A stretch of DNA of 64,000 nucleotides from an uncultured Chthonomonadaceae bacterium (GTDB lineage Bacteria > Armatimonadota > Chthonomonadetes > Chthonomonadales > Chthonomonadaceae): contig CAWFQB010000005.1 in assembly GCA_963817895.1 (NCBI GenBank), positions 845,858-909,857 of the forward strand, in the 5' to 3' direction. This document shows positions 1 to 64,000 of this stretch, piece by piece. A program made the translations under genes and the position numbers. The notes beneath the pieces were generated by a model. It was not told the DNA's origin. It saw only the letters and a list, made by a program, of their open reading frames with translations, and searched no databases. How positions within the stretch are numbered: the first letter of the stretch is position 1; every line of letters begins with the position of its first letter.

Positions 1-264
1 GAACGTCATTTTGTCGAACGGCGGGAGTTGCGCGGGCAGCAGGCTTTTCACCGGCTCGATAACGTCTCCCATTTTTTCCGCCGCCTGCGTGGTTCCAATG
101 ACGGGCATACGCAGCACGTTCGCGCCCTGCATCAGGGCGCGAACATTGTCCAGAACGCGCTGCTGCTCATGAATAGTGCGCAGAAACGGCTCCTGCATAT
201 CCACAACCACGAGGACGGTATTCTCTGAATGAAGCAAATGGGGATGATTTTTCGGATTACGCAC
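1..264 (-). CDS. Isochorismatase-family cysteine hydrolase (5' part; truncated by window edge)
   Basis: Own translation from GTG at 264: MRNPKNHPHLLHSENTVLVVVDMQEPF...MPVIGTTQ...FDKMTF. The LVVVDMQ and KxTF motifs are typical of the family. Not in the ORF track. Confidence 0.8.
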   Translation of the reverse strand, partial: MRNPKNHPHLLHSENTVLVVVDMQEPFLRTIHEQQRVLDNVRALMQGANVLRMPVIGTTQAAEKMGDVIEPVKSLLPAQLPPFDKMTF

Positions 265-649
265 GGGTCTTCTTTCCCTTCAATATCGAAACGGCGTGAA
301 CAGTAATGGTACGGACATATAGCGCGATTTCGCCACAAATGCGCGTCAAGTCATGAATTCTGAATGGCTTAGTATCGGCGTAAAGCGCGAATGTCTGCAT
401 CGTTGCGCAGCGTGAAACCTCTCGACTTCTATACCTTGCCACTCTCCACACTTTACCAAGTGGAAAGTCAAGGGGATTTATATCATCTGGCGTATTTTAC
501 CTAATTAGCAGGAGAAACCGCGCCAAAGCAGGGAAAAACATGTTCGATGCGGTATAGAAGGGTACTTCGCCGTTTGGTGTATACTAGAAGGCATCCCGCA
601 AGCGGATGAAGACTATGCCCGGACATTGAGGCAAGGAGAGGACGAGAAG

Positions 650-1102
650 ATGAATATTGTAATTCTGGGCTGTGGCCGCGTCGGTTCCACGTTTGCGCGC
701 CTGATGCACCGGGAAGGCCATAACGTTACCATCATTGATCTGCAAAGCGAGGCGTTCCGGCGGTTGGGAACCAAATTTCGCGGCAATCGCATTGTGGGCA
801 ACGGCATAGACGAGGATGTGCTGAGACGGGCGGGAATCGAGAACGCGAATGTTTTCATTGCCGTGTCGCAGGGCGACAATCGCAACATCATGGCGGCGCA
901 GATCGCGCAGCATGTGTTTCAGATAAAAACGGTCATCGCGCGTATTTATGATCCCGTTCGCGCAGACCGCTACCGCCAACTCGGTATCACCACGCTTTGC
1001 ACCACCACCATCGCTACCGGCCTGATGCGCGACTTTGTAACAACCGGCGAGTGGGGCCTTGCCAAAGACTACTCGCAGGAATATTTGACGGCGAATGTGT
1101 GA
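650..1102 (+). CDS. trkA: TrkA/KtrA-family K+ transport NAD-binding (RCK-N only) protein
   Basis: MNIVILGCGRVG Rossmann motif, DNRNIMAAQIA, ARIYDP; GGAGAGGA SD upstream of ATG 650. Confidence 0.9.
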   Translation: MNIVILGCGRVGSTFARLMHREGHNVTIIDLQSEAFRRLGTKFRGNRIVGNGIDEDVLRRAGIENANVFIAVSQGDNRNIMAAQIAQHVFQIKTVIARIYDPVRADRYRQLGITTLCTTTIATGLMRDFVTTGEWGLAKDYSQEYLTANV

Positions 1103-1105
1103 GGA

Positions 1106-1212
1106 GGTAGACGGTAGACGGTAGACGGTAGCATCCTTACTTGCAAGTTGTTCCTATCGAACAAAGCTTTCAGTAAACAGGCATTGCTACTGTCTACCAT
1201 CTACCGTCTACC
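1106..1212. repeat. Inverted heptamer array (GGTAGAC)x4 ... (GTCTACC)x4
   Basis: 28-nt arms at 1106-1133 and 1185-1212 with 2 mismatches, 51-nt spacer; begins 3 nt after the trkA stop. Confidence 0.9.
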
Positions 1213-1227
1213 CCGAAGGATTGCATC

Positions 1228-1884
1228 ATGTACATCATCATCGTGGGCGGGGGGAACATCGGTTACTATCTGGCGAAAACGCTGGTATCCGCCCGGCATG
1301 AAGTTTTGCTAATGGAGAAGGATCGGACGCGCTACCGCACCATTTCGGAAGAATTGGGCGAAGTCGTGATGCAGGGCGACGGCTGCGAAGTGGCGCAGCA
1401 GAATCAGGCGGGATTCGGGCGGGCGGACGCGGTTGTGGCCGCGACGGGCAGCGACGACGATAACCTTGTCGTGTGCCAGATGGCGAAAATGGAACATAAC
1501 GTGCCGCGCACCATTTCCCGCGTTAATGACCCGCGCAACGAGTCGCTGTTTCATAAATTGGGCATTGACGCGACGGTGAGTTCCACGAAAATCATCTACA
1601 ATCTTATCGAGCAGGAGGTGGGCGGCGGTGAAGTGATTCCGCTTGCCGCTCTGAACCGGGGCAACATCGAGATTGTGGAAGTGGAAATCGGGCCGCGTTC
1701 TCCGGTGGTGGATCAGGAAATTCGCGCCCTGAAACTGCCCGCCGAGGCCCTGATTATCAGCGTGATTCGCCACGACCACGCCATTCTGCCCGCCGCCGAT
1801 ACGCGCTTTGAAATCGGCGACAGCGTAATTGCCCTTGTGGGCGCGGATCGGGAACACGACCTGCGCGATATTTTTGCGGAGTAA
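1228..1884 (+). CDS. trkA: TrkA-family protein (RCK-N + RCK-C)
   Basis: IIIVGGGNIG, GDGC, ATGSDDDNL, C-terminal TrkA-C (SPVV..IRALKLP..IISVIR). Confidence 0.9.
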   Translation: MYIIIVGGGNIGYYLAKTLVSARHEVLLMEKDRTRYRTISEELGEVVMQGDGCEVAQQNQAGFGRADAVVAATGSDDDNLVVCQMAKMEHNVPRTISRVNDPRNESLFHKLGIDATVSSTKIIYNLIEQEVGGGEVIPLAALNRGNIEIVEVEIGPRSPVVDQEIRALKLPAEALIISVIRHDHAILPAADTRFEIGDSVIALVGADREHDLRDIFAE

Positions 1885-1889
1885 TTATC

Positions 1890-2534
1890 ATGGCTCGGAA
1901 AGCGACACCGCGTAAAATGGATGGGCCGCCGGATTTTTGCGATTACGGCGTGGGCATACTGGGGGAACGGCTGGATAAGATGTTGGCGCATACGGAGGGC
2001 GCGGCAAGCGGCACTCAGACCCGACCCATTCATCAGATGCGCGTGTGGTCCCGCCGTTCCCGCGCCGCGCTGGATGTGTTCGGCGTCTGTTTTGTGGATG
2101 CCGAGCCTGCCGCCTTTGCCGACATTGCGCAGGAGGTAAAAACCGTCACGCGGGCATTGGGCGCGGCCCGTGATTTAGATGTGATGCTGGAAACCATGCG
2201 TACCCGCATGGAGAGCCTGCCGCCCGAACAGCGCGGCGGCGTGGACAGCTTTCTGGACTATTTGCAGGCGCAGCGCAATGACCGACAGCAGGCCGTCACC
2301 GATTCCGTCAAGCATCTGGAAAAAAGCAAACTGAAGCAGCAATTGCAGCGACTGGCAGACAAACACGGCTACCGGTCGGTTACAGTAGAGATTCCCGCCC
2401 CGGAACCGAAAGCGGCAGAACCGCTGACCTCAGCATCCGCCACATCGAAAGCGGCGGAAGCATCCGTTGCAGATGCAGCGGAAGCATCGGTTGCAAAAGC
2501 AACGGCAGACAAAGCAAAGAATGGAACAGCCTGA
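1890..2534 (+). CDS. CHAD-domain protein (N-terminal half of CHAD)
   Basis: IHQMRVWSRRSRAAL and LGAARDLDV motifs; TGATG coupling to the next gene. Confidence 0.85.
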   Translation: MARKATPRKMDGPPDFCDYGVGILGERLDKMLAHTEGAASGTQTRPIHQMRVWSRRSRAALDVFGVCFVDAEPAAFADIAQEVKTVTRALGAARDLDVMLETMRTRMESLPPEQRGGVDSFLDYLQAQRNDRQQAVTDSVKHLEKSKLKQQLQRLADKHGYRSVTVEIPAPEPKAAEPLTSASATSKAAEASVADAAEASVAKATADKAKNGTA

Positions 2535-3598
2535 TGGCAAAATCAAAGTCTTCTGCAAAAGTCAATCCACGTCAACCTGTGCTTGTCAATGCGGCCAAAC
2601 TGATTACGCGGCGTCTGGACGAAATGCTTGCCTACGAGTCCTGCATCGCCGATCCTGACAACGTGTACGAACTCCATGAGATGCGGATTGCGGGCAAGCG
2701 CCTGCGCTACACGATGGAGGTCTTTCAGCCGGTTTATATCCGGTACACCGATGCGGGGCCGGAGTTCGGAACAATGCTGCAAGCCGTGAAGAATTTACAG
2801 GAGCATCTTGGAATTCTGCACGATGCCGATGTGCTGGTTCCGCAGATTCTGGAGCATTTGGGCCGCGTCGTCAAAAAGGGTTACGGCCTGCCTACTGCTG
2901 CCGCGCCCGACAGCATGAATGGTCAAGAGGGCAAGACTAAAGGCGCGAAGCAGAAAAATCATGCCGCTAAATCCGGCAAGCTGCAAGAGGTTCTGCCGAT
3001 TGTAGGCGTCCATCAGGTAGATTACGCGGGTTGTGAGGGACTGCTGACGCTGTGCCGACAAATTCGCGCCGACCGTGACGCGCAATACGCGAAATTGACG
3101 CAGGAATGGCAGCAGATACGCGCCGAACAGGTGTTTGAGCGCCTGCGCGATCTGATCGCAAGGAGTGAGGGAACAGAGGGGAGAAAAGGAGAAAAGGAGA
3201 AAAGGAGAAAAGGAGAAGGGGAGGCAGAAAACGAACCCCAATCGGCAATCGAAAATCGAAAATCGGCAATCCCTTCATCCTTCATCCTTCATCCTTCATC
3301 CTTACCCAATGAGGAGCCGGATGCCGCCAACAGACAAACCCCGCAAGTCCAGCGCGCGCCCGGTGAACCGGGACACGTCGCCGCCGCCCGCCGCCGAGTC
3401 GCGCCCCGCGCCCCGGAAAAAGATGGCGAACCGGAGCCGCAAGGACACAAAGGCAGGCAAAGGCGAGACGCCAGCGCAAGCGCCCGAATTGACAGTTCTG
3501 CCCCTCCCGCCGCCCGAACCGGCAATACGCGCGCTCCGCGACATCCCCGGACTGGGGCCGATACGGATTCGGGCGCTGGAAAAGGCGGGGCTGAGTAG
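2534..3598 (+). CDS. CHAD-domain protein (C-terminal half); reads through a repeat array into the next gene
   Basis: LHEMRIAGKRLRY and LQEHLGILHDADV motifs; the sequence after ~3170 is repeat-derived or low complexity. Confidence 0.8.
   Translation: MAKSKSSAKVNPRQPVLVNAAKLITRRLDEMLAYESCIADPDNVYELHEMRIAGKRLRYTMEVFQPVYIRYTDAGPEFGTMLQAVKNLQEHLGILHDADVLVPQILEHLGRVVKKGYGLPTAAAPDSMNGQEGKTKGAKQKNHAAKSGKLQEVLPIVGVHQVDYAGCEGLLTLCRQIRADRDAQYAKLTQEWQQIRAEQVFERLRDLIARSEGTEGRKGEKEKRRKGEGEAENEPQSAIENRKSAIPSSFILHPSSLPNEEPDAANRQTPQVQRAPGEPGHVAAARRRVAPRAPEKDGEPEPQGHKGRQRRDASASARIDSSAPPAARTGNTRAPRHPRTGADTDSGAGKGGAE
3180..3303. repeat. Compound array (GGAGAAAA)x4 - (AATCGAA/AATCGGC)x4 - (TCATCCT)x4
   Basis: Read directly from the sequence; translated as EKEKRRKG / QSAIENRKSAI / PSSFILHPSS. 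Confidence 0.9.
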
Positions 3599-4193
3599 CC
3601 TGACGCTATTGCGCGACGCGACGCTGGAACGTCTGCTGGTTGTGCCGGGTATGAGCGAAATCAAGGCGCGGCACATACATACGTTTCTCGCCAACGCGCT
3701 TATTCTGACTGAGACGGAAGCAGTCACGAAATCGACGGATGGTGATGGGATTGCAGGGACGCAATCGGTTTCCATTCTGCCGACCACGCCTCTGCTCGAC
3801 GCCAACAGCGGAAACGGCATCGCGGAAGCAGCACAACTATTACCGACATGGCTGGTGGAAATGCAGGTTGCGCGGGATGAGACGGTTGCGCTGCTGACTA
3901 GCCGACACGCCCCGAATTTTCGCGCCCGTCTGCTGCGCGAACTGGTGCGGTTTGCCGCCGGCATCCCCGGATGGCAGCAGGGATTGATGCAGGGCGCGGA
4001 GAAAGATCAGGAACGCGCTTTGCGACGCGTCCGTCGCCTGCGCCTGTCGCTGATGGAAGCGCTGCCGCAAACCGAACCGGATCGCAAAACGCAGTCGCGC
4101 CTGGCCGAAGACATCGCGGAAGCCAGTGACCGCCTGTACGCTTTGAGCGGCCAAACGGAACCCACCCGCAGCACGGAGGACGCGCATGACTGA
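3321..4193 (+). CDS. Helix-hairpin-helix domain protein
   Basis: LRDIPGLGPIRIRAL and LLVVPGMSEIKA HhH motifs; GAGGAG SD before ATG 3321. Confidence 0.75.
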   Translation: MPPTDKPRKSSARPVNRDTSPPPAAESRPAPRKKMANRSRKDTKAGKGETPAQAPELTVLPLPPPEPAIRALRDIPGLGPIRIRALEKAGLSSLTLLRDATLERLLVVPGMSEIKARHIHTFLANALILTETEAVTKSTDGDGIAGTQSVSILPTTPLLDANSGNGIAEAAQLLPTWLVEMQVARDETVALLTSRHAPNFRARLLRELVRFAAGIPGWQQGLMQGAEKDQERALRRVRRLRLSLMEALPQTEPDRKTQSRLAEDIAEASDRLYALSGQTEPTRSTEDAHD

Positions 4194-5253
4194 GGAAGAA
4201 GAGGAGAAGATACGAGATACGAGATACGAGATACGAGAAGGAGAGGAATCCCTCTCAACTCTCAACTCCCTGTATGCGGGCGTGGATGTTGGCACGAACT
4301 CCGTGAAGATGATTGTGGCGGATTTGGGAGAGGGGCGGGCGGATCGCGTCTTTGAGCAGACTATTGTAACCCGGTTGGGCGAGGGGATGCAGGCGCAGGG
4401 CAACCGTTTGCGCGAAGCTGCCATGCGCCGCACCCTTGACGCTCTTGCGGAACTCGTGGACGCGGGACGGGCGCATCAGGCGCGCGCGTTTGCGGCGGTG
4501 GGGACGGCGGCATTGCGAGACGCGGAAAACCGTGACGATTTTTTGCAGAGGGCGCAGGAGCGAATGGGACTGAGCATTGACGTAATCCCCGGCGAGGAGG
4601 AGGCGCGATTGTCGTATCTGGCCGTGCGGCGCGACCCGCACTGGCGCGGGCAGGCGCATTTGCGCGTGATTGACATCGGCGGCGGCAGCACGGAGATCAT
4701 CGAAGGGACGCCCAACGGGAACAACATCGCTTCGCGCATCAGCGTCAACTACGGGGCGGTGAAATTGACCGAGCAGTTTTTGCGCTCCGACCCGCCCACC
4801 GTTCAGCAGTTGGAAGACGCCAATCTTGCCGTACTCAAAGCATTCGCGCGTATTGATGAGGAGGCTTTCCACTCCGCCGATACAGGGAGTGATAAGCCTG
4901 CCGCAACCGCCTTCGCGTCCTCGCAAGAGTATGCGCTGGTGGGGGTGGGCGGAACCGTCACCAATCTCGGCGCGATGGATCAGGGCGGCAAACTGGGCGA
5001 CGAATCGCTCCACGGGCATCTGCTGACAGCCGACCAACTGGGCGAACACATTGACCGTCTGGCGACCCGGACTGTGGCGCAGCGGCTGGAACTCCCCGGC
5101 CTTGATCCACGTCGGGCTGACATCATTCTGGGAGGCGCGATCCTGCTGGCGCAGGCATTGTCCCGTCTGGATGCGCCCTCCCTCGCCATCAGCACGCGCG
5201 GCCTCCGCTGGGGGTTGCTGTATGACCGTTTTCAACAGGAGGTAGATGGGTAG
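4186..5253 (+). CDS. ppx: Ppx/GppA exopolyphosphatase (ASKHA domains only)
   Basis: GVDVGTNS, GTAALRDAEN, GEEEARL, IDIGGGSTE, GVGGT, RADII, GLRWG motifs; ATGACTGA overlap with the upstream stop. Confidence 0.92.
   Translation: MTEEEEEKIRDTRYEIREGEESLSTLNSLYAGVDVGTNSVKMIVADLGEGRADRVFEQTIVTRLGEGMQAQGNRLREAAMRRTLDALAELVDAGRAHQARAFAAVGTAALRDAENRDDFLQRAQERMGLSIDVIPGEEEARLSYLAVRRDPHWRGQAHLRVIDIGGGSTEIIEGTPNGNNIASRISVNYGAVKLTEQFLRSDPPTVQQLEDANLAVLKAFARIDEEAFHSADTGSDKPAATAFASSQEYALVGVGGTVTNLGAMDQGGKLGDESLHGHLLTADQLGEHIDRLATRTVAQRLELPGLDPRRADIILGGAILLAQALSRLDAPSLAISTRGLRWGLLYDRFQQEVDG
4208..4267. repeat. Compound array (AGATACG)x4 - (CTCTCAA)x2 in the ppx 5' end
   Basis: Read directly; translated as IRDTRYEIRE...SLSTLNS. 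Confidence 0.85.
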
Positions 5254-5327
5254 ATGGTAGATGGTAGATCAATCAATCGTGGTTTTCTACTCACCTACCC
5301 ATCTACCCATCTACCCATCTACCTACT
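5241..5327. repeat. Inverted array (GGTAGAT)x4 ... (ATCTACCC)x3-5
   Basis: Contains the ppx TAG stop (5251-5253) and the in-frame ATG 5261 of the HD gene. Confidence 0.85.
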
Positions 5328-5953
5328 CAACCATGAACCCAAAACTCAACGCAATTCTGGAACTGGCGCGTCGTTATGATTATGACGCGGGACACGCGCA
5401 TCAGGTGGAGTGCCTGGCGGGAACGCTGTTTATGGAGCTTCAGTCGCTGCATCAACTGGAGCGCGAAGACCGTAAACTGCTGGAGTACGCCGCCATTCTG
5501 CACGACATCGGCTATTATGTCAGCAGCAAGGGGCATCATCGCCACGCCTTGCAGATGATTATGATGGAGCCGCTACCCGAGTTTACGCGGGAAGAAAAAG
5601 CGATTATCGCCAATCTTGCCCGCTACCATCGTAAAGTCCTGCCGACTATCGAGCATACCGCCTTCGGGATTTTGTCCGAGGGCGATAAGCAGCGCGTGGG
5701 CCTGCTTGCGCCCCTGCTGCGGCTTGCCGACGCGCTGGATCGGGGCCACAACAACCGCGTACAGGAACTGTTTTGCGACATAAGCGACGACGTGGTACTG
5801 ATTTACGCGGGCGCGGAAGCCGAGTTGCCCGAGGAAGCCCGCGCTCTGGAACAGCGCGGCGACATGTTCCGGCACGTTTACCGCCGCGACCTGCAATTGC
5901 GCGTCCTGCGTCCCCGTCTGCCTGCCGCAAGCGCAGTGATGGTCGAGGGGTAG
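5261..5953 (+). CDS. HD-domain protein (stand-alone Ppx C-terminal HD domain); start at 5261 or 5333
   Basis: HAHQV, AAILHDIG, HHRH, ARYHRK, LRLADALDR. Confidence 0.88.
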   Translation: MVDQSIVVFYSPTHLPIYPSTYSTMNPKLNAILELARRYDYDAGHAHQVECLAGTLFMELQSLHQLEREDRKLLEYAAILHDIGYYVSSKGHHRHALQMIMMEPLPEFTREEKAIIANLARYHRKVLPTIEHTAFGILSEGDKQRVGLLAPLLRLADALDRGHNNRVQELFCDISDDVVLIYAGAEAELPEEARALEQRGDMFRHVYRRDLQLRVLRPRLPAASAVMVEG

Positions 5954-5958
5954 TCACA

Positions 5959-6348
5959 TTAAGCGTCAACAATAGCCTCGGCTTCAATTTCTACCAGCAT
6001 GGCAGGGTCAATCAGGCGGCTGACCTGTATCATGCTGGTGGCGGGGCGAATCTGACTGAAAAACTCGCCGTGCGCTCTGCCGACAGACTCCCAATTGTCG
6101 ATATCAAGCACGTACATGCGCGTTCTGACCACATCTTCTAATCCGGCTCCCGCCCTCTTCAAAGCCGCTTCGATGTTGTGAATAACCTGCACGGTCTGCG
6201 CGTAAGCATCGCCCGCGCCGACAACCTTGCCCTCCGCATCCGTCGCCGTTGTGCCGGATACATGAATTACATTCCCCACCCGTACCGCCCGCGAGTAGCC
6301 GACAATGGGCTCCCACGGCGTTCCCGAACCAAAATGTTGTCGCTGCAT
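5959..6348 (-). CDS. RidA/YjgF/UK114 family protein
   Basis: [33 protein letters not shown]. Confidence 0.92.
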
Positions 6349-6388
6349 GTTCGCCTCCCTGTTTTGGAAAAAGATATTTTACCCGGCC

Positions 6389-6435
6389 TTGACAATTTCG
6401 TGATGGCGCGGTACTATATCGTCAATTCCCGATAT
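6389..6435 (+). promoter_or_regulatory. Sigma70 promoter with overlapping candidate ArsR operator
   Basis: TTGACA (6389) - 17 nt - TACTAT (6412); palindrome ATATCG-N8-CGATAT at 6416-6435. Confidence 0.7.
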
Positions 6436-6441
6436 GAGGAT

Positions 6442-6873
6442 ATGAGCGTGAATGATTTAGTTTTACTTGGCAAGGCGCTTGCTGACCCCACGCGCATTCG
6501 TATTCTGGCTCTGCTGCGCGGCGGGGAGTTGTGCGTTTGCGAGATTGGCGACGCGCTGGAGATGAGTCAGTCTACCCTGTCCACGCACCTGCAAACTATT
6601 CGGCAGGCCGGTCTTGTTTCCACCCGTAAAAACGCGAAGTGGAGTTATTACGGCCTTGAGCCTGCCGCTCTGCCCGTTTTGGAATCTATTTTCGCGCATT
6701 ACCAGGACGTTCTTGATGTAGACCAACGCTTGAAGCGCGACCATGAGCGCGTGGAATGTCGCCTGCAATTGCGGGTGAACGGCTGCTGCGTTATCGGAAT
6801 TGCGGCTCTGGAAAACAGCCTGATGGCAGGCTGTTGTTCGGAAACTCAAACGAAGGGAGGTGAAGCGAAATGA
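6442..6873 (+). CDS. ArsR/SmtB metalloregulator
   Basis: KALADPTRIRIL, ELCVCE, SQSTLSTHL; two C-terminal CC pairs. Confidence 0.92.
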   Translation: MSVNDLVLLGKALADPTRIRILALLRGGELCVCEIGDALEMSQSTLSTHLQTIRQAGLVSTRKNAKWSYYGLEPAALPVLESIFAHYQDVLDVDQRLKRDHERVECRLQLRVNGCCVIGIAALENSLMAGCCSETQTKGGEAK

Positions 6874-6989
6874 CTCTGATTGAACTTACGCCCATCGCGG
6901 CAACGACGGAAACGGAGGGCGATTGCTGCCCGTGCCAATGCGATTGCGAACCCGGCTGCAAGTGCGGCGGCTGTCCGTGCTGCGAGTAA
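6870..6989 (+). CDS. Small Cys-rich metallothionein-like peptide (39 aa)
   Basis: MTLIELTPIAATTETEGDCCPCQCDCEPGCKCGGCPCCE*; SD GGGAGGTG; ATGA overlap with the arsR stop. Confidence 0.8.
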   Translation: MTLIELTPIAATTETEGDCCPCQCDCEPGCKCGGCPCCE

Positions 6990-6992
6990 TTT

Positions 6993-7116
6993 TTACCGGA
7001 TGTTGAAAACACCCGGCAGAAAAGTGCAAGCGTCCTGCGGACGCGGGAATCTTGATAAAGAGTCGCGTCCGCAGGACGCTTGTTTTGTTGAGACGGGGAT
7101 TTTCAATCCCCGGTAA
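6993..7116. repeat. REP/MITE-like nested palindrome
   Basis: Outer imperfect IR TTACCGG..TTGAAAA / TTTTCAA..CCGGTAA; perfect 19-bp inner IR at 7027-7045 / 7064-7082. Confidence 0.8.
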
Positions 7117-7250
7117 GCCCCGAATGACTCAAACGCTTTAAAGTTGAAGCGCTTTTCCATCGGTGATAAAGAGGAACTTCTTGCTGTCGTGCCGAAACAT
7201 ACGCGCAGATGTTTTCAGCAAAATGCGTTACGTGGGGAGTGAAAAGACTT

Positions 7251-8765
7251 GTGACGAACTCGAAAGTGTGCGTGATCGGGCTGGACTGCGCCGCGCCCGA
7301 ACTGGTATTTGATTTGTGGGCCGATTTGCTGCCTAATCTGTGCGGCCTGATGCAGTCCGGCATGTATGGGCCATTGGAGAGTACGACGCCTCCGATTACC
7401 GTACCCGCGTGGATGTGCATGATGACCGGCAAAGACCCCGGCACTCTGGGCATTTACGGCTTCCGCAACCGCCGCGACCACTCCTATGAGGGGCTTGCGT
7501 TCGCGTCCGGCAAAATGGTACAGGAACCGACGCTGTGGGATGTGCTGGCGGAACACAGCAAGCGTACCATCGCGCTCGGCGTACCCCTTACATATCCTCC
7601 GCGTCCCATTCACGGCCTGCTTGTCACCGATTTTCTGGCTCCCAATGTGGACAGCGATTACACCTACCCGCCGGAACTCAAACACGAAATCAAAGAGGTG
7701 GTAGGCGAGTACCTGTTCGATACCCGCGAGTTTCGCACGGAAGACAAGGCGAAACTGCTGGATGATATTTACACCATGACCGCCCGCCGCTTTCAACTGG
7801 CGCAACATCTGATAACCACCAAGCCGTGGGACTTCTTCATCATGGTGGAAATGGGGCCAGATCGAATCCATCACGCCTTCTGGAAGTATTTCGACCCCAA
7901 GCACCCCAAATACATCCCCGGGAACCCCTTTGAACACGCCATTCGCGATTACTACATCGCCCTCGACGCGCATATCGGGCAACTGCTTTCCACACTGGAC
8001 GAAGACACGCGCATTTTGATTGTGTCTGATCACGGCGCGAAGCGAATGGATGGCGGCCTGTGTTTCAACGACTGGCTGATACAGGAGGGCTATTTAACGC
8101 TCAAGGAAACGCCCACTCCCGGCACAAAGTTTTCGCCCGCGCTCGTGGATTGGACGCGAACCAAAGCGTGGGGCGACGGGGGCTACTACGGACGTTTGTT
8201 CCTGAACGTGCAGGAGCGCGAACCGCAGGGCATTGTGCCGCCTGAAGACGTGGAAGCCCTGAAAGTGGAACTGACCACCAAACTGGAAGCCTTGCCCAAT
8301 GAACACGGCAAGCCACTTGGCAACCGCGTTTTCCGCCCCGAAACGCTTTACGCCCAATGCCGCAATGTCGCGCCCGACCTGATCGTATACTTTGGCGATC
8401 TGCACTGGCGCTCTGTGGGCAGTCTGGGCCATCCTCAAATCTGGACACACGACAACGACACCGGCCCCGACGACGCCAACCACGCGCAGCACGGCATTTT
8501 CATTATGGCAGAAGAAAAGAAAAGGAGAAAAGGAGAAGAGGAGAAAAGGAGACCCAATCCACAATCCACAATCCACAATCCACAATCGGGTTTGTCCCTG
8601 TACGATGTCGCGCCGACGGTTTTGAACGCGATGGGGATTGCGGTTCCGGCAGGGATGGGACGCAACGCGATTGGAACTGCGCCGACTCTGCGCCCGGACA
8701 GCGCGTATAGTGAAGAGGAAGAGGCGGAACTGGCGCGGCGATTGGAAGATTTGGGATACTTGTAA
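7251..8765 (+). CDS. Alkaline-phosphatase-superfamily phosphodiesterase / nucleotide pyrophosphatase
   Basis: VIGLDC, STTPPITVPAW, TGKDPG, DRIHH, VSDHG, LYDVAPT, LARRLEDLGYL. Confidence 0.9.
   Translation: MTNSKVCVIGLDCAAPELVFDLWADLLPNLCGLMQSGMYGPLESTTPPITVPAWMCMMTGKDPGTLGIYGFRNRRDHSYEGLAFASGKMVQEPTLWDVLAEHSKRTIALGVPLTYPPRPIHGLLVTDFLAPNVDSDYTYPPELKHEIKEVVGEYLFDTREFRTEDKAKLLDDIYTMTARRFQLAQHLITTKPWDFFIMVEMGPDRIHHAFWKYFDPKHPKYIPGNPFEHAIRDYYIALDAHIGQLLSTLDEDTRILIVSDHGAKRMDGGLCFNDWLIQEGYLTLKETPTPGTKFSPALVDWTRTKAWGDGGYYGRLFLNVQEREPQGIVPPEDVEALKVELTTKLEALPNEHGKPLGNRVFRPETLYAQCRNVAPDLIVYFGDLHWRSVGSLGHPQIWTHDNDTGPDDANHAQHGIFIMAEEKKRRKGEEEKRRPNPQSTIHNPQSGLSLYDVAPTVLNAMGIAVPAGMGRNAIGTAPTLRPDSAYSEEEEAELARRLEDLGYL
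8516..8587. repeat. In-frame compound array (GGAGAAAA)n - (CAATCCA)x4
   Basis: Translated as EKKRRKGEEEKRRPNPQSTIHNPQS between GIFIM and LYDVAPT. Confidence 0.9.
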
Positions 8766-8770
8766 GGAGA

Positions 8771-8972
8771 AGTGAGAGTACATTTCACTCCCGAACACAT
8801 TCTTGCCAGGGGTTGAAAACCCCTGTCTACACGGCCTGCGGCCAAGCGTCCTTCGGACGCAAATGCTTATTTTGCAGTGAATCGCGTCCGAAGGACGCCT
8901 GGCGGAACGCCACTCAGACGGGTATTTTCAATACCCGGAAAAATGTGTCCGGTAGTGAAATGTACTCTCACT
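8771..8972. repeat. REP-like palindrome (8806-8938) nested inside a second ~31-bp inverted repeat
   Basis: Outer arms AGTGAGAGTACATTTCACT... / ...AGTGAAATGTACTCTCACT; the inner element resembles 6993-7116. Confidence 0.8.
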
Positions 8973-8989
8973 CTCACCTGAAATTGACT

Positions 8990-9829
8990 ATGTGGACAGA
9001 ACAGCATTTAGTGGAGGATTTGCGGCGGATCGGGCTGACGGAGGGCGCGAATGTGCTGGCACACGCCTCGCTGCGGGCGGTCGGCGCGATAGAGGGCGGG
9101 GCGGAAACGCTGGTTCGCGCGTTTCGGCAGACGCTGGGGCCGTCCGGCACGCTGCTTGTTCCAACCTTCTGCGAAGATCATCGCGACCCGGCAGAATGGG
9201 AAACGCCGCCGGAAGCGAACGATCTGGAGCGGATGCGGGAGATCGTGCCGCCGTATGTCCACGCCTCGCCCTCGACAACCCTGCGCTCGACGGGCGTATT
9301 CCCTGAGATTGTCCGGCAGCAACCGGACGCCCTGCGCAGCGAGCATCCGGCGTTTTCGTTTGCGGCTATCGGAGCCAACGCCGCGTTTCTCACGCAGAAC
9401 GCGCCCCTGCACTATCCGCTTGGCACGGGCAGTCCGCTGGCTCGCCTGCATCAACTGGACGGCTATGTGTTGCTGATTGGCGTGTCTCACGCGGTCAACA
9501 GTTCCGTGTATCTGGGCGAAGTGTGGGGAGACGCGCCGTATATCCACCGTTCCCGAACGGTCAAAACCGGAATCGGCGAGTGGACAAGCATGAAGGGCAG
9601 CCCGGAGTGCAGCGCGGGCTTTGTGAAAATCGAACCTTTATTGCGCAACTGCCGCGTTTTGCGCCACGACTACATCGGCAACGCGCCCGCTCAACTGATG
9701 CGGCAGCAGGCGGTTGTTTCGATGGCGATTGCGCTGTTACAGGGCAATGCCGCCGCGTTGCTATGTAACGATGCGCAATGCGCGACATGCAACCTTGCCC
9801 GCCGCTTCACCGCCGAACAGTCGCGCTAA
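8990..9829 (+). CDS. AAC(3) aminoglycoside N3-acetyltransferase family protein
   Basis: LAHASL, GTLLVPTF, RSEHPAFSFAAIG, SPLARL, LLIGV. Confidence 0.85.
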   Translation: MWTEQHLVEDLRRIGLTEGANVLAHASLRAVGAIEGGAETLVRAFRQTLGPSGTLLVPTFCEDHRDPAEWETPPEANDLERMREIVPPYVHASPSTTLRSTGVFPEIVRQQPDALRSEHPAFSFAAIGANAAFLTQNAPLHYPLGTGSPLARLHQLDGYVLLIGVSHAVNSSVYLGEVWGDAPYIHRSRTVKTGIGEWTSMKGSPECSAGFVKIEPLLRNCRVLRHDYIGNAPAQLMRQQAVVSMAIALLQGNAAALLCNDAQCATCNLARRFTAEQSR

Positions 9830-9847
9830 ATCTCTTTTGCGAAGTTG

Positions 9848-10735
9848 TTAACGGAGCGGAAAAAGAAACTTGAGCATGTCGCCGACGCGGGCGGCCCAGG
9901 ACGCTTCGTTGTGTTCCGCGCCCTCGGCTTCCACGTACTTCAAATCCTGTTCCAGTTTCCAGCCGTCTGCAAGCAGGGCATCGCGCAGGGAGCGCGCATC
10001 GTCTACGTTCTGCTGCCAGTCCTCCTGCCGCCCCTCATGCGTTCCCATGTCCAGCCAGATGCGCAGGCGGGGCTTGAACTTCAGACTTCGCGCCTGCCGG
10101 ATAATGGCCTGCTCGTCCCACCACGCGGACGGCGATACGATTGCCAGTTTGCCGAACACGCGCGGATATTTTAGCCCAAGATAGAGCGATACCAGCCCAC
10201 CGAGGGAAGACCCGCCCAACCCGGTATTCATGGCGTCGCGCCGCGTCCGGTACGTTTTATCAATAAAGGGTTTCAGTTCCTCCACCAGCATACGTCCGTA
10301 AGCGTCCGCGCTTCCGCCCCGGCCCCCTTTGTCCCGCGTGGGCGTGTATTCCGCCATGCGCTCGCCCGAATTGTAAATGCCGACGATAATGAGCGGCTGA
10401 ATTTTTCTCGCTTCAATCAAATTTTGCGCGGTTTCGTCCACGCGCCACTCCTGCCCCGGAATAAACGAGGTCGCGCCATCGAACAGATTTTGCCCGTCGT
10501 GCAGATACAGAACCGGGTAGCGCGTATGGTGGTTCCGCTCATAGTCCGGCGGCAGGTATACGAGAATGTCCCGGTCATGCGATAAAAAGCGCGAATGGAA
10601 CTGCGCGTGTGTCTGGATGCGCCCCGTCAGCGTGTGCGTCCGGCCCGGGGACGCTTCCTGCCGCCCCGCCCGAACCGCGCGGTGAAACGCCACGAAGGAC
10701 ACAATCAGCAGCAGTCGAAACAACCCTTGAAACAA
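9848..10735 (-). CDS. Secreted alpha/beta hydrolase (putative esterase)
   Basis: YPVLYLHDGQNLF, GGSSLGG nucleophile elbow, HNEASW. Confidence 0.9.
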   Translation of the reverse strand: MFQGLFRLLLIVSFVAFHRAVRAGRQEASPGRTHTLTGRIQTHAQFHSRFLSHDRDILVYLPPDYERNHHTRYPVLYLHDGQNLFDGATSFIPGQEWRVDETAQNLIEARKIQPLIIVGIYNSGERMAEYTPTRDKGGRGGSADAYGRMLVEELKPFIDKTYRTRRDAMNTGLGGSSLGGLVSLYLGLKYPRVFGKLAIVSPSAWWDEQAIIRQARSLKFKPRLRIWLDMGTHEGRQEDWQQNVDDARSLRDALLADGWKLEQDLKYVEAEGAEHNEASWAARVGDMLKFLFPLR

Positions 10736-10951
10736 TGCTTTCGCCCTTCTGATACCGGCTTATGAAAAGCCGGTTTGCAGGCCTTCGGCCAGTCGTTTTG
10801 CGGACGAAATATTCTTGTGCAGGAAATTATCTACGTAGATTAATTCGCCGAAAGTTTTCTCGCGCCATCAATGGCAGACTGCAGCGCGTCGTTCCAACAT
10901 TTCGATGTATACTGGATTAAACGCTGATAGTTCCAGACAGAAACAATTAAC

Positions 10952-11866
10952 ATGGCGCAAACTACGCCCACAACCGCAGAAACGGACGCGAACGCTGCCG
11001 ACTGCATACGGCTGTTGGGCAGTCGAAAGGCGGCGGAACGCGACGCGGCGGAACGGAAATTGCGGCGCATGGGCGCGGCGGCAGTCGAACCCCTGTTGGC
11101 GTTAATGAAACGGGAAGACCATCGGTTGGCAAAGCGCCATCGTATCGGGCGGGGAATAGAGTGGTATTTTAGAATGGCGCTATGGAGCGGTGTTCCCCTG
11201 TGTTTCCTTTTGCTGGTACTTCATGTCTCTTGCCCGGACTGGATGGGCCGCTTCTTTTTTGGCAGTTTCGCGTTGTCCATGTTCTACAACATATTTGTTG
11301 AGTTTTGGCTGACGACGGGTACGCGAAAACATCGTCAGGCAATCCGTATTGTAACGGACAGCGAAGACCTGCGCGTTGTCGGGCCGCTTTGCGCCTTTCT
11401 GCCGCACCGCTTATCCCCGGAACGCGCTCTCATTAAGTTGCTGCCGCGCCTGCGGGCATCAGACGCGCATCTGCTGAACGCGCATGAACGCGCCTGCCTG
11501 TATGAACGCCTGCGGACGAATACGCGCGGCTCGTTTCAGGGAGGGTATGCTGAGGAACTCACCCTTGCCATTCTGAAGGCGTTGGAGCAGATCGGGGATG
11601 GGCAGGCCGCGCTGTATGTCTATCAGGCCGCAAAGACCGCGAAATCGCCCAAAGTGCGTGAAGCCGCCTCAAACTGCCTGCCCTACCTGATGCAACGCGC
11701 CGAACAGGAACGCGCCACCAACAGCCTGCTGCGCCCCTCCCATGCCGCCGACGTTTCCGACAAAACCCTGTTACGGGCGGCGCAAAACACCCCCGGCGCA
11801 GAACCGCAACAACTCCTCCGCGCAAGCATTGCCGAAGGCTACATACCCCCTGATGTATCGGATTAG
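10952..11866 (+). CDS. Hypothetical membrane protein with HEAT-like repeats
   Basis: AVEPLLAL, two TM segments, LKALEQIGD, repeated C-terminal LLRxS motifs. Confidence 0.7.
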   Translation: MAQTTPTTAETDANAADCIRLLGSRKAAERDAAERKLRRMGAAAVEPLLALMKREDHRLAKRHRIGRGIEWYFRMALWSGVPLCFLLLVLHVSCPDWMGRFFFGSFALSMFYNIFVEFWLTTGTRKHRQAIRIVTDSEDLRVVGPLCAFLPHRLSPERALIKLLPRLRASDAHLLNAHERACLYERLRTNTRGSFQGGYAEELTLAILKALEQIGDGQAALYVYQAAKTAKSPKVREAASNCLPYLMQRAEQERATNSLLRPSHAADVSDKTLLRAAQNTPGAEPQQLLRASIAEGYIPPDVSD

Positions 11867-11878
11867 GACCAATACTGT

Positions 11879-11934
11879 TCAAAAAGAACATTGTAGGGAC
11901 ACAACAAGTTGTGTCCCTACAATGTTCTTTTTGA
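11879..11934. repeat. Perfect 27-bp palindrome with GTAG-REP-like core; probable bidirectional terminator
   Basis: TCAAAAAGAACATTGTAGGGACACAAC-AA-GTTGTGTCCCTACAATGTTCTTTTTGA, between convergent genes. Confidence 0.85.
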
Positions 11935-11977
11935 GGTCAATTGGCTGATTTAAATGGTATTGGGACACTATTTCGTA

Positions 11978-12697
11978 CTATTTCGCCGCCGTCGCTTTCA
12001 GGGAAGCGATCCATTCCGTATTCAGGTCGTCCAGCGTTTTGCCGGTCAGGTCGTGCCACAGCGATTCTTTGTACGTGTCGGCTCGGAGGGCGGCATCAAG
12101 TTTCTTCACAATGTCTTTGTCGTACTTGTGGAGTGTCCAGTCCAGAAACGCGCCGGTTGTGCGGTAACTGTCGCGGGCAGTCGCTTTGTCGGGGTTGGGA
12201 TGCGGGCGCTTGTCTACAGGCTCGAAGTTGAACCAGCGCACCCAATCGGCAATGCCTTCGACAAGCCAGACGGGATCGTATTTCGGGTAACCCTGCACTA
12301 CATGCGTCAGTTCATGCACCACCATGCCCAAATCGTCGGGATGCTTGCGTATCCACTCGGGCGACATAGCGATACGGGTTCCACTAGTAGCGGCCACGCC
12401 CTTGTAATTGAAATCCATGACAAGGGTGATATTGCTCGGCGGGTTGCTGTTCTTCGCGCCCAACAGGGCAACGATGCGCGGATACCACTTCTTAGCGGTG
12501 GCATTGGCCTGCCTGGAAAATAAGTTGAGTACCTTCAACTGCGATGTATCATTGATGATACGCGGCATTTTAGTTTGTTGTATATTCGTTGGCGGCGTGT
12601 CCGTTTGCGCCTGCAACACGCAGGGCAGGCAGAGCGTTCCAAGCAGGACAGCGGAGAAGCGGGCGGAGGCGAAAGCGCGTGAAGCCGAAAATGGCAT
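11978..12697 (-). CDS. Secreted BSP (basic secretory protein)-like zinc metallopeptidase
   Basis: Signal peptide; HELTHVVQ, WLVEGIADWVR. Confidence 0.85.
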   Translation of the reverse strand: MPFSASRAFASARFSAVLLGTLCLPCVLQAQTDTPPTNIQQTKMPRIINDTSQLKVLNLFSRQANATAKKWYPRIVALLGAKNSNPPSNITLVMDFNYKGVAATSGTRIAMSPEWIRKHPDDLGMVVHELTHVVQGYPKYDPVWLVEGIADWVRWFNFEPVDKRPHPNPDKATARDSYRTTGAFLDWTLHKYDKDIVKKLDAALRADTYKESLWHDLTGKTLDDLNTEWIASLKATAAK

Positions 12698-13025
12698 GAG
12701 TGGAATAATCCCTTCTTGTCTTGAATTCAGGATGATGGCGATTCCTGTGATTACAACTTTTGTTTGCGCCGAAAGTTCTCTGCTTGCCGTACACAGGCAT
12801 GACATAGAGTTCGCCATTCGTATCCCGAATCCTGCTCGATTCTGCTGATGTTGCCGGGAAGCGGTACAGGCCGATCATAACCTCACTGTCCTTGAATCTT
12901 GTTTATAAAACCCCTCTTTTCGCGGCAGGAACCCTTTCCCCCAATATACAATATAAGAGGTGAAGTCCGCAGCGCAAGTCAGCGCGGCGGTTTATCTCCC
13001 GCCTGTCAGGAAGGACAGTTCACCG

Positions 13026-14213
13026 ATGAGCAACTACACCCCACAGAAAAGCGATAAGTTTACGTTCGGGCTTTGGACGGTTGGCAATCCGGGCCGCGAT
13101 CCGTTTGGGCCGAACACGCGCGCCGTTGTTTCGCCCTGCGGCCTGACGTTCGAGCCGACAACCATTGTGCAGAAACTCAGCGAATTGGGCGCGTATGGCG
13201 TGAATTTCCACGACAACGACCTGGTTCCCATTGACGCCACGCCGGGTGAGCGCGACCAGATTGTCGGTGACTTCAAGAAAGCCCTTAGCGACTATGGCAT
13301 GGTTGTGCCGATGGCGACCACCAACCTGTTTTCCGATCCGATTTTCAAGGACGGCGCGTTCACGTCCAACGACCCGAAAGTGCGGGCGTATGCCGTGCAG
13401 AAGACTATGAGCGCGATGGATTTGGGCGCGGAGATGGGCGCGAAAATCTACGTGTTCTGGGGCGGGCGCGAAGGCACGGAAACCGATGCCAGCAAGGACG
13501 CCCGCGACTCGATGAAACGGTTCCGCGAGTGTTTGAACTTCTTGTCCGCTTATGACGACGCGCAGGGGTACGGCTTCAAGTTCGCTCTGGAACCCAAGCC
13601 CAACGAACCGCGCGGCGACATCTATCTGCCCACTGTCGGCAGCGCATTGGGCTTTATCGCCACGCTGGAAAAGCCGGATAAGTTCGGCGTGAACCCCGAA
13701 TTCGCGCACGATACGATGGCCGGACTGAACTTTGTCCATGCCGTCGCGCAGGCCATTGACGCGGGCAAACTGTTCCACATTGACCTCAACGGCCAGAAAC
13801 CGGGAAGGTACGATCAGGACTACCGCTTCGGCGCGGAAGACATCAAGGCCAATTTCTTCCTCGTAAAAATGATGGAAGACAGCGGGTACGAGGGGATGCG
13901 GCATTTCGACGCCCACGCCTACCGCACGGAAGACGAAGAGGGCGTTTGGGATTTCGCGCGCGGCTGTATGCGAACCTATCTGATCCTGAAAGAGAAAGCG
14001 CGGCAGTTCAACGCCGACCAGGAGATTCAGGGCATGATTTCCAATCTCAGCACAGACCTGGAAGGCATCAGCCCGCTTCTGGCCTCCTACTCCGCAGAAA
14101 ATGCCGACAAGATCAAGAACCTCAACGTAGACCGCGTCGCGTATGGCAAAAAAGGCTACGGCTATGAGAAACTCGACCAACTGACGACGGAACTCCTGCT
14201 CGGAATGCGCTGA
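13026..14213 (+). CDS. xylA: Xylose isomerase (class I)
   Basis: [49 protein letters not shown]. Confidence 0.97.
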
Positions 14214-14497
14214 ATGTGACCGAAGCGAACCTGTCAGGAATGTACGCGCGATCCTACAGGAATAGAGACACAGGAGTGATATGACACGCTCCTGTGTCTT
14301 TTTTTGTCACCAACACGCGCAATTTCACCTGGTATAAAACAAATTATACAAATTGTGTAAAATTTGGCTCGCAGGTGATTGACAACCCTTGCGCGACCTG
14401 CTATTATTACATGCAAGCGAGTGAGCAAAAGGGTATTGTTCCTTTGCTTACTCTCTTTTATCATTCTTTTAGATACCAACATTGAGGGGAGAGCCAC

Positions 14498-14854
14498 ATG
14501 CCACTCAGCCCGAATCAGGCGTTGCAAATCGCTGCATCCGCCGTTCATGAAGTAACAGATACCTATGGGCCTCCCGGCCCCGATGCCGCCGTAAAGCTTT
14601 TGATTGACGCTGCTGACCCCGATGATCCCACACAGGTGCCTGTCAACGTTCCCTTTATTGTAGGAGGGTTGCAACTGCGTAGCTTTTACGCGTTCTCCGG
14701 TAAAGCAGGGTTTGACAAAGATGCTTTGTGGACAGCTCTGGAGGTGGATTGGCAGGATGCAACCGAGACCAAAGCTAATCTGCCACAACCTGCCACCTGG
14801 GATGAGAAAACGGCGCTTTCTCAATTAGGCGGATGGGTGTGGGCGCACTCCTGA
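14498..14854 (+). CDS. Hypothetical protein
   Basis: 118-aa ORF with GAGGGGA SD, after an AT-rich intergenic region. Confidence 0.6.
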   Translation: MPLSPNQALQIAASAVHEVTDTYGPPGPDAAVKLLIDAADPDDPTQVPVNVPFIVGGLQLRSFYAFSGKAGFDKDALWTALEVDWQDATETKANLPQPATWDEKTALSQLGGWVWAHS

Positions 14855-14936
14855 AATCGCTGTCACCACGACAAGATGTTTCGAGGCCACGCCGAATAAT
14901 ATCTCCGTACATCAGAGAACTGAACGAGGAAAAGTT

Positions 14937-16112
14937 ATGTTCCTTAAACGCAAACTGAATGTGTTCAACACATCTCTGCGCCTTTGTCTGTGCCTGTGTC
15001 TTCCGGCTTTGCTGTGCAGCCCCGGATTGGCGCAGTCGCCCCCTGCGTATACGCCTCAGCAAACAAACGCGCAAAACCCGTCCCTGATTGACGACATTGA
15101 TATTGGATTGGGCTACCTCTCCGCGTTGAGCAGTGGGGGCAGCAGCGGCTTCTACTACCATCTGGCTTACAAAGGCAGTCTGCTGACACAGCGCGGAACT
15201 CCCTTCACGCCTGCGGATGTCAATGCGCCCCTTGATCTGAAAGCGCCTGATCCTGTTAAAACCGACGGCGATTTTGATCTGTTCGCCCTGCGCTTTGAGC
15301 GGGGTGGAGCCGGTATCCAGAATGGGTTTTTGGAGGGGCTGGGCTTGATACCTGTCAAGTTCAGCAGTCGCAGTCGCTTTTTACGTGAAACTCGCGGTGT
15401 GCTGCAAGTATCGTCAAGGTTTGATGGCAAACAATCCAACATCGCGGGTGGTCTGGAAACTCCCCCCCTGCATCCTCTGCGGCTGATTGGCAACAGCTAT
15501 GGAACAACAAACTGGCTGACCTTCGGCGGCCTTGTAGAGGGGCAATCCCGGCGGGCCAGCGAGGGCGGCAATCAGGCTGTTCCTATGATTACGTATCGCG
15601 CATTCCTCGGCAAAGGTTTTGGTTGGGTACAGGGCAAATCGCTGGTTGATGAGATGTACGCCGCGATTATCAAACAAGCGCCCACTTATGAGGCTTTGCT
15701 GCAACAGATTCCGCAGATCAAGCAACGTATTGTGACTTCCGGCCAGTTGCCCACCCTGCAAGAATCTGTCCTGATACAGCTTTCCGGTGTCGCTCCCTGG
15801 CAGACCCAAAAGCCGTCACAGGAAGATTACCAGAAAAAGGTAAAAGAATTCCTGGGTGATTTTTCTAAATCCTACACCACTCGCCCCGGTTTCGCCGCCT
15901 GGCTCGAGTCTTCGGCGTGGTACGCCCTGAGCCATGACTCCGGCACTTCTGCCCGTTTCAACAACATTCTGGCGGCAACGCTGACCTACTGGATTAATCC
16001 TCGCGATGACAGCCCCTACTGGCTTCGAGTACGCTATGAGAGTGGACGTGAACGCGCCGCGCCGACGGTCAATCTAAACCAGATACTCTTCTTCATCGGA
16101 CGCAATTTTTGA
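14937..16112 (+). CDS. Hypothetical secreted / outer-membrane protein
   Basis: Signal peptide, beta-rich segments, C-terminal Phe; GAGGA SD. Confidence 0.65.
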   Translation: MFLKRKLNVFNTSLRLCLCLCLPALLCSPGLAQSPPAYTPQQTNAQNPSLIDDIDIGLGYLSALSSGGSSGFYYHLAYKGSLLTQRGTPFTPADVNAPLDLKAPDPVKTDGDFDLFALRFERGGAGIQNGFLEGLGLIPVKFSSRSRFLRETRGVLQVSSRFDGKQSNIAGGLETPPLHPLRLIGNSYGTTNWLTFGGLVEGQSRRASEGGNQAVPMITYRAFLGKGFGWVQGKSLVDEMYAAIIKQAPTYEALLQQIPQIKQRIVTSGQLPTLQESVLIQLSGVAPWQTQKPSQEDYQKKVKEFLGDFSKSYTTRPGFAAWLESSAWYALSHDSGTSARFNNILAATLTYWINPRDDSPYWLRVRYESGRERAAPTVNLNQILFFIGRNF

Positions 16113-16283
16113 AATGAGACGGCTGTGATTTAGATACCGCCCGGTCAAACACATAGAATGTACATAAGAGGCGCGTCCTCAAAATGGAAAAGCAGATTGC
16201 GGCTGCTATTCGTATTGAGGACGCGCGGGCTACGCGCATCGCAGCAAGGAATGATGCGCGTAACAGCGTGGAGACAGCAATCC

Positions 16284-17252
16284 CTACATGGCTGCGCTCC
16301 TGCGGTTGCGGCGCAGAAATCCCGCGCCAACCGTTCCCACACTGAGAAGCAGGGCAATGCTGCCGGGTTCGGGAACCGCAGCGGGAGCAAATAAAAATTG
16401 CGAGGGTGACAGCGCGGCGTCGCTGAGGCGAATCTCATCAATCAGGCCGCCAAACTGATCTGTAAAAATACCATTGTATTCCCCGCGCCCCACCGTGAAA
16501 ACGGTATTGTCCGTGTGCAAACCTCCGATAAATGGCGCGGAATTATCCAGAGTGTACGCGCCGCCGGGTGTACCCTGCACATACAGAAACAATGTGTTGC
16601 CATCACTGACGGCTGCCACGTTGTACCATTGGCCGACCTGAAGTAGTGTGGTTCCGTCAATTATGATAAAGTTGCCATCGGCCTGACGCGCTCGGATGGA
16701 AAAAATGTTCTGGTTGGGGGACTGAAAGTACAGGTTCGAGGCGTTTGGATCGCCGCTGCCGGAGATGTTCTGGCCGTCTTTGCCGAGGAAGGTTTGAAAG
16801 CCGCCGAAACTGTTGAACTTCACGGAAGCCTCAATGGTGAACTGATTGAAAACGTGGGTGTTGATGGCGTCCCCATCCGAATACAGGTCGCGCGTTCGGT
16901 CCGGATCTGTGGGTACGCTGAAGTCCAGGCTGCGCGTGTTGGAAGTTGTTGGATTGGTGACGGTTCCCGGGTTATCCGCGCGGTAAGTGGGGGCTGCCAG
17001 CCCATCGAACGCCAGCAGGATGTTGCCGTTGCCCGATGAGTCAGGAATAGGCGCAGGCTGTGTCACTGTTTGCGCGCCGGGGCTGCCCTCTTCAAAGCGG
17101 TAGTACGCCAGCGTTTGCGCCTGCGCATGGCCCGATACGAGCAAACTTAACAGCATCGCCGCGCCAGGCAAACTGAGCCTGCCGCGCCAATGCCGCAGAC
17201 AGGGGTACTTCCTGAGCGATGGTAAAGAACGATTACGGGAAATCGGTTTCAA
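16284..17252 (-). CDS. PEP-CTERM protein with LamG-like jellyroll domain
   Basis: AYYRFEE, FTIEA, WYNVAAV, FGGLIDEIRLSDAALS; VPEPG + TM + RRNRR; TTG start after AAGGAG. Confidence 0.9.
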   Translation of the reverse strand: MKPISRNRSLPSLRKYPCLRHWRGRLSLPGAAMLLSLLVSGHAQAQTLAYYRFEEGSPGAQTVTQPAPIPDSSGNGNILLAFDGLAAPTYRADNPGTVTNPTTSNTRSLDFSVPTDPDRTRDLYSDGDAINTHVFNQFTIEASVKFNSFGGFQTFLGKDGQNISGSGDPNASNLYFQSPNQNIFSIRARQADGNFIIIDGTTLLQVGQWYNVAAVSDGNTLFLYVQGTPGGAYTLDNSAPFIGGLHTDNTVFTVGRGEYNGIFTDQFGGLIDEIRLSDAALSPSQFLFAPAAVPEPGSIALLLSVGTVGAGFLRRNRRSAAM

Positions 17253-17433
17253 GAGGGTTCTCCTTGCGAGGCGGAATGGATATTGCCGCAACAAACAGGC
17301 GTTACCATACAGCGGAATCTTTACAACACTGCTATTGTACAAACCCATCGTGAAAACATCGTGAAAAGCAGTAGCAAAAGCGGGCGTAACCGTCAAAAAT
17401 AGACAGGTGGAGGAAAAAAGAGTCAGATGAGGT

Positions 17434-20400
17434 TCAGGATTCCTCTTGAATCTGCAATATCGAGGTAACCGCCTGTTCCAGAGACAATATCTGCCCCTGC
17501 GTCCAGGCGCGGGCAAAAGACGAAGCGCCAAGAGCAGCCTGCATCGCGGCTGCGCTTCGCTCCCAATCTACGCGTTCAGCGGCTGTCAGGGGCGCGGCGA
17601 TGGATTCGCGCAGAGCGTTTGCCGCGCTGAACAATTGTGTCGCTTCCGTATGCCGGTTTTGGGCGTGACGAATGTTGGCGAAGGTTTCCAGACAGCCTGC
17701 CATGCGCCGCCGGTCTCGCATCTCCCAGAAGAGCGCGACGCTTTCGCGTTCCAACTCTTCCGCGCGGGCGATATTGCCCTGGCGCAGGGCCACCATGCCT
17801 AATTTGCCCAGCGCATACGCGACACCATTGGTGTCCTGTATGGCGCGGAATCCTTCCAAACTTTCGGCATGAAGAGCCGCCGCATCGTCCCATTCCCCCC
17901 GCAGGAACGCCAGGTCGGCAAGGTTGCTGATGGAAACAGCAACGCCGTGCGTATCGCTCAGTTCGCGGCGCAAAGACAGACACTGCCGATCCAGAGCTTC
18001 TGCCTGCGCATAATCACCCGCATCGCGAACGGCATACGAGAGCCTGTCAAGCGTATGGGCGATACCCCAGCGATCCCCGGCCTCTCGAAAGAGAGATATA
18101 CTCTCCTCCAGAAGTCCTTGCCCCCTTTCAGTATCGCCCTTCAGGACAGCCAGCATCCCCGTAAGTGAAAGAGAAGCCGCGATACCACGCTTATCGTCCA
18201 GATTACGATGCGCTTCCAGACTCTCTTCGCAAAGCCGCTCCGCCTCGCCGTAAACATCCTGTGTCCATGCCAGAGTGGCCGCGGCAAGCAGGGCGCGGGC
18301 GCGAGAGGGCAGGGATACCCGCGTGTGTTCCAGCATCCGATACAGCCAGTCTCTCCCCTCGCTCCAGTACCCGCGCAGATACCAGAAACGTCCCAGAGCG
18401 CCGGCCAACCGTAACGCCGCTTCGGGATGGTTTTCCGCTCGCGCCAGTATCCATCGCATATTTTCCTGCTCTGCTTCCAGGCGCAGCAGCCATTGGGAAA
18501 CGCCTTCGCGCCGAAGCTGCGGCTCAATAGTTTCCGCAAGAGCAACAAAATAATCGCTATGCCGATCCGCCATGCCCTTTTGCTCTTTCGCGCTTAGTTG
18601 TTCCCAGGCATACTCCCGCACGGTTTCCGCCATGCGGAACCGCATCTCTCCACTTTCGTCGGCGCTGTCTTCTGCGATTACGAGCGAACACTCCCGTAAT
18701 TTTGTGAGCGCTTCCAGCGTCTCAGGAAGCTCGCAAACCGCTTCCGCCGCTTCCAGCGTCCAGCCGCCGCGAAACACGGCCAGTCGCGCGAACACGGTTT
18801 GCAGCGCGGGCGTGAGCAGTTCATAGCTGCCTGTCAGCGCGGCTCGAAGCGATTGATGACGGGGTATCCGCGTGTGATGACGCGAGACGAGCAAATCTAA
18901 TGGCCGTTCCACGCGCAGCAGCATTTGCGCGGGCGACAGGGTTTGCGCCCACGAGGCCGCCAGTTCCAGCGCGAGGGGAAGGCCCTCCAGTTTCCGGCAC
19001 AGAAGGGCGACAGAGCGGGCATTGCCCCGCGTAATCTGAAAATCGGGGCGCGCGGCCTGTGCGCGATCCAGAAACATCTGCACAGAGGCAAAATCCAGCA
19101 GGTGTTCCGGCGTATCCGGGTATTCGGGGGTAGGCAGCGGCAGCAGGGGAAACTCGCGTTCGCCCTCCACAAGCAGGGGCTGACGCGACGTTACCAGGCA
19201 GGACAGGTTGGGAACCCGCGCCAACAGCGTTTGCGCAATCCGCGCGCCCTCCGGCGTGGACAGTTGCTCGAAGTTGTCCAGTATCAACACGGCGTTTTCC
19301 CAACCCGCCAGCGCGAAGGTAATCTGCTCCCACTGTTCCGTTTCCGACCCGTCGGTGTTCTGCGCTCCCGCAGGGCGCAGGGCATTGGCGATTTCACTCA
19401 CAATCAGATTCGGGGCGACAACATCCGCGAGGGGCACAAACACAACGAGCAGATGGGGAAGGGCGCTGAGTTGGCGCGCGGTTTCTATGGCAAGGCGCGT
19501 TTTCCCCGCTCCGCCCTGCCCGGTCAGCGTCACCAGTCGGACGCGCCTGTTCTCCTCTGCGCCTTGCAGCCAATGCAGCAGCCGCGCGCGCTCCGCTTCG
19601 CGTCCAAAAAAGCGCGTCAGCGTCAGGGGCAGGCGGGTGGCCGGGGAGTGTCGCGCCGAGGCCGGCGGCTTTGCTTCCCGCGATGGCAGGAATTCTCCCT
19701 CCTGCGACGGCAGGGGAATAGACGGCATTATCGGAACGGGTTCGGAAAGAGCGGGGCTGTCATCGTGGACGGAACCGTTGCCGCCATGTTGCTGCGGTTG
19801 CCGGATGGACTCGACAAGGCGGCGCGTGATGGCATCCGGGCGGTCGTTAACTCCTCTTGCCACAATTGCTCCATCCGGGCGTATTGCTGCAGCGCCGCTT
19901 CCGTGTTGCCGGCATCAGCCAGCGCGCGGATGAGCGCCTGTTGCGCTTCCTCGTCCAGCCGATTTGCGGCAACCCATTTTCGCGCGTTTTCCAGCGCGCA
20001 GTTCCAATCGCGCATGTGTCGCGCGAGCGTAGCAATCTCCCGCAGGGCTGCCAGATAGTGGTTCCGCAGACGCTCGCGCTCCCCCAGAATCCACGCCTCG
20101 TAAAACCCCGGCAATAAATCGCCCCTGTACAAAGCGACGGCCCGCGTAAGCCGGTCCAGACGCGCTTCCCCAGCGGTCTTGTCTCGCAAAAAAAATGCGT
20201 CGGTCAGGAAAGTTTTGTTTATTGGGGCAAGCGCTTTCAGCGCGGCCTCGAATTCAGCGGTATCGGTGGCAACCGTCAGGGGATTGAGGCGGACGGCAAA
20301 ACGATCCGCAATCAGAACGCTGCCGGAAAGAACACCGGGCGGTTCCAGCTGACGGCGCAGCGACGCAAGCGCGGCGCGCAGGCTTGCGCGTCCCGCCTCG

Positions 20401-20600
20401 GTTCTGGCCTCCGGCCACAGCATATCGGCCAGCAATTCGCGCGGATGGGCAGGCTGTTTCAGATGGCAGGCGAGGTAGGCCAGGAGGGACGCGGTCTTGC
20501 GGGTGGCAAACCGCGACACGACGCGAGGTTCTTCCCCGGCGTGGGCCGCGTATGCCAACTGCAAACCGCCCAGCATTTCGATTCGACAGGGCGCGTCCAT
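17434..20600 (-). pseudogene. BTAD(SARP)-ATPase-TPR transcriptional regulator split by one frameshift near 19850
   Basis: BTAD motifs (ALYRGDLLPGFY..W) in one frame; GQGGAGKT, LILDNFE, GLPLALELAA and TPRs in another. Confidence 0.75.
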
Positions 20601-20751
20601 AGGGTTCCTCGCTGAACTCTGGACATCTTTCAGCAGCTTTGTCGGGCGGCACGGCAAACAGCAAAATCAAAAACAGCAACAACCCAAAGTAAGGGATTAG
20701 ACAAATATACGGCGGAATGGGGATAAAGTATGCAAAACTGCGGCATTAAAA

Positions 20752-20789
20752 ATCCTCTCCCGCCAGATTATGTCCGGCAGGGAGAGGAT
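20752..20789 (-). terminator. Rho-independent terminator
   Basis: ATCCTCTCC..GCC / GGC..GGAGAGGAT stem followed by TTTTT on the minus strand. Confidence 0.6.
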
Positions 20790-20792
20790 AGG

Positions 20793-20898
20793 AGTTGATA
20801 GTTGATAGTTGAGGGTTGATAGTGGCAGCTATTCGACAGCGTACTGGATGATACAGTATGGCTCGAGTTATCAACTATCAACCCTCAACTATCAACTA
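20793..20898. repeat. Inverted heptamer array (AGTTGAT)n ... (ATCAACT)n
   Basis: Variant unit TTGAGGG/CCCTCAA is mirrored in both arms; the array includes the TAG stop of the 20896 gene. Confidence 0.9.
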
Positions 20899-22413
20899 CC
20901 CATTCGGAACGATGTCTTTGTCCGTAATCGGCTTTTTGCCCTCCATCTGTTCGCGGCTGACTTTGTAAGTCACCCGCGTCAGGCGCAAGGGCTGCCCGAA
21001 CTTGCTGAAAGGCACGATTTTGCCGTCCCATACCGGTGCCTCGCCCCCGAAACCCTCAATCATCGTGGTTCCCATTTCGCCGGGGCTTTTTTCCAGCACG
21101 ACATTGGATGGGTTGGAGTCCGTCAGTCCCTCGCCGTTCCAGCCAAACCGGTCTTGCAGGAAGGGGGAGGACTGGCGCACATTGTAGTCGAGGACGATTT
21201 TGTAGGAGTCAGACACGAAACTGTACATCTTCGGGTCTTTGCTCATGTCCATTTCGCGCGCGTACTTGCCCTCATGGACGCTGATGGCATCATGCAGAAT
21301 CGTGGTATCCTGGTCCACTTCAAAAGAACTGAGCGTTTGTCCGAGTCCTTTGGATTTGTAGTCCCAGTCGCTGATCCAGACGTTGACGCGAGAACCGGGG
21401 GCCGTGTTGAACGTGCCGGAGATTTTCAGCACATGCGGGCGCACGACATCAATCTGCGTGGTCAGCGCGACATTCCACGGGCGGGGAGTCTGGTCGGCGG
21501 CTTTGAGCGGCGGCGCGATCACGTTCGGGAATTTCGTCGGGTTGATTTTCGGGTCGTGATCGGTTGTGGTATAGCGGTCGTGGTAGCGCTGCACGTTCTG
21601 CTCGTAGTTGTGGATTTCCGTGGCAAGCATCTGCTTCAGCGAGTATTCCACATCTTTATGCTCTGCTTTCGCTTTCGCGATGTCCCCTTCCGTCCGCTCT
21701 CGGGCGCGCCGCCAGATTTGCAGGGCTTCGGGGATGCGTCCCATGCGCTCATACGTGTGTCCCAAAATGTGATAGGTTTTGATGGGCGCGGCATACGGGA
21801 AATCATCCGTGTCCTTTACGCCTTTTTCATTGCCGTATGGCCCGGCAATTGCCATTTCAAAGGCGGCGGCGGCGACGGGGTAGTCCTTGATCTTGTCGAA
21901 GTTTTGCCAGCCCTTTTCAAACTTGATGTCGGCAATGTTCATGTTGTTCTTGATGCCTTCATCCAGCAGGGCCTGCGAGGGGGCGATGTAGCGCCAGTCG
22001 GAACGCTCGGAACTGTCCGTGAAGTTGTAGGAGAGATGCCACGCGCCGGTCACGTACACGTTGTCGGCGTGGGGGTCGAGCCACGTAATCATGCGGACAA
22101 GCGGCAGAATCGCGTCGTAGTCGCCCGAATGGAAGAACTCGTCGCAACGTACCCACAGCAGGCCGGCAGCCGCTTCGCGGAAGCCGAGCAGGGGCAGCAG
22201 CATGAACTCGTTGTTCAGCCCGGACGCGCTCGTCCCGATGCTGACCTCCTCCTTATGAATGTCTTTGATCTGCGGGTCGAGCATGTGCTGAACCAGCATC
22301 GTGCCGAGGAAGAACGCTGCCGCAAGGGGAATCAACTTCTGCCGCCGCTTGATGGTTTCATGCGACATGCGCTTGTTCGCATGGGTCAGGTGGGATATAT
22401 CTTGGTTTGCCAT
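20896..22413 (-). CDS. TPR-like membrane-anchored protein associated with the ABC system
   Basis: N-terminal TM; LGFREAAAGLLWV, ITWLDPH, AWHLSYN; TPR-like helices. Confidence 0.75.
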   Translation of the reverse strand: MANQDISHLTHANKRMSHETIKRRQKLIPLAAAFFLGTMLVQHMLDPQIKDIHKEEVSIGTSASGLNNEFMLLPLLGFREAAAGLLWVRCDEFFHSGDYDAILPLVRMITWLDPHADNVYVTGAWHLSYNFTDSSERSDWRYIAPSQALLDEGIKNNMNIADIKFEKGWQNFDKIKDYPVAAAAFEMAIAGPYGNEKGVKDTDDFPYAAPIKTYHILGHTYERMGRIPEALQIWRRARERTEGDIAKAKAEHKDVEYSLKQMLATEIHNYEQNVQRYHDRYTTTDHDPKINPTKFPNVIAPPLKAADQTPRPWNVALTTQIDVVRPHVLKISGTFNTAPGSRVNVWISDWDYKSKGLGQTLSSFEVDQDTTILHDAISVHEGKYAREMDMSKDPKMYSFVSDSYKIVLDYNVRQSSPFLQDRFGWNGEGLTDSNPSNVVLEKSPGEMGTTMIEGFGGEAPVWDGKIVPFSKFGQPLRLTRVTYKVSREQMEGKKPITDKDIVPNG

Positions 22414-22417
22414 GAAA

Positions 22418-23185
22418 TTACACCTCGCGCCGGTCGAAGATGAGAATCGCCAGCGTCAGCAGCACGGCAGAATAGATGATGGCGTAGATAATATTGTTGC
22501 GGTAGAACACGCCCTCGTTGGTAATCTCCTGCGTCGGGTGAATCAGCGCGTTCTGGATGTTGAAGTTGCCGAAGTTGGGCAGAATGTAGTGAACGATGGT
22601 TCCCACGAATTTGGCGGCCTGTCCCCGGCTGGTCATCAGCGATTCAGTAACGCTGGACAGGTTGCCCACGAGGAAGATACCGAACGACAGGAAGAAGTTG
22701 ACGACCGGCGTGGCGAACGTGGAAAAGAAGATTGTCAGCGCGGCCAGCAGCAGCATCTGGAAGAACGTCATCACGACGCCCTTGACCATTTCCGGCGGCA
22801 CTTTGCCCAACTGGAACTTCAGCATAATCAGGAACACGATGCCCATGGCGGCGATATTGATGAAGACCGTGAAAAAGCCGCCCAGAAACTTGCCCAGCAC
22901 GAACTCGTAGCGCTGCACGGGCTTGGAAAGCACGGTATAAATGGTGCGCCGCTCGATCTCAACGGGTATCAGGTAGATACAGGTGACAATCGTGATGAAC
23001 AGGCCGGCCAGCAGAATGGCGGCGAGTCCCAAGCTTTTCAAAACGGTCTGGCTGTCTTTGCCGAGGAAGTTGAAGACGGGGCCGAGCGAGATCAGGAAGA
23101 TACCCGAAATCAGGAACACCCACATAACGCGCCGTCGCAGCGCTTCGCGCACGGTTTGGCGGGCAATTGCCCATGTTACCATCAT
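22418..23185 (-). CDS. ABC-2 type permease
   Basis: EIERRTIYTVLSKPV, FVLGKFLG, FDRREV. Confidence 0.9.
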   Translation of the reverse strand: MMVTWAIARQTVREALRRRVMWVFLISGIFLISLGPVFNFLGKDSQTVLKSLGLAAILLAGLFITIVTCIYLIPVEIERRTIYTVLSKPVQRYEFVLGKFLGGFFTVFINIAAMGIVFLIMLKFQLGKVPPEMVKGVVMTFFQMLLLAALTIFFSTFATPVVNFFLSFGIFLVGNLSSVTESLMTSRGQAAKFVGTIVHYILPNFGNFNIQNALIHPTQEITNEGVFYRNNIIYAIIYSAVLLTLAILIFDRREV

Positions 23186-23187
23186 AT

Positions 23188-24126
23188 TTAGACCTCATCC
23201 TCCTTACGAACCGTTTCCACGAACACCTCTTCCAGCGTCCGCTTGTGCGGCACAACCGCGATCAATTCGCCCTGCGCGCCCCGTACCAGATCAATAATCG
23301 CCGCTACTTTTTCCCGGTCATCGCTGGACAGGCGGACGCCGTTCGCGCCATCCCTGACCGCATCGGGGGCCAGCGCGCGCAGCTTGTCGAACGTGCCGTT
23401 GACCAGACTGCCGCCCTGCGCCACGATTTCGGTTCGTTCGCCGGATACCAGTTCGCGGATCGTGCCGACTTTGAGCAACTTGCCCCGGTGGATAATGGCG
23501 ACGCGAGAGCAGATCAGTTCCACGTCGGCCAGTTGGTGCGAGGAGAGGAAAACGGTCTTGCCCTCATCTTTGAGACTGCCAACGATGTCGCGCAGTTCCG
23601 CGTGGGCAATAGGGTCAAGGCCGGATGTCGGCTCATCGAGAAACAGCAGTTTAGGATCGTTGATGAGCGCCTGCGCGATACCTGTGCGCTGGCGCATGCC
23701 TTTGGAGTAGCCCCGGATGTTGCGCTTCCAGGCGTCGGGCTGTAGCCGGACTTTTTCCAGCGACAGTTTCACGCGGCGGCTGCGCTCCGGTTCGGGAATT
23801 TTGAACAGGCGGCCATAAAAGTCGAGCAGGTCCCAGCCGGTCATGCCGTCGTAGAAGTAGGTCTCTTCCGGCAGGTAGCTGAGTTGGTTCTTGATGGCAT
23901 TGTCGCCCATCGGCTTGCCCAGGATGTTGGCGTCGCCCGCTGTCGGGAAAATCAGTCCGAGCAGCATTTTGATGGTCGTGGTTTTGCCGGCTCCATTGCG
24001 GCCCAGGAAGCCGAAAATTTCGCCCTCTTCCACTTCGAGGTTGAGGTTATTAACGGCCGTAACCTCGCCGGTGCCCACTCCGAGGTACTTTTTGGTCAGT
24101 CCCTGGATGGAAATTGCAGCAGCCAT
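23188..24126 (-). CDS. ABC transporter ATP-binding protein
   Basis: GRNGAGKTT, YSKGMRQR, LDEPTSGLD, SSH. Confidence 0.95.
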   Translation of the reverse strand: MAAAISIQGLTKKYLGVGTGEVTAVNNLNLEVEEGEIFGFLGRNGAGKTTTIKMLLGLIFPTAGDANILGKPMGDNAIKNQLSYLPEETYFYDGMTGWDLLDFYGRLFKIPEPERSRRVKLSLEKVRLQPDAWKRNIRGYSKGMRQRTGIAQALINDPKLLFLDEPTSGLDPIAHAELRDIVGSLKDEGKTVFLSSHQLADVELICSRVAIIHRGKLLKVGTIRELVSGERTEIVAQGGSLVNGTFDKLRALAPDAVRDGANGVRLSSDDREKVAAIIDLVRGAQGELIAVVPHKRTLEEVFVETVRKEDEV

Positions 24127-24629
24127 AAAAGCGGTTTCCTCCCTCCGTCGCGCAAACTCAGACGCGCAGGGCAAGGCTGTCAACTCGCGGCTTCCCAAAC
24201 AATCTTCCCGATGGCTTCTAAGATAAGGATAAAGAATAAGAGCGGAAGAGAGGCCCGTCGCGCGGGCGGAAGCGAAAGCGAAACAGCGTTCCTCATACGC
24301 GCCGCCTCGTGGCGACAGGTGAAACAAAACAAACACATAGAGAATAAGAGCAGTCGCGGCGTTCAAAACAGGAACCATCAACCGTATGCCGCGCGAACGG
24401 GTAACGCGGTATTATACCGTCTGAACTACGTCCTGTCAAACGGCTTTAATCCGAGTGTGAAAACAGGAAGCCTTCAACGAAGCGCCCTGAACCCAATACC
24501 GCATACCCTCTTTGATTCAGTACGGAAGAAACAGGCTGTTTTGTCACATGGGGAGGCGTACTGTTTCATAGATAGAGCCTGCATTGGGTACACTGTGTTT
24601 GCGCGTTATATCCTTTGCGGAGGTTCTGC

Positions 24630-25910
24630 ATGGTCTTTCCCCAATCTTCTTCCAATTCTCCTGCGGCAGTGGCGGAGATTGTTCCGACCGATGCGGCTTC
24701 ACCCTCTGTGGACGCGACAAATCCAACTGCGGATGTGATGAAGTCGGCAATCTCGACTGCGGCCTCAAAACCGCGCCTGCCGCAACTGGATTTTCTGCGG
24801 TTCGTCGCGATTATACTGGTGATGGGCCGCCATGCCATCCTGCCGCCGGAAGGAGCCGTGGGAATTCGACCGCTGGCGCAATGCTGGTACGATCTGGGCT
24901 GGACGGGCGTGGATTTGTTCTTCATCTTATCCGGCTTCCTGATTGGCGGCCTGCTGTTCGCGGAACTGCGCCAGTACGGGACGTTTGACGCGCGGCGGTT
25001 CATCATTCGGCGCGGCTTCAAGATATGGCCCCTGTACCTGGGATATGTCGCCATTATTATCGCGCTGATCCGCCACAAAGACCATGTTTCGCTCTGGCAA
25101 GCCTTTCTGCGGGCGTGGCCGTTTTATACGCACACGCAAAACTACACGATGCACAGCGACCTGTATTTCAGATACCCGGTCACGCATCTGTGGAGTCTGG
25201 CTGTAGAGGAGCATTTTTACCTGCTGCTTCCCCCGTTACTCGTATTCCTGACGCGCCGCGCGCCCGACGTTAAGCGGGCGATCCCCCTCTTTCCGGTCGC
25301 CGCCCTTGCCGTGATGCTCGGCTGCCTTGCGGTTCGCGCCCTGACTTTTCATCATCCCATTACGCCCGAACGCAATATATGGCCCACGCATCTGCGTATA
25401 GACAGCCTGGCCTTCGGCGTCCTGCTGGCGTATGCCTGGCACTACAAGCGCGCGTGGATTCAGCCCCTGTTAAATCGTCCCGGGTGGCTGCTTGTCGGGG
25501 GATTTGGCGTGATGGCGCTCATCTGGCCCTATCTGGGCCTCCCCGAATTCAACTGCATAACAGGGTATACGGTGCTGTATCTGGTTTATGGCTGTATTCT
25601 GCTGGCCTGCATGGCGTCCACCCTGCCGGAGCAGCAGAACGGGCGCATGGCCGCCTTTTTTCGCCTTGCCCCCTGCCGTTTTCTCGCGGGCATCGGCTTC
25701 TGGAGCTATTCCATTTATATTGTGCATCTGTGGGGGGGGCAGAAGCCGTCTCTATGGTTCCTGCACCAGAATATTCCGCTCAATCGAGACGCGCGCTGGC
25801 TGTTCGTCATGCTGCTGTATCTCGCCACATCCATTCTGCTCGGAACCCTGTGCGGCAGGCTGATTGAAAAGCCGACCCTTGCCCTGCGCAACCGCCTGTT
25901 TCCCGCCTGA
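24630..25910 (+). CDS. Acyltransferase-3 (OafA-like) membrane O-acyltransferase
   Basis: LDFLRFVA, GVDLFFILSGFLI, HLWSLAVEEHFY, SYSIYIVH. Confidence 0.92.
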   Translation: MVFPQSSSNSPAAVAEIVPTDAASPSVDATNPTADVMKSAISTAASKPRLPQLDFLRFVAIILVMGRHAILPPEGAVGIRPLAQCWYDLGWTGVDLFFILSGFLIGGLLFAELRQYGTFDARRFIIRRGFKIWPLYLGYVAIIIALIRHKDHVSLWQAFLRAWPFYTHTQNYTMHSDLYFRYPVTHLWSLAVEEHFYLLLPPLLVFLTRRAPDVKRAIPLFPVAALAVMLGCLAVRALTFHHPITPERNIWPTHLRIDSLAFGVLLAYAWHYKRAWIQPLLNRPGWLLVGGFGVMALIWPYLGLPEFNCITGYTVLYLVYGCILLACMASTLPEQQNGRMAAFFRLAPCRFLAGIGFWSYSIYIVHLWGGQKPSLWFLHQNIPLNRDARWLFVMLLYLATSILLGTLCGRLIEKPTLALRNRLFPA

Positions 25911-26097
25911 TTGCGGCAACCGCGCGAATTCAGACTGGCTGATAGCGGTTCCCGCGCGGCGGCCGGCTATTGACAAGCAGGTAAATGCGGCTTATAATGA
26001 AGGTGTTTCTGCCTCATTTGCTTCCTCTTTCCAATATCGGCGCGTTGGCAATCCGGTACACTCTGTTGCGTACCCTCCTCCGGCGTGGAGTGTCTGT

Positions 26098-27384
26098 ATG
26101 GTTTTCCCTGATGTGTCTCAAAATTCTTTAGCACAAGTCAGGCTCACAGCGACGCAGGCGGCGGCGTCTGAGTCGGGTCTGCCGGATGCGATCTCCTCCC
26201 CTGTTGTCGCGCCGGAGATGATCGGGGCGACAACGGCATCCAGACAACGCCTGCCGCAGCTGGATTTTCTGCGCTTCGTCGCCATCTTTTTAATTATCGG
26301 CCACCACATTATCATGCCGCCGCAGGAGGCCAACCGACTGGAGCCGATTGCGCATATCTGGCAGGTTTATGGCTGGACGGGTGTCGACCTGTTCTTTGTG
26401 CTGTCCGGCTTCCTCATCGGCGGGCTGCTATTCACGGAATTGCGCAAATCCGGCAAACTGGACGCGCGCCGGTTCATCATTCGGCGCGGGTTCAAGATAT
26501 GGCCGCTGTACCTGGGGTACGTCGCGCTTATAATCGCGCTGATCCATCACAGGACGCGCGTTTCGTGGTGGCAGGCAATTGGGCGCGCATGGCCGTTTTA
26601 TACGCACACGCAGAACTACACGATGCACAGCGACCTGTACGTCAATTATCCTGTCGCGCACCTGTGGAGCCTGGCTGTAGAGGAGCATTTTTACCTGCTG
26701 CTTCCCCCGTTACTCGTATTCCTGACGCGCCGCGCGCCCGACGTTAAGCGGGCGATCCCCCTCTTTCCGGTCGCCGCCCTTGCCGTGATGCTCGGCTGCC
26801 TTGCGGTTCGCGCCCTGACTTTTCATCATCCCATTACGCCCGAACGCAATATATGGCCCACGCATCTGCGTATAGACAGCCTGGCCTTCGGCGTCCTGCT
26901 GGCGTATGCCTGGCACTACAAGCGCGCGTGGATTCAGCCCCTGTTAAATCGTCCCGGGTGGCTGCTTGTCGGGGGATTTGGCGTGATGGCGCTCATCTGG
27001 CCCTATCTGGGCCTCCCCGAATTCAACTGCATAACAGGGTATACGGTGCTGTATCTGGTTTATGGCTGTATTCTGCTGGCCTGCATGGCGTCCACCCTGC
27101 CGGAGCAGCAGAACGGGCGCATGGCCGCCTTTTTTCGCCTTGCCCCCTGCCGTTTTCTCGCGGGCATCGGCTTCTGGAGCTATTCCATTTATATTGTGCA
27201 TCTGTGGGGGGGGCAGAAGCCGTCTCTATGGTTCCTGCACCAGAATATTCCGCTCAATCGAGACGCGCGCTGGCTGTTCGTCATGCTGCTGTATCTCGCC
27301 ACATCCATTCTGCTCGGAACCCTGTGCGGCAGGCTGATTGAAAAGCCGACCCTTGCCCTGCGCAACCGCCTGTTTCCCGCCTGA
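26098..27384 (+). CDS. Acyltransferase-3 paralogue
   Basis: Same motifs; the 3' 714 bp appear identical to the upstream copy. Confidence 0.92.
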   Translation: MVFPDVSQNSLAQVRLTATQAAASESGLPDAISSPVVAPEMIGATTASRQRLPQLDFLRFVAIFLIIGHHIIMPPQEANRLEPIAHIWQVYGWTGVDLFFVLSGFLIGGLLFTELRKSGKLDARRFIIRRGFKIWPLYLGYVALIIALIHHRTRVSWWQAIGRAWPFYTHTQNYTMHSDLYVNYPVAHLWSLAVEEHFYLLLPPLLVFLTRRAPDVKRAIPLFPVAALAVMLGCLAVRALTFHHPITPERNIWPTHLRIDSLAFGVLLAYAWHYKRAWIQPLLNRPGWLLVGGFGVMALIWPYLGLPEFNCITGYTVLYLVYGCILLACMASTLPEQQNGRMAAFFRLAPCRFLAGIGFWSYSIYIVHLWGGQKPSLWFLHQNIPLNRDARWLFVMLLYLATSILLGTLCGRLIEKPTLALRNRLFPA

Positions 27385-27517
27385 CGCTCTTTGCCCCTCC
27401 TTCAAGATAGTTCGCGCCTGTCAGTTCTGCCACGACAAAGAGATTCTGGTGGATGCTACTGTCTTATTCACAGAAGTAGACACAAACACTAATCGTGTCC
27501 TGTGATTCGACGCGCGC

Positions 27518-27931
27518 CTACTCACTCCACGCGATATTTTGCGCGGCAAGGTGCGCTTTGATACGCGCAAACTCCTGATCGTAGTATCTTATTACCTCTT
27601 CCGGTGTCGGCTCCCACAGATTATAACGCACGGTTTTGCTTGCGTTCTCTAAATTTTGATAATCCCATTCGGGACGGCCCAGGTGCTGTACTACATATTG
27701 GATGCGTTGATTATAGTTTTCAGGGATCGACTCCTGAAGCAGAGCGCATTTTGTAACCGCATGAGCCTGCACAAGATGCAGAGCGGCCTAGAATAGCGCT
27801 ACCAGCGCCCATCCCCTGTCTTCCGGCGTTTGCAGGAGACGTTGGTAGCGTTGATAATTGGCCTGCGCTCCGGCAATGTGTTCACGCGCTTTCTTACCCG
27901 GCTGAAGTTTCAATGGCTGTCTGGAAGGCAT
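27518..27931 (-). pseudogene. HEPN-like toxin with in-frame TAG at codon 48
   Basis: MPSRQ...RGWALVALF*AALHLVQA...YQNLENASKTVRY; the stop (27788-27790) falls at the Tyr of the FYAALH motif. Confidence 0.65.
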
Positions 27932-27946
27932 GGTTCTCCGTCTGCA

Positions 27947-28372
27947 TTAACTGATAAGAATCTCGGATATGGGACACTCCCCCAGCTCGCGCCTGCCACG
28001 AACTTCCACATTCAAGTTCGCTTTTGGGTATTTGCGGTAAAGATCGCCGCGCAGTTTGTAAACGCCATGCGCCGCCTCGCTTCGCAGTTCGGGAACCACA
28101 ATAAGATAAATGGGTTCCCACTCGTTTTCGCCCCGGCGTATCATCATTTCCGCGTCGGGGATTTGTTCAGCCTTCTCTCGGAAAATCCGGTTGGCGGTCT
28201 GCGTTTGCGTTTCCGTCAATGTTGGCGCGGGCGCGTCCGAAGCAGCGCTCTGCCCATTGCCCGCAGCAGACAAGGGGTTGATAGCCGCCTGTTGCGCGGC
28301 CCTCTTGTTCGCCAATCCGCGCCCCGGCTTTGGAAAATAACGCCCCGGCTTTACCTCTGTTTCCATCTCCAT
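27947..28372 (-). CDS. Hypothetical protein, probable antitoxin partner of the HEPN-like gene
   Basis: GGAGG SD; directly upstream of the HEPN-like gene (start 28372 or 28366). Confidence 0.55.
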   Translation of the reverse strand: MEMETEVKPGRYFPKPGRGLANKRAAQQAAINPLSAAGNGQSAASDAPAPTLTETQTQTANRIFREKAEQIPDAEMMIRRGENEWEPIYLIVVPELRSEAAHGVYKLRGDLYRKYPKANLNVEVRGRRELGECPISEILIS

Positions 28373-28702
28373 GCCTCCGGTTCTGAATGTTGTATCAGCC
28401 ACAAACCTGTTTGCTCTATTATAGCATGGGAAGCGCGGCCATAAAGCGTTCTGAGAGTACGAACCTCCACACAAACTAATGCTAACAAGCAGGCGTTTCC
28501 ACTGTCTGAAGCAGTAGCGTACAGGCTATGGCCTCCCGAAACTTAGCGGCGGCAGTCTGGCTGCGACCTCATACTTTCCCCGCGCCTGCTTCGTACTTCA
28601 AATAGGCAGAGGCAGCGCGGATTGCGTTGCCGGATCAAAGAAAGTATTGTAAGGCTGATTTTAGAGGTTTTTTAGAGTTTTTCAAGTTTGACAGGAGAGA
28701 TT

Positions 28703-29506
28703 ATGATGTCAGTTACGCCACGTCGCGCCGGTTTTGGTTTATTGATGGCTGTGTTCGCGCTGTTGGGGAGTGGGATGGACGCGCCGCGACATAACGCATT
28801 GGCTTTTGCCGCCCCGCGCGCCGCTGTGAGCGGTAAACTCAGCGATTACGAAGTGACCAAACTGGAAGATTTCGAGACGACCATGAAGGCCACCTTCCAC
28901 AATGATTACGCCGCCCGCAAAATAGACCGCGATGCGGGGCTTATCTATCAACTGAAAAGCAATGTTCACATCCGCTACAAGGAAGAGAACAAATTTCGCG
29001 CCGATGGAACCATCGGCGTGAATCGGGCCAGCCTGATTATCAACGACAGCAAGCAGAGCGTTCGCCTGTCACTGGGCATTAAAAAGACCGAAGATATGGG
29101 CGCGGCCCCCGGCAAGCGCAAGACCCTGCTCGATGTGGGCCTGATTTCGGAATACTATCTCAAGTACGCGCAGGGCGAATTTATCGGGGAGCGCGTTTTT
29201 GAAGGGACACCGTGCGCCGTGTTCAAAATCACCTTCAAAGACCGCAGCCTGGACACGTCGCATCGCATCGTCTGGATTGACCCCAAAACCAAAATCACGC
29301 TGAAGCGCGAGGAGTATTTGCAGGACACGCGGGGCGGCAAATTGCGCGACGTGTGGCTGTACCGCGATCCGCGGGAGGTCGCGCCTGGCCTCTATTTCCC
29401 CACGCGCATCGAACTCTACAACAACGAGAACCAGAAGGCGGGCGAGACAACCTACACCCAAACGCGCGTCAACATCGGCCTCAGTGACAGCCTCTTCCGC
29501 CTGTGA
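28703..29506 (+). CDS. LolA-like / outer-membrane lipoprotein-sorting protein
   Basis: Signal peptide; WIDPKT, FPTRIE, NIGLSDSLF. Confidence 0.75.
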   Translation: MMSVTPRRAGFGLLMAVFALLGSGMDAPRHNALAFAAPRAAVSGKLSDYEVTKLEDFETTMKATFHNDYAARKIDRDAGLIYQLKSNVHIRYKEENKFRADGTIGVNRASLIINDSKQSVRLSLGIKKTEDMGAAPGKRKTLLDVGLISEYYLKYAQGEFIGERVFEGTPCAVFKITFKDRSLDTSHRIVWIDPKTKITLKREEYLQDTRGGKLRDVWLYRDPREVAPGLYFPTRIELYNNENQKAGETTYTQTRVNIGLSDSLFRL

Positions 29507-29570
29507 AAGTGGAGGGCTGTTTCTTTTGAAGTCTGCGCAGGCGCGGGAAGCCTTCCCGGTTGCGCCTGCT

Positions 29571-30965
29571 TCACCCCACTGCCGAGCGCAGCGGGCGCAC
29601 ACGCAGGGTGATGATTTTCACCGTGCCACCCGTGACAAACACGCTCAGGGGCTGCGCGTCCGGCAGGGGCGCGAACGTATTGGTCAGGGACACGCAGCCG
29701 CCATTCGCGAAAACTTCTATAGAACTGCGGTCCGCCAGAACGCGCAGTTGGATTCGCCCATTTTCGGGTTTCAGAGGCGCGCTGCTGTCCAGGCAGGTCA
29801 ACGTTTGCGCGGCCACATTGTAGCGAACGGAAACGCCGCACACGACAAACCCGAACTCCCCGCCGTTTTCCAGTTCAAACTCCGCTTCCACATCCCATAA
29901 ATTGCCCTGCTGTCCCGCGACGGGGTTCTGCGTGGGTTTGAGGGACAGGTTTTTCCAGCGTTGCTCCTTGACGTACAAATTGGCGATTTCGCGCGCGGGC
30001 TGGCGGTACAGGCACATTCCCGCCGGGGTCTGGCGCAGCGTCAGTTCACAGGGGAAACTCATCTGCTGATTGAACGGCATGCCGGGGTATTTGCCGCCCC
30101 GCATCCAGGCGATTTGCAGCCGCCTGCCGTCGGAGGCGGGAATGTCGCTGAAGGTTTGCGGGGCATAAAAGTTCGCGCCGTATTCCACCCGCTGCGGACT
30201 GCCGACCGGCGCGAATTGCCGGCCATCGAACGCGCCCACGAGATAGCGCCCATCCCCGGCCATAAACACCCACTGCGTTCCCTGACTGCTGTTTTCCGGT
30301 TCAAGCGGGAAAAAGTCGGGACACTCTTCGCTCTCGGGCAGGGAGAGGTTGTGCAGGTGCGTCCAGTTTTTCAGATCGGGCGAAGCGAAAAGCGCGAAAT
30401 CGCTTTTATCCAGATACAGCGCCATGACCCAGTGTTGTGTGGGCGTATGCCAGATCACTTTGGGGTCGCGGTTGCTGCCTACGATATGCTTGAGAATGGG
30501 GTTACGAGGATACTTTTTCCAGATACGTCCCCGATTGTTGCTGTACGCCAGGCATTGAGTGAAGAGCTGCCCCTGCGATTCGGGCGACGAGTTTCCCGCA
30601 GCGGTGTAGATAGCAATCAGGGACTTCTCTTTTCCACTGGAAAAACCGGTTGTGTCGTTCACATCCACAACTGCCGACCCGGAAAACATGGTTCCCATGA
30701 CGTCCGGTTCCAGCGCGTTTGCCAGTTGGTTCCAATGTATCAGATCACGGCTGACGGCATGGCCCCATGTCATATTGCCCCACTCGTTCCCCGTCGGGTT
30801 GTGCTGGAAGAAGAGATGGTACTCGCCCTTGTAGAACACCAGTCCATTCGGGTCGTTCAGCCAGTACCGGCGGGCGGTAAAGTGAAATTGCGGACGCAAG
30901 GCTTCGTTGTAAAGCATTGCAGACGGCGCATCGGCGGCTTCAGACACCGGCGATATCGCGTTCAT
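29571..30965 (-). CDS. GH32 beta-fructosidase / levanase
   Basis: WLNDPNG, WGHAVS, FSGSA, RDPKV, ECPD, DRSSIEVF. Confidence 0.95.
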   Translation of the reverse strand: MNAISPVSEAADAPSAMLYNEALRPQFHFTARRYWLNDPNGLVFYKGEYHLFFQHNPTGNEWGNMTWGHAVSRDLIHWNQLANALEPDVMGTMFSGSAVVDVNDTTGFSSGKEKSLIAIYTAAGNSSPESQGQLFTQCLAYSNNRGRIWKKYPRNPILKHIVGSNRDPKVIWHTPTQHWVMALYLDKSDFALFASPDLKNWTHLHNLSLPESEECPDFFPLEPENSSQGTQWVFMAGDGRYLVGAFDGRQFAPVGSPQRVEYGANFYAPQTFSDIPASDGRRLQIAWMRGGKYPGMPFNQQMSFPCELTLRQTPAGMCLYRQPAREIANLYVKEQRWKNLSLKPTQNPVAGQQGNLWDVEAEFELENGGEFGFVVCGVSVRYNVAAQTLTCLDSSAPLKPENGRIQLRVLADRSSIEVFANGGCVSLTNTFAPLPDAQPLSVFVTGGTVKIITLRVRPLRSAVG

Positions 30966-31090
30966 TGGGTTCCAAAGTGGGTACATTCCCTTCTCCGCGC
31001 AGGGGCGCAGGGCCGGACGTTTGTTCGCCGCCTGAACGCAATGTCGGCGGAACAAACGAGCGTCGCTTCACGCGCCTCGCGTTCTTTTGC

Positions 31091-31592
31091 TTAACGCCGC
31101 TCGCCCCACCAGAGGGGGCGATGCTGTTGCAGAAGACCGAAAAATCGGCGGATGCCCTCCATCCGGGCAACAGCGCGGTCATGTTCCATTCCGGCACAGG
31201 CAACCGCAAGCCGCTGCGCTTCCCGCGCATCCGGGCTGGCGTGTTGGCTGACGCCATTGCTGCATTTTTTCCAGTTCGCCCTCCTGAACCCAGAAGCCGC
31301 CGCAATCCAGGCAGGCGTTGAGTTCAATGGGCGAGTCGTACTGGTAATGATAAACGTGCAGCAGGCTGTCGCAGCCGGGGCAGGTAGTAGCGGCGGCTTG
31401 ATTTTCTGCTGCGTTACGCGGGGCGTCAGTTTTTCTTCCAGAACAATCATACTGACCGGGTCCGCCGCAATCAGGCGGCGCAGTTCCTCCGCGTCGAACC
31501 AGATTCCGGCGCAGTTGCGGCACACGTCGAGTTCGATCGTGGTGTCGTTCCGTCACCATCGGGTAGCGGCAATCCGGGCAAGCGCGCGTCAT
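31091..31592 (-). pseudogene. Tandem zf-TFIIB zinc-ribbon protein with about 3 frameshifts
   Basis: CPDC / CRNCAGIWFD and CPGC / CLDCGGFWV alternate between two frames. Confidence 0.65.
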
Positions 31593-31732
31593 ATTCAGTT
31601 CCAGCCTCCCACAATTTTTCGAGTCGGATTATTTGGTATGTCCCAATAGTTTGACATGATTTGGCTAATGTATTGCAACCAAACAGCAGTATACCCGTAA
31701 CTTAGGCCGGAAAAGCAACATTCCGGCCTGAA

Positions 31733-33562
31733 TTACGGGCATAATTTCACACGGCCGGCGCTGTCTACCAGATGTGCCCCCTGCAAATCGGCGTACCGTC
31801 CCTCCTGACTCATCAATTCCTCGTGTGTGCCGAGTTCCACGATCTGCCCCTGCTCCAGCACGGCGATCTGGTGCGCCGTGCGAATGGTCGTCAGGCGGTG
31901 CGCGATGACAATGGTGGTGCGGCCTTGCATCACGCGCTCCAGCGCTTCGCGCACAAGGGTTTCGCTGCGGGTATCGAGCGCGCTTGTGGCCTCATCCAGA
32001 ATCAGAATACGCGGGTTTTTCAGCACGGCGCGGGCAATCGCCACCCGCTGCCGCTGCCCGCCCGAAAGCGTCACGCCCCGTTCGCCAATCATGGTGTCGT
32101 ATCCCTGCGGAAACTGCGCGACGAATTCCGCCACATTCGCGGCCTGCGCAGCGGCTTCCACATCGGCGTCCGTTGCCGTTAAATTGCCATAGCGGATGTT
32201 GTCGCGCAGAGTGCCGTTGAACAGAACCGGGTCCTGCGGCACAAGCCCGATATGTTCGCGCAGTTGCGCCCGCTTGATGCGGGTGACGGGAATGTTGTCA
32301 ATGGCGATGCTTCCCGCCTGCGTCTCATAAAAGCGGTACAGCAGGGCGGCAAGCGTGGTTTTGCCCGAACCGCTCGGACCGACAAGCGCGGTCACTTTGC
32401 CGGGTGGCACATCAATGGATAAATCGCGCAATACGGGCGTTTCGGGCGTGTACGCGAATTCTACATTGCGGAATATAACATGTCCCAGACTGTCGGGAAA
32501 ATCAACCGCGTCGGGCAGGTCGGGCGGTTCGGGCGCGTCGTCGAGCAGGGCGAACAGACGATCCGCCGCGCCAATCGCGCGCTGCAAACGGGCGTACTGC
32601 ATCGCCAGAGCGCCCATCGGCCCGCTGATAATGGTAATCGTCAGCAGAAAGGCGACAAGCGAACCGGGGGAAAGGGTTCCGTTCAGCACGTTATGCCCGC
32701 CGTACCAGACCACGCCGAGCAGCACAAGGGTAAATCCGCTGAACGCGACGATTCCGAACGCGCTTTCCAGACGGCTGGCCTTCATGCTCAGGTCGAACAT
32801 GCGCGCGAGTTTTTCTCCCACGCGGCCATCCTCATGCGGTTCGCGGGCAAAGGCTTTCACCAGACGAATGTTGGCGAAGGCTTCGCTCATGGTTCCCATT
32901 GCGTCTGATAGAGCATCTAAACTGGCCCGGTTCAGACTGCGCAGTCGCTTGCCGTTGACAATGAAGAAACTCATCACGAGCAGCAGGAGGAACACGACAA
33001 TGGCGGTCAACCGCCAGTCAATGATGATGGCGAGCGCGATACCGCAGACGAGGGTAATCAGGTTGCCCGCAAGCTGCACGAGATCGCTGGTCAGGGTCAT
33101 TTGCAGTTGGCTGACATCGTTGGACAGGTGGGACGTGAGATCGCCGGAACGAACGCGGTCGAAAAAGGAAACGGGCAGGCGCTGCAAGTGCGCGAACAGT
33201 TTCTGCCGCATCTCCATCACGATGCGGTTGCCCGCATACGCCATGAGCAGGAATTGCCCGTAGCTGAACACGGAACCGAGGATAATCAGGCCGATCAATC
33301 CCATGCCCAGTTGGTCGAGCAGGTGGGCGCGGCGGGTGTGGGTAAACTGGTCAATGGCGTAGCGCGTGACGAGCGGGAGGGACAGGGACACGGCTGTAGA
33401 CAGCAACATCAGGATGCCCGCCACAATCAGTACGGGGCGATACGGCGCGGCCAGAGCCAGCAGGCGGCGCATAGCCGTAAGGGATACTTTGCCTTTGGCG
33501 TCCGGCTCCAGAGAATTTGTAGCCGCCGTTGGAGTCGGCGGGGAAACGTTTGAGTTACTCAT
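31733..33562 (-). CDS. ABC exporter (MsbA-like, fused TMD-NBD)
   Basis: GPSGSGKT, LSGGQRQR, LDEATSALD. Confidence 0.95.
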   Translation of the reverse strand: MSNSNVSPPTPTAATNSLEPDAKGKVSLTAMRRLLALAAPYRPVLIVAGILMLLSTAVSLSLPLVTRYAIDQFTHTRRAHLLDQLGMGLIGLIILGSVFSYGQFLLMAYAGNRIVMEMRQKLFAHLQRLPVSFFDRVRSGDLTSHLSNDVSQLQMTLTSDLVQLAGNLITLVCGIALAIIIDWRLTAIVVFLLLLVMSFFIVNGKRLRSLNRASLDALSDAMGTMSEAFANIRLVKAFAREPHEDGRVGEKLARMFDLSMKASRLESAFGIVAFSGFTLVLLGVVWYGGHNVLNGTLSPGSLVAFLLTITIISGPMGALAMQYARLQRAIGAADRLFALLDDAPEPPDLPDAVDFPDSLGHVIFRNVEFAYTPETPVLRDLSIDVPPGKVTALVGPSGSGKTTLAALLYRFYETQAGSIAIDNIPVTRIKRAQLREHIGLVPQDPVLFNGTLRDNIRYGNLTATDADVEAAAQAANVAEFVAQFPQGYDTMIGERGVTLSGGQRQRVAIARAVLKNPRILILDEATSALDTRSETLVREALERVMQGRTTIVIAHRLTTIRTAHQIAVLEQGQIVELGTHEELMSQEGRYADLQGAHLVDSAGRVKLCP

Positions 33563-33593
33563 ATCCTTTATTGTACGCCAAAACTGCTGTGAA

Positions 33594-33884
33594 AGAAAAG
33601 GAGAAAAGGAGAAGAGGAGAAGAGGAGAAAGAAAACATCTGACGTTGTGAATTTTGCGGCAGGGGTAAGGAAGGCGGGCAGAACTGCCGATACTGTAAAC
33701 GATTCGAGTTCACCTTCCTTTCCTGGGTGGCAGGCTTTTCTCTCCTTTTGCCTGCCACTCTTTTTTCGCCTGCTTGTTTCTGTATACTCCTCTTTCCGGT
33801 CTTTTCTTTTGCTTTTTTTCGTGTGTTTGGCGTATTTCGCGGTTCCCCCTCTCCTCTTCTCCCCCTCTCCTTTTCTCCTTTTCT
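33594..33884. repeat. Inverted octamer array (GGAGAAAA)n ... (TTTTCTCC)n
   Basis: 35-nt arms at 33594-33628 and 33850-33884 with 2 mismatches; abuts the stop of the 33883 gene. Confidence 0.85.
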
Positions 33885-36477
33885 ATCTGCTTGCCGGCAG
33901 TCCTTCCAACATGCGCAACGTTTGCGGAATAGTCAGTTCCGTCAGGTCGAAGGTAAGGCCGCGCCAGTCCTGAGCGGCGCGCTGTGCCACTCTGCCGACG
34001 GCGTAGGCCAGGGCTTGCGGATTGCCGTATGTGCCGCGCAGGTTGAGCAGGGGTTCGGAAGAGCCGGCGAACGCTTTTTCACGTCCTTCGCTGTCGCCCC
34101 AGTACATGGGGTTGATGGGAATTCGTTCCGGCGCGTCCCATTTGCCGTGCCAGCTGAGGTTCGGATCGGTATAGGAACTGGCGCGGTCATCCAGGTACAG
34201 GGGCAGGCCGGGCGCGGATTGATGCAGAGTGGCGTAGATTTGGGCAAGCGCCTGTTTGTTGCGGGTCAGGCGGAAATCCGTCAGGGGTTTCCAAAGGTCG
34301 TTGCCGCGATCCTCAAAAAATGGCAGGGTGGGGGTAAGACTCAGGTTATTGGAATAGGCCGCCGCGTCAATCGGGTCGAAGCCCTCTTTGCGAATACAGG
34401 CAAGGCGGGTTTCCACGTCATAGCCCAGATGCCCATCACGCCAGATGCCGTCGCCCCCGCCCGGATCACCCGCGCAGCCGGGAGCCGCCGTCGCTTTGAG
34501 GGCAAAGGCGCAAAGGCCGGGAACCTGTGACAAGCGGGACAGGAGGGGCATCACTTGCTTCTCGTCCCAAACCTGCCAGCCGGCCATTTTAACGAGATCG
34601 GCCTGAACGTCGGGCTTTCCCGCGCCTCGGCGGGCAGCTAACTGCGCGCCTGTTTCGCCAAAAACGTTGACATCTTCCTGTCCGGCCAGGCCATTGTTAC
34701 GCAGCAGGGAAACCGCTACGCCAATGCGCAACCCAACATCTTTTCCCGCTGTGACCGCAATTTTCAATCGTTCGGGCGCGGCAGCGTCGTTGAGCAGAAC
34801 GCGCAGCCATGTTTCCGTAAAGCCTTTGCTTTTGGCGGCAACAAGTAATGCGGCAATGCTTTTGGCGTCCGGGGGAAGGTCTGCAAGCAGAACGCGCTTT
34901 TTCAATGTTGCGGGCATGGGCATTGGCGGGGCGGGAACAGGGGTGGATAGTGGGGCCGCAACCGCGTGAGCCGGGAGAGTGGCTAAATTTTGCAGATAGT
35001 GTGAGCCGATGTTTTGCGCAAAGGGGACTTCCAGAGCCGCGCCGTTGGGAAGCACATACTGCGCGGAAAGCTGCGTTCCAACCCTTACCCTGTCCATGCG
35101 GAATTTTGTGCCGTCTGCGGAAAACCCTTCTAAATGAAAGTCGAGGGACCTGCGCAGGGGTTCCGGCAGGTCGGCGGGATTGATTTCGGTTTCCCGCGAA
35201 GCGCGATAAGCGTCGTCCGCGCGCTTGAGCAGATCAGGCGGGAGAGCGAAGGGATCGCCGGGCGCGAACTTGATGTGAGAAAGCGGGTCGTTTTTCGCGG
35301 TTGCGCCTTCCAGTTCCTGCATCGCCTTGTACCGGGCAATGCCGGCTTCTTCGGCCCACTCGTCCAGATGTTCAAAGCGCGTCCCGATGCCCTGTATGTC
35401 ATCCGTCAGCAGGAACGTGGACGCGCCCACCTGTCGAAACGCGCCCGTCACCGACCAGCACAGCGCCTGCAAAATCTCGCCTGCCCTCGCGCTTTGATTG
35501 GGCGCAATCCGCGTGACAACGCGCAAATCGGCAAGACGCTTATCGCACAGCAGTTCCATTCCCGTCGCCTGCGCCACTCTTTGCAGCAGGTCCTCCAGCG
35601 GTTCCTCTTTCTCATTCAGGGCAACCTGCGCCCGCATTTTCGCCGATTTGAAATTGAGTTGGCTGCGCTTCAAGGCGTTGGGTACGGCGCGGATGATGGG
35701 AACGCCCAGCGCGAAAACGTCTGTCTTGCCGCTGTCGTCCGGTGGCTTATCTGCCCGCGCTCCGCCGCCGATAGGCGACATGGTATGCTCTTCACCCGCG
35801 TCCGCCGGACGGGCAGTGGCCCGGTAGCCGTAATCCTTCGCGCCCTCTCTGGCGAATTGAAACGTCGTCTGGCGAATCAGGCGCAGGCGGGCCATATTGG
35901 GATTGAATTCCTGCTTATCGCCCTGATACTCAGCGCGATATTCGTTTGGTTTGTCGCCGGGAACGAATCTGGCGCGCTGAATAACAAGTTGTTCGGGCAG
36001 GAGTTCGGCAAAAAGCGCCTTCTGCTGGTCGTTCAAATCTCCCGCGCCGATGCCCTGCCCGCTTCCAGCCAGTTCCCACTGTGCCGGATTCAGTAACGCC
36101 AGGAGGACTTTGAGACACTCATGCGCTTTCAATCCGGCAAAGGGATTGGGCTTGCCGGGATGCTCTTCGAGTACGCGCATGGTTGAAGGGACAATTACGG
36201 TCAGTCCACCGACAACGACAACGCGCCGCCCAAGCGCTTCCGTCAGCGCGGACAGCGACGTTTTGCCTTTTGCAGACGTGTAAACAGCCCACACGTCCGA
36301 CGCTTCAATTAGCAGGAGGGGGCCGCGTTTCGCCGCGTCGTAGGGTAGGGTGTCGAGCAAACCGGGAGGTTTCGCGGGCGTGGTTTGCGCGGCCTGCGCA
36401 CGCGCGGGAAGCGTGGACAAGGCGAAGAAGCTGACGGCGCAGCAAAGGACCGGCGCGACGAAGCAGAAGCGGCGCAT
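33883..36477 (-). CDS. Large secreted hypothetical protein
   Basis: 864-aa ORF with signal peptide ending ARAQ. Confidence 0.75.
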   Translation of the reverse strand: MRRFCFVAPVLCCAVSFFALSTLPARAQAAQTTPAKPPGLLDTLPYDAAKRGPLLLIEASDVWAVYTSAKGKTSLSALTEALGRRVVVVGGLTVIVPSTMRVLEEHPGKPNPFAGLKAHECLKVLLALLNPAQWELAGSGQGIGAGDLNDQQKALFAELLPEQLVIQRARFVPGDKPNEYRAEYQGDKQEFNPNMARLRLIRQTTFQFAREGAKDYGYRATARPADAGEEHTMSPIGGGARADKPPDDSGKTDVFALGVPIIRAVPNALKRSQLNFKSAKMRAQVALNEKEEPLEDLLQRVAQATGMELLCDKRLADLRVVTRIAPNQSARAGEILQALCWSVTGAFRQVGASTFLLTDDIQGIGTRFEHLDEWAEEAGIARYKAMQELEGATAKNDPLSHIKFAPGDPFALPPDLLKRADDAYRASRETEINPADLPEPLRRSLDFHLEGFSADGTKFRMDRVRVGTQLSAQYVLPNGAALEVPFAQNIGSHYLQNLATLPAHAVAAPLSTPVPAPPMPMPATLKKRVLLADLPPDAKSIAALLVAAKSKGFTETWLRVLLNDAAAPERLKIAVTAGKDVGLRIGVAVSLLRNNGLAGQEDVNVFGETGAQLAARRGAGKPDVQADLVKMAGWQVWDEKQVMPLLSRLSQVPGLCAFALKATAAPGCAGDPGGGDGIWRDGHLGYDVETRLACIRKEGFDPIDAAAYSNNLSLTPTLPFFEDRGNDLWKPLTDFRLTRNKQALAQIYATLHQSAPGLPLYLDDRASSYTDPNLSWHGKWDAPERIPINPMYWGDSEGREKAFAGSSEPLLNLRGTYGNPQALAYAVGRVAQRAAQDWRGLTFDLTELTIPQTLRMLEGLPASR

Positions 36478-36504
36478 GGCGTTTACTCTCCCATTGCCAC
36501 CATT

Positions 36505-37089
36505 TTACAGTGGCTTCAGGCGTGAGGCGAGAAGGGCGCGAACGGGTTGGTAGAAAGGTTGTTCAAAGTCGGAGGTGTTCAGCGTGAGCAGGTCGCCCTC
36601 TATGGCGAGAGGGTCCTGTTCCTCACCGCGCAGCAAAAAGGCTTTCATCTCCTCCAGATGCTTCAAGCCCTGATGCCCCGGATGCCGATTGGTTTGTTCG
36701 CGCCGAATAAAGCGTTCGAGCAGAATGGGGCCGTCCGCTTTCAGTTGTATCTGCATTACGTGAAAATCAAAGCGCGGTTTCAGTTGCGCAAGCCGGGGCG
36801 AAAACAGGCGGCTGTCGAAATTGGCTTCCAGAATCAGGCTTTGCCGCGCTGCCAGCATGGTTTCGGCCACAAACAGCAGGCTGTCCATGCTGAACCGCCC
36901 AAGCAGGCGCGACAGGTCGCGGGGAATGTCGCTCGCGCCGCTTGTTTCCGTTACGGCATCGTACATGCGCTCCTTGAAGCCGTCTTTGTAGAAAAACGGT
37001 AGGCCGAACTCCTGCGCAATCCGGCGTCCAAGCGTGGTTTTGCCGGTGCAGGGCGGGCCGGTAATTATAACAAGCACGGGCAGGGACAT
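36505..37089 (-). CDS. P-loop kinase (AAA_33-like)
   Basis: ITGPPCTGKTT, ILEANF, RHPGH. Confidence 0.85.
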   Translation of the reverse strand: MSLPVLVIITGPPCTGKTTLGRRIAQEFGLPFFYKDGFKERMYDAVTETSGASDIPRDLSRLLGRFSMDSLLFVAETMLAARQSLILEANFDSRLFSPRLAQLKPRFDFHVMQIQLKADGPILLERFIRREQTNRHPGHQGLKHLEEMKAFLLRGEEQDPLAIEGDLLTLNTSDFEQPFYQPVRALLASRLKPL

Positions 37090-37163
37090 ACGCGCTCCCG
37101 TCAGCCAGAAGAAGAGAATTTAGCCGCGAATACACGCGAATGAATGCAAATATACATTCCTGG

Positions 37164-37424
37164 TTAGCGTCTCTCTTCAATAATGGTTTTTGAAAGCGGC
37201 TTGCCCTGAATGGGTACTGCCGGGGCTTCTGAGAAATTCACCGGGGGCGTTTTGATCTTTTTGACTATTCCGGCGTCAAGCAATGCCTGATGAACAGCAG
37301 CGCGTTTCTGCGCGTCCGTCATGGGTTCAAGCTGCTATTTGACCGCCTGATTTACTTGAAGTAACTCGTCCGGTTCGAGCGTCTTGATCTGTTCAAGAAT
37401 GTGAGTGAGTGTTGCCTGCGCCAT
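37164..37424 (-). pseudogene. Orphan antitoxin-like gene with in-frame TAG at codon 30
   Basis: GGAGG SD; MAQATLTHILEQIKTLEPDELLQVNQAVK*QLEP...IQGKPLSKTIIEERR. Confidence 0.6.
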
Positions 37425-37565
37425 ATCAGCCTCCCTGACAAATTTCACGGAGAATATTCTCCATAGAACCGTATTTTCCTGCTGCCAACGTCAAATACGG
37501 CCTGCTGTAACAGACAGCAGGCCGCAGATGTTAGTTTCAGAAACACAGTTGTGTTTTCGCCGTGA

Positions 37566-40169
37566 CTACTTACCTGTGAACTGTTTGAGTTCGGCTTCGG
37601 TGAGTTTGTCTTTGCCATCCTTGCCGATTTGTATGGCGTTTTTGCCCAATCGGACAATCACTTCATCACCAACGGAGGAGTACGCGGCAAGACTGGGAAC
37701 GGCGCGTAACAGGGCGAAATGCGCGTCGCTGTACGCCTGTATTTTCAGCAGGCCGTTGGCTTTGGCGTCGTAGGATTGATCCTGCCAGATGTTGCTGGCC
37801 TGCCGGTAGAAGGTTCGGTCATGGACGGCCTGTACCACAACCGCGTTGTTGTCGCCGGAGGATGCGGAGAATACGCCCAAGCTGTTGCCTTGCGACCGCG
37901 CCCCTCCGAAGTTGCCTGTTTTGGCTTTGCCGGCGAACACGGCTTGCGGCAGGTTGACGCTACCTGTACCGATGGAACCGCCTGCGCCCCCGCCTCCCAA
38001 ACCGCCGGTGCCACCGCCGCCACTCGAAAGCGCGTAGACGCCCCCGTTCGCCGACTGGTAGCGTGGCGCGACTGTATCAGCGTTTTTGTAGTCTTTGGCC
38101 CGCGCGCTCTGATCGGTCACGCCTAATCCGGTTGCGCCGTACTGTGCCGCGCGACCGGCCACTTCCCGGCGCAAAATCTGGCTGTTCGCTTCGTCCAGTT
38201 TGAACAGCGAACCGTCCCTGCCGCGCAGACTGAGGGCGCGTTGTTCGCGGTCATCCACGAGGAATGAGGTGTACTCCGTGATGATACCGTATTCCCGCGA
38301 CAGGCGCACAATCTCATCAATCAGTTCTTTGTTCCCCTGCGGGCTTGTCGCGGCGTTCAGCCGCAGTTGGTCAATTAAAAAGCCGATTTTGCGCTGCGCC
38401 CATAAACGCGGCACAAAGCCGTTTTCGCCGCCCGCGCTGCCGAACGGCGCGCCCGCTTTGAATGTCTCCTGGCTGTCGTTCGCCATTCCTGCCAGATGGA
38501 CTGTTCCCGACCTGTCGCCCCGGAACCGCCCCGTAATCACCAATTGTGACCCTTTGAACAGGTCGGGCAGTTGTTTGGGAAAAACATCGTACACGTCCCC
38601 GCCATCGAACGCCAGTTTCACATTCGACAGCACAGGCGAGGCGACTTTGGCGAAGAAGGAGGATACTTTCACTTCCACATCCTCTTCCGGCTTGATAAAA
38701 TCGCTATCTCCCCGCTCCTGTTCGCCCAATCGGTCCAGAAACGGCACATTCACGTCGAACCCCAACCCGAAGCAGAAGATTCGCGCCTGCGTATTAACCT
38801 CAGCATCCCCCGCCTTCGCTTCTTCTAATTTCGTCTCTTTCAACCCCGCCAATCGCGTTTGATGGGAATTGCCTTTTCCCTCTTCCCTCTTCCCTTTTCC
38901 CTCACCCGCCTGCGCCAGATGTTTCGCGCCGTTCAGTTCGCGGGCGTGCTGTAAAATGGTGTTGATGTTGGTTTCGCCCACAGTGGGCAGGCCGTCCGTC
39001 AGGAATACCACCATCTTTTGGGTTCCCGCATCGTCCTTGACCAGTTTCAGGGCGGCGCGGAGAGCCTCATCAATGTTGGTTCCGCCCGACGCTTCGATGT
39101 TCTCCACGAACTTGCGGGCGCGGCTGACGTTCGCCTCGCTTGCCGGTTCCAGCTTGGGCATCAGGATTTCCGCCGACTCGCTGAAGGTAATCACGTCGAA
39201 ACGATCCTCTTTATGTAGGCTGTTCAGGCAATAGAGGAGGGATTTTCGCGCCTGTTCGATCTTCTTGCCCGCCATCGAACCCGTTCTGTCCAGCACGAAA
39301 ACAACCTGTTTGGGCAGAATTTTTTCTTTGGGAATGGACACGCGGGGCGAGGCAAGCAGGACAAAATAGCCGTCCCGATCCCCGCTCTTGTACGTCAGCA
39401 GGGACATGCCCACATCCTCATTGTTTGTGCTGAAATACAAACTCAGGTCGCGATCCGAAGCGTCGTTGCTGCCCTCATAAGAAGCGGACGCGCTGTGTTC
39501 ATCGGTTTTGCGCACCGCAAGCTCGTGCGTGGGCGAATAGATGTTTTTGATGGGCGATTGCGTGGCGAGTTTGATGCTGACAACCGCTGTTCCCACCGGA
39601 CGCGCGCCGAAACGGGACGTGGAAAGCGGGTAGGCGTATTTGCGCAGGCCGTTTTCGGGTTTCAGCACTTCCGTATAGCGCAGGGAGATTTTGCGTTCGC
39701 CATGCGCGGGTATGGGATACACGCTGATTTTCACCAGACCGCGCCCGACGTATTCCAATAGAGCCGGGTCGCGCCGCCGCCGCACAATCTCCTCGTAAAT
39801 GCCCCGCGCCTCTTCCCGCGTTAAAATTTTGGGTTCCAGCGTCCGGTCGCCAACGGTCATGCTGAACGCGGTCGGGCTTGCGCCCTCCGGCAGGGGGTAC
39901 AGATACGTGCCCTCCTGCTCCACGCTGCTGTCGTTGACGAAGGTTTGCTCCACAACGGTTTCGGCAACCGCGTCGTGAATGGTGGCGTTGACCCGCAAAT
40001 CCTTCACGTAAAACGGCTGCAACAGGGGTACAGGAACGGGAATGGGATGCGTCGGGCGAACGTGGGCTTCAGGAAACAGGATTCCCTGCGCCTGTCCGGG
40101 CTGCGCCATGCCTGCCGTCGCCAGCAACGCGGCAGTGGTCCCTAAAAATGATTGAAAACGACGGTTCAT
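37566..40169 (-). CDS. Secreted VIT + VWA domain protein
   Basis: VIT (VEQTFVN, YLYPLP); MIDAS DRTGS, GGTNI, FLTDG; RLWAQRKI, ITEYTSFLV. Confidence 0.92.
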   Translation of the reverse strand: MNRRFQSFLGTTAALLATAGMAQPGQAQGILFPEAHVRPTHPIPVPVPLLQPFYVKDLRVNATIHDAVAETVVEQTFVNDSSVEQEGTYLYPLPEGASPTAFSMTVGDRTLEPKILTREEARGIYEEIVRRRRDPALLEYVGRGLVKISVYPIPAHGERKISLRYTEVLKPENGLRKYAYPLSTSRFGARPVGTAVVSIKLATQSPIKNIYSPTHELAVRKTDEHSASASYEGSNDASDRDLSLYFSTNNEDVGMSLLTYKSGDRDGYFVLLASPRVSIPKEKILPKQVVFVLDRTGSMAGKKIEQARKSLLYCLNSLHKEDRFDVITFSESAEILMPKLEPASEANVSRARKFVENIEASGGTNIDEALRAALKLVKDDAGTQKMVVFLTDGLPTVGETNINTILQHARELNGAKHLAQAGEGKGKREEGKGNSHQTRLAGLKETKLEEAKAGDAEVNTQARIFCFGLGFDVNVPFLDRLGEQERGDSDFIKPEEDVEVKVSSFFAKVASPVLSNVKLAFDGGDVYDVFPKQLPDLFKGSQLVITGRFRGDRSGTVHLAGMANDSQETFKAGAPFGSAGGENGFVPRLWAQRKIGFLIDQLRLNAATSPQGNKELIDEIVRLSREYGIITEYTSFLVDDREQRALSLRGRDGSLFKLDEANSQILRREVAGRAAQYGATGLGVTDQSARAKDYKNADTVAPRYQSANGGVYALSSGGGGTGGLGGGGAGGSIGTGSVNLPQAVFAGKAKTGNFGGARSQGNSLGVFSASSGDNNAVVVQAVHDRTFYRQASNIWQDQSYDAKANGLLKIQAYSDAHFALLRAVPSLAAYSSVGDEVIVRLGKNAIQIGKDGKDKLTEAELKQFTGK
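38872..38903 (-). repeat. In-frame heptamer array (AGGGAAR)x4 inside the VWA domain
   Basis: Translated as EGKGKREEGKG, within an apparent insertion before RIFCFG. Confidence 0.7.
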
Positions 40170-40341
40170 GGCTTGTTTCTCCTTACGTGATAACCGTGAC
40201 CCACGCGACGGAATGAATTCTACAAGTGTTGAAAGCCTGTCTGCTGCAACGGAATGAATTCCTTTGCTATGGGCGCTTCGCGCCAAATGTCCTTCGGACA
40301 TAACTCTCTTTGCAGAGACTCGCGTGTCCGAAGGACACTTA

Positions 40342-41470
40342 TGGACAAATCAGTTAAACATGGTACACTGAGGTATGAGCCAACGAACTTTTCACCTCAA
40401 TGAAGCCGACGCCAACGCATTGAACGCTGCATACCTGCATTGCAAGGATGCTAACACTAAAAGCCGCTACCAAGCTGTTCGTCTGTATGGCTTGGGCTAC
40501 TCTGTTGCCGAAATCCAAGACATCTGCGGGTGTAGCCGTACTCGCCTATTCTGCTGGACACGCGCCTATCAGGAACACGGCCTCACCGCGCTCGTGGATG
40601 CCCGACGCGGCGGCAACCGGGCGCGTCTATCGGGCGAACAACTCGAAGCCTTGCAGAACCAGTTGCATCGCTACACTCCCACTCAGTTGTTGGGCAAGGA
40701 GAAATGCCAGGGGGACGGGCAGTTTTGGAGTGTCTCCGATCTTGTCACCCTCTTAGCCCGTGACTACAACGTTGTATACCAGAGCCGGACGTCCTTGCGC
40801 ACCCTGCTGCGTACCTGCGAGATGAGCTACCAGCGTCCTGAGAAACAATATAAGAGCCACAACGCGACCAAGCTCATGGAATTCGAGGAACACCTGGAAA
40901 AAAAATCCTCGATGTGGCGTTAAACGCGCCCAAGACGATCTTACTCGCGGGCGACGAAGCCAGCGCGTACCTGCAAGCCACCTTGATGCGCGTGTGGGCC
41001 AAGAAAGGCCACACGCCGGTTGTGCCCGTAAGTGCCAGTCGGGACAACACGCACTTCTACGGAGCACTCAATATGGCAACCGGCAAGGAAACCCTGTTGC
41101 GCTCCGCCTTGATGAACAGCGAGGTATCCGCCTTGTTCTTGCAGAAGTTGCTCGACGCCTACCCGAACTTACCTCTTCTGCTGTTATGGGATCGCGCTCC
41201 CTGGCACAAAGGCGAAGCGGTTCGCGCGGTTCTGGAAGCGAACCCGCGCTTGGAAGTCCTGTGGTTTCCACCCGGTTGCCCGGAGTTGAACCCGCAGGAA
41301 CATGTCTGGAAAGCCGCCAGAAAAGCGGTCGGACACAACCATCAATGTGCGACGCTTGCCGTTTTAGCTGAAGAGTTCGAAACCTACTTGAAGACAGCAG
41401 AATTTCCTTGCTCGCTTCTGGAACAGCACAACTTTCCAGTGCTATGTACCATGTTTAACTGATTAGTCCA
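40342..41470 (+). mobile_element. IS630-family insertion sequence (1129 bp)
   Basis: 26-bp TIRs TGGAC(A/T)AATCAGTTAAACATGGTACA with 1 mismatch; flanked by TTA on both sides. Confidence 0.93.
40375..41462 (+). CDS. IS630 transposase, -1 frameshift at A8 (40898-40905)
   Basis: HTH ORF 40375-40923 and DDE ORF (GDEA, WDRAPWH, PELNPQEHVW) in the -1 frame. Confidence 0.9.
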
Positions 41471-41605
41471 TTAGCCTTGGGCTTCACAGCAAAGGAATTC
41501 ATTCCGTTGTAACGTTGCGGCGTTCAAACAAGCGGGCTTTCAACACTTGTAGAATTCATTCCGTCGCGTCCTGCGGCATAGCGCGACTTATAAAAACAGA
41601 GTAAA

Positions 41606-41649
41606 GCGGCTATTCCTTATCACATAAGAATGTGAAAGGGAACAGCCGC
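41606..41649 (-). terminator. Probable terminator of the MFS gene
   Basis: GCGGCTATTCC..TCACA / TGTGA..GGAACAGCCGC stem with a T-rich tail on the minus strand. Confidence 0.5.
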
Positions 41650-41709
41650 GAAACGCGCAAACTGTTCGCCGTTTAGACGGCGCAGGTTCGACAAACGTTA
41701 CATCCCCGT

Positions 41710-42984
41710 CTAACCTGTCGCGCTTGGTATTTCCAGTTCCGCCGTTCCCACATGCGTTGGCTCGCCATGGGGTTCACGGAAAGTTACCATGTACGCGAAA
41801 GCGCAGATCAGGGTTGTGACGGCAGGCAGAATAAACACCGGAACCCAATCTGTCGTGCCGTTCGTCGTGAAATGCTGCTGAACCATACCGCTGAAGTAGC
41901 TTCCCAACACGTTTCCAATGCCCAGCGTGGTAAACGTCAACAGACTCTGCGCACTGCCGCGAACATCTTTAGGCGCAACGCGGTCTACGTAAAGCTGCTG
42001 CACCACCAGTACGAAAGCATAGCCAAATCCGTGCAGGCCAAGCGACAATACCACCAGCACGATAGGCTTGCCGATGGCAAAAATGATGTAACGCAACGGC
42101 CACGCGAAACTTCCCACCAGCAGACACCAGCGCATCCCTTTTTTGGGCAGCAGTAGGGGCAACAGTACGCCCAATGCAACAAGTTCCGTGATCTGGCTGA
42201 TGCTTTTCACAATCGGGATCAGGTTGTGCGGAATAGCCTTGCTTTCAAGAAATTGCGCCGACAGGCCGTAGAAGAACATGAACTCCGTTGCGGCAAAAAA
42301 CGAGATCGCCATGAACACGCCAAACCCCGGCACGGTCTTGAACAGCGCGGTCGCTCTGCGGAAAGCAAGCGGGTCTTCGCGCTTCTCCTTTGAGGGCGGC
42401 GTATTGGGCAGGAAGAACGAGAACACGCCCATTAAAACGCCGAAGATGGCAGTCAGTTGCAGTTCGGGAATCGGCCCCGATACCGCTTTGGCGTCCGCAT
42501 GGCTCAGTTGCAAAAATTCCACAAGGACAAAGGCTGCGGCAATCCATCCCAATGTGCCTGCCGTGCGTATCAGCGAAAAGTCGCGTTCACGGCTCGGCTC
42601 ATCGCCGCCCATTTTTTCGATCTGCTGAAAGGCGACCGAGTTGGTAATTCCCAGACTGGGCGCGAACAGCACCGCCCAGATAAGCATCCACATCCACAGC
42701 CCCTGATCCGTTGTTTGCAGCGACATGATGTAGGCCGCGCCCGCCGCGAGCAGATGCGAAATGCCCAAAAACACCTGCGACGCCATAAAGCGGTCTACAA
42801 GCTGTCCGCCGAGGAAGGGAGAAATAACGCAGCCAAGCCAGAACGCGCCGTAAATACCCCCCACATGCGCGGGAGAGACATGGCGGTTAATCAGGGTTGC
42901 GCTGAGAATGGGCATCCACGATCCCCATGCCGCATAGTTCAAAAACATCATGGCGGCCAGAAGCCATTTTGCGCGAGATTGCAT
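41710..42984 (-). CDS. MFS nucleoside:H+ symporter (NupG-like)
   Basis: WGSW, IRTAGTLGWI, LPNTPP, SISQITE, LGLHG. Confidence 0.88.
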   Translation of the reverse strand: MQSRAKWLLAAMMFLNYAAWGSWMPILSATLINRHVSPAHVGGIYGAFWLGCVISPFLGGQLVDRFMASQVFLGISHLLAAGAAYIMSLQTTDQGLWMWMLIWAVLFAPSLGITNSVAFQQIEKMGGDEPSRERDFSLIRTAGTLGWIAAAFVLVEFLQLSHADAKAVSGPIPELQLTAIFGVLMGVFSFFLPNTPPSKEKREDPLAFRRATALFKTVPGFGVFMAISFFAATEFMFFYGLSAQFLESKAIPHNLIPIVKSISQITELVALGVLLPLLLPKKGMRWCLLVGSFAWPLRYIIFAIGKPIVLVVLSLGLHGFGYAFVLVVQQLYVDRVAPKDVRGSAQSLLTFTTLGIGNVLGSYFSGMVQQHFTTNGTTDWVPVFILPAVTTLICAFAYMVTFREPHGEPTHVGTAELEIPSATG

Positions 42985-43174
42985 GACAACACTCCTTACG
43001 ACCCGCGCGAAAGACAATTGGCTTGAACGCAGTCGGAAATCGGCAGGAAGACACAACGGGAACGTTCAAGCGGCGCGGGTGTTTCACGCTGATTCTACAC
43101 TGCCCTGCCATGTTCCTGCGCGAACTTTCTCCTTTTTGTCAGGCGCATCCCGCCCGCGCAAGGTATAATCAGAT

Positions 43175-44896
43175 ATGCTACGTCAATTTTTCGCGTATTA
43201 TCGGCCTCACCGCCGCCTGTTTGTGCTTGATTTCTCGTGCGCCGTGATTTCGGGACTTTTGGAACTGGCGTTTCCGCTTGCCGTCCGAACGTTCGTGGAT
43301 AGATTGCTGCCGAGCCAGAACTGGAGTCTGATCCTGAGCGCGGCCATCGGCCTGCTCGTTATCTATCTGCTGAACACGGGCTTGCAGTATATCGTCAACT
43401 ACTGGGGGCATGTGCTGGGCATCGCCATTGAAACCGAGATGCGGCGCAAGATTTTCGACCATCTGCAAAAACTCTCGTTTCGCTTCTACGATAACCAGAA
43501 GACCGGCCATTTAGTCGCCCGCGTCACCAAAGATTTGGAAGAGGTCGGCGAAGTGGCGCATCATGGCCCGGAAGACGCTTTTATTGCCGTGATGACCTTT
43601 CTCGGCTCGTTCTTCCTGATGTACGCGCTCAATCCCAAACTCGCGCTGCTTACCGGACTTGTGGTTCCGCCCATGACGTGGATTTCCACGCGGTACGGCG
43701 CGGCCATGACGCGGACATGGCGTTCCCTGTTCAGTCAGGTGGGGAATTTCAATGCGCGGATCGAGGAGAACGTGGGCGGGATTCGCGTGGTGCAGGCGTT
43801 TGCCAATGAAGACCACGAGCGAAGCCTGTTTGCCCACGACAACCTGAAGTACCGCGATACGAAACTGGATGCCTACCGCCTGATGTCCAAAAGCATGTCC
43901 CTGAGTTACATGACCATGCGGATCGTGCAGCTTTTCGTGATGATCGCGGGCGCGTATTTCGTGCTGCATGGACAATTGACAGTGGGCGGCTTTATGGGCT
44001 TTCTGCTGCTCGTGAACGTGTTCTTCCGGCCTGTGGAAAAAATCAACGCCGTGCTGGAAACGTATCCCAAAGGCATTGCGGGCTTCAAACGCTATACCGA
44101 GTTGTTGGGAACCGTTCCCGATATTGCCGACGCGCCGGACGCGAAAGACATTGGACACCTGCACGGCGACATTCGCTTTGAGGGCGTCAGTTTCGGCTAC
44201 GAGTCTCATAAAAAGGTGCTGAACGATATTGACCTGGTGATACCGGCGGGAGAAACCGTGGCGTTTGTCGGGCCGAGCGGGGCGGGCAAGACCACGATTT
44301 GTTCGCTCGTGCCGCGCTTTTACGAGATCGAAACGGGCCGAATCACCATTGACGGCATAGACATACGCCAAATGACATTGGCCTCCCTGCGCCGCAACAT
44401 CGGCATCGTGCAGCAGGATGTGTTCCTGTTCGCCGGTTCGATTCGGGACAACATCGCTTACGGGAAACTGGACGCGACCGAACCGGAATTGTGGGAAGCG
44501 GCGCGGCGGGCGCGACTGGACGACATGATTTCGCAGTTGCCCGAAGGATTGGACACGATCATTGGAGAGCGCGGCGTGAAACTCTCCGGCGGGCAGAAAC
44601 AGCGGCTGGCGATTGCGCGTATGTTCCTCAAGAACCCGCCGATTCTGATACTGGATGAGGCCACGTCCGCATTGGACACGGAAACCGAGCGGGCGATACA
44701 GGCGTCGCTGTCGGAACTGGCGGTAGGCCGCACCACCCTCGTTATAGCGCACCGACTGGCGACCATTCAGAACGCCGATAGAATTGTGGTTGTAGATGAA
44801 ACCGGGGTTGCAGAACAGGGATTGCACCGCGATTTGATGTTTGCAGGCGGCGTGTACCAGCGTTTGCACGAGGCGCAGTTTCACGCGATGGCTTAG
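43175..44896 (+). CDS. ABC exporter (fused TMD-NBD)
   Basis: AHHGPED, GPSGAGKT, LSGGQKQR, LDEATSALD. Confidence 0.95.
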   Translation: MLRQFFAYYRPHRRLFVLDFSCAVISGLLELAFPLAVRTFVDRLLPSQNWSLILSAAIGLLVIYLLNTGLQYIVNYWGHVLGIAIETEMRRKIFDHLQKLSFRFYDNQKTGHLVARVTKDLEEVGEVAHHGPEDAFIAVMTFLGSFFLMYALNPKLALLTGLVVPPMTWISTRYGAAMTRTWRSLFSQVGNFNARIEENVGGIRVVQAFANEDHERSLFAHDNLKYRDTKLDAYRLMSKSMSLSYMTMRIVQLFVMIAGAYFVLHGQLTVGGFMGFLLLVNVFFRPVEKINAVLETYPKGIAGFKRYTELLGTVPDIADAPDAKDIGHLHGDIRFEGVSFGYESHKKVLNDIDLVIPAGETVAFVGPSGAGKTTICSLVPRFYEIETGRITIDGIDIRQMTLASLRRNIGIVQQDVFLFAGSIRDNIAYGKLDATEPELWEAARRARLDDMISQLPEGLDTIIGERGVKLSGGQKQRLAIARMFLKNPPILILDEATSALDTETERAIQASLSELAVGRTTLVIAHRLATIQNADRIVVVDETGVAEQGLHRDLMFAGGVYQRLHEAQFHAMA

Positions 44897-44939
44897 AGCC
44901 TTCTGGAACGATTTTTCAAATTAATTATGAAGGAGTCAT

Positions 44940-45314
44940 TTGGTGCAAATACAGCAGGATTTGAAATATGACGGCAATGGATTGATTCCCGCCGTGGTGC
45001 AGGATGCGGCCAATGGCGACGTGCTGATGGTCGGTTATATGAACCAGGAAGCCGTGAAACGGACGCTGGAAACAAAGCGCGTTACTTTTTGGAGTCGTTC
45101 GCGTCAACAATTCTGGGTGAAAGGTGAAACTTCCGGTAACGCGCAGCACGTTATAGAACTCTATGTGGACTGCGATCAGGACTGTCTGCTCGTGAAAGTG
45201 GAACAAGTCGGCGCGGCCTGTCACGAAGGCTACCGTTCCTGCTTCTTTCGCCGCATTGCCCCCGATGGCAACACACTCGAAACCATTGGCGAACCGTTGA
45301 TGAAGAGTTACTAG
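44940..45314 (+). CDS. hisI: Phosphoribosyl-AMP cyclohydrolase
   Basis: [36 protein letters not shown]. Confidence 0.96.
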
Positions 45315-45433
45315 GTTTTAGGGTTCTATGGTTTTAGGGTTTTAGGCTGAAAGTATCTATGTGCAACCTGTAGTAGAAGTGTTGGTCTACTACTACAATC
45401 CTAACCTGAAACCATAGAACCCTAAAACCCTAA
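45314..45433. repeat. Inverted octamer array (TTTTAGGG)n ... (CCCTAAAA)n
   Basis: Arms at 45314-45338 and 45405-45429 share the variant unit TTCTATGG; starts in the hisI stop codon. Confidence 0.88.
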
Positions 45434-45465
45434 CCACCTGTTTTACGAAGGGAACTACCCATAAT

Positions 45466-48400
45466 ATGTCCGCTTTGTCCGCTTTTCGCAGGAAGTTTGG
45501 TTCGCGCCGCCCGCTCGCTGCGGTTGTGGGAATGAGCGCGTTGTTTGGTGTTGGCAGTGTCGGACGGCCCGCGCAGGCCGCCGCGCCGCATTATTCCGAC
45601 ATCCTGCCCCTGAGCAAGATAAAGCCGGGAATGACGGGCTATGGCCTGACCACGTTCAAGGGAACGACCATTTCGCGCTTTGAAGTGACGGTTATCGGCA
45701 TCATGCGCAAGGTCAACAACGGGCATGACCTGATTCTGGTGCGAATGAAGGGCGGCCCGATTACCGAGCGGGGCGCAAACCTCATTCACGGCATGAGCGG
45801 CAGCCCCATCTATATCAACGACAAGTGCATCGGCGCGTTTTCGCAGGGCGAACAGTGGCCCAAAGAACCCATCGGCATGGTCACGCCCATTGAAGACATG
45901 CTGGAAGCCTGGGACCCCGACATCCCGCAAACCCCACCCTATTTCCAGCCCGCCGATAAGCCGCCCACACCCGGCGGCGGCAATCCGTCACCGACGGATA
46001 AGAACAGACCGGGAGACAGGGAGACAGGGAGACAGAGAGAGGGAAAAGGAAAAAAGGAAAAGGATAAAGGGAAAACGGCTCTATCGTCTATCAACTATCA
46101 ACTATCAACTCCTGAAACGATTACTCTGCCTTCGCCGATTACAGTGGGGAACAGGCGGATTAAAACGGTTGTGCTGAACGCCGGTCCGAACAGCAAACTG
46201 GCGAGTCGGTCTGATTGCGCCGTGCTGCACCGGGCGACCACATTCGCGTCCGTCAGTGGCGTGACCGAAAAGGAAGTGGCGCTTTTTCAGAAGGAGTTGG
46301 ACAAGCGCGGGTTTGCCATGACTTTGCAGCAGGCTCCCGTGATGGGCGCGGGCAAGGCTAATATTCCCGCCTCGACGCTGAAGCCGGGTTCCGTATTCGG
46401 CACGTTTCTGTCGTCGGGTGATGTGGAGTTCGGCGCGTTTGGAACCGTGACGTACCGCAAGGGCAACCGTATACTGGGATTCGGGCATCCGTTTATGGGC
46501 ATGGGCGCATTGAACGCGGCTACCACAACCGCATCCGTCGTGGATGTGTTTTCTGGCTTGCAGTCGTCGCATATCATTGCCGAGGCCGGCCCGGTTGTCG
46601 GCACATTTACGCAGGATCGCAACTTTTCCGTTGGCGCGGAATTGGGACGCAAGCCGTTTCAGATTCCGTTTACGATTACCGTCAACGACGAAAGCACGCA
46701 CCGCATCCAAACGTTCCATACGCAGATGTTCCAGCATCCTGACCTGACCGCCGCCCTGATGGGCATGATCGGACAGGCCGCCGTGTCGCGCATCCACAAC
46801 ATGCCGGGTGACATGATGGCGCGCGTGACCACAACGGTCGAGGCGGGCGAGGTGGGCAAAACCACGCGAACCAATCTGCTGTTCGACGCCGATGATATTT
46901 CGCAGGCCGTGACCAAAGACCTGACCGACATTACGGGAATCATCAGCGGCAACCCGTTTTATCCCCTGCCGATCAAAGGCGCGAGCATGACCGTGAACCT
47001 GTACAGCGGGCATAACACGGCTACCATCGAGCGCATTTTCCTCAAGCAGGGACGGTATGAACCGGGGGATACGCTGGACGTTGGCGTTGTGCTGAAACCC
47101 TATCGCCGCGACCCGATTTACAAAAACCTGACGCTGAAAATCCCCTCCGACACGCCAACGGGACGCTACGCCCTTGCCGTGCGCGGCGGCTCGGCAACCG
47201 TGACGCGCATTGGCCCGTTCATTCTGTCCGGGGGTGGGGCGCAGGACACGCAGGCTCCGCCCGTCAACGTGCGGCAGATGCTGGCCCGTTTGAGCGCGCG
47301 GGAAACCAATACCGATATGGTAGCGCGTCTTGTCCTGAACACCGCCGCGCCCGCAATTGAGGGTGAAAAACTGTCGCAACTGCCGCCCAATCTGGCCGTG
47401 CTGATGCGCAGCGACCGCAATTCCGGCGTTCGTATCGAGCGCGACGAAGTGCGAACAACCGCCCCGACGGATTACGTCGTGAGCGGGACGCAGCAGCTTG
47501 TCGTGACCGTCGTGCGCAAGAACACGCAGGAGATACCCGGCCCGGTCACATTCCCAGGTTCGTCCGGCGCTGCTACCTCCACCGGCAGCAGCTCCTCCTC
47601 GTCGCTCCAGAGCGGCAGCAGCAGCGCGTCCGCGCAGGACGATGACGCCAAAGCCACTCCCGACACCGCGAACATGGGTTTATTGCAGTTCGGTAACGAG
47701 ACGCAACGCTGGCTGGACGAACTGACAGGCGCGAAAAGGGTAAATGAGACAACGGCAGAGCAGGACCCACCCGTAAATCCGCTGAAGCCGCCCGTTACCG
47801 ACGACAAAACCAAAACGGACAAGAACGCCAAACCTAAAAACGGCAAGCAGGCAGTTGTGGTTCCGCCTGCGCCTGTGGCTGTCGCGCCCCCTGTTGTGAC
47901 CGGCGACACCAAACCCGCCACCACGCCCAATGACAACGAACCCGTGAAAATCGTCGCCCGCCAACTGCAGGTATGGCGGCAAACGGGCGCGAACGGCTTC
48001 GCGTCCGGCAAGTTCATGGGAACCAGCGTGGCGGCAACCGGGGAACTGCGGCTCGCGTCGCGCCTGCGCCGCCTTGCCACCACAAACGAAACCTACATCT
48101 GGTCAGTGGTCACGGATAATCAGGGCAATGTGTACGCGGGAACCGGCACGACGGGTAAAATCCTCAAAGTGGACGCGAACGGCGGCCTGAAAACCTTCGC
48201 GCAACTGCCCATCGTGTCCGTGCAAAGCCTGTTGTTGGCAAAAGACGGCACGATGTGGGCGGGCAGCAGCGTGAAGGGCCAGTTGTTTCACGTCAAGCAG
48301 GACGGCACGTATACCCTGACCGCAACCCTGCCGGAAAAATACATCCTTGCGCTGGCTGAAGACAGTCAGGGCAATGTGTACGCGGGTCCGGGCGGGGGAG

Positions 48401-50130
48401 GAAACATCTATAAAATTCCCGTCGGCTATTCCGCGCCCGACCCGACCCGCACAGACGCGCTTAAACCGTTTGTGAAAACGCCCGCCGACTACATCACGTC
48501 CATAGCCGTTGACGGCAAGGACAACCTGTATATGGGTACGGGCAGTGAGGGAATCGTTTATCGCATTACGCCGGACGGCAAAAGCAGCGTTCTGTACGAC
48601 GCCAGAGAAAACAGCGTCACCGCGCTTGCCGTAGACAGCAGCGGGATTGTGTACGCGGGAACCGGGCCAAAGGGTATCCTGTACCGTATTACGCCGGACG
48701 GATTGGCGACCGTGGCGTATGACCGCGCCACCAGTTTCTACACGGGCCTGCGCGCGGCGAAAGACGGAACCCTGTACGCCACAACGGTCAATGCCGCGTA
48801 CCATATCTTCCCGTCTACCGCCGACCCGACACATCCGGTTGTTCAGCCCTTAGACAATCCCCGCGACGTGGACTTTCTGACCCTCGGCCTGCTGCCAGAC
48901 AACACGCCGATTATCGGCACGGGCAACATCGGCGAATTGTACACGGCGGCGGGAGAAAACACGCCCAACCCGGATGGCAGGCCAACGGGCGCAGGCACTT
49001 TTGAAAGCGTAATTCATGACGCCAAACTGGTCAGTCAGTGGGGCGCGTTGCGCGTCAACGCGGCACTGACGAATGGCGCGAAAATGGCGGTTGCCACCCG
49101 GACAGGCAATGTGGCGGAACCCGATGCGACATGGAGCGACTGGAAAGCGGCTGCGCCTGTGGGCGGCAACGAGAACCGAATTACCAGTCCGCCCGCCCGG
49201 TTCATCCAGTATCGCCTGACGCTGATTCCCGCGTCGGGTTCATCCGGCGTGTCGGCTGCGAACATGGCGGGAGTGGATGCGCCTTCAGTGCGCGAAGTGA
49301 GTCTCTCGTACATGCCGCGCAATCAGGCTCCCCGCGTGGGCTTCGCGTCCCCACAGGGGGGCGAACGGTGGGCCAAATCGCAGACGGTTCGCTGGCTGGG
49401 ACTGGACCCGGACGGCGACACGCTCAGTTATGAGTTGTACTATTCCAACGACGGCGTAAACTGGAAATCCCTGCCCAACGCGGCAGCGGCTTCCACTTCC
49501 TCCGCTGCTACTCCTGCCGCTGTCGCCGCGTCCGGCGCGAGTGGAAGCGCGGCTGCGCCCGCGCTGTCGCTGGACGAAATTCAGAAGCGATTGGAAGCGC
49601 AGAACGCGCCCGAATCCGTGCGGCGCATGGTGCTGGAATCGGCGCAGCGGCGAATGGCGGCAAATGGGGGAAGCAGTAATGCAGGGGGAATCGGCTCCCG
49701 CGAAACCTCCAAAACGTGGGACACCAAAACCCTGCCCGATGGCGCGTACTGGCTGAAAGTGGTGGCTTCGGATTACGCGAGTAATCCCTCCGACCCACAA
49801 ACGGCGCAGGCGATTTCCGAGCCATTCGTAATCTGTAACAGCCTGCCGCAATTGACCCTGAGCGGAACGCCGTTGCTTGGCGCGGATCGGCGCGTCACCC
49901 TGAGTGGCAGCGCGTCACAGGGTTTGATTACGATTACGGCTGTGCAGTACCGCATAGACGGCGGCGACTGGCTGGCCGCTGTTGCCAGAGACGGCCTGTT
50001 CGACTCTACTAACGAGGGTTTCGGATTGACCACCCTGCCTCTAACACCGGGCAAGCACACCATCGAAGTCGCCGCCTTCAATGCCGCCAACAATAAAGCC
50101 ACCCAAAAAGTCGAGGTCACTGTGCCGTAA
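45466..50130 (+). CDS. Secreted SpoIVB (peptidase S55) - beta-propeller - Ig-like multidomain protein
   Basis: GMSGSP, GFGHPF; repeated D..GNVYAGTG propeller blades; C-terminal YRIDGG..DG.FDS. Confidence 0.88.
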   Translation: MSALSAFRRKFGSRRPLAAVVGMSALFGVGSVGRPAQAAAPHYSDILPLSKIKPGMTGYGLTTFKGTTISRFEVTVIGIMRKVNNGHDLILVRMKGGPITERGANLIHGMSGSPIYINDKCIGAFSQGEQWPKEPIGMVTPIEDMLEAWDPDIPQTPPYFQPADKPPTPGGGNPSPTDKNRPGDRETGRQREGKGKKEKDKGKTALSSINYQLSTPETITLPSPITVGNRRIKTVVLNAGPNSKLASRSDCAVLHRATTFASVSGVTEKEVALFQKELDKRGFAMTLQQAPVMGAGKANIPASTLKPGSVFGTFLSSGDVEFGAFGTVTYRKGNRILGFGHPFMGMGALNAATTTASVVDVFSGLQSSHIIAEAGPVVGTFTQDRNFSVGAELGRKPFQIPFTITVNDESTHRIQTFHTQMFQHPDLTAALMGMIGQAAVSRIHNMPGDMMARVTTTVEAGEVGKTTRTNLLFDADDISQAVTKDLTDITGIISGNPFYPLPIKGASMTVNLYSGHNTATIERIFLKQGRYEPGDTLDVGVVLKPYRRDPIYKNLTLKIPSDTPTGRYALAVRGGSATVTRIGPFILSGGGAQDTQAPPVNVRQMLARLSARETNTDMVARLVLNTAAPAIEGEKLSQLPPNLAVLMRSDRNSGVRIERDEVRTTAPTDYVVSGTQQLVVTVVRKNTQEIPGPVTFPGSSGAATSTGSSSSSSLQSGSSSASAQDDDAKATPDTANMGLLQFGNETQRWLDELTGAKRVNETTAEQDPPVNPLKPPVTDDKTKTDKNAKPKNGKQAVVVPPAPVAVAPPVVTGDTKPATTPNDNEPVKIVARQLQVWRQTGANGFASGKFMGTSVAATGELRLASRLRRLATTNETYIWSVVTDNQGNVYAGTGTTGKILKVDANGGLKTFAQLPIVSVQSLLLAKDGTMWAGSSVKGQLFHVKQDGTYTLTATLPEKYILALAEDSQGNVYAGPGGGGNIYKIPVGYSAPDPTRTDALKPFVKTPADYITSIAVDGKDNLYMGTGSEGIVYRITPDGKSSVLYDARENSVTALAVDSSGIVYAGTGPKGILYRITPDGLATVAYDRATSFYTGLRAAKDGTLYATTVNAAYHIFPSTADPTHPVVQPLDNPRDVDFLTLGLLPDNTPIIGTGNIGELYTAAGENTPNPDGRPTGAGTFESVIHDAKLVSQWGALRVNAALTNGAKMAVATRTGNVAEPDATWSDWKAAAPVGGNENRITSPPARFIQYRLTLIPASGSSGVSAANMAGVDAPSVREVSLSYMPRNQAPRVGFASPQGGERWAKSQTVRWLGLDPDGDTLSYELYYSNDGVNWKSLPNAAAASTSSAATPAAVAASGASGSAAAPALSLDEIQKRLEAQNAPESVRRMVLESAQRRMAANGGSSNAGGIGSRETSKTWDTKTLPDGAYWLKVVASDYASNPSDPQTAQAISEPFVICNSLPQLTLSGTPLLGADRRVTLSGSASQGLITITAVQYRIDGGDWLAAVARDGLFDSTNEGFGLTTLPLTPGKHTIEVAAFNAANNKATQKVEVTVP
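46007..46110. repeat. In-frame compound array (GGGAGACA)x3 - (GGAAAA-type)n - (CTATCAA)x3-4
   Basis: Translated as PGDRETGRQREGKGKKEKDKGK..LSSINYQLST. Confidence 0.88.
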
Positions 50131-50324
50131 CTGGCCCTCAATGGATGGCGTCCACTTGTGGACATACCCCTTCTCCCACAACAGCGTATTTTCAAAGCGA
50201 AGCAGAAACACGCAAGATGGGGGGAAGGGGAACTATTCAACCCGGTGGCGAAAGTTCGCTGCCGGGTTGTTGACTCTGGTATACTATACGTAGATATAAG
50301 TATCAGGAAAGGTTCAGGACGCGA

Positions 50325-50480
50325 ATGGAACTGTTCTCCGGCAGTGACCGGTATCAAGAATTGGTGGAAAAGTTGATGATAAGCGGTTTGAGCGCGGAAG
50401 AGACGCAGGAAATGGAACGGTTGGGGTCACAAATGGATGCGGAAAGCGCGCTTTTTATGATGCGGCGTTACAGCGGATGA
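50325..50480 (+). CDS. Small antitoxin-like hypothetical protein (possibly frameshifted)
   Basis: MELFSGSDRYQELVEKLMISGLSAEETQEMERLG... Confidence 0.35.
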   Translation: MELFSGSDRYQELVEKLMISGLSAEETQEMERLGSQMDAESALFMMRRYSG

Positions 50481-50507
50481 AAATTATGGCGTCCGTGCAA
50501 TAAATTG

Positions 50508-50561
50508 CGCGGCTGTGTCCTTCCCTGCGGGTGGACGCCCGCAGGGAAGGACACAGCCGCG
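50508..50561. repeat. Perfect 24-bp hairpin (REP-like)
   Basis: CGCGGCTGTGTCCTTCCCTGCGGG-N6-CCCGCAGGGAAGGACACAGCCGCG. Confidence 0.8.
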
Positions 50562-50669
50562 TGTTTCAACTCACGGCACTCACAGGGTGCATGTATCTGT
50601 AAATACACGCAACTTCGCGCCGCGCCTCCTGTCCAACAAAGCATAGAAACAAATTATTCATTAAAGCCT

Positions 50670-51308
50670 ATGTCCTTACTGGTTGAATTGGAAAATGTGG
50701 AGCATCGGTTCGGATTGCGGCGCGTGTTTTCGGGCGTGAGTTTGACGGTGCGGACAGGCGAAGTCGGACTGGTGATGGGCGCAAACGGCGCGGGCAAAAG
50801 TACGCTGCTCAAAATCATCGCCGGATTGCTGCCGCCCGCATCGGGAACGGTTCGCGTACAGATGGATGAACGCGATCTGGACGCGCGAACACGGCGGCAA
50901 ATCATCGGCTATGTCGCGCCCGATTTAACTCTGTACCGCGAATTGACCGGCGTGGAAAATCTGGAGTTTTTCGCCCGTTTGCGCGGTGCGCCGCTGAAAC
51001 ATCAGCAGTTGCGCGACGTGTTGGAACTGGTAGGATTGCGAGGGCGGGGGCGCGACCTGGTTGGCGCGTATTCGTCGGGGATGCGGCAGCGATTGAAATA
51101 CGCTTTTGCCTTGATTGGAAACCCGCCCATTCTGCTGCTGGACGAACCAACCGCCAATTTAGATGTAGACGGCATGGCAATGGTGGAGCAGGTCATCGCC
51201 GCGCAGCAAACCCGTCCCGGCGGCGGCTTAACCATTGTCGCCACCAACGAGCCGCGTGAGGAGCAATGGGGAACGGTACAGGTACGATTAGGAAAGGACG
51301 AAGGATGA
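50670..51308 (+). CDS. ccmA: Heme exporter ATPase CcmA
   Basis: GANGAGKST, YSSGMRQR; heads the ccm operon. Confidence 0.9.
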   Translation: MSLLVELENVEHRFGLRRVFSGVSLTVRTGEVGLVMGANGAGKSTLLKIIAGLLPPASGTVRVQMDERDLDARTRRQIIGYVAPDLTLYRELTGVENLEFFARLRGAPLKHQQLRDVLELVGLRGRGRDLVGAYSSGMRQRLKYAFALIGNPPILLLDEPTANLDVDGMAMVEQVIAAQQTRPGGGLTIVATNEPREEQWGTVQVRLGKDEG

Positions 51309-51416
51309 AGGATGAAGGATGGAGCAGAAACACTCCTTACGACTTCCTTTCCTGCGCTTAAAACTAATGTCGGACAAGAAGAGAATTCATCCTTCATCCT
51401 TCATCCTTCATCCTTT
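51293..51416. repeat. Inverted heptamer array (GAAGGAT)x4 ... (ATCCTTC)x4 spanning the ccmA/ccmB junction
   Basis: Arms at 51293-51321 and 51388-51416; contains the ccmA TGA and the ccmB ATG. Confidence 0.92.
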
Positions 51417-52124
51417 GCCCGCGAAGCGGCTGCCCTGTTCCGCAAAGACCTGCGGGCGGAGATGCGTACCAAAGTAGCGGTGAGTTCCGTGGGATTATTT
51501 ACCCTTTGCGCCCTGATGCTGATCGCGCTGGCGACGAGTACGCTCAAGGATACGATTACGATCAATGGGCTGGGGCAGAAGCTACCTTCCTGGGATGACG
51601 CGAGCCGGTTTGCAATGTTGTGGGTGCTGCTGTGCTTTGCGGCGTTTGCGGGACTGGCGCACTCGTTCGTACATGAGGAAGAGACCGGTACGACAACCGC
51701 GCTGCGCCTGTGCATGTCACCGGAAGCGGTGTACGCGGGCAAATTACTGTACAATTTTGTTCTGGTGACGGCGATTTCACTTGTTGCCACGCCCCTGTAC
51801 ATGCTGGCGGTGGATTTGCCGCCCGGACAGAAGCCGCTCGTATTTGTGCTGACGATGTTGAGCGGATGTGTGGGATTGTCGGCTTCGGCAACGTTTGTGG
51901 CCGCGCTTGCCGCCAAATCGCGGGGTACGGGAGCCTTGTACGGCGCGTTGGGATTGCCCATGCTGCTCGTGTTTCTGGTGCTATTGCTGAACGCGGCGCG
52001 TACCGTGTATTTAATAGACGCACCGTTCCTGATTGTTTTCAAAGCGGTCGGCGGGCTGCTGAGTTTCGGTATTTTTCTGATTGCCCTGTCCGCTGTAACA
52101 TTTCATTTTGTGTGGGAAGATTAA
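51312..52124 (+). CDS. ccmB: Heme exporter permease CcmB
   Basis: FRKDLRAEMR, SFVHEEETGT, YAGKLLYN, LGLPMLL. Confidence 0.9.
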   Translation: MKDGAETLLTTSFPALKTNVGQEENSSFILHPSSFAREAAALFRKDLRAEMRTKVAVSSVGLFTLCALMLIALATSTLKDTITINGLGQKLPSWDDASRFAMLWVLLCFAAFAGLAHSFVHEEETGTTTALRLCMSPEAVYAGKLLYNFVLVTAISLVATPLYMLAVDLPPGQKPLVFVLTMLSGCVGLSASATFVAALAAKSRGTGALYGALGLPMLLVFLVLLLNAARTVYLIDAPFLIVFKAVGGLLSFGIFLIALSAVTFHFVWED

Positions 52125-52130
52125 CCAACG

Positions 52131-52892
52131 ATGGCAACTTATCCAACCCAATCGGACAGACCTCTGGCGGAGCAGGCTCTGGATGCTGACAGGCGTGTCA
52201 GCATCAAAGGCGCGTGGTGGAAATATGGAACGGGCCTGCTGATGGCGGTCGTGATTTATGGCGCGTTCTGCATTGCGAAGGGGGCGCAGGGCTTTGGCGG
52301 CGTGGGGAATAACTCCCGCATTGTGTTCTTCCATGTGCCGGTTGCGGTTTTGTCGTCAATTTGCTACGCGGTGGCAACCGTGTACGCGGTGTTTGTGCTG
52401 CTCAATAAGAAGACGCTCGAATCGGACGGCAAATCTGCGGCGGCAATGGAGTTGGGATTTCTGTTTTGTATCCTGACCACGATTACGGGCAGCATCTTTT
52501 CGCGGGCAGTGTGGGGGGCCTACTGGAACTGGGATCCGGCTCAAACGCGCATTGTCATGATGCTGATGCTGTACGCTTCCTATCTTGTTTTGCGTAGCGC
52601 GAACAGCGAACACCCGGAGCGGCGGTCAAGGCTATCCGCCGTGTACACCATTATTACGCTGGTTCCCGCTTTCTTCCTGATCTGGATCGTGCCGCGTATT
52701 CTGGCGTCCTTTCATCCGTCAACCGTGCTGACGAAACCGAGCAACAATAGCGCCGACTATAACACGATTCTGCTGCTGTCGTTCATCGCTTTCAATATGC
52801 TGTTCGTGTGGCTGTTCCAACTGCGTTGCCGAATTCACACGCTTAGTGTGAAACGCCAACTTGCGCAAATGCAGGGAAGCATGGGACAATAG
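52131..52892 (+). CDS. ccmC: CcmC heme chaperone loader
   Basis: FFHVP, TGSIF, WGAYWNWDP, HP. Confidence 0.92.
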   Translation: MATYPTQSDRPLAEQALDADRRVSIKGAWWKYGTGLLMAVVIYGAFCIAKGAQGFGGVGNNSRIVFFHVPVAVLSSICYAVATVYAVFVLLNKKTLESDGKSAAAMELGFLFCILTTITGSIFSRAVWGAYWNWDPAQTRIVMMLMLYASYLVLRSANSEHPERRSRLSAVYTIITLVPAFFLIWIVPRILASFHPSTVLTKPSNNSADYNTILLLSFIAFNMLFVWLFQLRCRIHTLSVKRQLAQMQGSMGQ

Positions 52893-52940
52893 AAGAGAAA
52901 TAGAAGCAGAAACGCCGAGCGAAAGCGTAGGAGAATTACG

Positions 52941-53072
52941 ATGGGCTTGAATTTTGTCATGGCGGTAACGCTTGTCACCTGGATCGGCATTTTCTGTTAC
53001 CTGCTGTATCTCGACCGCTCCCTGCGCCGCCTGGAAAACAGGCAGGGGAACAAGGAAAGAGACGACCTGTGA
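52941..53072 (+). CDS. ccmD: CcmD
   Basis: MGLNFVMAVTLVTWIGIFCYLLYLDRSLRRLE...; AGGAG SD; GTGA overlap with ccmE; not in the ORF track. Confidence 0.88.
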   Translation: MGLNFVMAVTLVTWIGIFCYLLYLDRSLRRLENRQGNKERDDL

Positions 53073-53500
53073 AACCTGCATATATCTTTGCGTTTTTCGT
53101 CATCAGCCTGGCGCTGGGCTTTGCCGCTTTCGCCTTTATGGGCGCGGTTCCGCAGTACCTGAGCATCAAGGATGCGCGGGCGTCGACCACACCCGTTCAG
53201 GTGAAGGGCAAAATCCTGCACGACACCGTGAACTATGACCGGGCTATCGGGGCGTTGCGTTTCCAGATTGAGGACGACAATAAAGAGCGTATCGAAGTGG
53301 TGTACAAGGGAGCCAAACCCGACGCCTTCGACACGGCCCCGGAAACCGCCGCGACGGGCATGGTACGCCGAAACGCGGATGGTCGGGAGTATCTGGACAC
53401 TAACAGCATGATCGTAAAGTGTCCCTCCAAATACGACAGCGCGGACAAAGCGAAGAAGCCGCAAAGCGCGACGGACAAAGTTGCCAGCGCAGGTCAATAG
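53069..53500 (+). CDS. ccmE: CcmE heme chaperone (CxxxY variant)
   Basis: VVYKGAKPDAF, VKCPSKY. Confidence 0.92.
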   Translation: MKPAYIFAFFVISLALGFAAFAFMGAVPQYLSIKDARASTTPVQVKGKILHDTVNYDRAIGALRFQIEDDNKERIEVVYKGAKPDAFDTAPETAATGMVRRNADGREYLDTNSMIVKCPSKYDSADKAKKPQSATDKVASAGQ

Positions 53501-53580
53501 ACCTGACCGAGTCGTAAACGCTTTGTCTACGACCGAAATTTCAGCGGCATTTCTGTTTATTACAAAGGCGCAGATTTAGC

Positions 53581-56346
53581 ATGACTACCGGACAGTTTGG
53601 AACCTGGGCCATCTGGCTCGGCCTGATAGCCTCCTTTTTCACGATGGGCGCGTATGGGCTGGCTCTGTTGCGTCCGCAAAAGGATCGCCAGTGGCGCAAA
53701 GTGGCGCGCGGCGGTTATTTGCTGACCGCGCTCGGCGTGTTCGCGTCCTTCGCGTCGCTGTGCGTGATCGTGTACAACAACAAGTACCAGTACGATTACG
53801 CTTTTTCGCACACGGGCAACGATCTGCGCGCCCTGCCGACGGATACCGCCTCGCACTGGCTGTTCCACCACTGGATACGGTTCGCGGCAACGTGGTCGGG
53901 ACAGGAGGGGAGTTTCCTGCTGTGGGCATTCTGGACGGCTCTAATCGGCTTCCTTGTGTTTGCCAAAGCGGGCAAGTACGAGGCGCGGGTAATGCCGTTC
54001 TTCGTATCCGTGCTGACGTTTTTGTGCGCCATACTCATCAAACAGTCGCCGTTCCACTATCTGACGGCGGTTCATCCCGACATGTGGAGTACGGTTCCAC
54101 CGGACGGGCAGGGACTGACACCCTCGCTGCAAAACTACTGGATGACCATTCATCCGCCCACCATTTTCTTCGGCTTCGCCTCGCTTGCCGTTCCCTATGC
54201 CTATGCCGTCGCCGCCCTCCTGTGGAAGGATTACAAGGGCTGGACGGCGCGGGTGATGCCGTATGCCCTCCTGACGTGCGCCACGCTTGGGCTTGGCCTG
54301 TTTATGGGCGGCTACTGGGCGTATGAGACGCAGGGCTGGCACGGCTTCTGGGCGTGGGACCCGGTCGAAAACGCGAGTTTCTTCCCCTGGCTGGCGATTA
54401 CCGCGCTTGTGCATGGGCTTGTCGTGCAGAAATCGCGCGACGGCATGGCGCGAACCAATACGTTCCTCGGCCTGTTCGCCTTCTGGCTGTTTCTGCTCGG
54501 CACGTTCCTGACCCGGTCGGGAGCCTTAGCCAGCAAGGACGCGAACGGCGCGATGCTTTCGGTTCACGCTTTCGACAACATCAGCAAAAGCGGTCTGTTT
54601 TTCATGGAAACCATGCTGCTGCTGTACGGCATCGGCGGACTTGTTTTGTGGCTTACCCGTGTGGGCAAAATGCCGCGCCGCCCGACAACCGGCGATACCC
54701 TTGTTTCCCGTGACTTCGCGTTCTTCGTCAGCATTATGTTGATGATTCTGGCGTGTCTTGCTGTGACGTTCGGAACCACGACACCGCTGTTTATGAGCTG
54801 GATGCACAAACGCCCCTCGCAGCCGCAGCCGTTCTTTTACAATCAGGTGATGATGCCCCTGACCATTCTGTTCGCGCTTACGCTTGGCTGCGTCCCCTGG
54901 CTGGCGTGGAAGCGGACGGACCCGGAAAAGTTTTTGCGCAAACTGATCGCGCCCTGGCTGATTATGGTGGGCTTCGGCTTCTTTATGATCTTCTGGGTGC
55001 AGAACGCGACCGTTGGCTTGCAGCAGGCGATGGAACCGAGTGATTACAGCAGCACGATGCACTACTGGTTCAATCCGACCTTGCAGCGCGTTCTGGTGGT
55101 TCTGCTGTCGTCGCTCGGCGTGTTCGTCGCGCTTTCCAACGCGATGCTGACGTACCGCGTGTTCCGCGCCAAACCGCTTAATGCGGGCGGCTGGCTCGCG
55201 CATGTCGGCATGGGCTTGCTTATCGTTGGTATCGTGGTTTCCAACACGTTTGAGCGCACGGTTCGCGTGACTGTAATTGAGGGGGAAGCCGCGCAAAACG
55301 TGTACGGCTACAAAATCGCGATGGAGGGCATGACCGGCAAAGCGAAAGACATGCGCCCCGCCGACCCCAGCACCGACCCGCGCAACAGCGTGAAACTGCG
55401 CATTACGCCTCCGGGCGTGGACGAGGGCAGCGCATCGAGCGACAGCGCGGGCGAAGCCAAAACGTTTGTAGTGGAACCCCGCTGGTTCATTACCAATCTG
55501 GGCAAAGCGTACCCCTGGCGGTTCGAGTGGATACGCTGGCCGTCCATTGAAAAGTACCTGGGACACGACCTGTACGTTGGCCTTGCGGACAACCCGCAAT
55601 ATGAGTGGCCGTTCGGCGGCACGTTCAGCAGCAAAATGGCGTTCACGCTCAAACCCGGCGAAAAGGTGGATATCGGTGGCTACCGTGTCGGCTATTACGA
55701 GCCGATTATGGAGCCGACGAAGCTGATGGGCGCGAAGATCGTGATTTTGCCCATTGACGAAAAGGGCAACCCGACCGGCGCGCCGATCATCACGGAACCG
55801 TGTTTACGCATTATGATGCCCGCGCCCGACTTCGACCCGACGCAGCCGGAAAGCGAAACCAATCTGCAAATGCAAATGTTCCCCATCAACGAGGACATTC
55901 CGCAATTGAAGGACGAGGACGGCAACCTGGGCGCGATTGAAGCCATACGGCTTGACCCGGCGACCAAAGCGTTTTCGTTCAAGTTGAGCCTGCCGCACTA
56001 TCGGGGCCGATGGGCCGTGCCGCTGGAAGTGACGCACAAGCCCTGGGTGAATCTGGTGTGGATCGGTGTCATGGTTGCGGTTTCGGGAACCCTGCTCGCC
56101 ATGCTGCGCCGTATTCTTGACGCCCGCAACATTGACAAACCGAACACCAAAAACGACAACGACAACAATGACAGCGATCCGAACAATGGGGATGGCGGCG
56201 TGAAATTCGGCGATGGGGATGAGATCGTGGGCGCGCAGCCCTGGGATATGCCCGACGCGCCCACCGCGCCCGAAACTGCTATGCCCATCGCTGTCACGCC
56301 CAAACCGCTACCGAACAAGGGGCGGCTGAAACCAGCGAAAGAGTAG
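53581..56346 (+). CDS. ccmF: CcmF cytochrome c heme lyase
   Basis: WSGQEGS, IHPP, WAYETQGWHGFWAWDPVEN, TFLTRSG, SVHAF, AHVG, KPWVNLVWIG. Confidence 0.95.
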   Translation: MTTGQFGTWAIWLGLIASFFTMGAYGLALLRPQKDRQWRKVARGGYLLTALGVFASFASLCVIVYNNKYQYDYAFSHTGNDLRALPTDTASHWLFHHWIRFAATWSGQEGSFLLWAFWTALIGFLVFAKAGKYEARVMPFFVSVLTFLCAILIKQSPFHYLTAVHPDMWSTVPPDGQGLTPSLQNYWMTIHPPTIFFGFASLAVPYAYAVAALLWKDYKGWTARVMPYALLTCATLGLGLFMGGYWAYETQGWHGFWAWDPVENASFFPWLAITALVHGLVVQKSRDGMARTNTFLGLFAFWLFLLGTFLTRSGALASKDANGAMLSVHAFDNISKSGLFFMETMLLLYGIGGLVLWLTRVGKMPRRPTTGDTLVSRDFAFFVSIMLMILACLAVTFGTTTPLFMSWMHKRPSQPQPFFYNQVMMPLTILFALTLGCVPWLAWKRTDPEKFLRKLIAPWLIMVGFGFFMIFWVQNATVGLQQAMEPSDYSSTMHYWFNPTLQRVLVVLLSSLGVFVALSNAMLTYRVFRAKPLNAGGWLAHVGMGLLIVGIVVSNTFERTVRVTVIEGEAAQNVYGYKIAMEGMTGKAKDMRPADPSTDPRNSVKLRITPPGVDEGSASSDSAGEAKTFVVEPRWFITNLGKAYPWRFEWIRWPSIEKYLGHDLYVGLADNPQYEWPFGGTFSSKMAFTLKPGEKVDIGGYRVGYYEPIMEPTKLMGAKIVILPIDEKGNPTGAPIITEPCLRIMMPAPDFDPTQPESETNLQMQMFPINEDIPQLKDEDGNLGAIEAIRLDPATKAFSFKLSLPHYRGRWAVPLEVTHKPWVNLVWIGVMVAVSGTLLAMLRRILDARNIDKPNTKNDNDNNDSDPNNGDGGVKFGDGDEIVGAQPWDMPDAPTAPETAMPIAVTPKPLPNKGRLKPAKE

Positions 56347-56441
56347 GAGTTCACTACCAAGTCGCCAAGAACACGAAGAAATGCAAAGAAGAAGAGAAGA
56401 GGGGAAGCAATGCCCTTCTTCTCTTCTTTCATTTCTGTTGT

Positions 56442-59400
56442 TTATGGAGGCGGCTGATAGGTACGGAGGAAGGACACGTTTGTAATAAAGCGTTTGATGT
56501 CGGGGTTGTCCTTGAATAGCTTGTACAGCAGGGTGTTGTCTTTGATAAACGTGACAAGAGCGCGTTCCAGAGCAAAGTCGTGTTCTATTTCCGCGCTCTG
56601 CTTGTCGGAGTGCTGCATGGCGTTCTGATACTTCACATCTGCGGCAACCTTCGCGGGTATCTCGTCTGTTATCAGTTTTAGCAGTTTGTCCTCGTCGCCG
56701 AAATCGAAGCTGCCGAACAGGTCGTTGAACTGGTTGATGATGTTGCTCAGGCGGTCAAGTTCCGGGGCGGATGCGTGACCACTGCCGCCAACGTCAGAAG
56801 GGTCTATCTCCGCGTCATGGGATTCCAGTGACAGCGACAGCATGGAACGCTTTTCAGCCCGGTAACTGTCCATGTCAATGGCTTCCAAAATGCCCTGCGC
56901 CAGATCGTCGCCCTGCGGCGCGGGCAGTTTCGGCACAAGGCACGTCAGGAAAATGGACAGCTTTTCCCATTCGGGCAGGCTGTACGGCAGAATGGCGGCG
57001 AGAAAATTGTAGTTGCGCACAAAGGCTTTGGCGCTGCCCTTGAATTCTATTTGCGCGTTGGCGTCCAGCGAATTCTGATAGGTGGCGGCGCAGGCATCCA
57101 AAATGGGATCGAGAGCGGGGCGATCCGCGCCGTTCAGGTAACAGTTCCACGAGGGTATCTACCTGCTCCGGGGTATAAACCTGATGCGCGTCCATGACGG
57201 CTTTGAGGTCATGCAGGCGGTTGGGATCGCTCTCCTTACTCAAAATTGTCGTCTGGTAGTAGTCCTGAAACGCGGCCTGTATCGATGTCGGTGTCGTTGT
57301 AAAAGTCCAGTACGAAGGTGTCATGCTTTTTGGGATGGGCGCGGTTCAGGCGCGACAGGGTTTGCACGGCCTTGATGCCTGCCAGCGATTTGTCTACATA
57401 CATGGTGTGCAGGAGGGGTTCGTCGTACCCGGTCTGGAACTTGTCGGCGCAAATGAGGAAGCGGTACGGGTCTTCGCGGATTTTCGACTCGATCTCGCCG
57501 CTTGGAAAGCCGTTGAGGGTGGCTTCCGTCACCTTCTGCCCGCCATATTCCGGTTCGCCCGTGAACGCGACGATGGCTTTGTACGGACTCTGCCGCGCCT
57601 GCAATGCCTTGCTGATGGCGTGGTAATACTCTATCGCCCGCGCTATGCCGCCCGTAACCACCATAGTCCGCGCCTGTCCGCCGATTTTCTGCTTGGCGAT
57701 TACCTGCGCGTGGAAATGCTCGACCATGATTTCGGCCTTTTCGCCGATGGCGTGGGCATGTCCCTCGACATAGCCGCGCAGCCGCTTTTGCGCCCGCTTC
57801 ACATCGAATTCCGGGTCCTCTTCGACCGTTTTCATCAGGCGGTAGAAGGAGGCGACGGGCGTGTAGTTTTGCAGCACGTCCAGAATAAAGCCCTCTTCAA
57901 TCGCCTGCTTCATGGTGTAGGGGTGGAACGGGCGGAACTTCTTTTCGCCGTTCTCCTCGTAAGCGACGCCGAACATTTCCAGCGTTTTGGGCTTGGGCGT
58001 GGCGGTGAAGGCGAAGTAACTGGCGTTGGGCAGCAGTTTGCGTGATTCGAGGATGCGGAGTATCTTGTCTTCCGTCGTCTCTTCCTCGTCATCCGCGCCC
58101 TGCTCCGAGAGGGCCATGCTCATTTTGGCGGACGCGCTCCCGCTCTGGCTGGAATGGGCTTCGTCAAGAAGGAGGGCGAACTTGCGGCCCCGGTGAGTCA
58201 TTGCCGATCTCATCCAGAATGAACGGGAATTTCTGAACGGTGGTGATGATGATCTGCTTGCCGCCCGTGATGAACTCCCGAGATCGTCCGAGTTGTCGGT
58301 ATGGCCGACCGTCGCGCCCACCTGCGTAAACGCCTTGATGGTGTTGTAGGTCTGCTTGTCGAGTATGCGGCGGTCGTTGACGACGATGATGGAATCGAAC
58401 ACGGTCTCGCCGTTTTGCTCCAGCCCGACAAGCTGATGCGCCAGCCATGCGATGCTGTTGCTTTTGCCGCTGCCCGCCGAATGTTGAATCAGATAGCGCT
58501 GTCCCGCGCCATTTTGCCGCACGTCGGCAAGCAGCCTCCGCACGACTCCAGCTGGTGATAGCGCGGGAAAACCTGCTTTTCGACCTCTTTGCCTGTTTGC
58601 GGGTTCCGTCTCTTTGACGACTTTGGCATAGTTTTCCAGTATGTCGGTCAGGCGTTCGCGGGTCAGGATTTCGCGCCACAGGTAGTCGCTCATCAGGCCA
58701 TCGGGGTTGGGCGGATTGCCCGCGCCACCTTTATAGCCCTTGTTGAACGGCAGGAACCACGAGGCTTCGCCCTCCAACCGGGTGCAGAACTTCACTTCGC
58801 GGTCGTCTACGGCCCAGTGCGCCAGGCAGCGTTTGAACTGAAACAGCAGGTCTTTCGGGTCGCGGTCGTTCTGGTACTGCTTCACGGCGTTTGCGACCGT
58901 CTGCCCGGTAAGGCTGTTCTTCAACTCAAAGGTGAAGACGGGACAGGCCGTTGATAAACAGGGCGAGATCGAGCGCGTCATTGGGCTTGTTTTTGCTGAA
59001 ATGAAGCTGCCGCGTGATGCTGAATCGATTGAGCGGCGTAGAGGGCGGCCGCTGTTGTGTTGCCGGGGGTAGGGCTGCCGTAGAAGAGGGTGACATTGCG
59101 CAGGGCCGTGCTTGACGCCATGCCGCAGCACATCCACCACGCCGCGTTTGCCGATCTCCTGCGACAGTCGGGCGAGAAACTGCGTTTGCTTCGGCCCGTC
59201 CACATCAAGGCCGAGCGACTGAAACGCGGCGGGCTGCGTGGCTTCCAGAAACGCGAAGAGCTGCCGGCAGTCAAGCGCGAACTCTTTGTCATAGTCGGAC
59301 GACGCGCCCGCAACGTACAGGCCAGATTGGTACGCGGGCGCGTCCGTCCTGCACGGTCAGGGCGGCATTGGGTCGGGCGCGACCGCGTTCGCGCTGCCGG

Positions 59401-59455
59401 TCAGCGCGGCAACAATGAGGTTTTCAAGTCCCTTTTCAGTGGTGTCCGTTGGCAT
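56442..59455 (-). pseudogene. hsdR: Type I restriction endonuclease subunit R, multiply frameshifted
   Basis: MPTDTTEKGLE start; FELKN, HSAGSGKS, DEAHSSQ, FTATP, KFQTGYDEP, QTLSRLNR spread across several frames. Confidence 0.85.
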
Positions 59456-59619
59456 GACTACAGTTCCCTACGCGGTATACGCCGCCTTTGCCGCATTAAA
59501 ATTAGTTTGGTCGGCACAAGGTTGACAGTGTTCAGGGTGTCAAACAACGATTTGCGCTGTTATCTGCCCGCTACTAATATGCAACTACTGCCAGACGGAC
59601 ATAAGCGGAATGGCTGAGG

Positions 59620-60111
59620 TCAAGGCTGTAAAATAAAACGCGCCCCTTCTGACCTGAGCATTTCTAATGGCGTGATATAGGGAACGCTGAATTGCTGACA
59701 AACGGCAGGAATTTTAACCCGGTTTTTCTGCCCCGGCACGAATGTTTCATCGGTAACAACGGTATGACCGTGCGCTAATGCGTAGGCAATTAGAAAAGGG
59801 TCGGCTCCCGACATAAAATCCGTTATCGCTTGCGGACGAAAACTCTCCTGATTGACCCATGTATTAATTTGACTGACGGCAGTTAGCGTAGCCTGATCTA
59901 CAGGCAGGAAAAAACTGGAACGGCGCTGTTTCGCCCATTGTGTCAGTTCATCATCGCCCGCTTCAAGCTCCGCCAGTATGCGATCAATGCTAAAAATCAG
60001 CCCGGCAGTATTGCGCAGGTCCAGCCAATCCCAAAAACCGGGGCAAATATCGAAACAAAAGGTGCGGTCTTTGGCTTCGATCAGGCTGCTTGCATCTATC
60101 AAATGGGCCAT
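59620..60111 (-). CDS. DUF4411 PIN-like protein
   Basis: LIDASSLIEA, PGFWDWL, ADPFLIAYA, VVTDE, KIPAVC. Confidence 0.85.
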   Translation of the reverse strand: MAHLIDASSLIEAKDRTFCFDICPGFWDWLDLRNTAGLIFSIDRILAELEAGDDELTQWAKQRRSSFFLPVDQATLTAVSQINTWVNQESFRPQAITDFMSGADPFLIAYALAHGHTVVTDETFVPGQKNRVKIPAVCQQFSVPYITPLEMLRSEGARFILQP

Positions 60112-61266
60112 CAGGCGGGAACCCCCATTTCCTGTAGCGAGTTTGCGAACCGCGTCGGCTTTGGAGACGCCGAGCAATCGAAACGCATCACGATAGAGAG
60201 TTTGGCCTTCCAGAGTGCTTTCTATCATCGCGGAAACAAACCGCCTGCCTAAGCGTGTACGAAGCGTTCGATAAAAATTGCCGCCTCCGGTCGCCGCGCT
60301 GACTTCACTGAATTGCGCCAACTCGTCGCTGTAACGCGCATAGAATTCCGCTTCGGTAAGAAAATCAGCATCGCGCAAGCGACGCAGAATGACCAGTGAA
60401 CTGACTTTGAAATGCCGTACCAGCCTCGCTACAGCGTCGGGCGTTGTGCGAACCTGTGACCATTGCGCCTGAAGTTCTCCGGCGGGAACCAGCAACTCTG
60501 CTGCGACGGCGTTGCAAAATCGTTCTGTCTGATCGTTGGGCGCGTAAGTCTGGCGCAAGTTGGAAACGCCGGAAATGCCCAATCCAATGTGCGCAACCTC
60601 ATGGGCCAGCGTGAACATCTGCGCGGCCTTTGCGTCCTTGCCGTTGAGAAAGATAAGCGGCGCGTAGTTGTCGGAAAGGGCAAAGCCACGAAACTCGCTG
60701 ACGGATAAAGGCCGGTGCGTGTTGTTGCCGACGATACCGCTGCGCATGACAAGAATTCCCGCCTCTTCCACCGCTTCTATTTGCTGCGTGAGCGCGATCT
60801 CCCACGTTTTCGCTTCAGCGCGCATGGCAGCATCCCAACGAATTACAGATTGAATATGCGCGGCGGCTTCGGCAATCCCGGCGGAAACAACCAGACTGCC
60901 GACAAACGCAACAGGCTCTTCGCCAGCGGCAATCGCGTAGTCGTGGTACCAATCCTGCCGCAGCAATGCCTCGTTCACTACGTCCAGCAAATCGGGAGTA
61001 GGCCGCTGAATAGATTGCGTTCCCAGGGTGCGAAAGTCACGGACAGGCAATTTTTCTTCGGGAGGCTCCGGCAGAAAAAGGTATCCCAGAGGAGTATAGG
61101 TAACGCGCGCTAATTTCTCAGCCTGCGCCAGCGTCAGTTCCCCGGTCTGCTCCCAATCGGTAACTTTGTCTTCTTTTATTCCTATCTTGGCGGCAAGGGT
61201 TTCCACGCTCAAACCGACACGTTTGCGCGCCCATTGCAGCACTTCGGGTTGTAAAGTGGTTTTCAT
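60111..61266 (-). CDS. XRE-HTH + ImmA/IrrE metallopeptidase
   Basis: LQWARKRVG HTH, DFRT, FRGFAL, FTLAHEVAH, CNAVAAELLVP. Confidence 0.88.
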
Positions 61267-61306
61267 CGGATTGTCAACATTGCTCTGAAACACAGAAGGC
61301 GGCGCG

Positions 61307-62728
61307 TCAGGTAGTTCCTTCCTCATTGGCTGAAAGATCGGCAAATTCCTCTATTGCTTCCTCATCCAATACGTTTAAGTCCGCTCCATTTTCGTCCGGT
61401 TCCATACTCTCCAGCTCCGTCGCCGCTTCCAAAACCGGAAATTCTGCGCCGCGCACGTCTATCTTTCCGGTGACAACATCGGCAATCAGGCGAGTATGGT
61501 ACTCGCGGATGAGATTAATCTCATTGTTCACCCGTATAATAGCACCTTCTATGTGAACTACCTCGTTTTCGATGAACTTAATAATGGCTTCTTGTTCTGC
61601 CATAGGAGGATATAACGAACGGACATTATAGAAGTTTTGATTTGAAAGGTTTTGTAGCCCTACAGTCATGCCATTTGAACGCCCGCCATAAATTGCTTTA
61701 TACGCCTTTGTATGAAACAAATGTTCGTAATATTTCATACAGACAGGAATCTTTGCTTGGAAGACGCCATAGTGAAATGTGACAATACCCCTCAGCGACG
61801 CCGCAAAGAACACGCCCAAATGCCCTTTGAAACGATTGACAACAAGATCATCCTGTAGCACTATTTTCCACTTGTCATACGAAGCAGTTTGAAGAGAACG
61901 TTCTTGCATGTTGGCCGTTGGAAGTAGGCCATCACGTTGAGATAAAGATAGTTGAACTTCCGCTTCTCCTATATACGGTCGGGTAGTTTCTCGGAAGATA
62001 CGCTGGTTTAACATCACGTCCCAATGCGCGGGAATGTCGCCGAGCCAGTCCACGCCAGACGGCTTGCGGGGCGCGTCGGGGTCGAGGCCGACGGTGACGG
62101 CGCAATGAATGACGGCCTGTTTCTGCTCGTGCAGGAGTTCGATCAGGCGGCGTTTGGCCTTGATAAGACGGTTTACGCGGCGGTCGGTGTGTTCGAGAAA
62201 ACGTACAATGGCGTTCTGTTCGTCTTCGCGGCGGCATCAACTGGCAATCGTCTTACATTGCGAAGCCAATCGTGACTGCCGCAGGCCGGAACCATTCCGA
62301 AAACACTGTTTTGCACGTCAGCGCCAATGCAACAGGTAGTAGGCAGAAAGCGGGAAGTCAGGGCGTTTGTGTTGCCGCAAGCAGAGGTAAGCCGATGTGA
62401 TGATGCCCCTGTCTCTTGCAAGTCCAACCCGCAAACTACGTTGATCGTTCTGCAAATCAGTCAGCCGTAAAATCAGATTACCCGGCTCTACAATCTGATA
62501 TGTCTCGAACGATGCCGGTACAAGCCCGTGCAGTTTATCCTCATGCTTCTTGATTATGTTGCCGTAACTGGAGCATAGTACCTGCTTTTCGACAAAGCCC
62601 CTGTTTGGTATGCACTGCTCCTGAAAAGCGGCAAAAGCGGGTACTAATTCCCAATGCGTGGGTATCTGTCCAAGCCATTCGACGCCGGAATCTTTGTAGG
62701 TGGAATAGGGTTGGAGGGTTAAGGGCAT
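61307..62728 (-). pseudogene. hsdS: Type I R-M specificity subunit, frameshifted
   Basis: YKDSGVEWLGQIPTHW, second DWLGDIPAHW, LIADVVTGKIDVR. Confidence 0.85.
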
Positions 62729-62752
62729 TGGATTTTCCAGAGATTTTCGAGA

Positions 62753-63603
62753 GGGCAGGCACGGAGACCTGCCCCTACCATTACGGGTTATCGTGTAGAA
62801 AATTAACGTTTCTGCCCTATCCGAGCGAGAGACGAGGGCGAACGCCTCGTCCCGAATCTGTCTAATAATTGCGATGCCAACGCCGACAGAACGTGGCTGT
62901 CCTTGACGCATCGGAATATTGTTTCATCGTCAAGGGTTTGAACCGCTGCGGCACGATGCGGCAATGGCAAGCGTAGGGCAGATCGTCTGATGACTGCGCC
63001 TGTCATTGCGGGGACGTGAACCAATTCGCTGTCTGTGGTGGTGAACGCGCAAGGAATCCACCTGTCCAGATCGGTTGCCGCATTGGTCAGATGGGTATCT
63101 GCGTCTGGTCCTAAAACAATAATACCGTGAAAATGGTTAGGCATGACGATAAAGGCATCGGTATCTACGCCGGGATAGAAGTCAGGCAAATTACAGCTCA
63201 CACCGTTTCAATCATACGGCCTGCATCATCAGACGTGTGTTTCCGTCAACAATGTCGCCGAAACAGGTTCTCTCGATTTTGAGACGCAAACATAGGTCAC
63301 AAAATACGCGCCAGAGCGCAAGCGTGAGTCGTATCCGTTGAAGCCGGATGGAGCGGCGGTGATGTTTGTTCGAGGATCATATCTGGTGGTCATATTGCAG
63401 TCTTCTTTTAAGAGGCAGGCACGGAGACCTGCCCCAACAGCGAAGGATGCCCCCAATATCGGTGAATTGTTAGCGTTCGAAATAACGCGAACAATGTGCG
63501 GGGCAGGTCTCCGTGCCTGCCTGCGGTGGTGCCTTGCCCCATTATTTCCAGCGCAGGCACACCGCACACCGGGAGGGGCAGGAGGCACGGAGACCTGCCT
63601 TAC
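62753..63603. repeat. Four GTAG-family REP copies (GTAGGGGCAGGTCTCCGTGCCTGCCC-like)
   Basis: Copies at 62753-62778, 63414-63438, 63498-63521 (inverted) and 63583-63603. Confidence 0.85.
62775..63393 (-). pseudogene. REP-associated tyrosine transposase (RAYT), frameshifted
   Basis: MTTRYDP, GAYFVT, FIVMPNHFHGII (HuH motif), IRDE remnant; flanked by REPs. Confidence 0.8.
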
Positions 63604-64000
63604 GGTATTGGTTTCGGATAATAGGATTTCGCCAAGTAGCCCTTCGGTTTCGCGCTCTAAGGCTTCGATGTCGGCGCGGATAGCGTCCAGCGAAGCAAGG
63701 GCTGCGGCTTGTAGAAATAGCACCGTGAACGAGATTTCGTAGCCGATTTTGGTGGCGTCCCGGTCTATCCATGCGTCGGGAACGTAGGGCTGCACTTCGC
63801 GGCGGAAAAAAGGCTTCGATCCCGCCCGGTTCCAGAAGGGGAACCTCTCCGTATCGCGCAATTCGGGATCGGGTTCGTACTGGGTCGCGCCCTTGACGCG
63901 CCGAACGATGGGCGCGGCGGTTTCATCCCGGACGGTAAGCGCGGTCTGAAGCAGTTTCAATCGCTTTGTCGGCAGCTTCACGCCCTGTTTGGCGATTCAT
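63600..64000 (-). CDS. hsdM: Type I R-M methyltransferase, 3' end (partial, frameshifted)
   Basis: EPDPELRDTE, REVQPYVPDAWID, KIGYEISF, IRADIEALERETEGLL. Confidence 0.85.

Follow-up and report, generated by a model that had tools for sequence, protein, structure and literature searches.

The 64-kb stretch of DNA analysed here (the window), from an uncultured Chthonomonadaceae bacterium, carries tandem arrays of short words in, at the ends of and between protein-coding genes (Table 1). Eleven arrays listed in an earlier note on this DNA were all recovered by TRF and sequence inspection, displaced by a few bases at most. As that note had observed, a motif kept its side of the element: TCATCCT (3272, 51386) and CTATCAA (20869, 46088) each served twice as a right arm, and GGAGAAAA (3180, 8518, 33594) three times as a left arm. 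Among the 49 of 202 open reading frames of the window that were scanned, no four-helix-bundle gene or other candidate enzyme was found, in line with the note's statement on this point.

Table 1. Repeat elements in the window, with their gene context and the state of the same site in relatives (strand in brackets).
Element	Position	Arms and core	Context	Same site in relatives
Mirror hairpin	1106..1212	arms at 1106-1133 (left, (GGTAGAC)n) and 1185-1212 (right), ~51-nt core	starts 3 nt past stop codon of first trkA-like gene	G002: identical word, homologous core in opposite orientation (z 7.2); G001: GGAGAAA-type arms
Mixed composite	3180..3303 (+)	left GGAGAAAA 3180-3217; right CAATCGR 3239-3271, TCATCCT 3272-3303	within open reading frames: CHAD gene 2534-3598; ORF 3165-4193	G002: GGGAACA / CAATCGG / TCATCCT / CCCTCAA
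Mixed pair	4192..4268 (+)	left GAGATAC 4208-4238, right CTCTCAA 4252-4268	in frame, Ppx/GppA N-terminus	G002: GGGAACA / CCCAACA, short junction retained
Mirror hairpin	5241..5323	GGTAGAT(G) / (C)ATCTACC; word family also flanking four-helix gene G000:C1:1459269	ppx stop codon inside left arm	
Mixed pair	8518..8587 (+)	GGAGAAAA then CCACAAT	in frame, phosphodiesterase gene 7209-8765	G002: another composite; six more distant relatives: loop array-free
Short GTGAGAGT arms	8771..8972	around REPIN-type element 8803-8941, of the family flanking the Y1 transposase gene at G000:C5:223662		G002: AGGTGTC heptamer hairpin
Mirror hairpin	20793..20898	AGTTGAT / CTATCAA; one variant unit mirrored in both arms		
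Long composite	33594..33884	GGAGAARA arms 33594-33630, 33844-33884 around 220 nt ending in a degenerate 9/10-mer arm (~33818-33844), GxxExxY-associated class by flank likeness		
Lone arm AGGGAAR	38872..38903 (-)	purine-rich strand is the sense strand of the minus-strand gene	in frame, VIT/vWA gene 37566-40301	
Mirror hairpin	45314..45433	GGGTTTTA/GGTTCTAT; word family also flanking four-helix gene G000:C2:440296	starts on PRA-CH gene stop codon	
Mixed composite	46006..46110 (+)	GGGAGACA, AGGGAAA, then CTATCAA	in frame, ORF 45466-50130	
Mirror hairpin	51294..51415	GAAGGAT / ATCCTTC, core ~65 nt	junction of ABC ATPase gene and ccmB	

The source genome (G000) is a 7.48-Mb, 81%-complete assembly, across which about 1000 small repeat clusters were found, many of them hairpins with arms of a repeated 7- or 8-base word. 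A whole-genome scan against a shuffled null, as the earlier note had proposed, gave 1419 approximate arrays of period 7 or 8 in 127 units, compared with 0 in a triplet shuffle. Exact arrays of at least three copies numbered 557 at period 7 and 174 at period 8, and 20, 31 and 7 at periods 5, 6 and 9, respectively, with none at periods 10–14. Four units were the mode (748 of 1595 arrays), and unit number differed between copies and between arms. The fixed arm orientation claimed from the window held genome-wide: among 476 neighbouring pairs no more than 100 bp apart, 355 ran from G-arm to C-arm and 1 in reverse, the rest being same-sense, nested pairs (53) or pairs with a unit lacking G/C skew (67). 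No unit served as left arm in both orientations in a genome-wide arm tally, and the order was broken in 6 of 521 multi-array clusters. Purine-G lay on the inward strand in 35 of 37 common heptamers and on the outward strand in 1; tracts of at least three G were absent from the commonest units, GAGATAC, GAAGGAT, GGAGAAAA and AGGTTGTT. Elhai et al. reportedly described small cyanobacterial repeats in 2008.

The intergenic elements were mirror hairpins consisting of an arm of about 4 units, a 55–66-nt core and an arm of about 4 mirrored units, inserted in the gaps between stop and start codons; 128 of 284 mirror elements began between -10 and +9 nt from a stop codon. Insertion left no target duplication (3.0% of 268 elements versus 3.5% of shuffled pairs, and none by eye in empty-site alignments). 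Variant units were mirrored between the two arms in 118 of 215 cases, compared with 27.5% between elements. The cores fell into sequence families of fixed length and diverged far more than the ends. Core substitutions in one analysis were even over A, C, G and T (0.33–0.36), and in a second the values were A 0.30, C 0.32, G 0.27 and T 0.17; adenine-biased mutagenesis was rejected. No conserved core structure was found, alignment folding gave no pairs, and single cores folded merely 1–3 kcal below shuffles. One strand was favoured by a core family of G023 (11 of 14), and not clearly by a family of the congener (G002). Cores were 35% off consensus compared with 34.5% at fourfold sites between species, which might point to core hypermutation but could also reflect codon bias and older source diversity. 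Captured genomic DNA was also rejected as the origin of the spacers: 46 of 233 matched elsewhere, and the top matches inspected were other elements. Mixed pairs lay mainly in reading frames (137 of 157), from which stop-containing arms were purged. For a good part of the mix-and-match pairs described in the earlier note this is a simpler cause, as reading frames remove arms with stop codons; stop codons explained only 90 of 138 in-frame mixed pairs.

At orthologous sites, the congener had an array in 61 of 69 cases, and in 47 of these the motif was different; same-site occupancy was 41/61 versus 39/279. The comparison of orthologous loci suggested earlier as a search for empty sites thus yielded some, yet most sites were occupied with a changed motif. 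Single words swept single species. AGTAGTC had 281 matches in G002, 1 in the source genome, 4 in G001 and 0 in 38 other genomes, and AGAAAAC had 205 in G023 and 0 in 40 others. GGTAGATR had 44 matches in the source genome, 6 in G002 and 0 in three others, and GAGATAC had 93 in the source genome and 0 in four relatives. When 28 AGTAGTC sites of G002 were mapped to the source genome by eye, GGTAGAT-type arms were found at 11, the one-base neighbour word GTAGACA at 1, other words at 7 and no array at 9, indicating replacement at occupied sites; the GGTAGAT type thus accounted for 11 of 19 occupied sites, against a baseline of 4% (11/268). The four-helix proteins whose genes are flanked by AGTAGTC (in G002) and by the GGTAGAT type are 73% identical, and their genes lie at different sites. 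No close strain was present among metagenome contigs (best 41% identity); five sequencing runs contained only small shares of this DNA, and no RNA run containing it was listed. A literature search, largely confined to open-access main texts, returned no report of motif turnover or replacement at the same sites and no paper tying the TIGR02436 family to dispersed arrays. The replacement of motifs between species, which the earlier note did not contain, was the main feature of these elements.

Two TIGR02436 four-helix-bundle genes were present in the source genome, both outside the window and both bracketed by facing arms. At both loci, the PF05635/TIGR02436 gene lay within a terminal inverted repeat flanked by protein-coding sequence and not by a 23S rRNA helix. 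In relatives, 15 of 20 four-helix genes were bracketed by facing arms (by eye), and the pyrimidine strand pointed inward on at least one side at 2 of the 20 loci. Across many phyla, 66 of 80 four-helix genes, which are the best matches of one subfamily and not independent, had an array on at least one side, compared with 7 of 143 control windows; the inward strand was purine-rich in 83 of 86, and the two flanks matched in 58 of 75 loci, compared with 9.5 when shuffled. These results bore out the statement in the earlier note that similar arrays flank such genes. Its proposal to look for arrays enclosing an ORF was likewise productive: the short ORFs cleanly enclosed by inverted repeats genome-wide were, besides IS transposases, four-helix, GxxExxY and DUF559-like genes (by eye), each with its own repeat class. 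In several genomes the flank word of the four-helix gene was also the dispersed word, and the genes between arms changed sites. Of nine foreign cassettes tried, four were mappable, and all four were absent from the source genome, which had one empty site and three gene-less elements. Cassette and gene-less forms alternate at the same sites, and the suggestion that the arrays are non-autonomous relatives of a repeat-flanked cassette fits.

Several results count against the link between gene and word. The three commonest words, GAGATAC, GAAGGAT and GGAGAAAA, flank no resident four-helix gene, and two of them flank such genes in relatives. G001 contained 77 arrays per Mb and no four-helix gene, and 9 of 13 gene-bearing genomes had no array in 15–60-kb samples. 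A G002-enriched flank word was expected at the third four-helix gene of G002 and was not found there, the flank being GGAGAAAA. A residue-to-base comparison of protein and word was confounded by kinship, and protein and word may vary together simply through shared descent. In favour of a ring, five chains are present in the solved relatives 2GSC and 2RLD; the four-helix protein folds like Avd (TM 0.83 to 4DWL). We know of no catalytic activity in the TIGR02436 family.

Several known systems resemble these elements. REPINs share the inverted doublet, conserved ends and a variable spacer of fixed length, as well as a cognate gene (RAYT) flanked by the same repeats and strain-specific bursts (PMC3116915, PMC3686654); REP classes also differ at orthologous genes, an 'orthoswitch' (Bertels and Rainey 2011, PMC3116915; Nunvar et al. 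2013, PMC3686654). However, the arms described here are tandem 7/8-mers and not palindromic REP hairpins, their cognate gene lacks an HUH transposase fold, the cassette changes site, and arms are swapped singly inside genes; the Y1 transposases of the source genome have other repeats. Xanthomonas GGGAATC and Nostoc GGGGAYT (STRR-type) heptamers have a mode of four units and lie near stop codons (Rehm et al. 2015, PMC4692102). Single-motif convergent pairs are already published for Xanthomonas, where Xcc has 70 inverted GGGAATC pairs and repeats are kept at the same sites in a related species (PMC4692102). The mode of four units, the convergent pairs and the starts at stop codons are common to both sets; unlike most words here, theirs is one G-tract word per genome, read as a G-quadruplex, and the part of that article used here describes no gene link, multiple words or motif replacement. 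Beggiatoaceae TAACTGA arrays are intergenic, of 2–6 units, fixed in orientation and patchy across phyla, with no mechanism known (MacGregor 2015, PMC4679880); they differ in having one word, almost no inverted pairs and a reading as translational control, and the terms 'helix bundle' and 'S23' are absent from that text. In the 23S rRNA intervening sequence (IVS), an S23p gene, of the same protein family, lies in a terminal inverted repeat with tandem GACAGAT heptamers upstream (Warrier et al. 2016, PMC4990558), whereas the present cassettes lie between protein-coding genes and have gene-less forms in hundreds. MITEs are likewise short, non-coding and intergenic with terminal inverted repeats, but the present elements have no target duplication and no DDE partner, and their cores are far more diverged than their ends.

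On balance, we think it probable that the arrays are the arms of REPIN-like non-autonomous hairpins of an 'arm - TIGR02436 gene - arm' cassette, that the four-helix ring supports these in trans, and that they are copied anew onto sites already occupied. A ring of five subunits would bind the purine-G strand of the repeats in single-stranded form, with each subunit taking up one unit, so that arrays would have 4–5 units and a single polarity for all words. The ring may carry a donor element to a target whose word is identical or related, where host cut-and-repair enzymes could overwrite the resident element with the entire donor or replace a single arm. Each gene that arrives or evolves would bring its own word, and a genome would therefore come to hold many words of a single polarity; within reading frames, stop-free single arms alone would survive, hence the mixed pairs. 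Template switching inside the hairpin would keep the arms mirrored while the core drifts. A narrower and tentative proposal, to which we give well under even credence, is that the TIGR02436 pentamer recognises single-stranded heptamer arrays by their sequence and directs the rewriting of chromosomal repeats in place, and that a shift in its specificity causes hundreds of resident arms to be overwritten with the new word, without a transposase or reverse transcriptase of its own. If this were true, it would add a new class to the machineries of mobile DNA, the GxxExxY genes with their 9/10-mers would form a parallel system, and the heptamers of cyanobacteria, Xanthomonas and Beggiatoaceae and the ORF-bearing rRNA intervening sequences would be accounted for. 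A small ring able to read a code of seven bases and to redirect recombination would then be of interest both as a mechanism and as a tool. Heptamer repeats are in known excess in bacterial genomes, for which we know of no mechanism, and TIGR02436/S23p is, to our knowledge, a large family without a function. The present genome pair ties the two together and offers testable protein–word pairs: the 73% identical proteins have different words, and it is these words that occupy the same sites.

It appears rather unlikely that the host alone, through recombination, slippage and template switching with ectopic gene conversion between arrays, spreads and homogenises the hairpins, the four-helix gene being cargo with converted arms, while selection maintains them for a role in RNA, for instance as a stabilising stem at gene ends or one cleaved by RNase III. 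The starts near stop codons agree with this, as do the folding energies of the window elements, which are far below those of shuffles, and the arrays of G001 and most abundant words of the source genome that have no gene; RNase III also cuts the heptamer-bearing stem of the Coxiella IVS (PMC4990558). However, such a process leaves unexplained why the TIGR02436 family is enclosed across phyla and why the words found at sites go with one protein lineage, and the cleanly enclosed ORFs belong to only a few kinds, each with its own repeat class. Another resident enzyme (a GxxExxY PD-(D/E)xK-type protein, a DUF559-like nuclease or a RAYT-type Y1 transposase) might instead move all hairpin classes, with the four-helix protein merely protecting or chaperoning the arms. 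Hairpin classes are indeed found nested in one another and replace one another at shared sites, a composite of three layers whose outer ends are of the GxxExxY class is present in three near-identical copies, and GxxExxY genes are numerous in array-rich genomes (4, 6, 3 and 7 in G000, G001, G002 and G023, respectively). We nevertheless regard this as improbable, because the enzyme genes do not share a repeat class, Y1 transposases were found in 31 of 41 genomes, some with array-free samples included, and no GxxExxY match was obtained in G034 and G032, which have genes flanked by heptamers and arrays in their samples. A RAYT link was rejected, as none of the 3 Y1 genes was bracketed by heptamer arms and two had other repeats.

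Repeat addition by a telomerase-like or other templated reverse transcription at both ends of a break, which the earlier note had named as one example, or DGR-like retro-copying with a four-helix Avd partner, is largely refuted, and we hold it to be very improbable. The G-rich strands do point to the centre, the three genomes of the genus all have a reverse transcriptase, and the four-helix fold recalls the DGR accessory protein Avd, which is pentameric, positively charged and RNA-binding (10.1101/2023.10.23.563531). However, the only reverse transcriptase of the source genome is retron-like, and neither a DGR reverse transcriptase nor adenine-specific mutagenesis was seen here. No reverse transcriptase was found in 24 of 41 genomes, including four with arrays in samples (G019, G023, G032 and G034), and 8 genomes that have one showed no array in samples; a link to arrays was rejected for want of co-occurrence. 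The fixed-length core families, their even substitutions and the mirrored variant units also speak against templated addition, and a single telomerase-like enzyme would require templates by the dozen. That the arrays arose by slippage of local sequence at each site independently, or through faulty assembly, is next to impossible. The varying unit numbers would suit slippage, but it is already refuted by convergent replacement, in which a single word has arisen at numerous sites where the congener has unrelated words; the species-restricted GAGATAC and the near-invariant polarity also speak against it, in agreement with the earlier argument that slippage is insufficient. An assembly artefact is ruled out solely by the homologous elements of relatives whose genomes were assembled separately.

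Through the 138 in-frame mixed pairs, the elements write low-complexity inserts of 20–40 residues into many enzymes and are thus a source of protein change.

All eleven arrays (tandem runs of a 7- or 8-base word) that the earlier note had reported in the window were recovered at their positions. In the whole source assembly (7.48 Mb, 57% GC, 14 contigs, 81% complete), period 7 accounted for 557 exact arrays of at least three copies and period 8 for 174, against 20 at period 5, 31 at period 6 and 7 at period 9, and an approximate scan returned 1419 arrays of 127 units, compared with none after triplet shuffling. The fixed polarity also held genome-wide: among 476 neighbour pairs within 100 bp, a G-rich arm preceded a C-rich arm in 355 and the reverse order occurred once. 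More exactly, the rule is purine-G on the inward strand, as in 35 of 37 common heptamers (outward in one). Widening the scan to periods 9 and 10 gave 1836 arrays and 609 pairs, namely 284 mirror pairs (hairpins of an arm and its reverse complement), 317 mixed pairs (unrelated words) and 8 direct pairs. Of 1595 arrays, 448 had three units, 748 had four and 291 had five.

Mirror pairs were mostly intergenic hairpins: only 40 of 229 with gaps above 25 nt lay within a 200-codon open frame, and 128 of 284 started between -10 and +9 nt from a stop codon. Of 157 mixed pairs with short gaps, 137 lay within open frames. In 138 in-frame mixed pairs, a stop codon was present in two five-prime arms and one three-prime arm; an arm mirroring the three-prime one would contain a stop in 89 of these pairs, compared with 115 of 268 mirror elements. 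The mix-and-match of arms described earlier is real, and because in-frame arms are almost stop-free, reading-frame selection accounts for a large part of it, though not the whole. The elements showed no target duplication.

We compared the same sites in the two congeners, G001 and G002. An 870-kb sample of G002 provided counterparts for 69 source clusters, and 61 of these sites held an array, with the words the same in 4, within one base in 10, partly changed in 9 and wholly changed in 38. Of 28 sites with a mirror pair in both genomes, 19 differed either in length or at two or more bases, with both arms changed together. Of 61 gene ends with an array in the source genome, 41 also had one in G002, compared with 39 of 279 gene ends without. 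At window site 4208, the source genome has GAGATAC/CTCTCAA and G002 has GGGAACA/CCCAACA around a conserved junction; at site 1106, G002 shared the word, with a homologous core in opposite orientation, and G001 had another word. Reverse mapping showed no array in the source genome at 29 of 90 G002 clusters. The empty sites sought by such comparison were found in part, some being clean and other array-less sites holding decayed arrays or other hairpin classes. Single words sweep single species: GAGATAC had 93 exact triple matches in the source genome and none in four relatives, AGTAGTC had 281 matches in G002, 1 in the source genome, 4 in G001 and none in 38 other genomes, and AGAAAAC had 205 in G023, another relative, and none in 40 other genomes.

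The 35 AGTAGTC elements of G002, two of them irregular and one probably a duplicate, clearly formed one family, with a core (the stretch between arms) of 54-62 nt in 32. Cores were about 35% off consensus, equally at all four bases; as a yardstick, the fourfold-site difference was 0.345 over 161 genes. Over the innermost 25 nt of each arm, 50 of 1750 positions departed from the pure repeat and 16 of 875 differed between the two arms, figures biased by the choice of elements with near-perfect units. The pattern was the same in 20 G023 elements, of which 14 had a core of 65-66 nt; agreement with the consensus was 73%. Core families tracked related words across both genomes, with 140 of 294 cores linked to none. 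Variant units recurred in the opposite arm of their own element in 118 of 215 cases, and in other same-word elements in 27.5%. These fixed-length families, pure arms and mirrored variants indicate that whole elements get copied and that arms are kept or renewed while cores drift; cores might in addition be mutated when an element is born.

The suggestion that similar arrays flank four-helix-bundle genes (TIGR02436/S23p) was borne out. Facing arms bracket all six genes of two families in the source genome, with 8-mers at the two TIGR02436 genes and 9/10-mers at the four GxxExxY (PD-(D/E)xK-type) genes. At the best 80 of 576 genome matches, from many phyla, 66 four-helix loci had an array on one or both sides, compared with 7 of 143 control windows; these arrays had period 7 in 76 of 101 and were purine-rich inward in 83 of 86. 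Among 129 four-helix loci, 75 were periodic on both sides, with matching flanks in 58 (shuffled mean, 9.5), and flank-word distance fell as protein identity rose. By eye, 15 of 20 four-helix genes in relatives had purine-rich inward arms on both sides, 3 were unclear or one-sided, and at 2, loci L032 and L053, the pyrimidine-rich strand pointed inward on one or both sides; these two either break the polarity rule or are nested elements. The cassettes (arm, gene, arm) move: nine foreign ones were tried and four were mappable, their source counterparts being one empty site and three gene-less elements, and at the orthologous sites examined both source cassettes were absent from G002 and G001, and one from the relative G021.

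The sharpest result on the gene link came from AGTAGTC sites. The AGTAGTC-flanked G002 gene is 73% identical to the GGTAGATR-flanked source gene. Of 33 sites tried after dropping two, 28 mapped in the source genome, where the word was GGTAGAT-type in 11 (genome-wide background, 11/268), GTAGACA in 1, another in 7 and none in 9. At most of those 11, the core was no closer to its orthologue than chance, which suggests that family members were re-copied onto occupied sites.

Architecture, polarity, gene-end insertion, cassette movement, sweeps, occupied-site replacement and frame filtering are established by these comparisons. The predicted four-helix structure (pLDDT 94) matched 2GSC and 2RLD, of five chains each, and Avd. 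We lean towards a mechanism in which a four-helix pentamer would bind a single purine-G strand, one unit per subunit, and pair a donor element with a target of the same or a related word, and host repair would then copy the element or one arm. Several findings speak against the gene as driver: the source genome's three most frequent words border no resident four-helix gene, G001 has arrays without the gene, and a third G002 gene bears GGAGAAAA where a G002-enriched word had been expected. Small samples of 9 of 13 gene-bearing genomes also had no arrays, though in the four with sampled arrays one of the words was identical or almost identical to that of the gene's flanks, and samples of 9 of 10 gene-less genomes had no array. 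That the gene is a passenger seems unlikely to us.

Hairpin classes nest in and replace one another at the same gaps, so they may share a nuclease, but another resident nuclease as the engine is improbable: two genes that we take from their sequence to be DUF559-like, and two of the three Y1 transposases, each have their own repeat class. The window contains the repeats of those two Y1 transposases, and none of the three is bracketed by heptamer arms. The GxxExxY genes with their 9/10-mers would form a parallel system; three of their words rank with the most frequent dispersed 9/10-mers. A composite of three layers is present in nearly identical copies, which indicate recent duplication of the whole composite. 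Telomere-like addition, raised in the earlier note, is very improbable as the work of a reverse transcriptase, since the sole source enzyme is retron-like and such enzymes, found in 17 of 41 genomes, do not track arrays.

As described in the excerpts available, REPIN-RAYT systems (PMC3116915, PMC3686654) work alike, but the heptamer elements have neither palindromic REPs nor an HUH gene and do not belong to them. The available portions of other papers report convergent four-unit heptamer pairs at stop codons in Xanthomonas (PMC4692102), heptamers adjoining the S23p gene in the Coxiella IVS (PMC4990558) and heptamers without explanation in Beggiatoaceae (PMC4679880); that of a GTAG/CGTC repeat survey (PMC3733652) mentions neither four-helix genes nor heptamers. 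Among the open papers covered, none was found on motif replacement or on a link between the four-helix gene and dispersed arrays. A new class of machinery is a possibility that we hold only tentatively.

Features in the window, the source genome (G000) and the congener G002
Feature	Location	Observation
Locus L415	G002:C24:82670-83580	Toxin-antitoxin-like gene pair, then lone heptamer arm, at site of one G000 four-helix cassette
GGTAGAT hairpin	L075:2730-2830 (G000:C6:134178-134274)	Between retron-like reverse transcriptase gene and BRCT-domain neighbour
REPIN-type hairpins	window 6993-7116, 8803-8941	Family flanks RAYT-like Y1 transposase gene G000:C5:223662; one nested within short heptamer-class arms
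Inverted repeat	window 50493-50576	Outer words common to flanks of second Y1 transposase gene G000:C2:68237
Presumed DUF559-like genes	G000:C1:437952, C5:310805	Own inverted repeats, an additional hairpin class
GxxExxY genes	G000:C3:444820, C6:254503, C8:26422, C1:43930	Facing 9/10-mer arrays
Three-layer nested composite	G000:C1:544011, C14:108899, C1:156440	Three copies, unit numbers vary
Aminoglycoside 3-N-acetyltransferase family gene	window 8813-9829	Pfam Antibiotic_NAT
REP-like perfect inverted repeats	window 63413-63599, 11879-11934	Non-heptameric
Two tandem acyltransferase-3 genes	window 24615-27384	Apparently a duplication
IS630-like element	window 40375-41462	Transposase split between two frames into HTH and DDE_3 halves
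Defence-like block	window 57236-61344	Type I restriction HsdR-like gene and HTH-IrrE-DUF4411 gene
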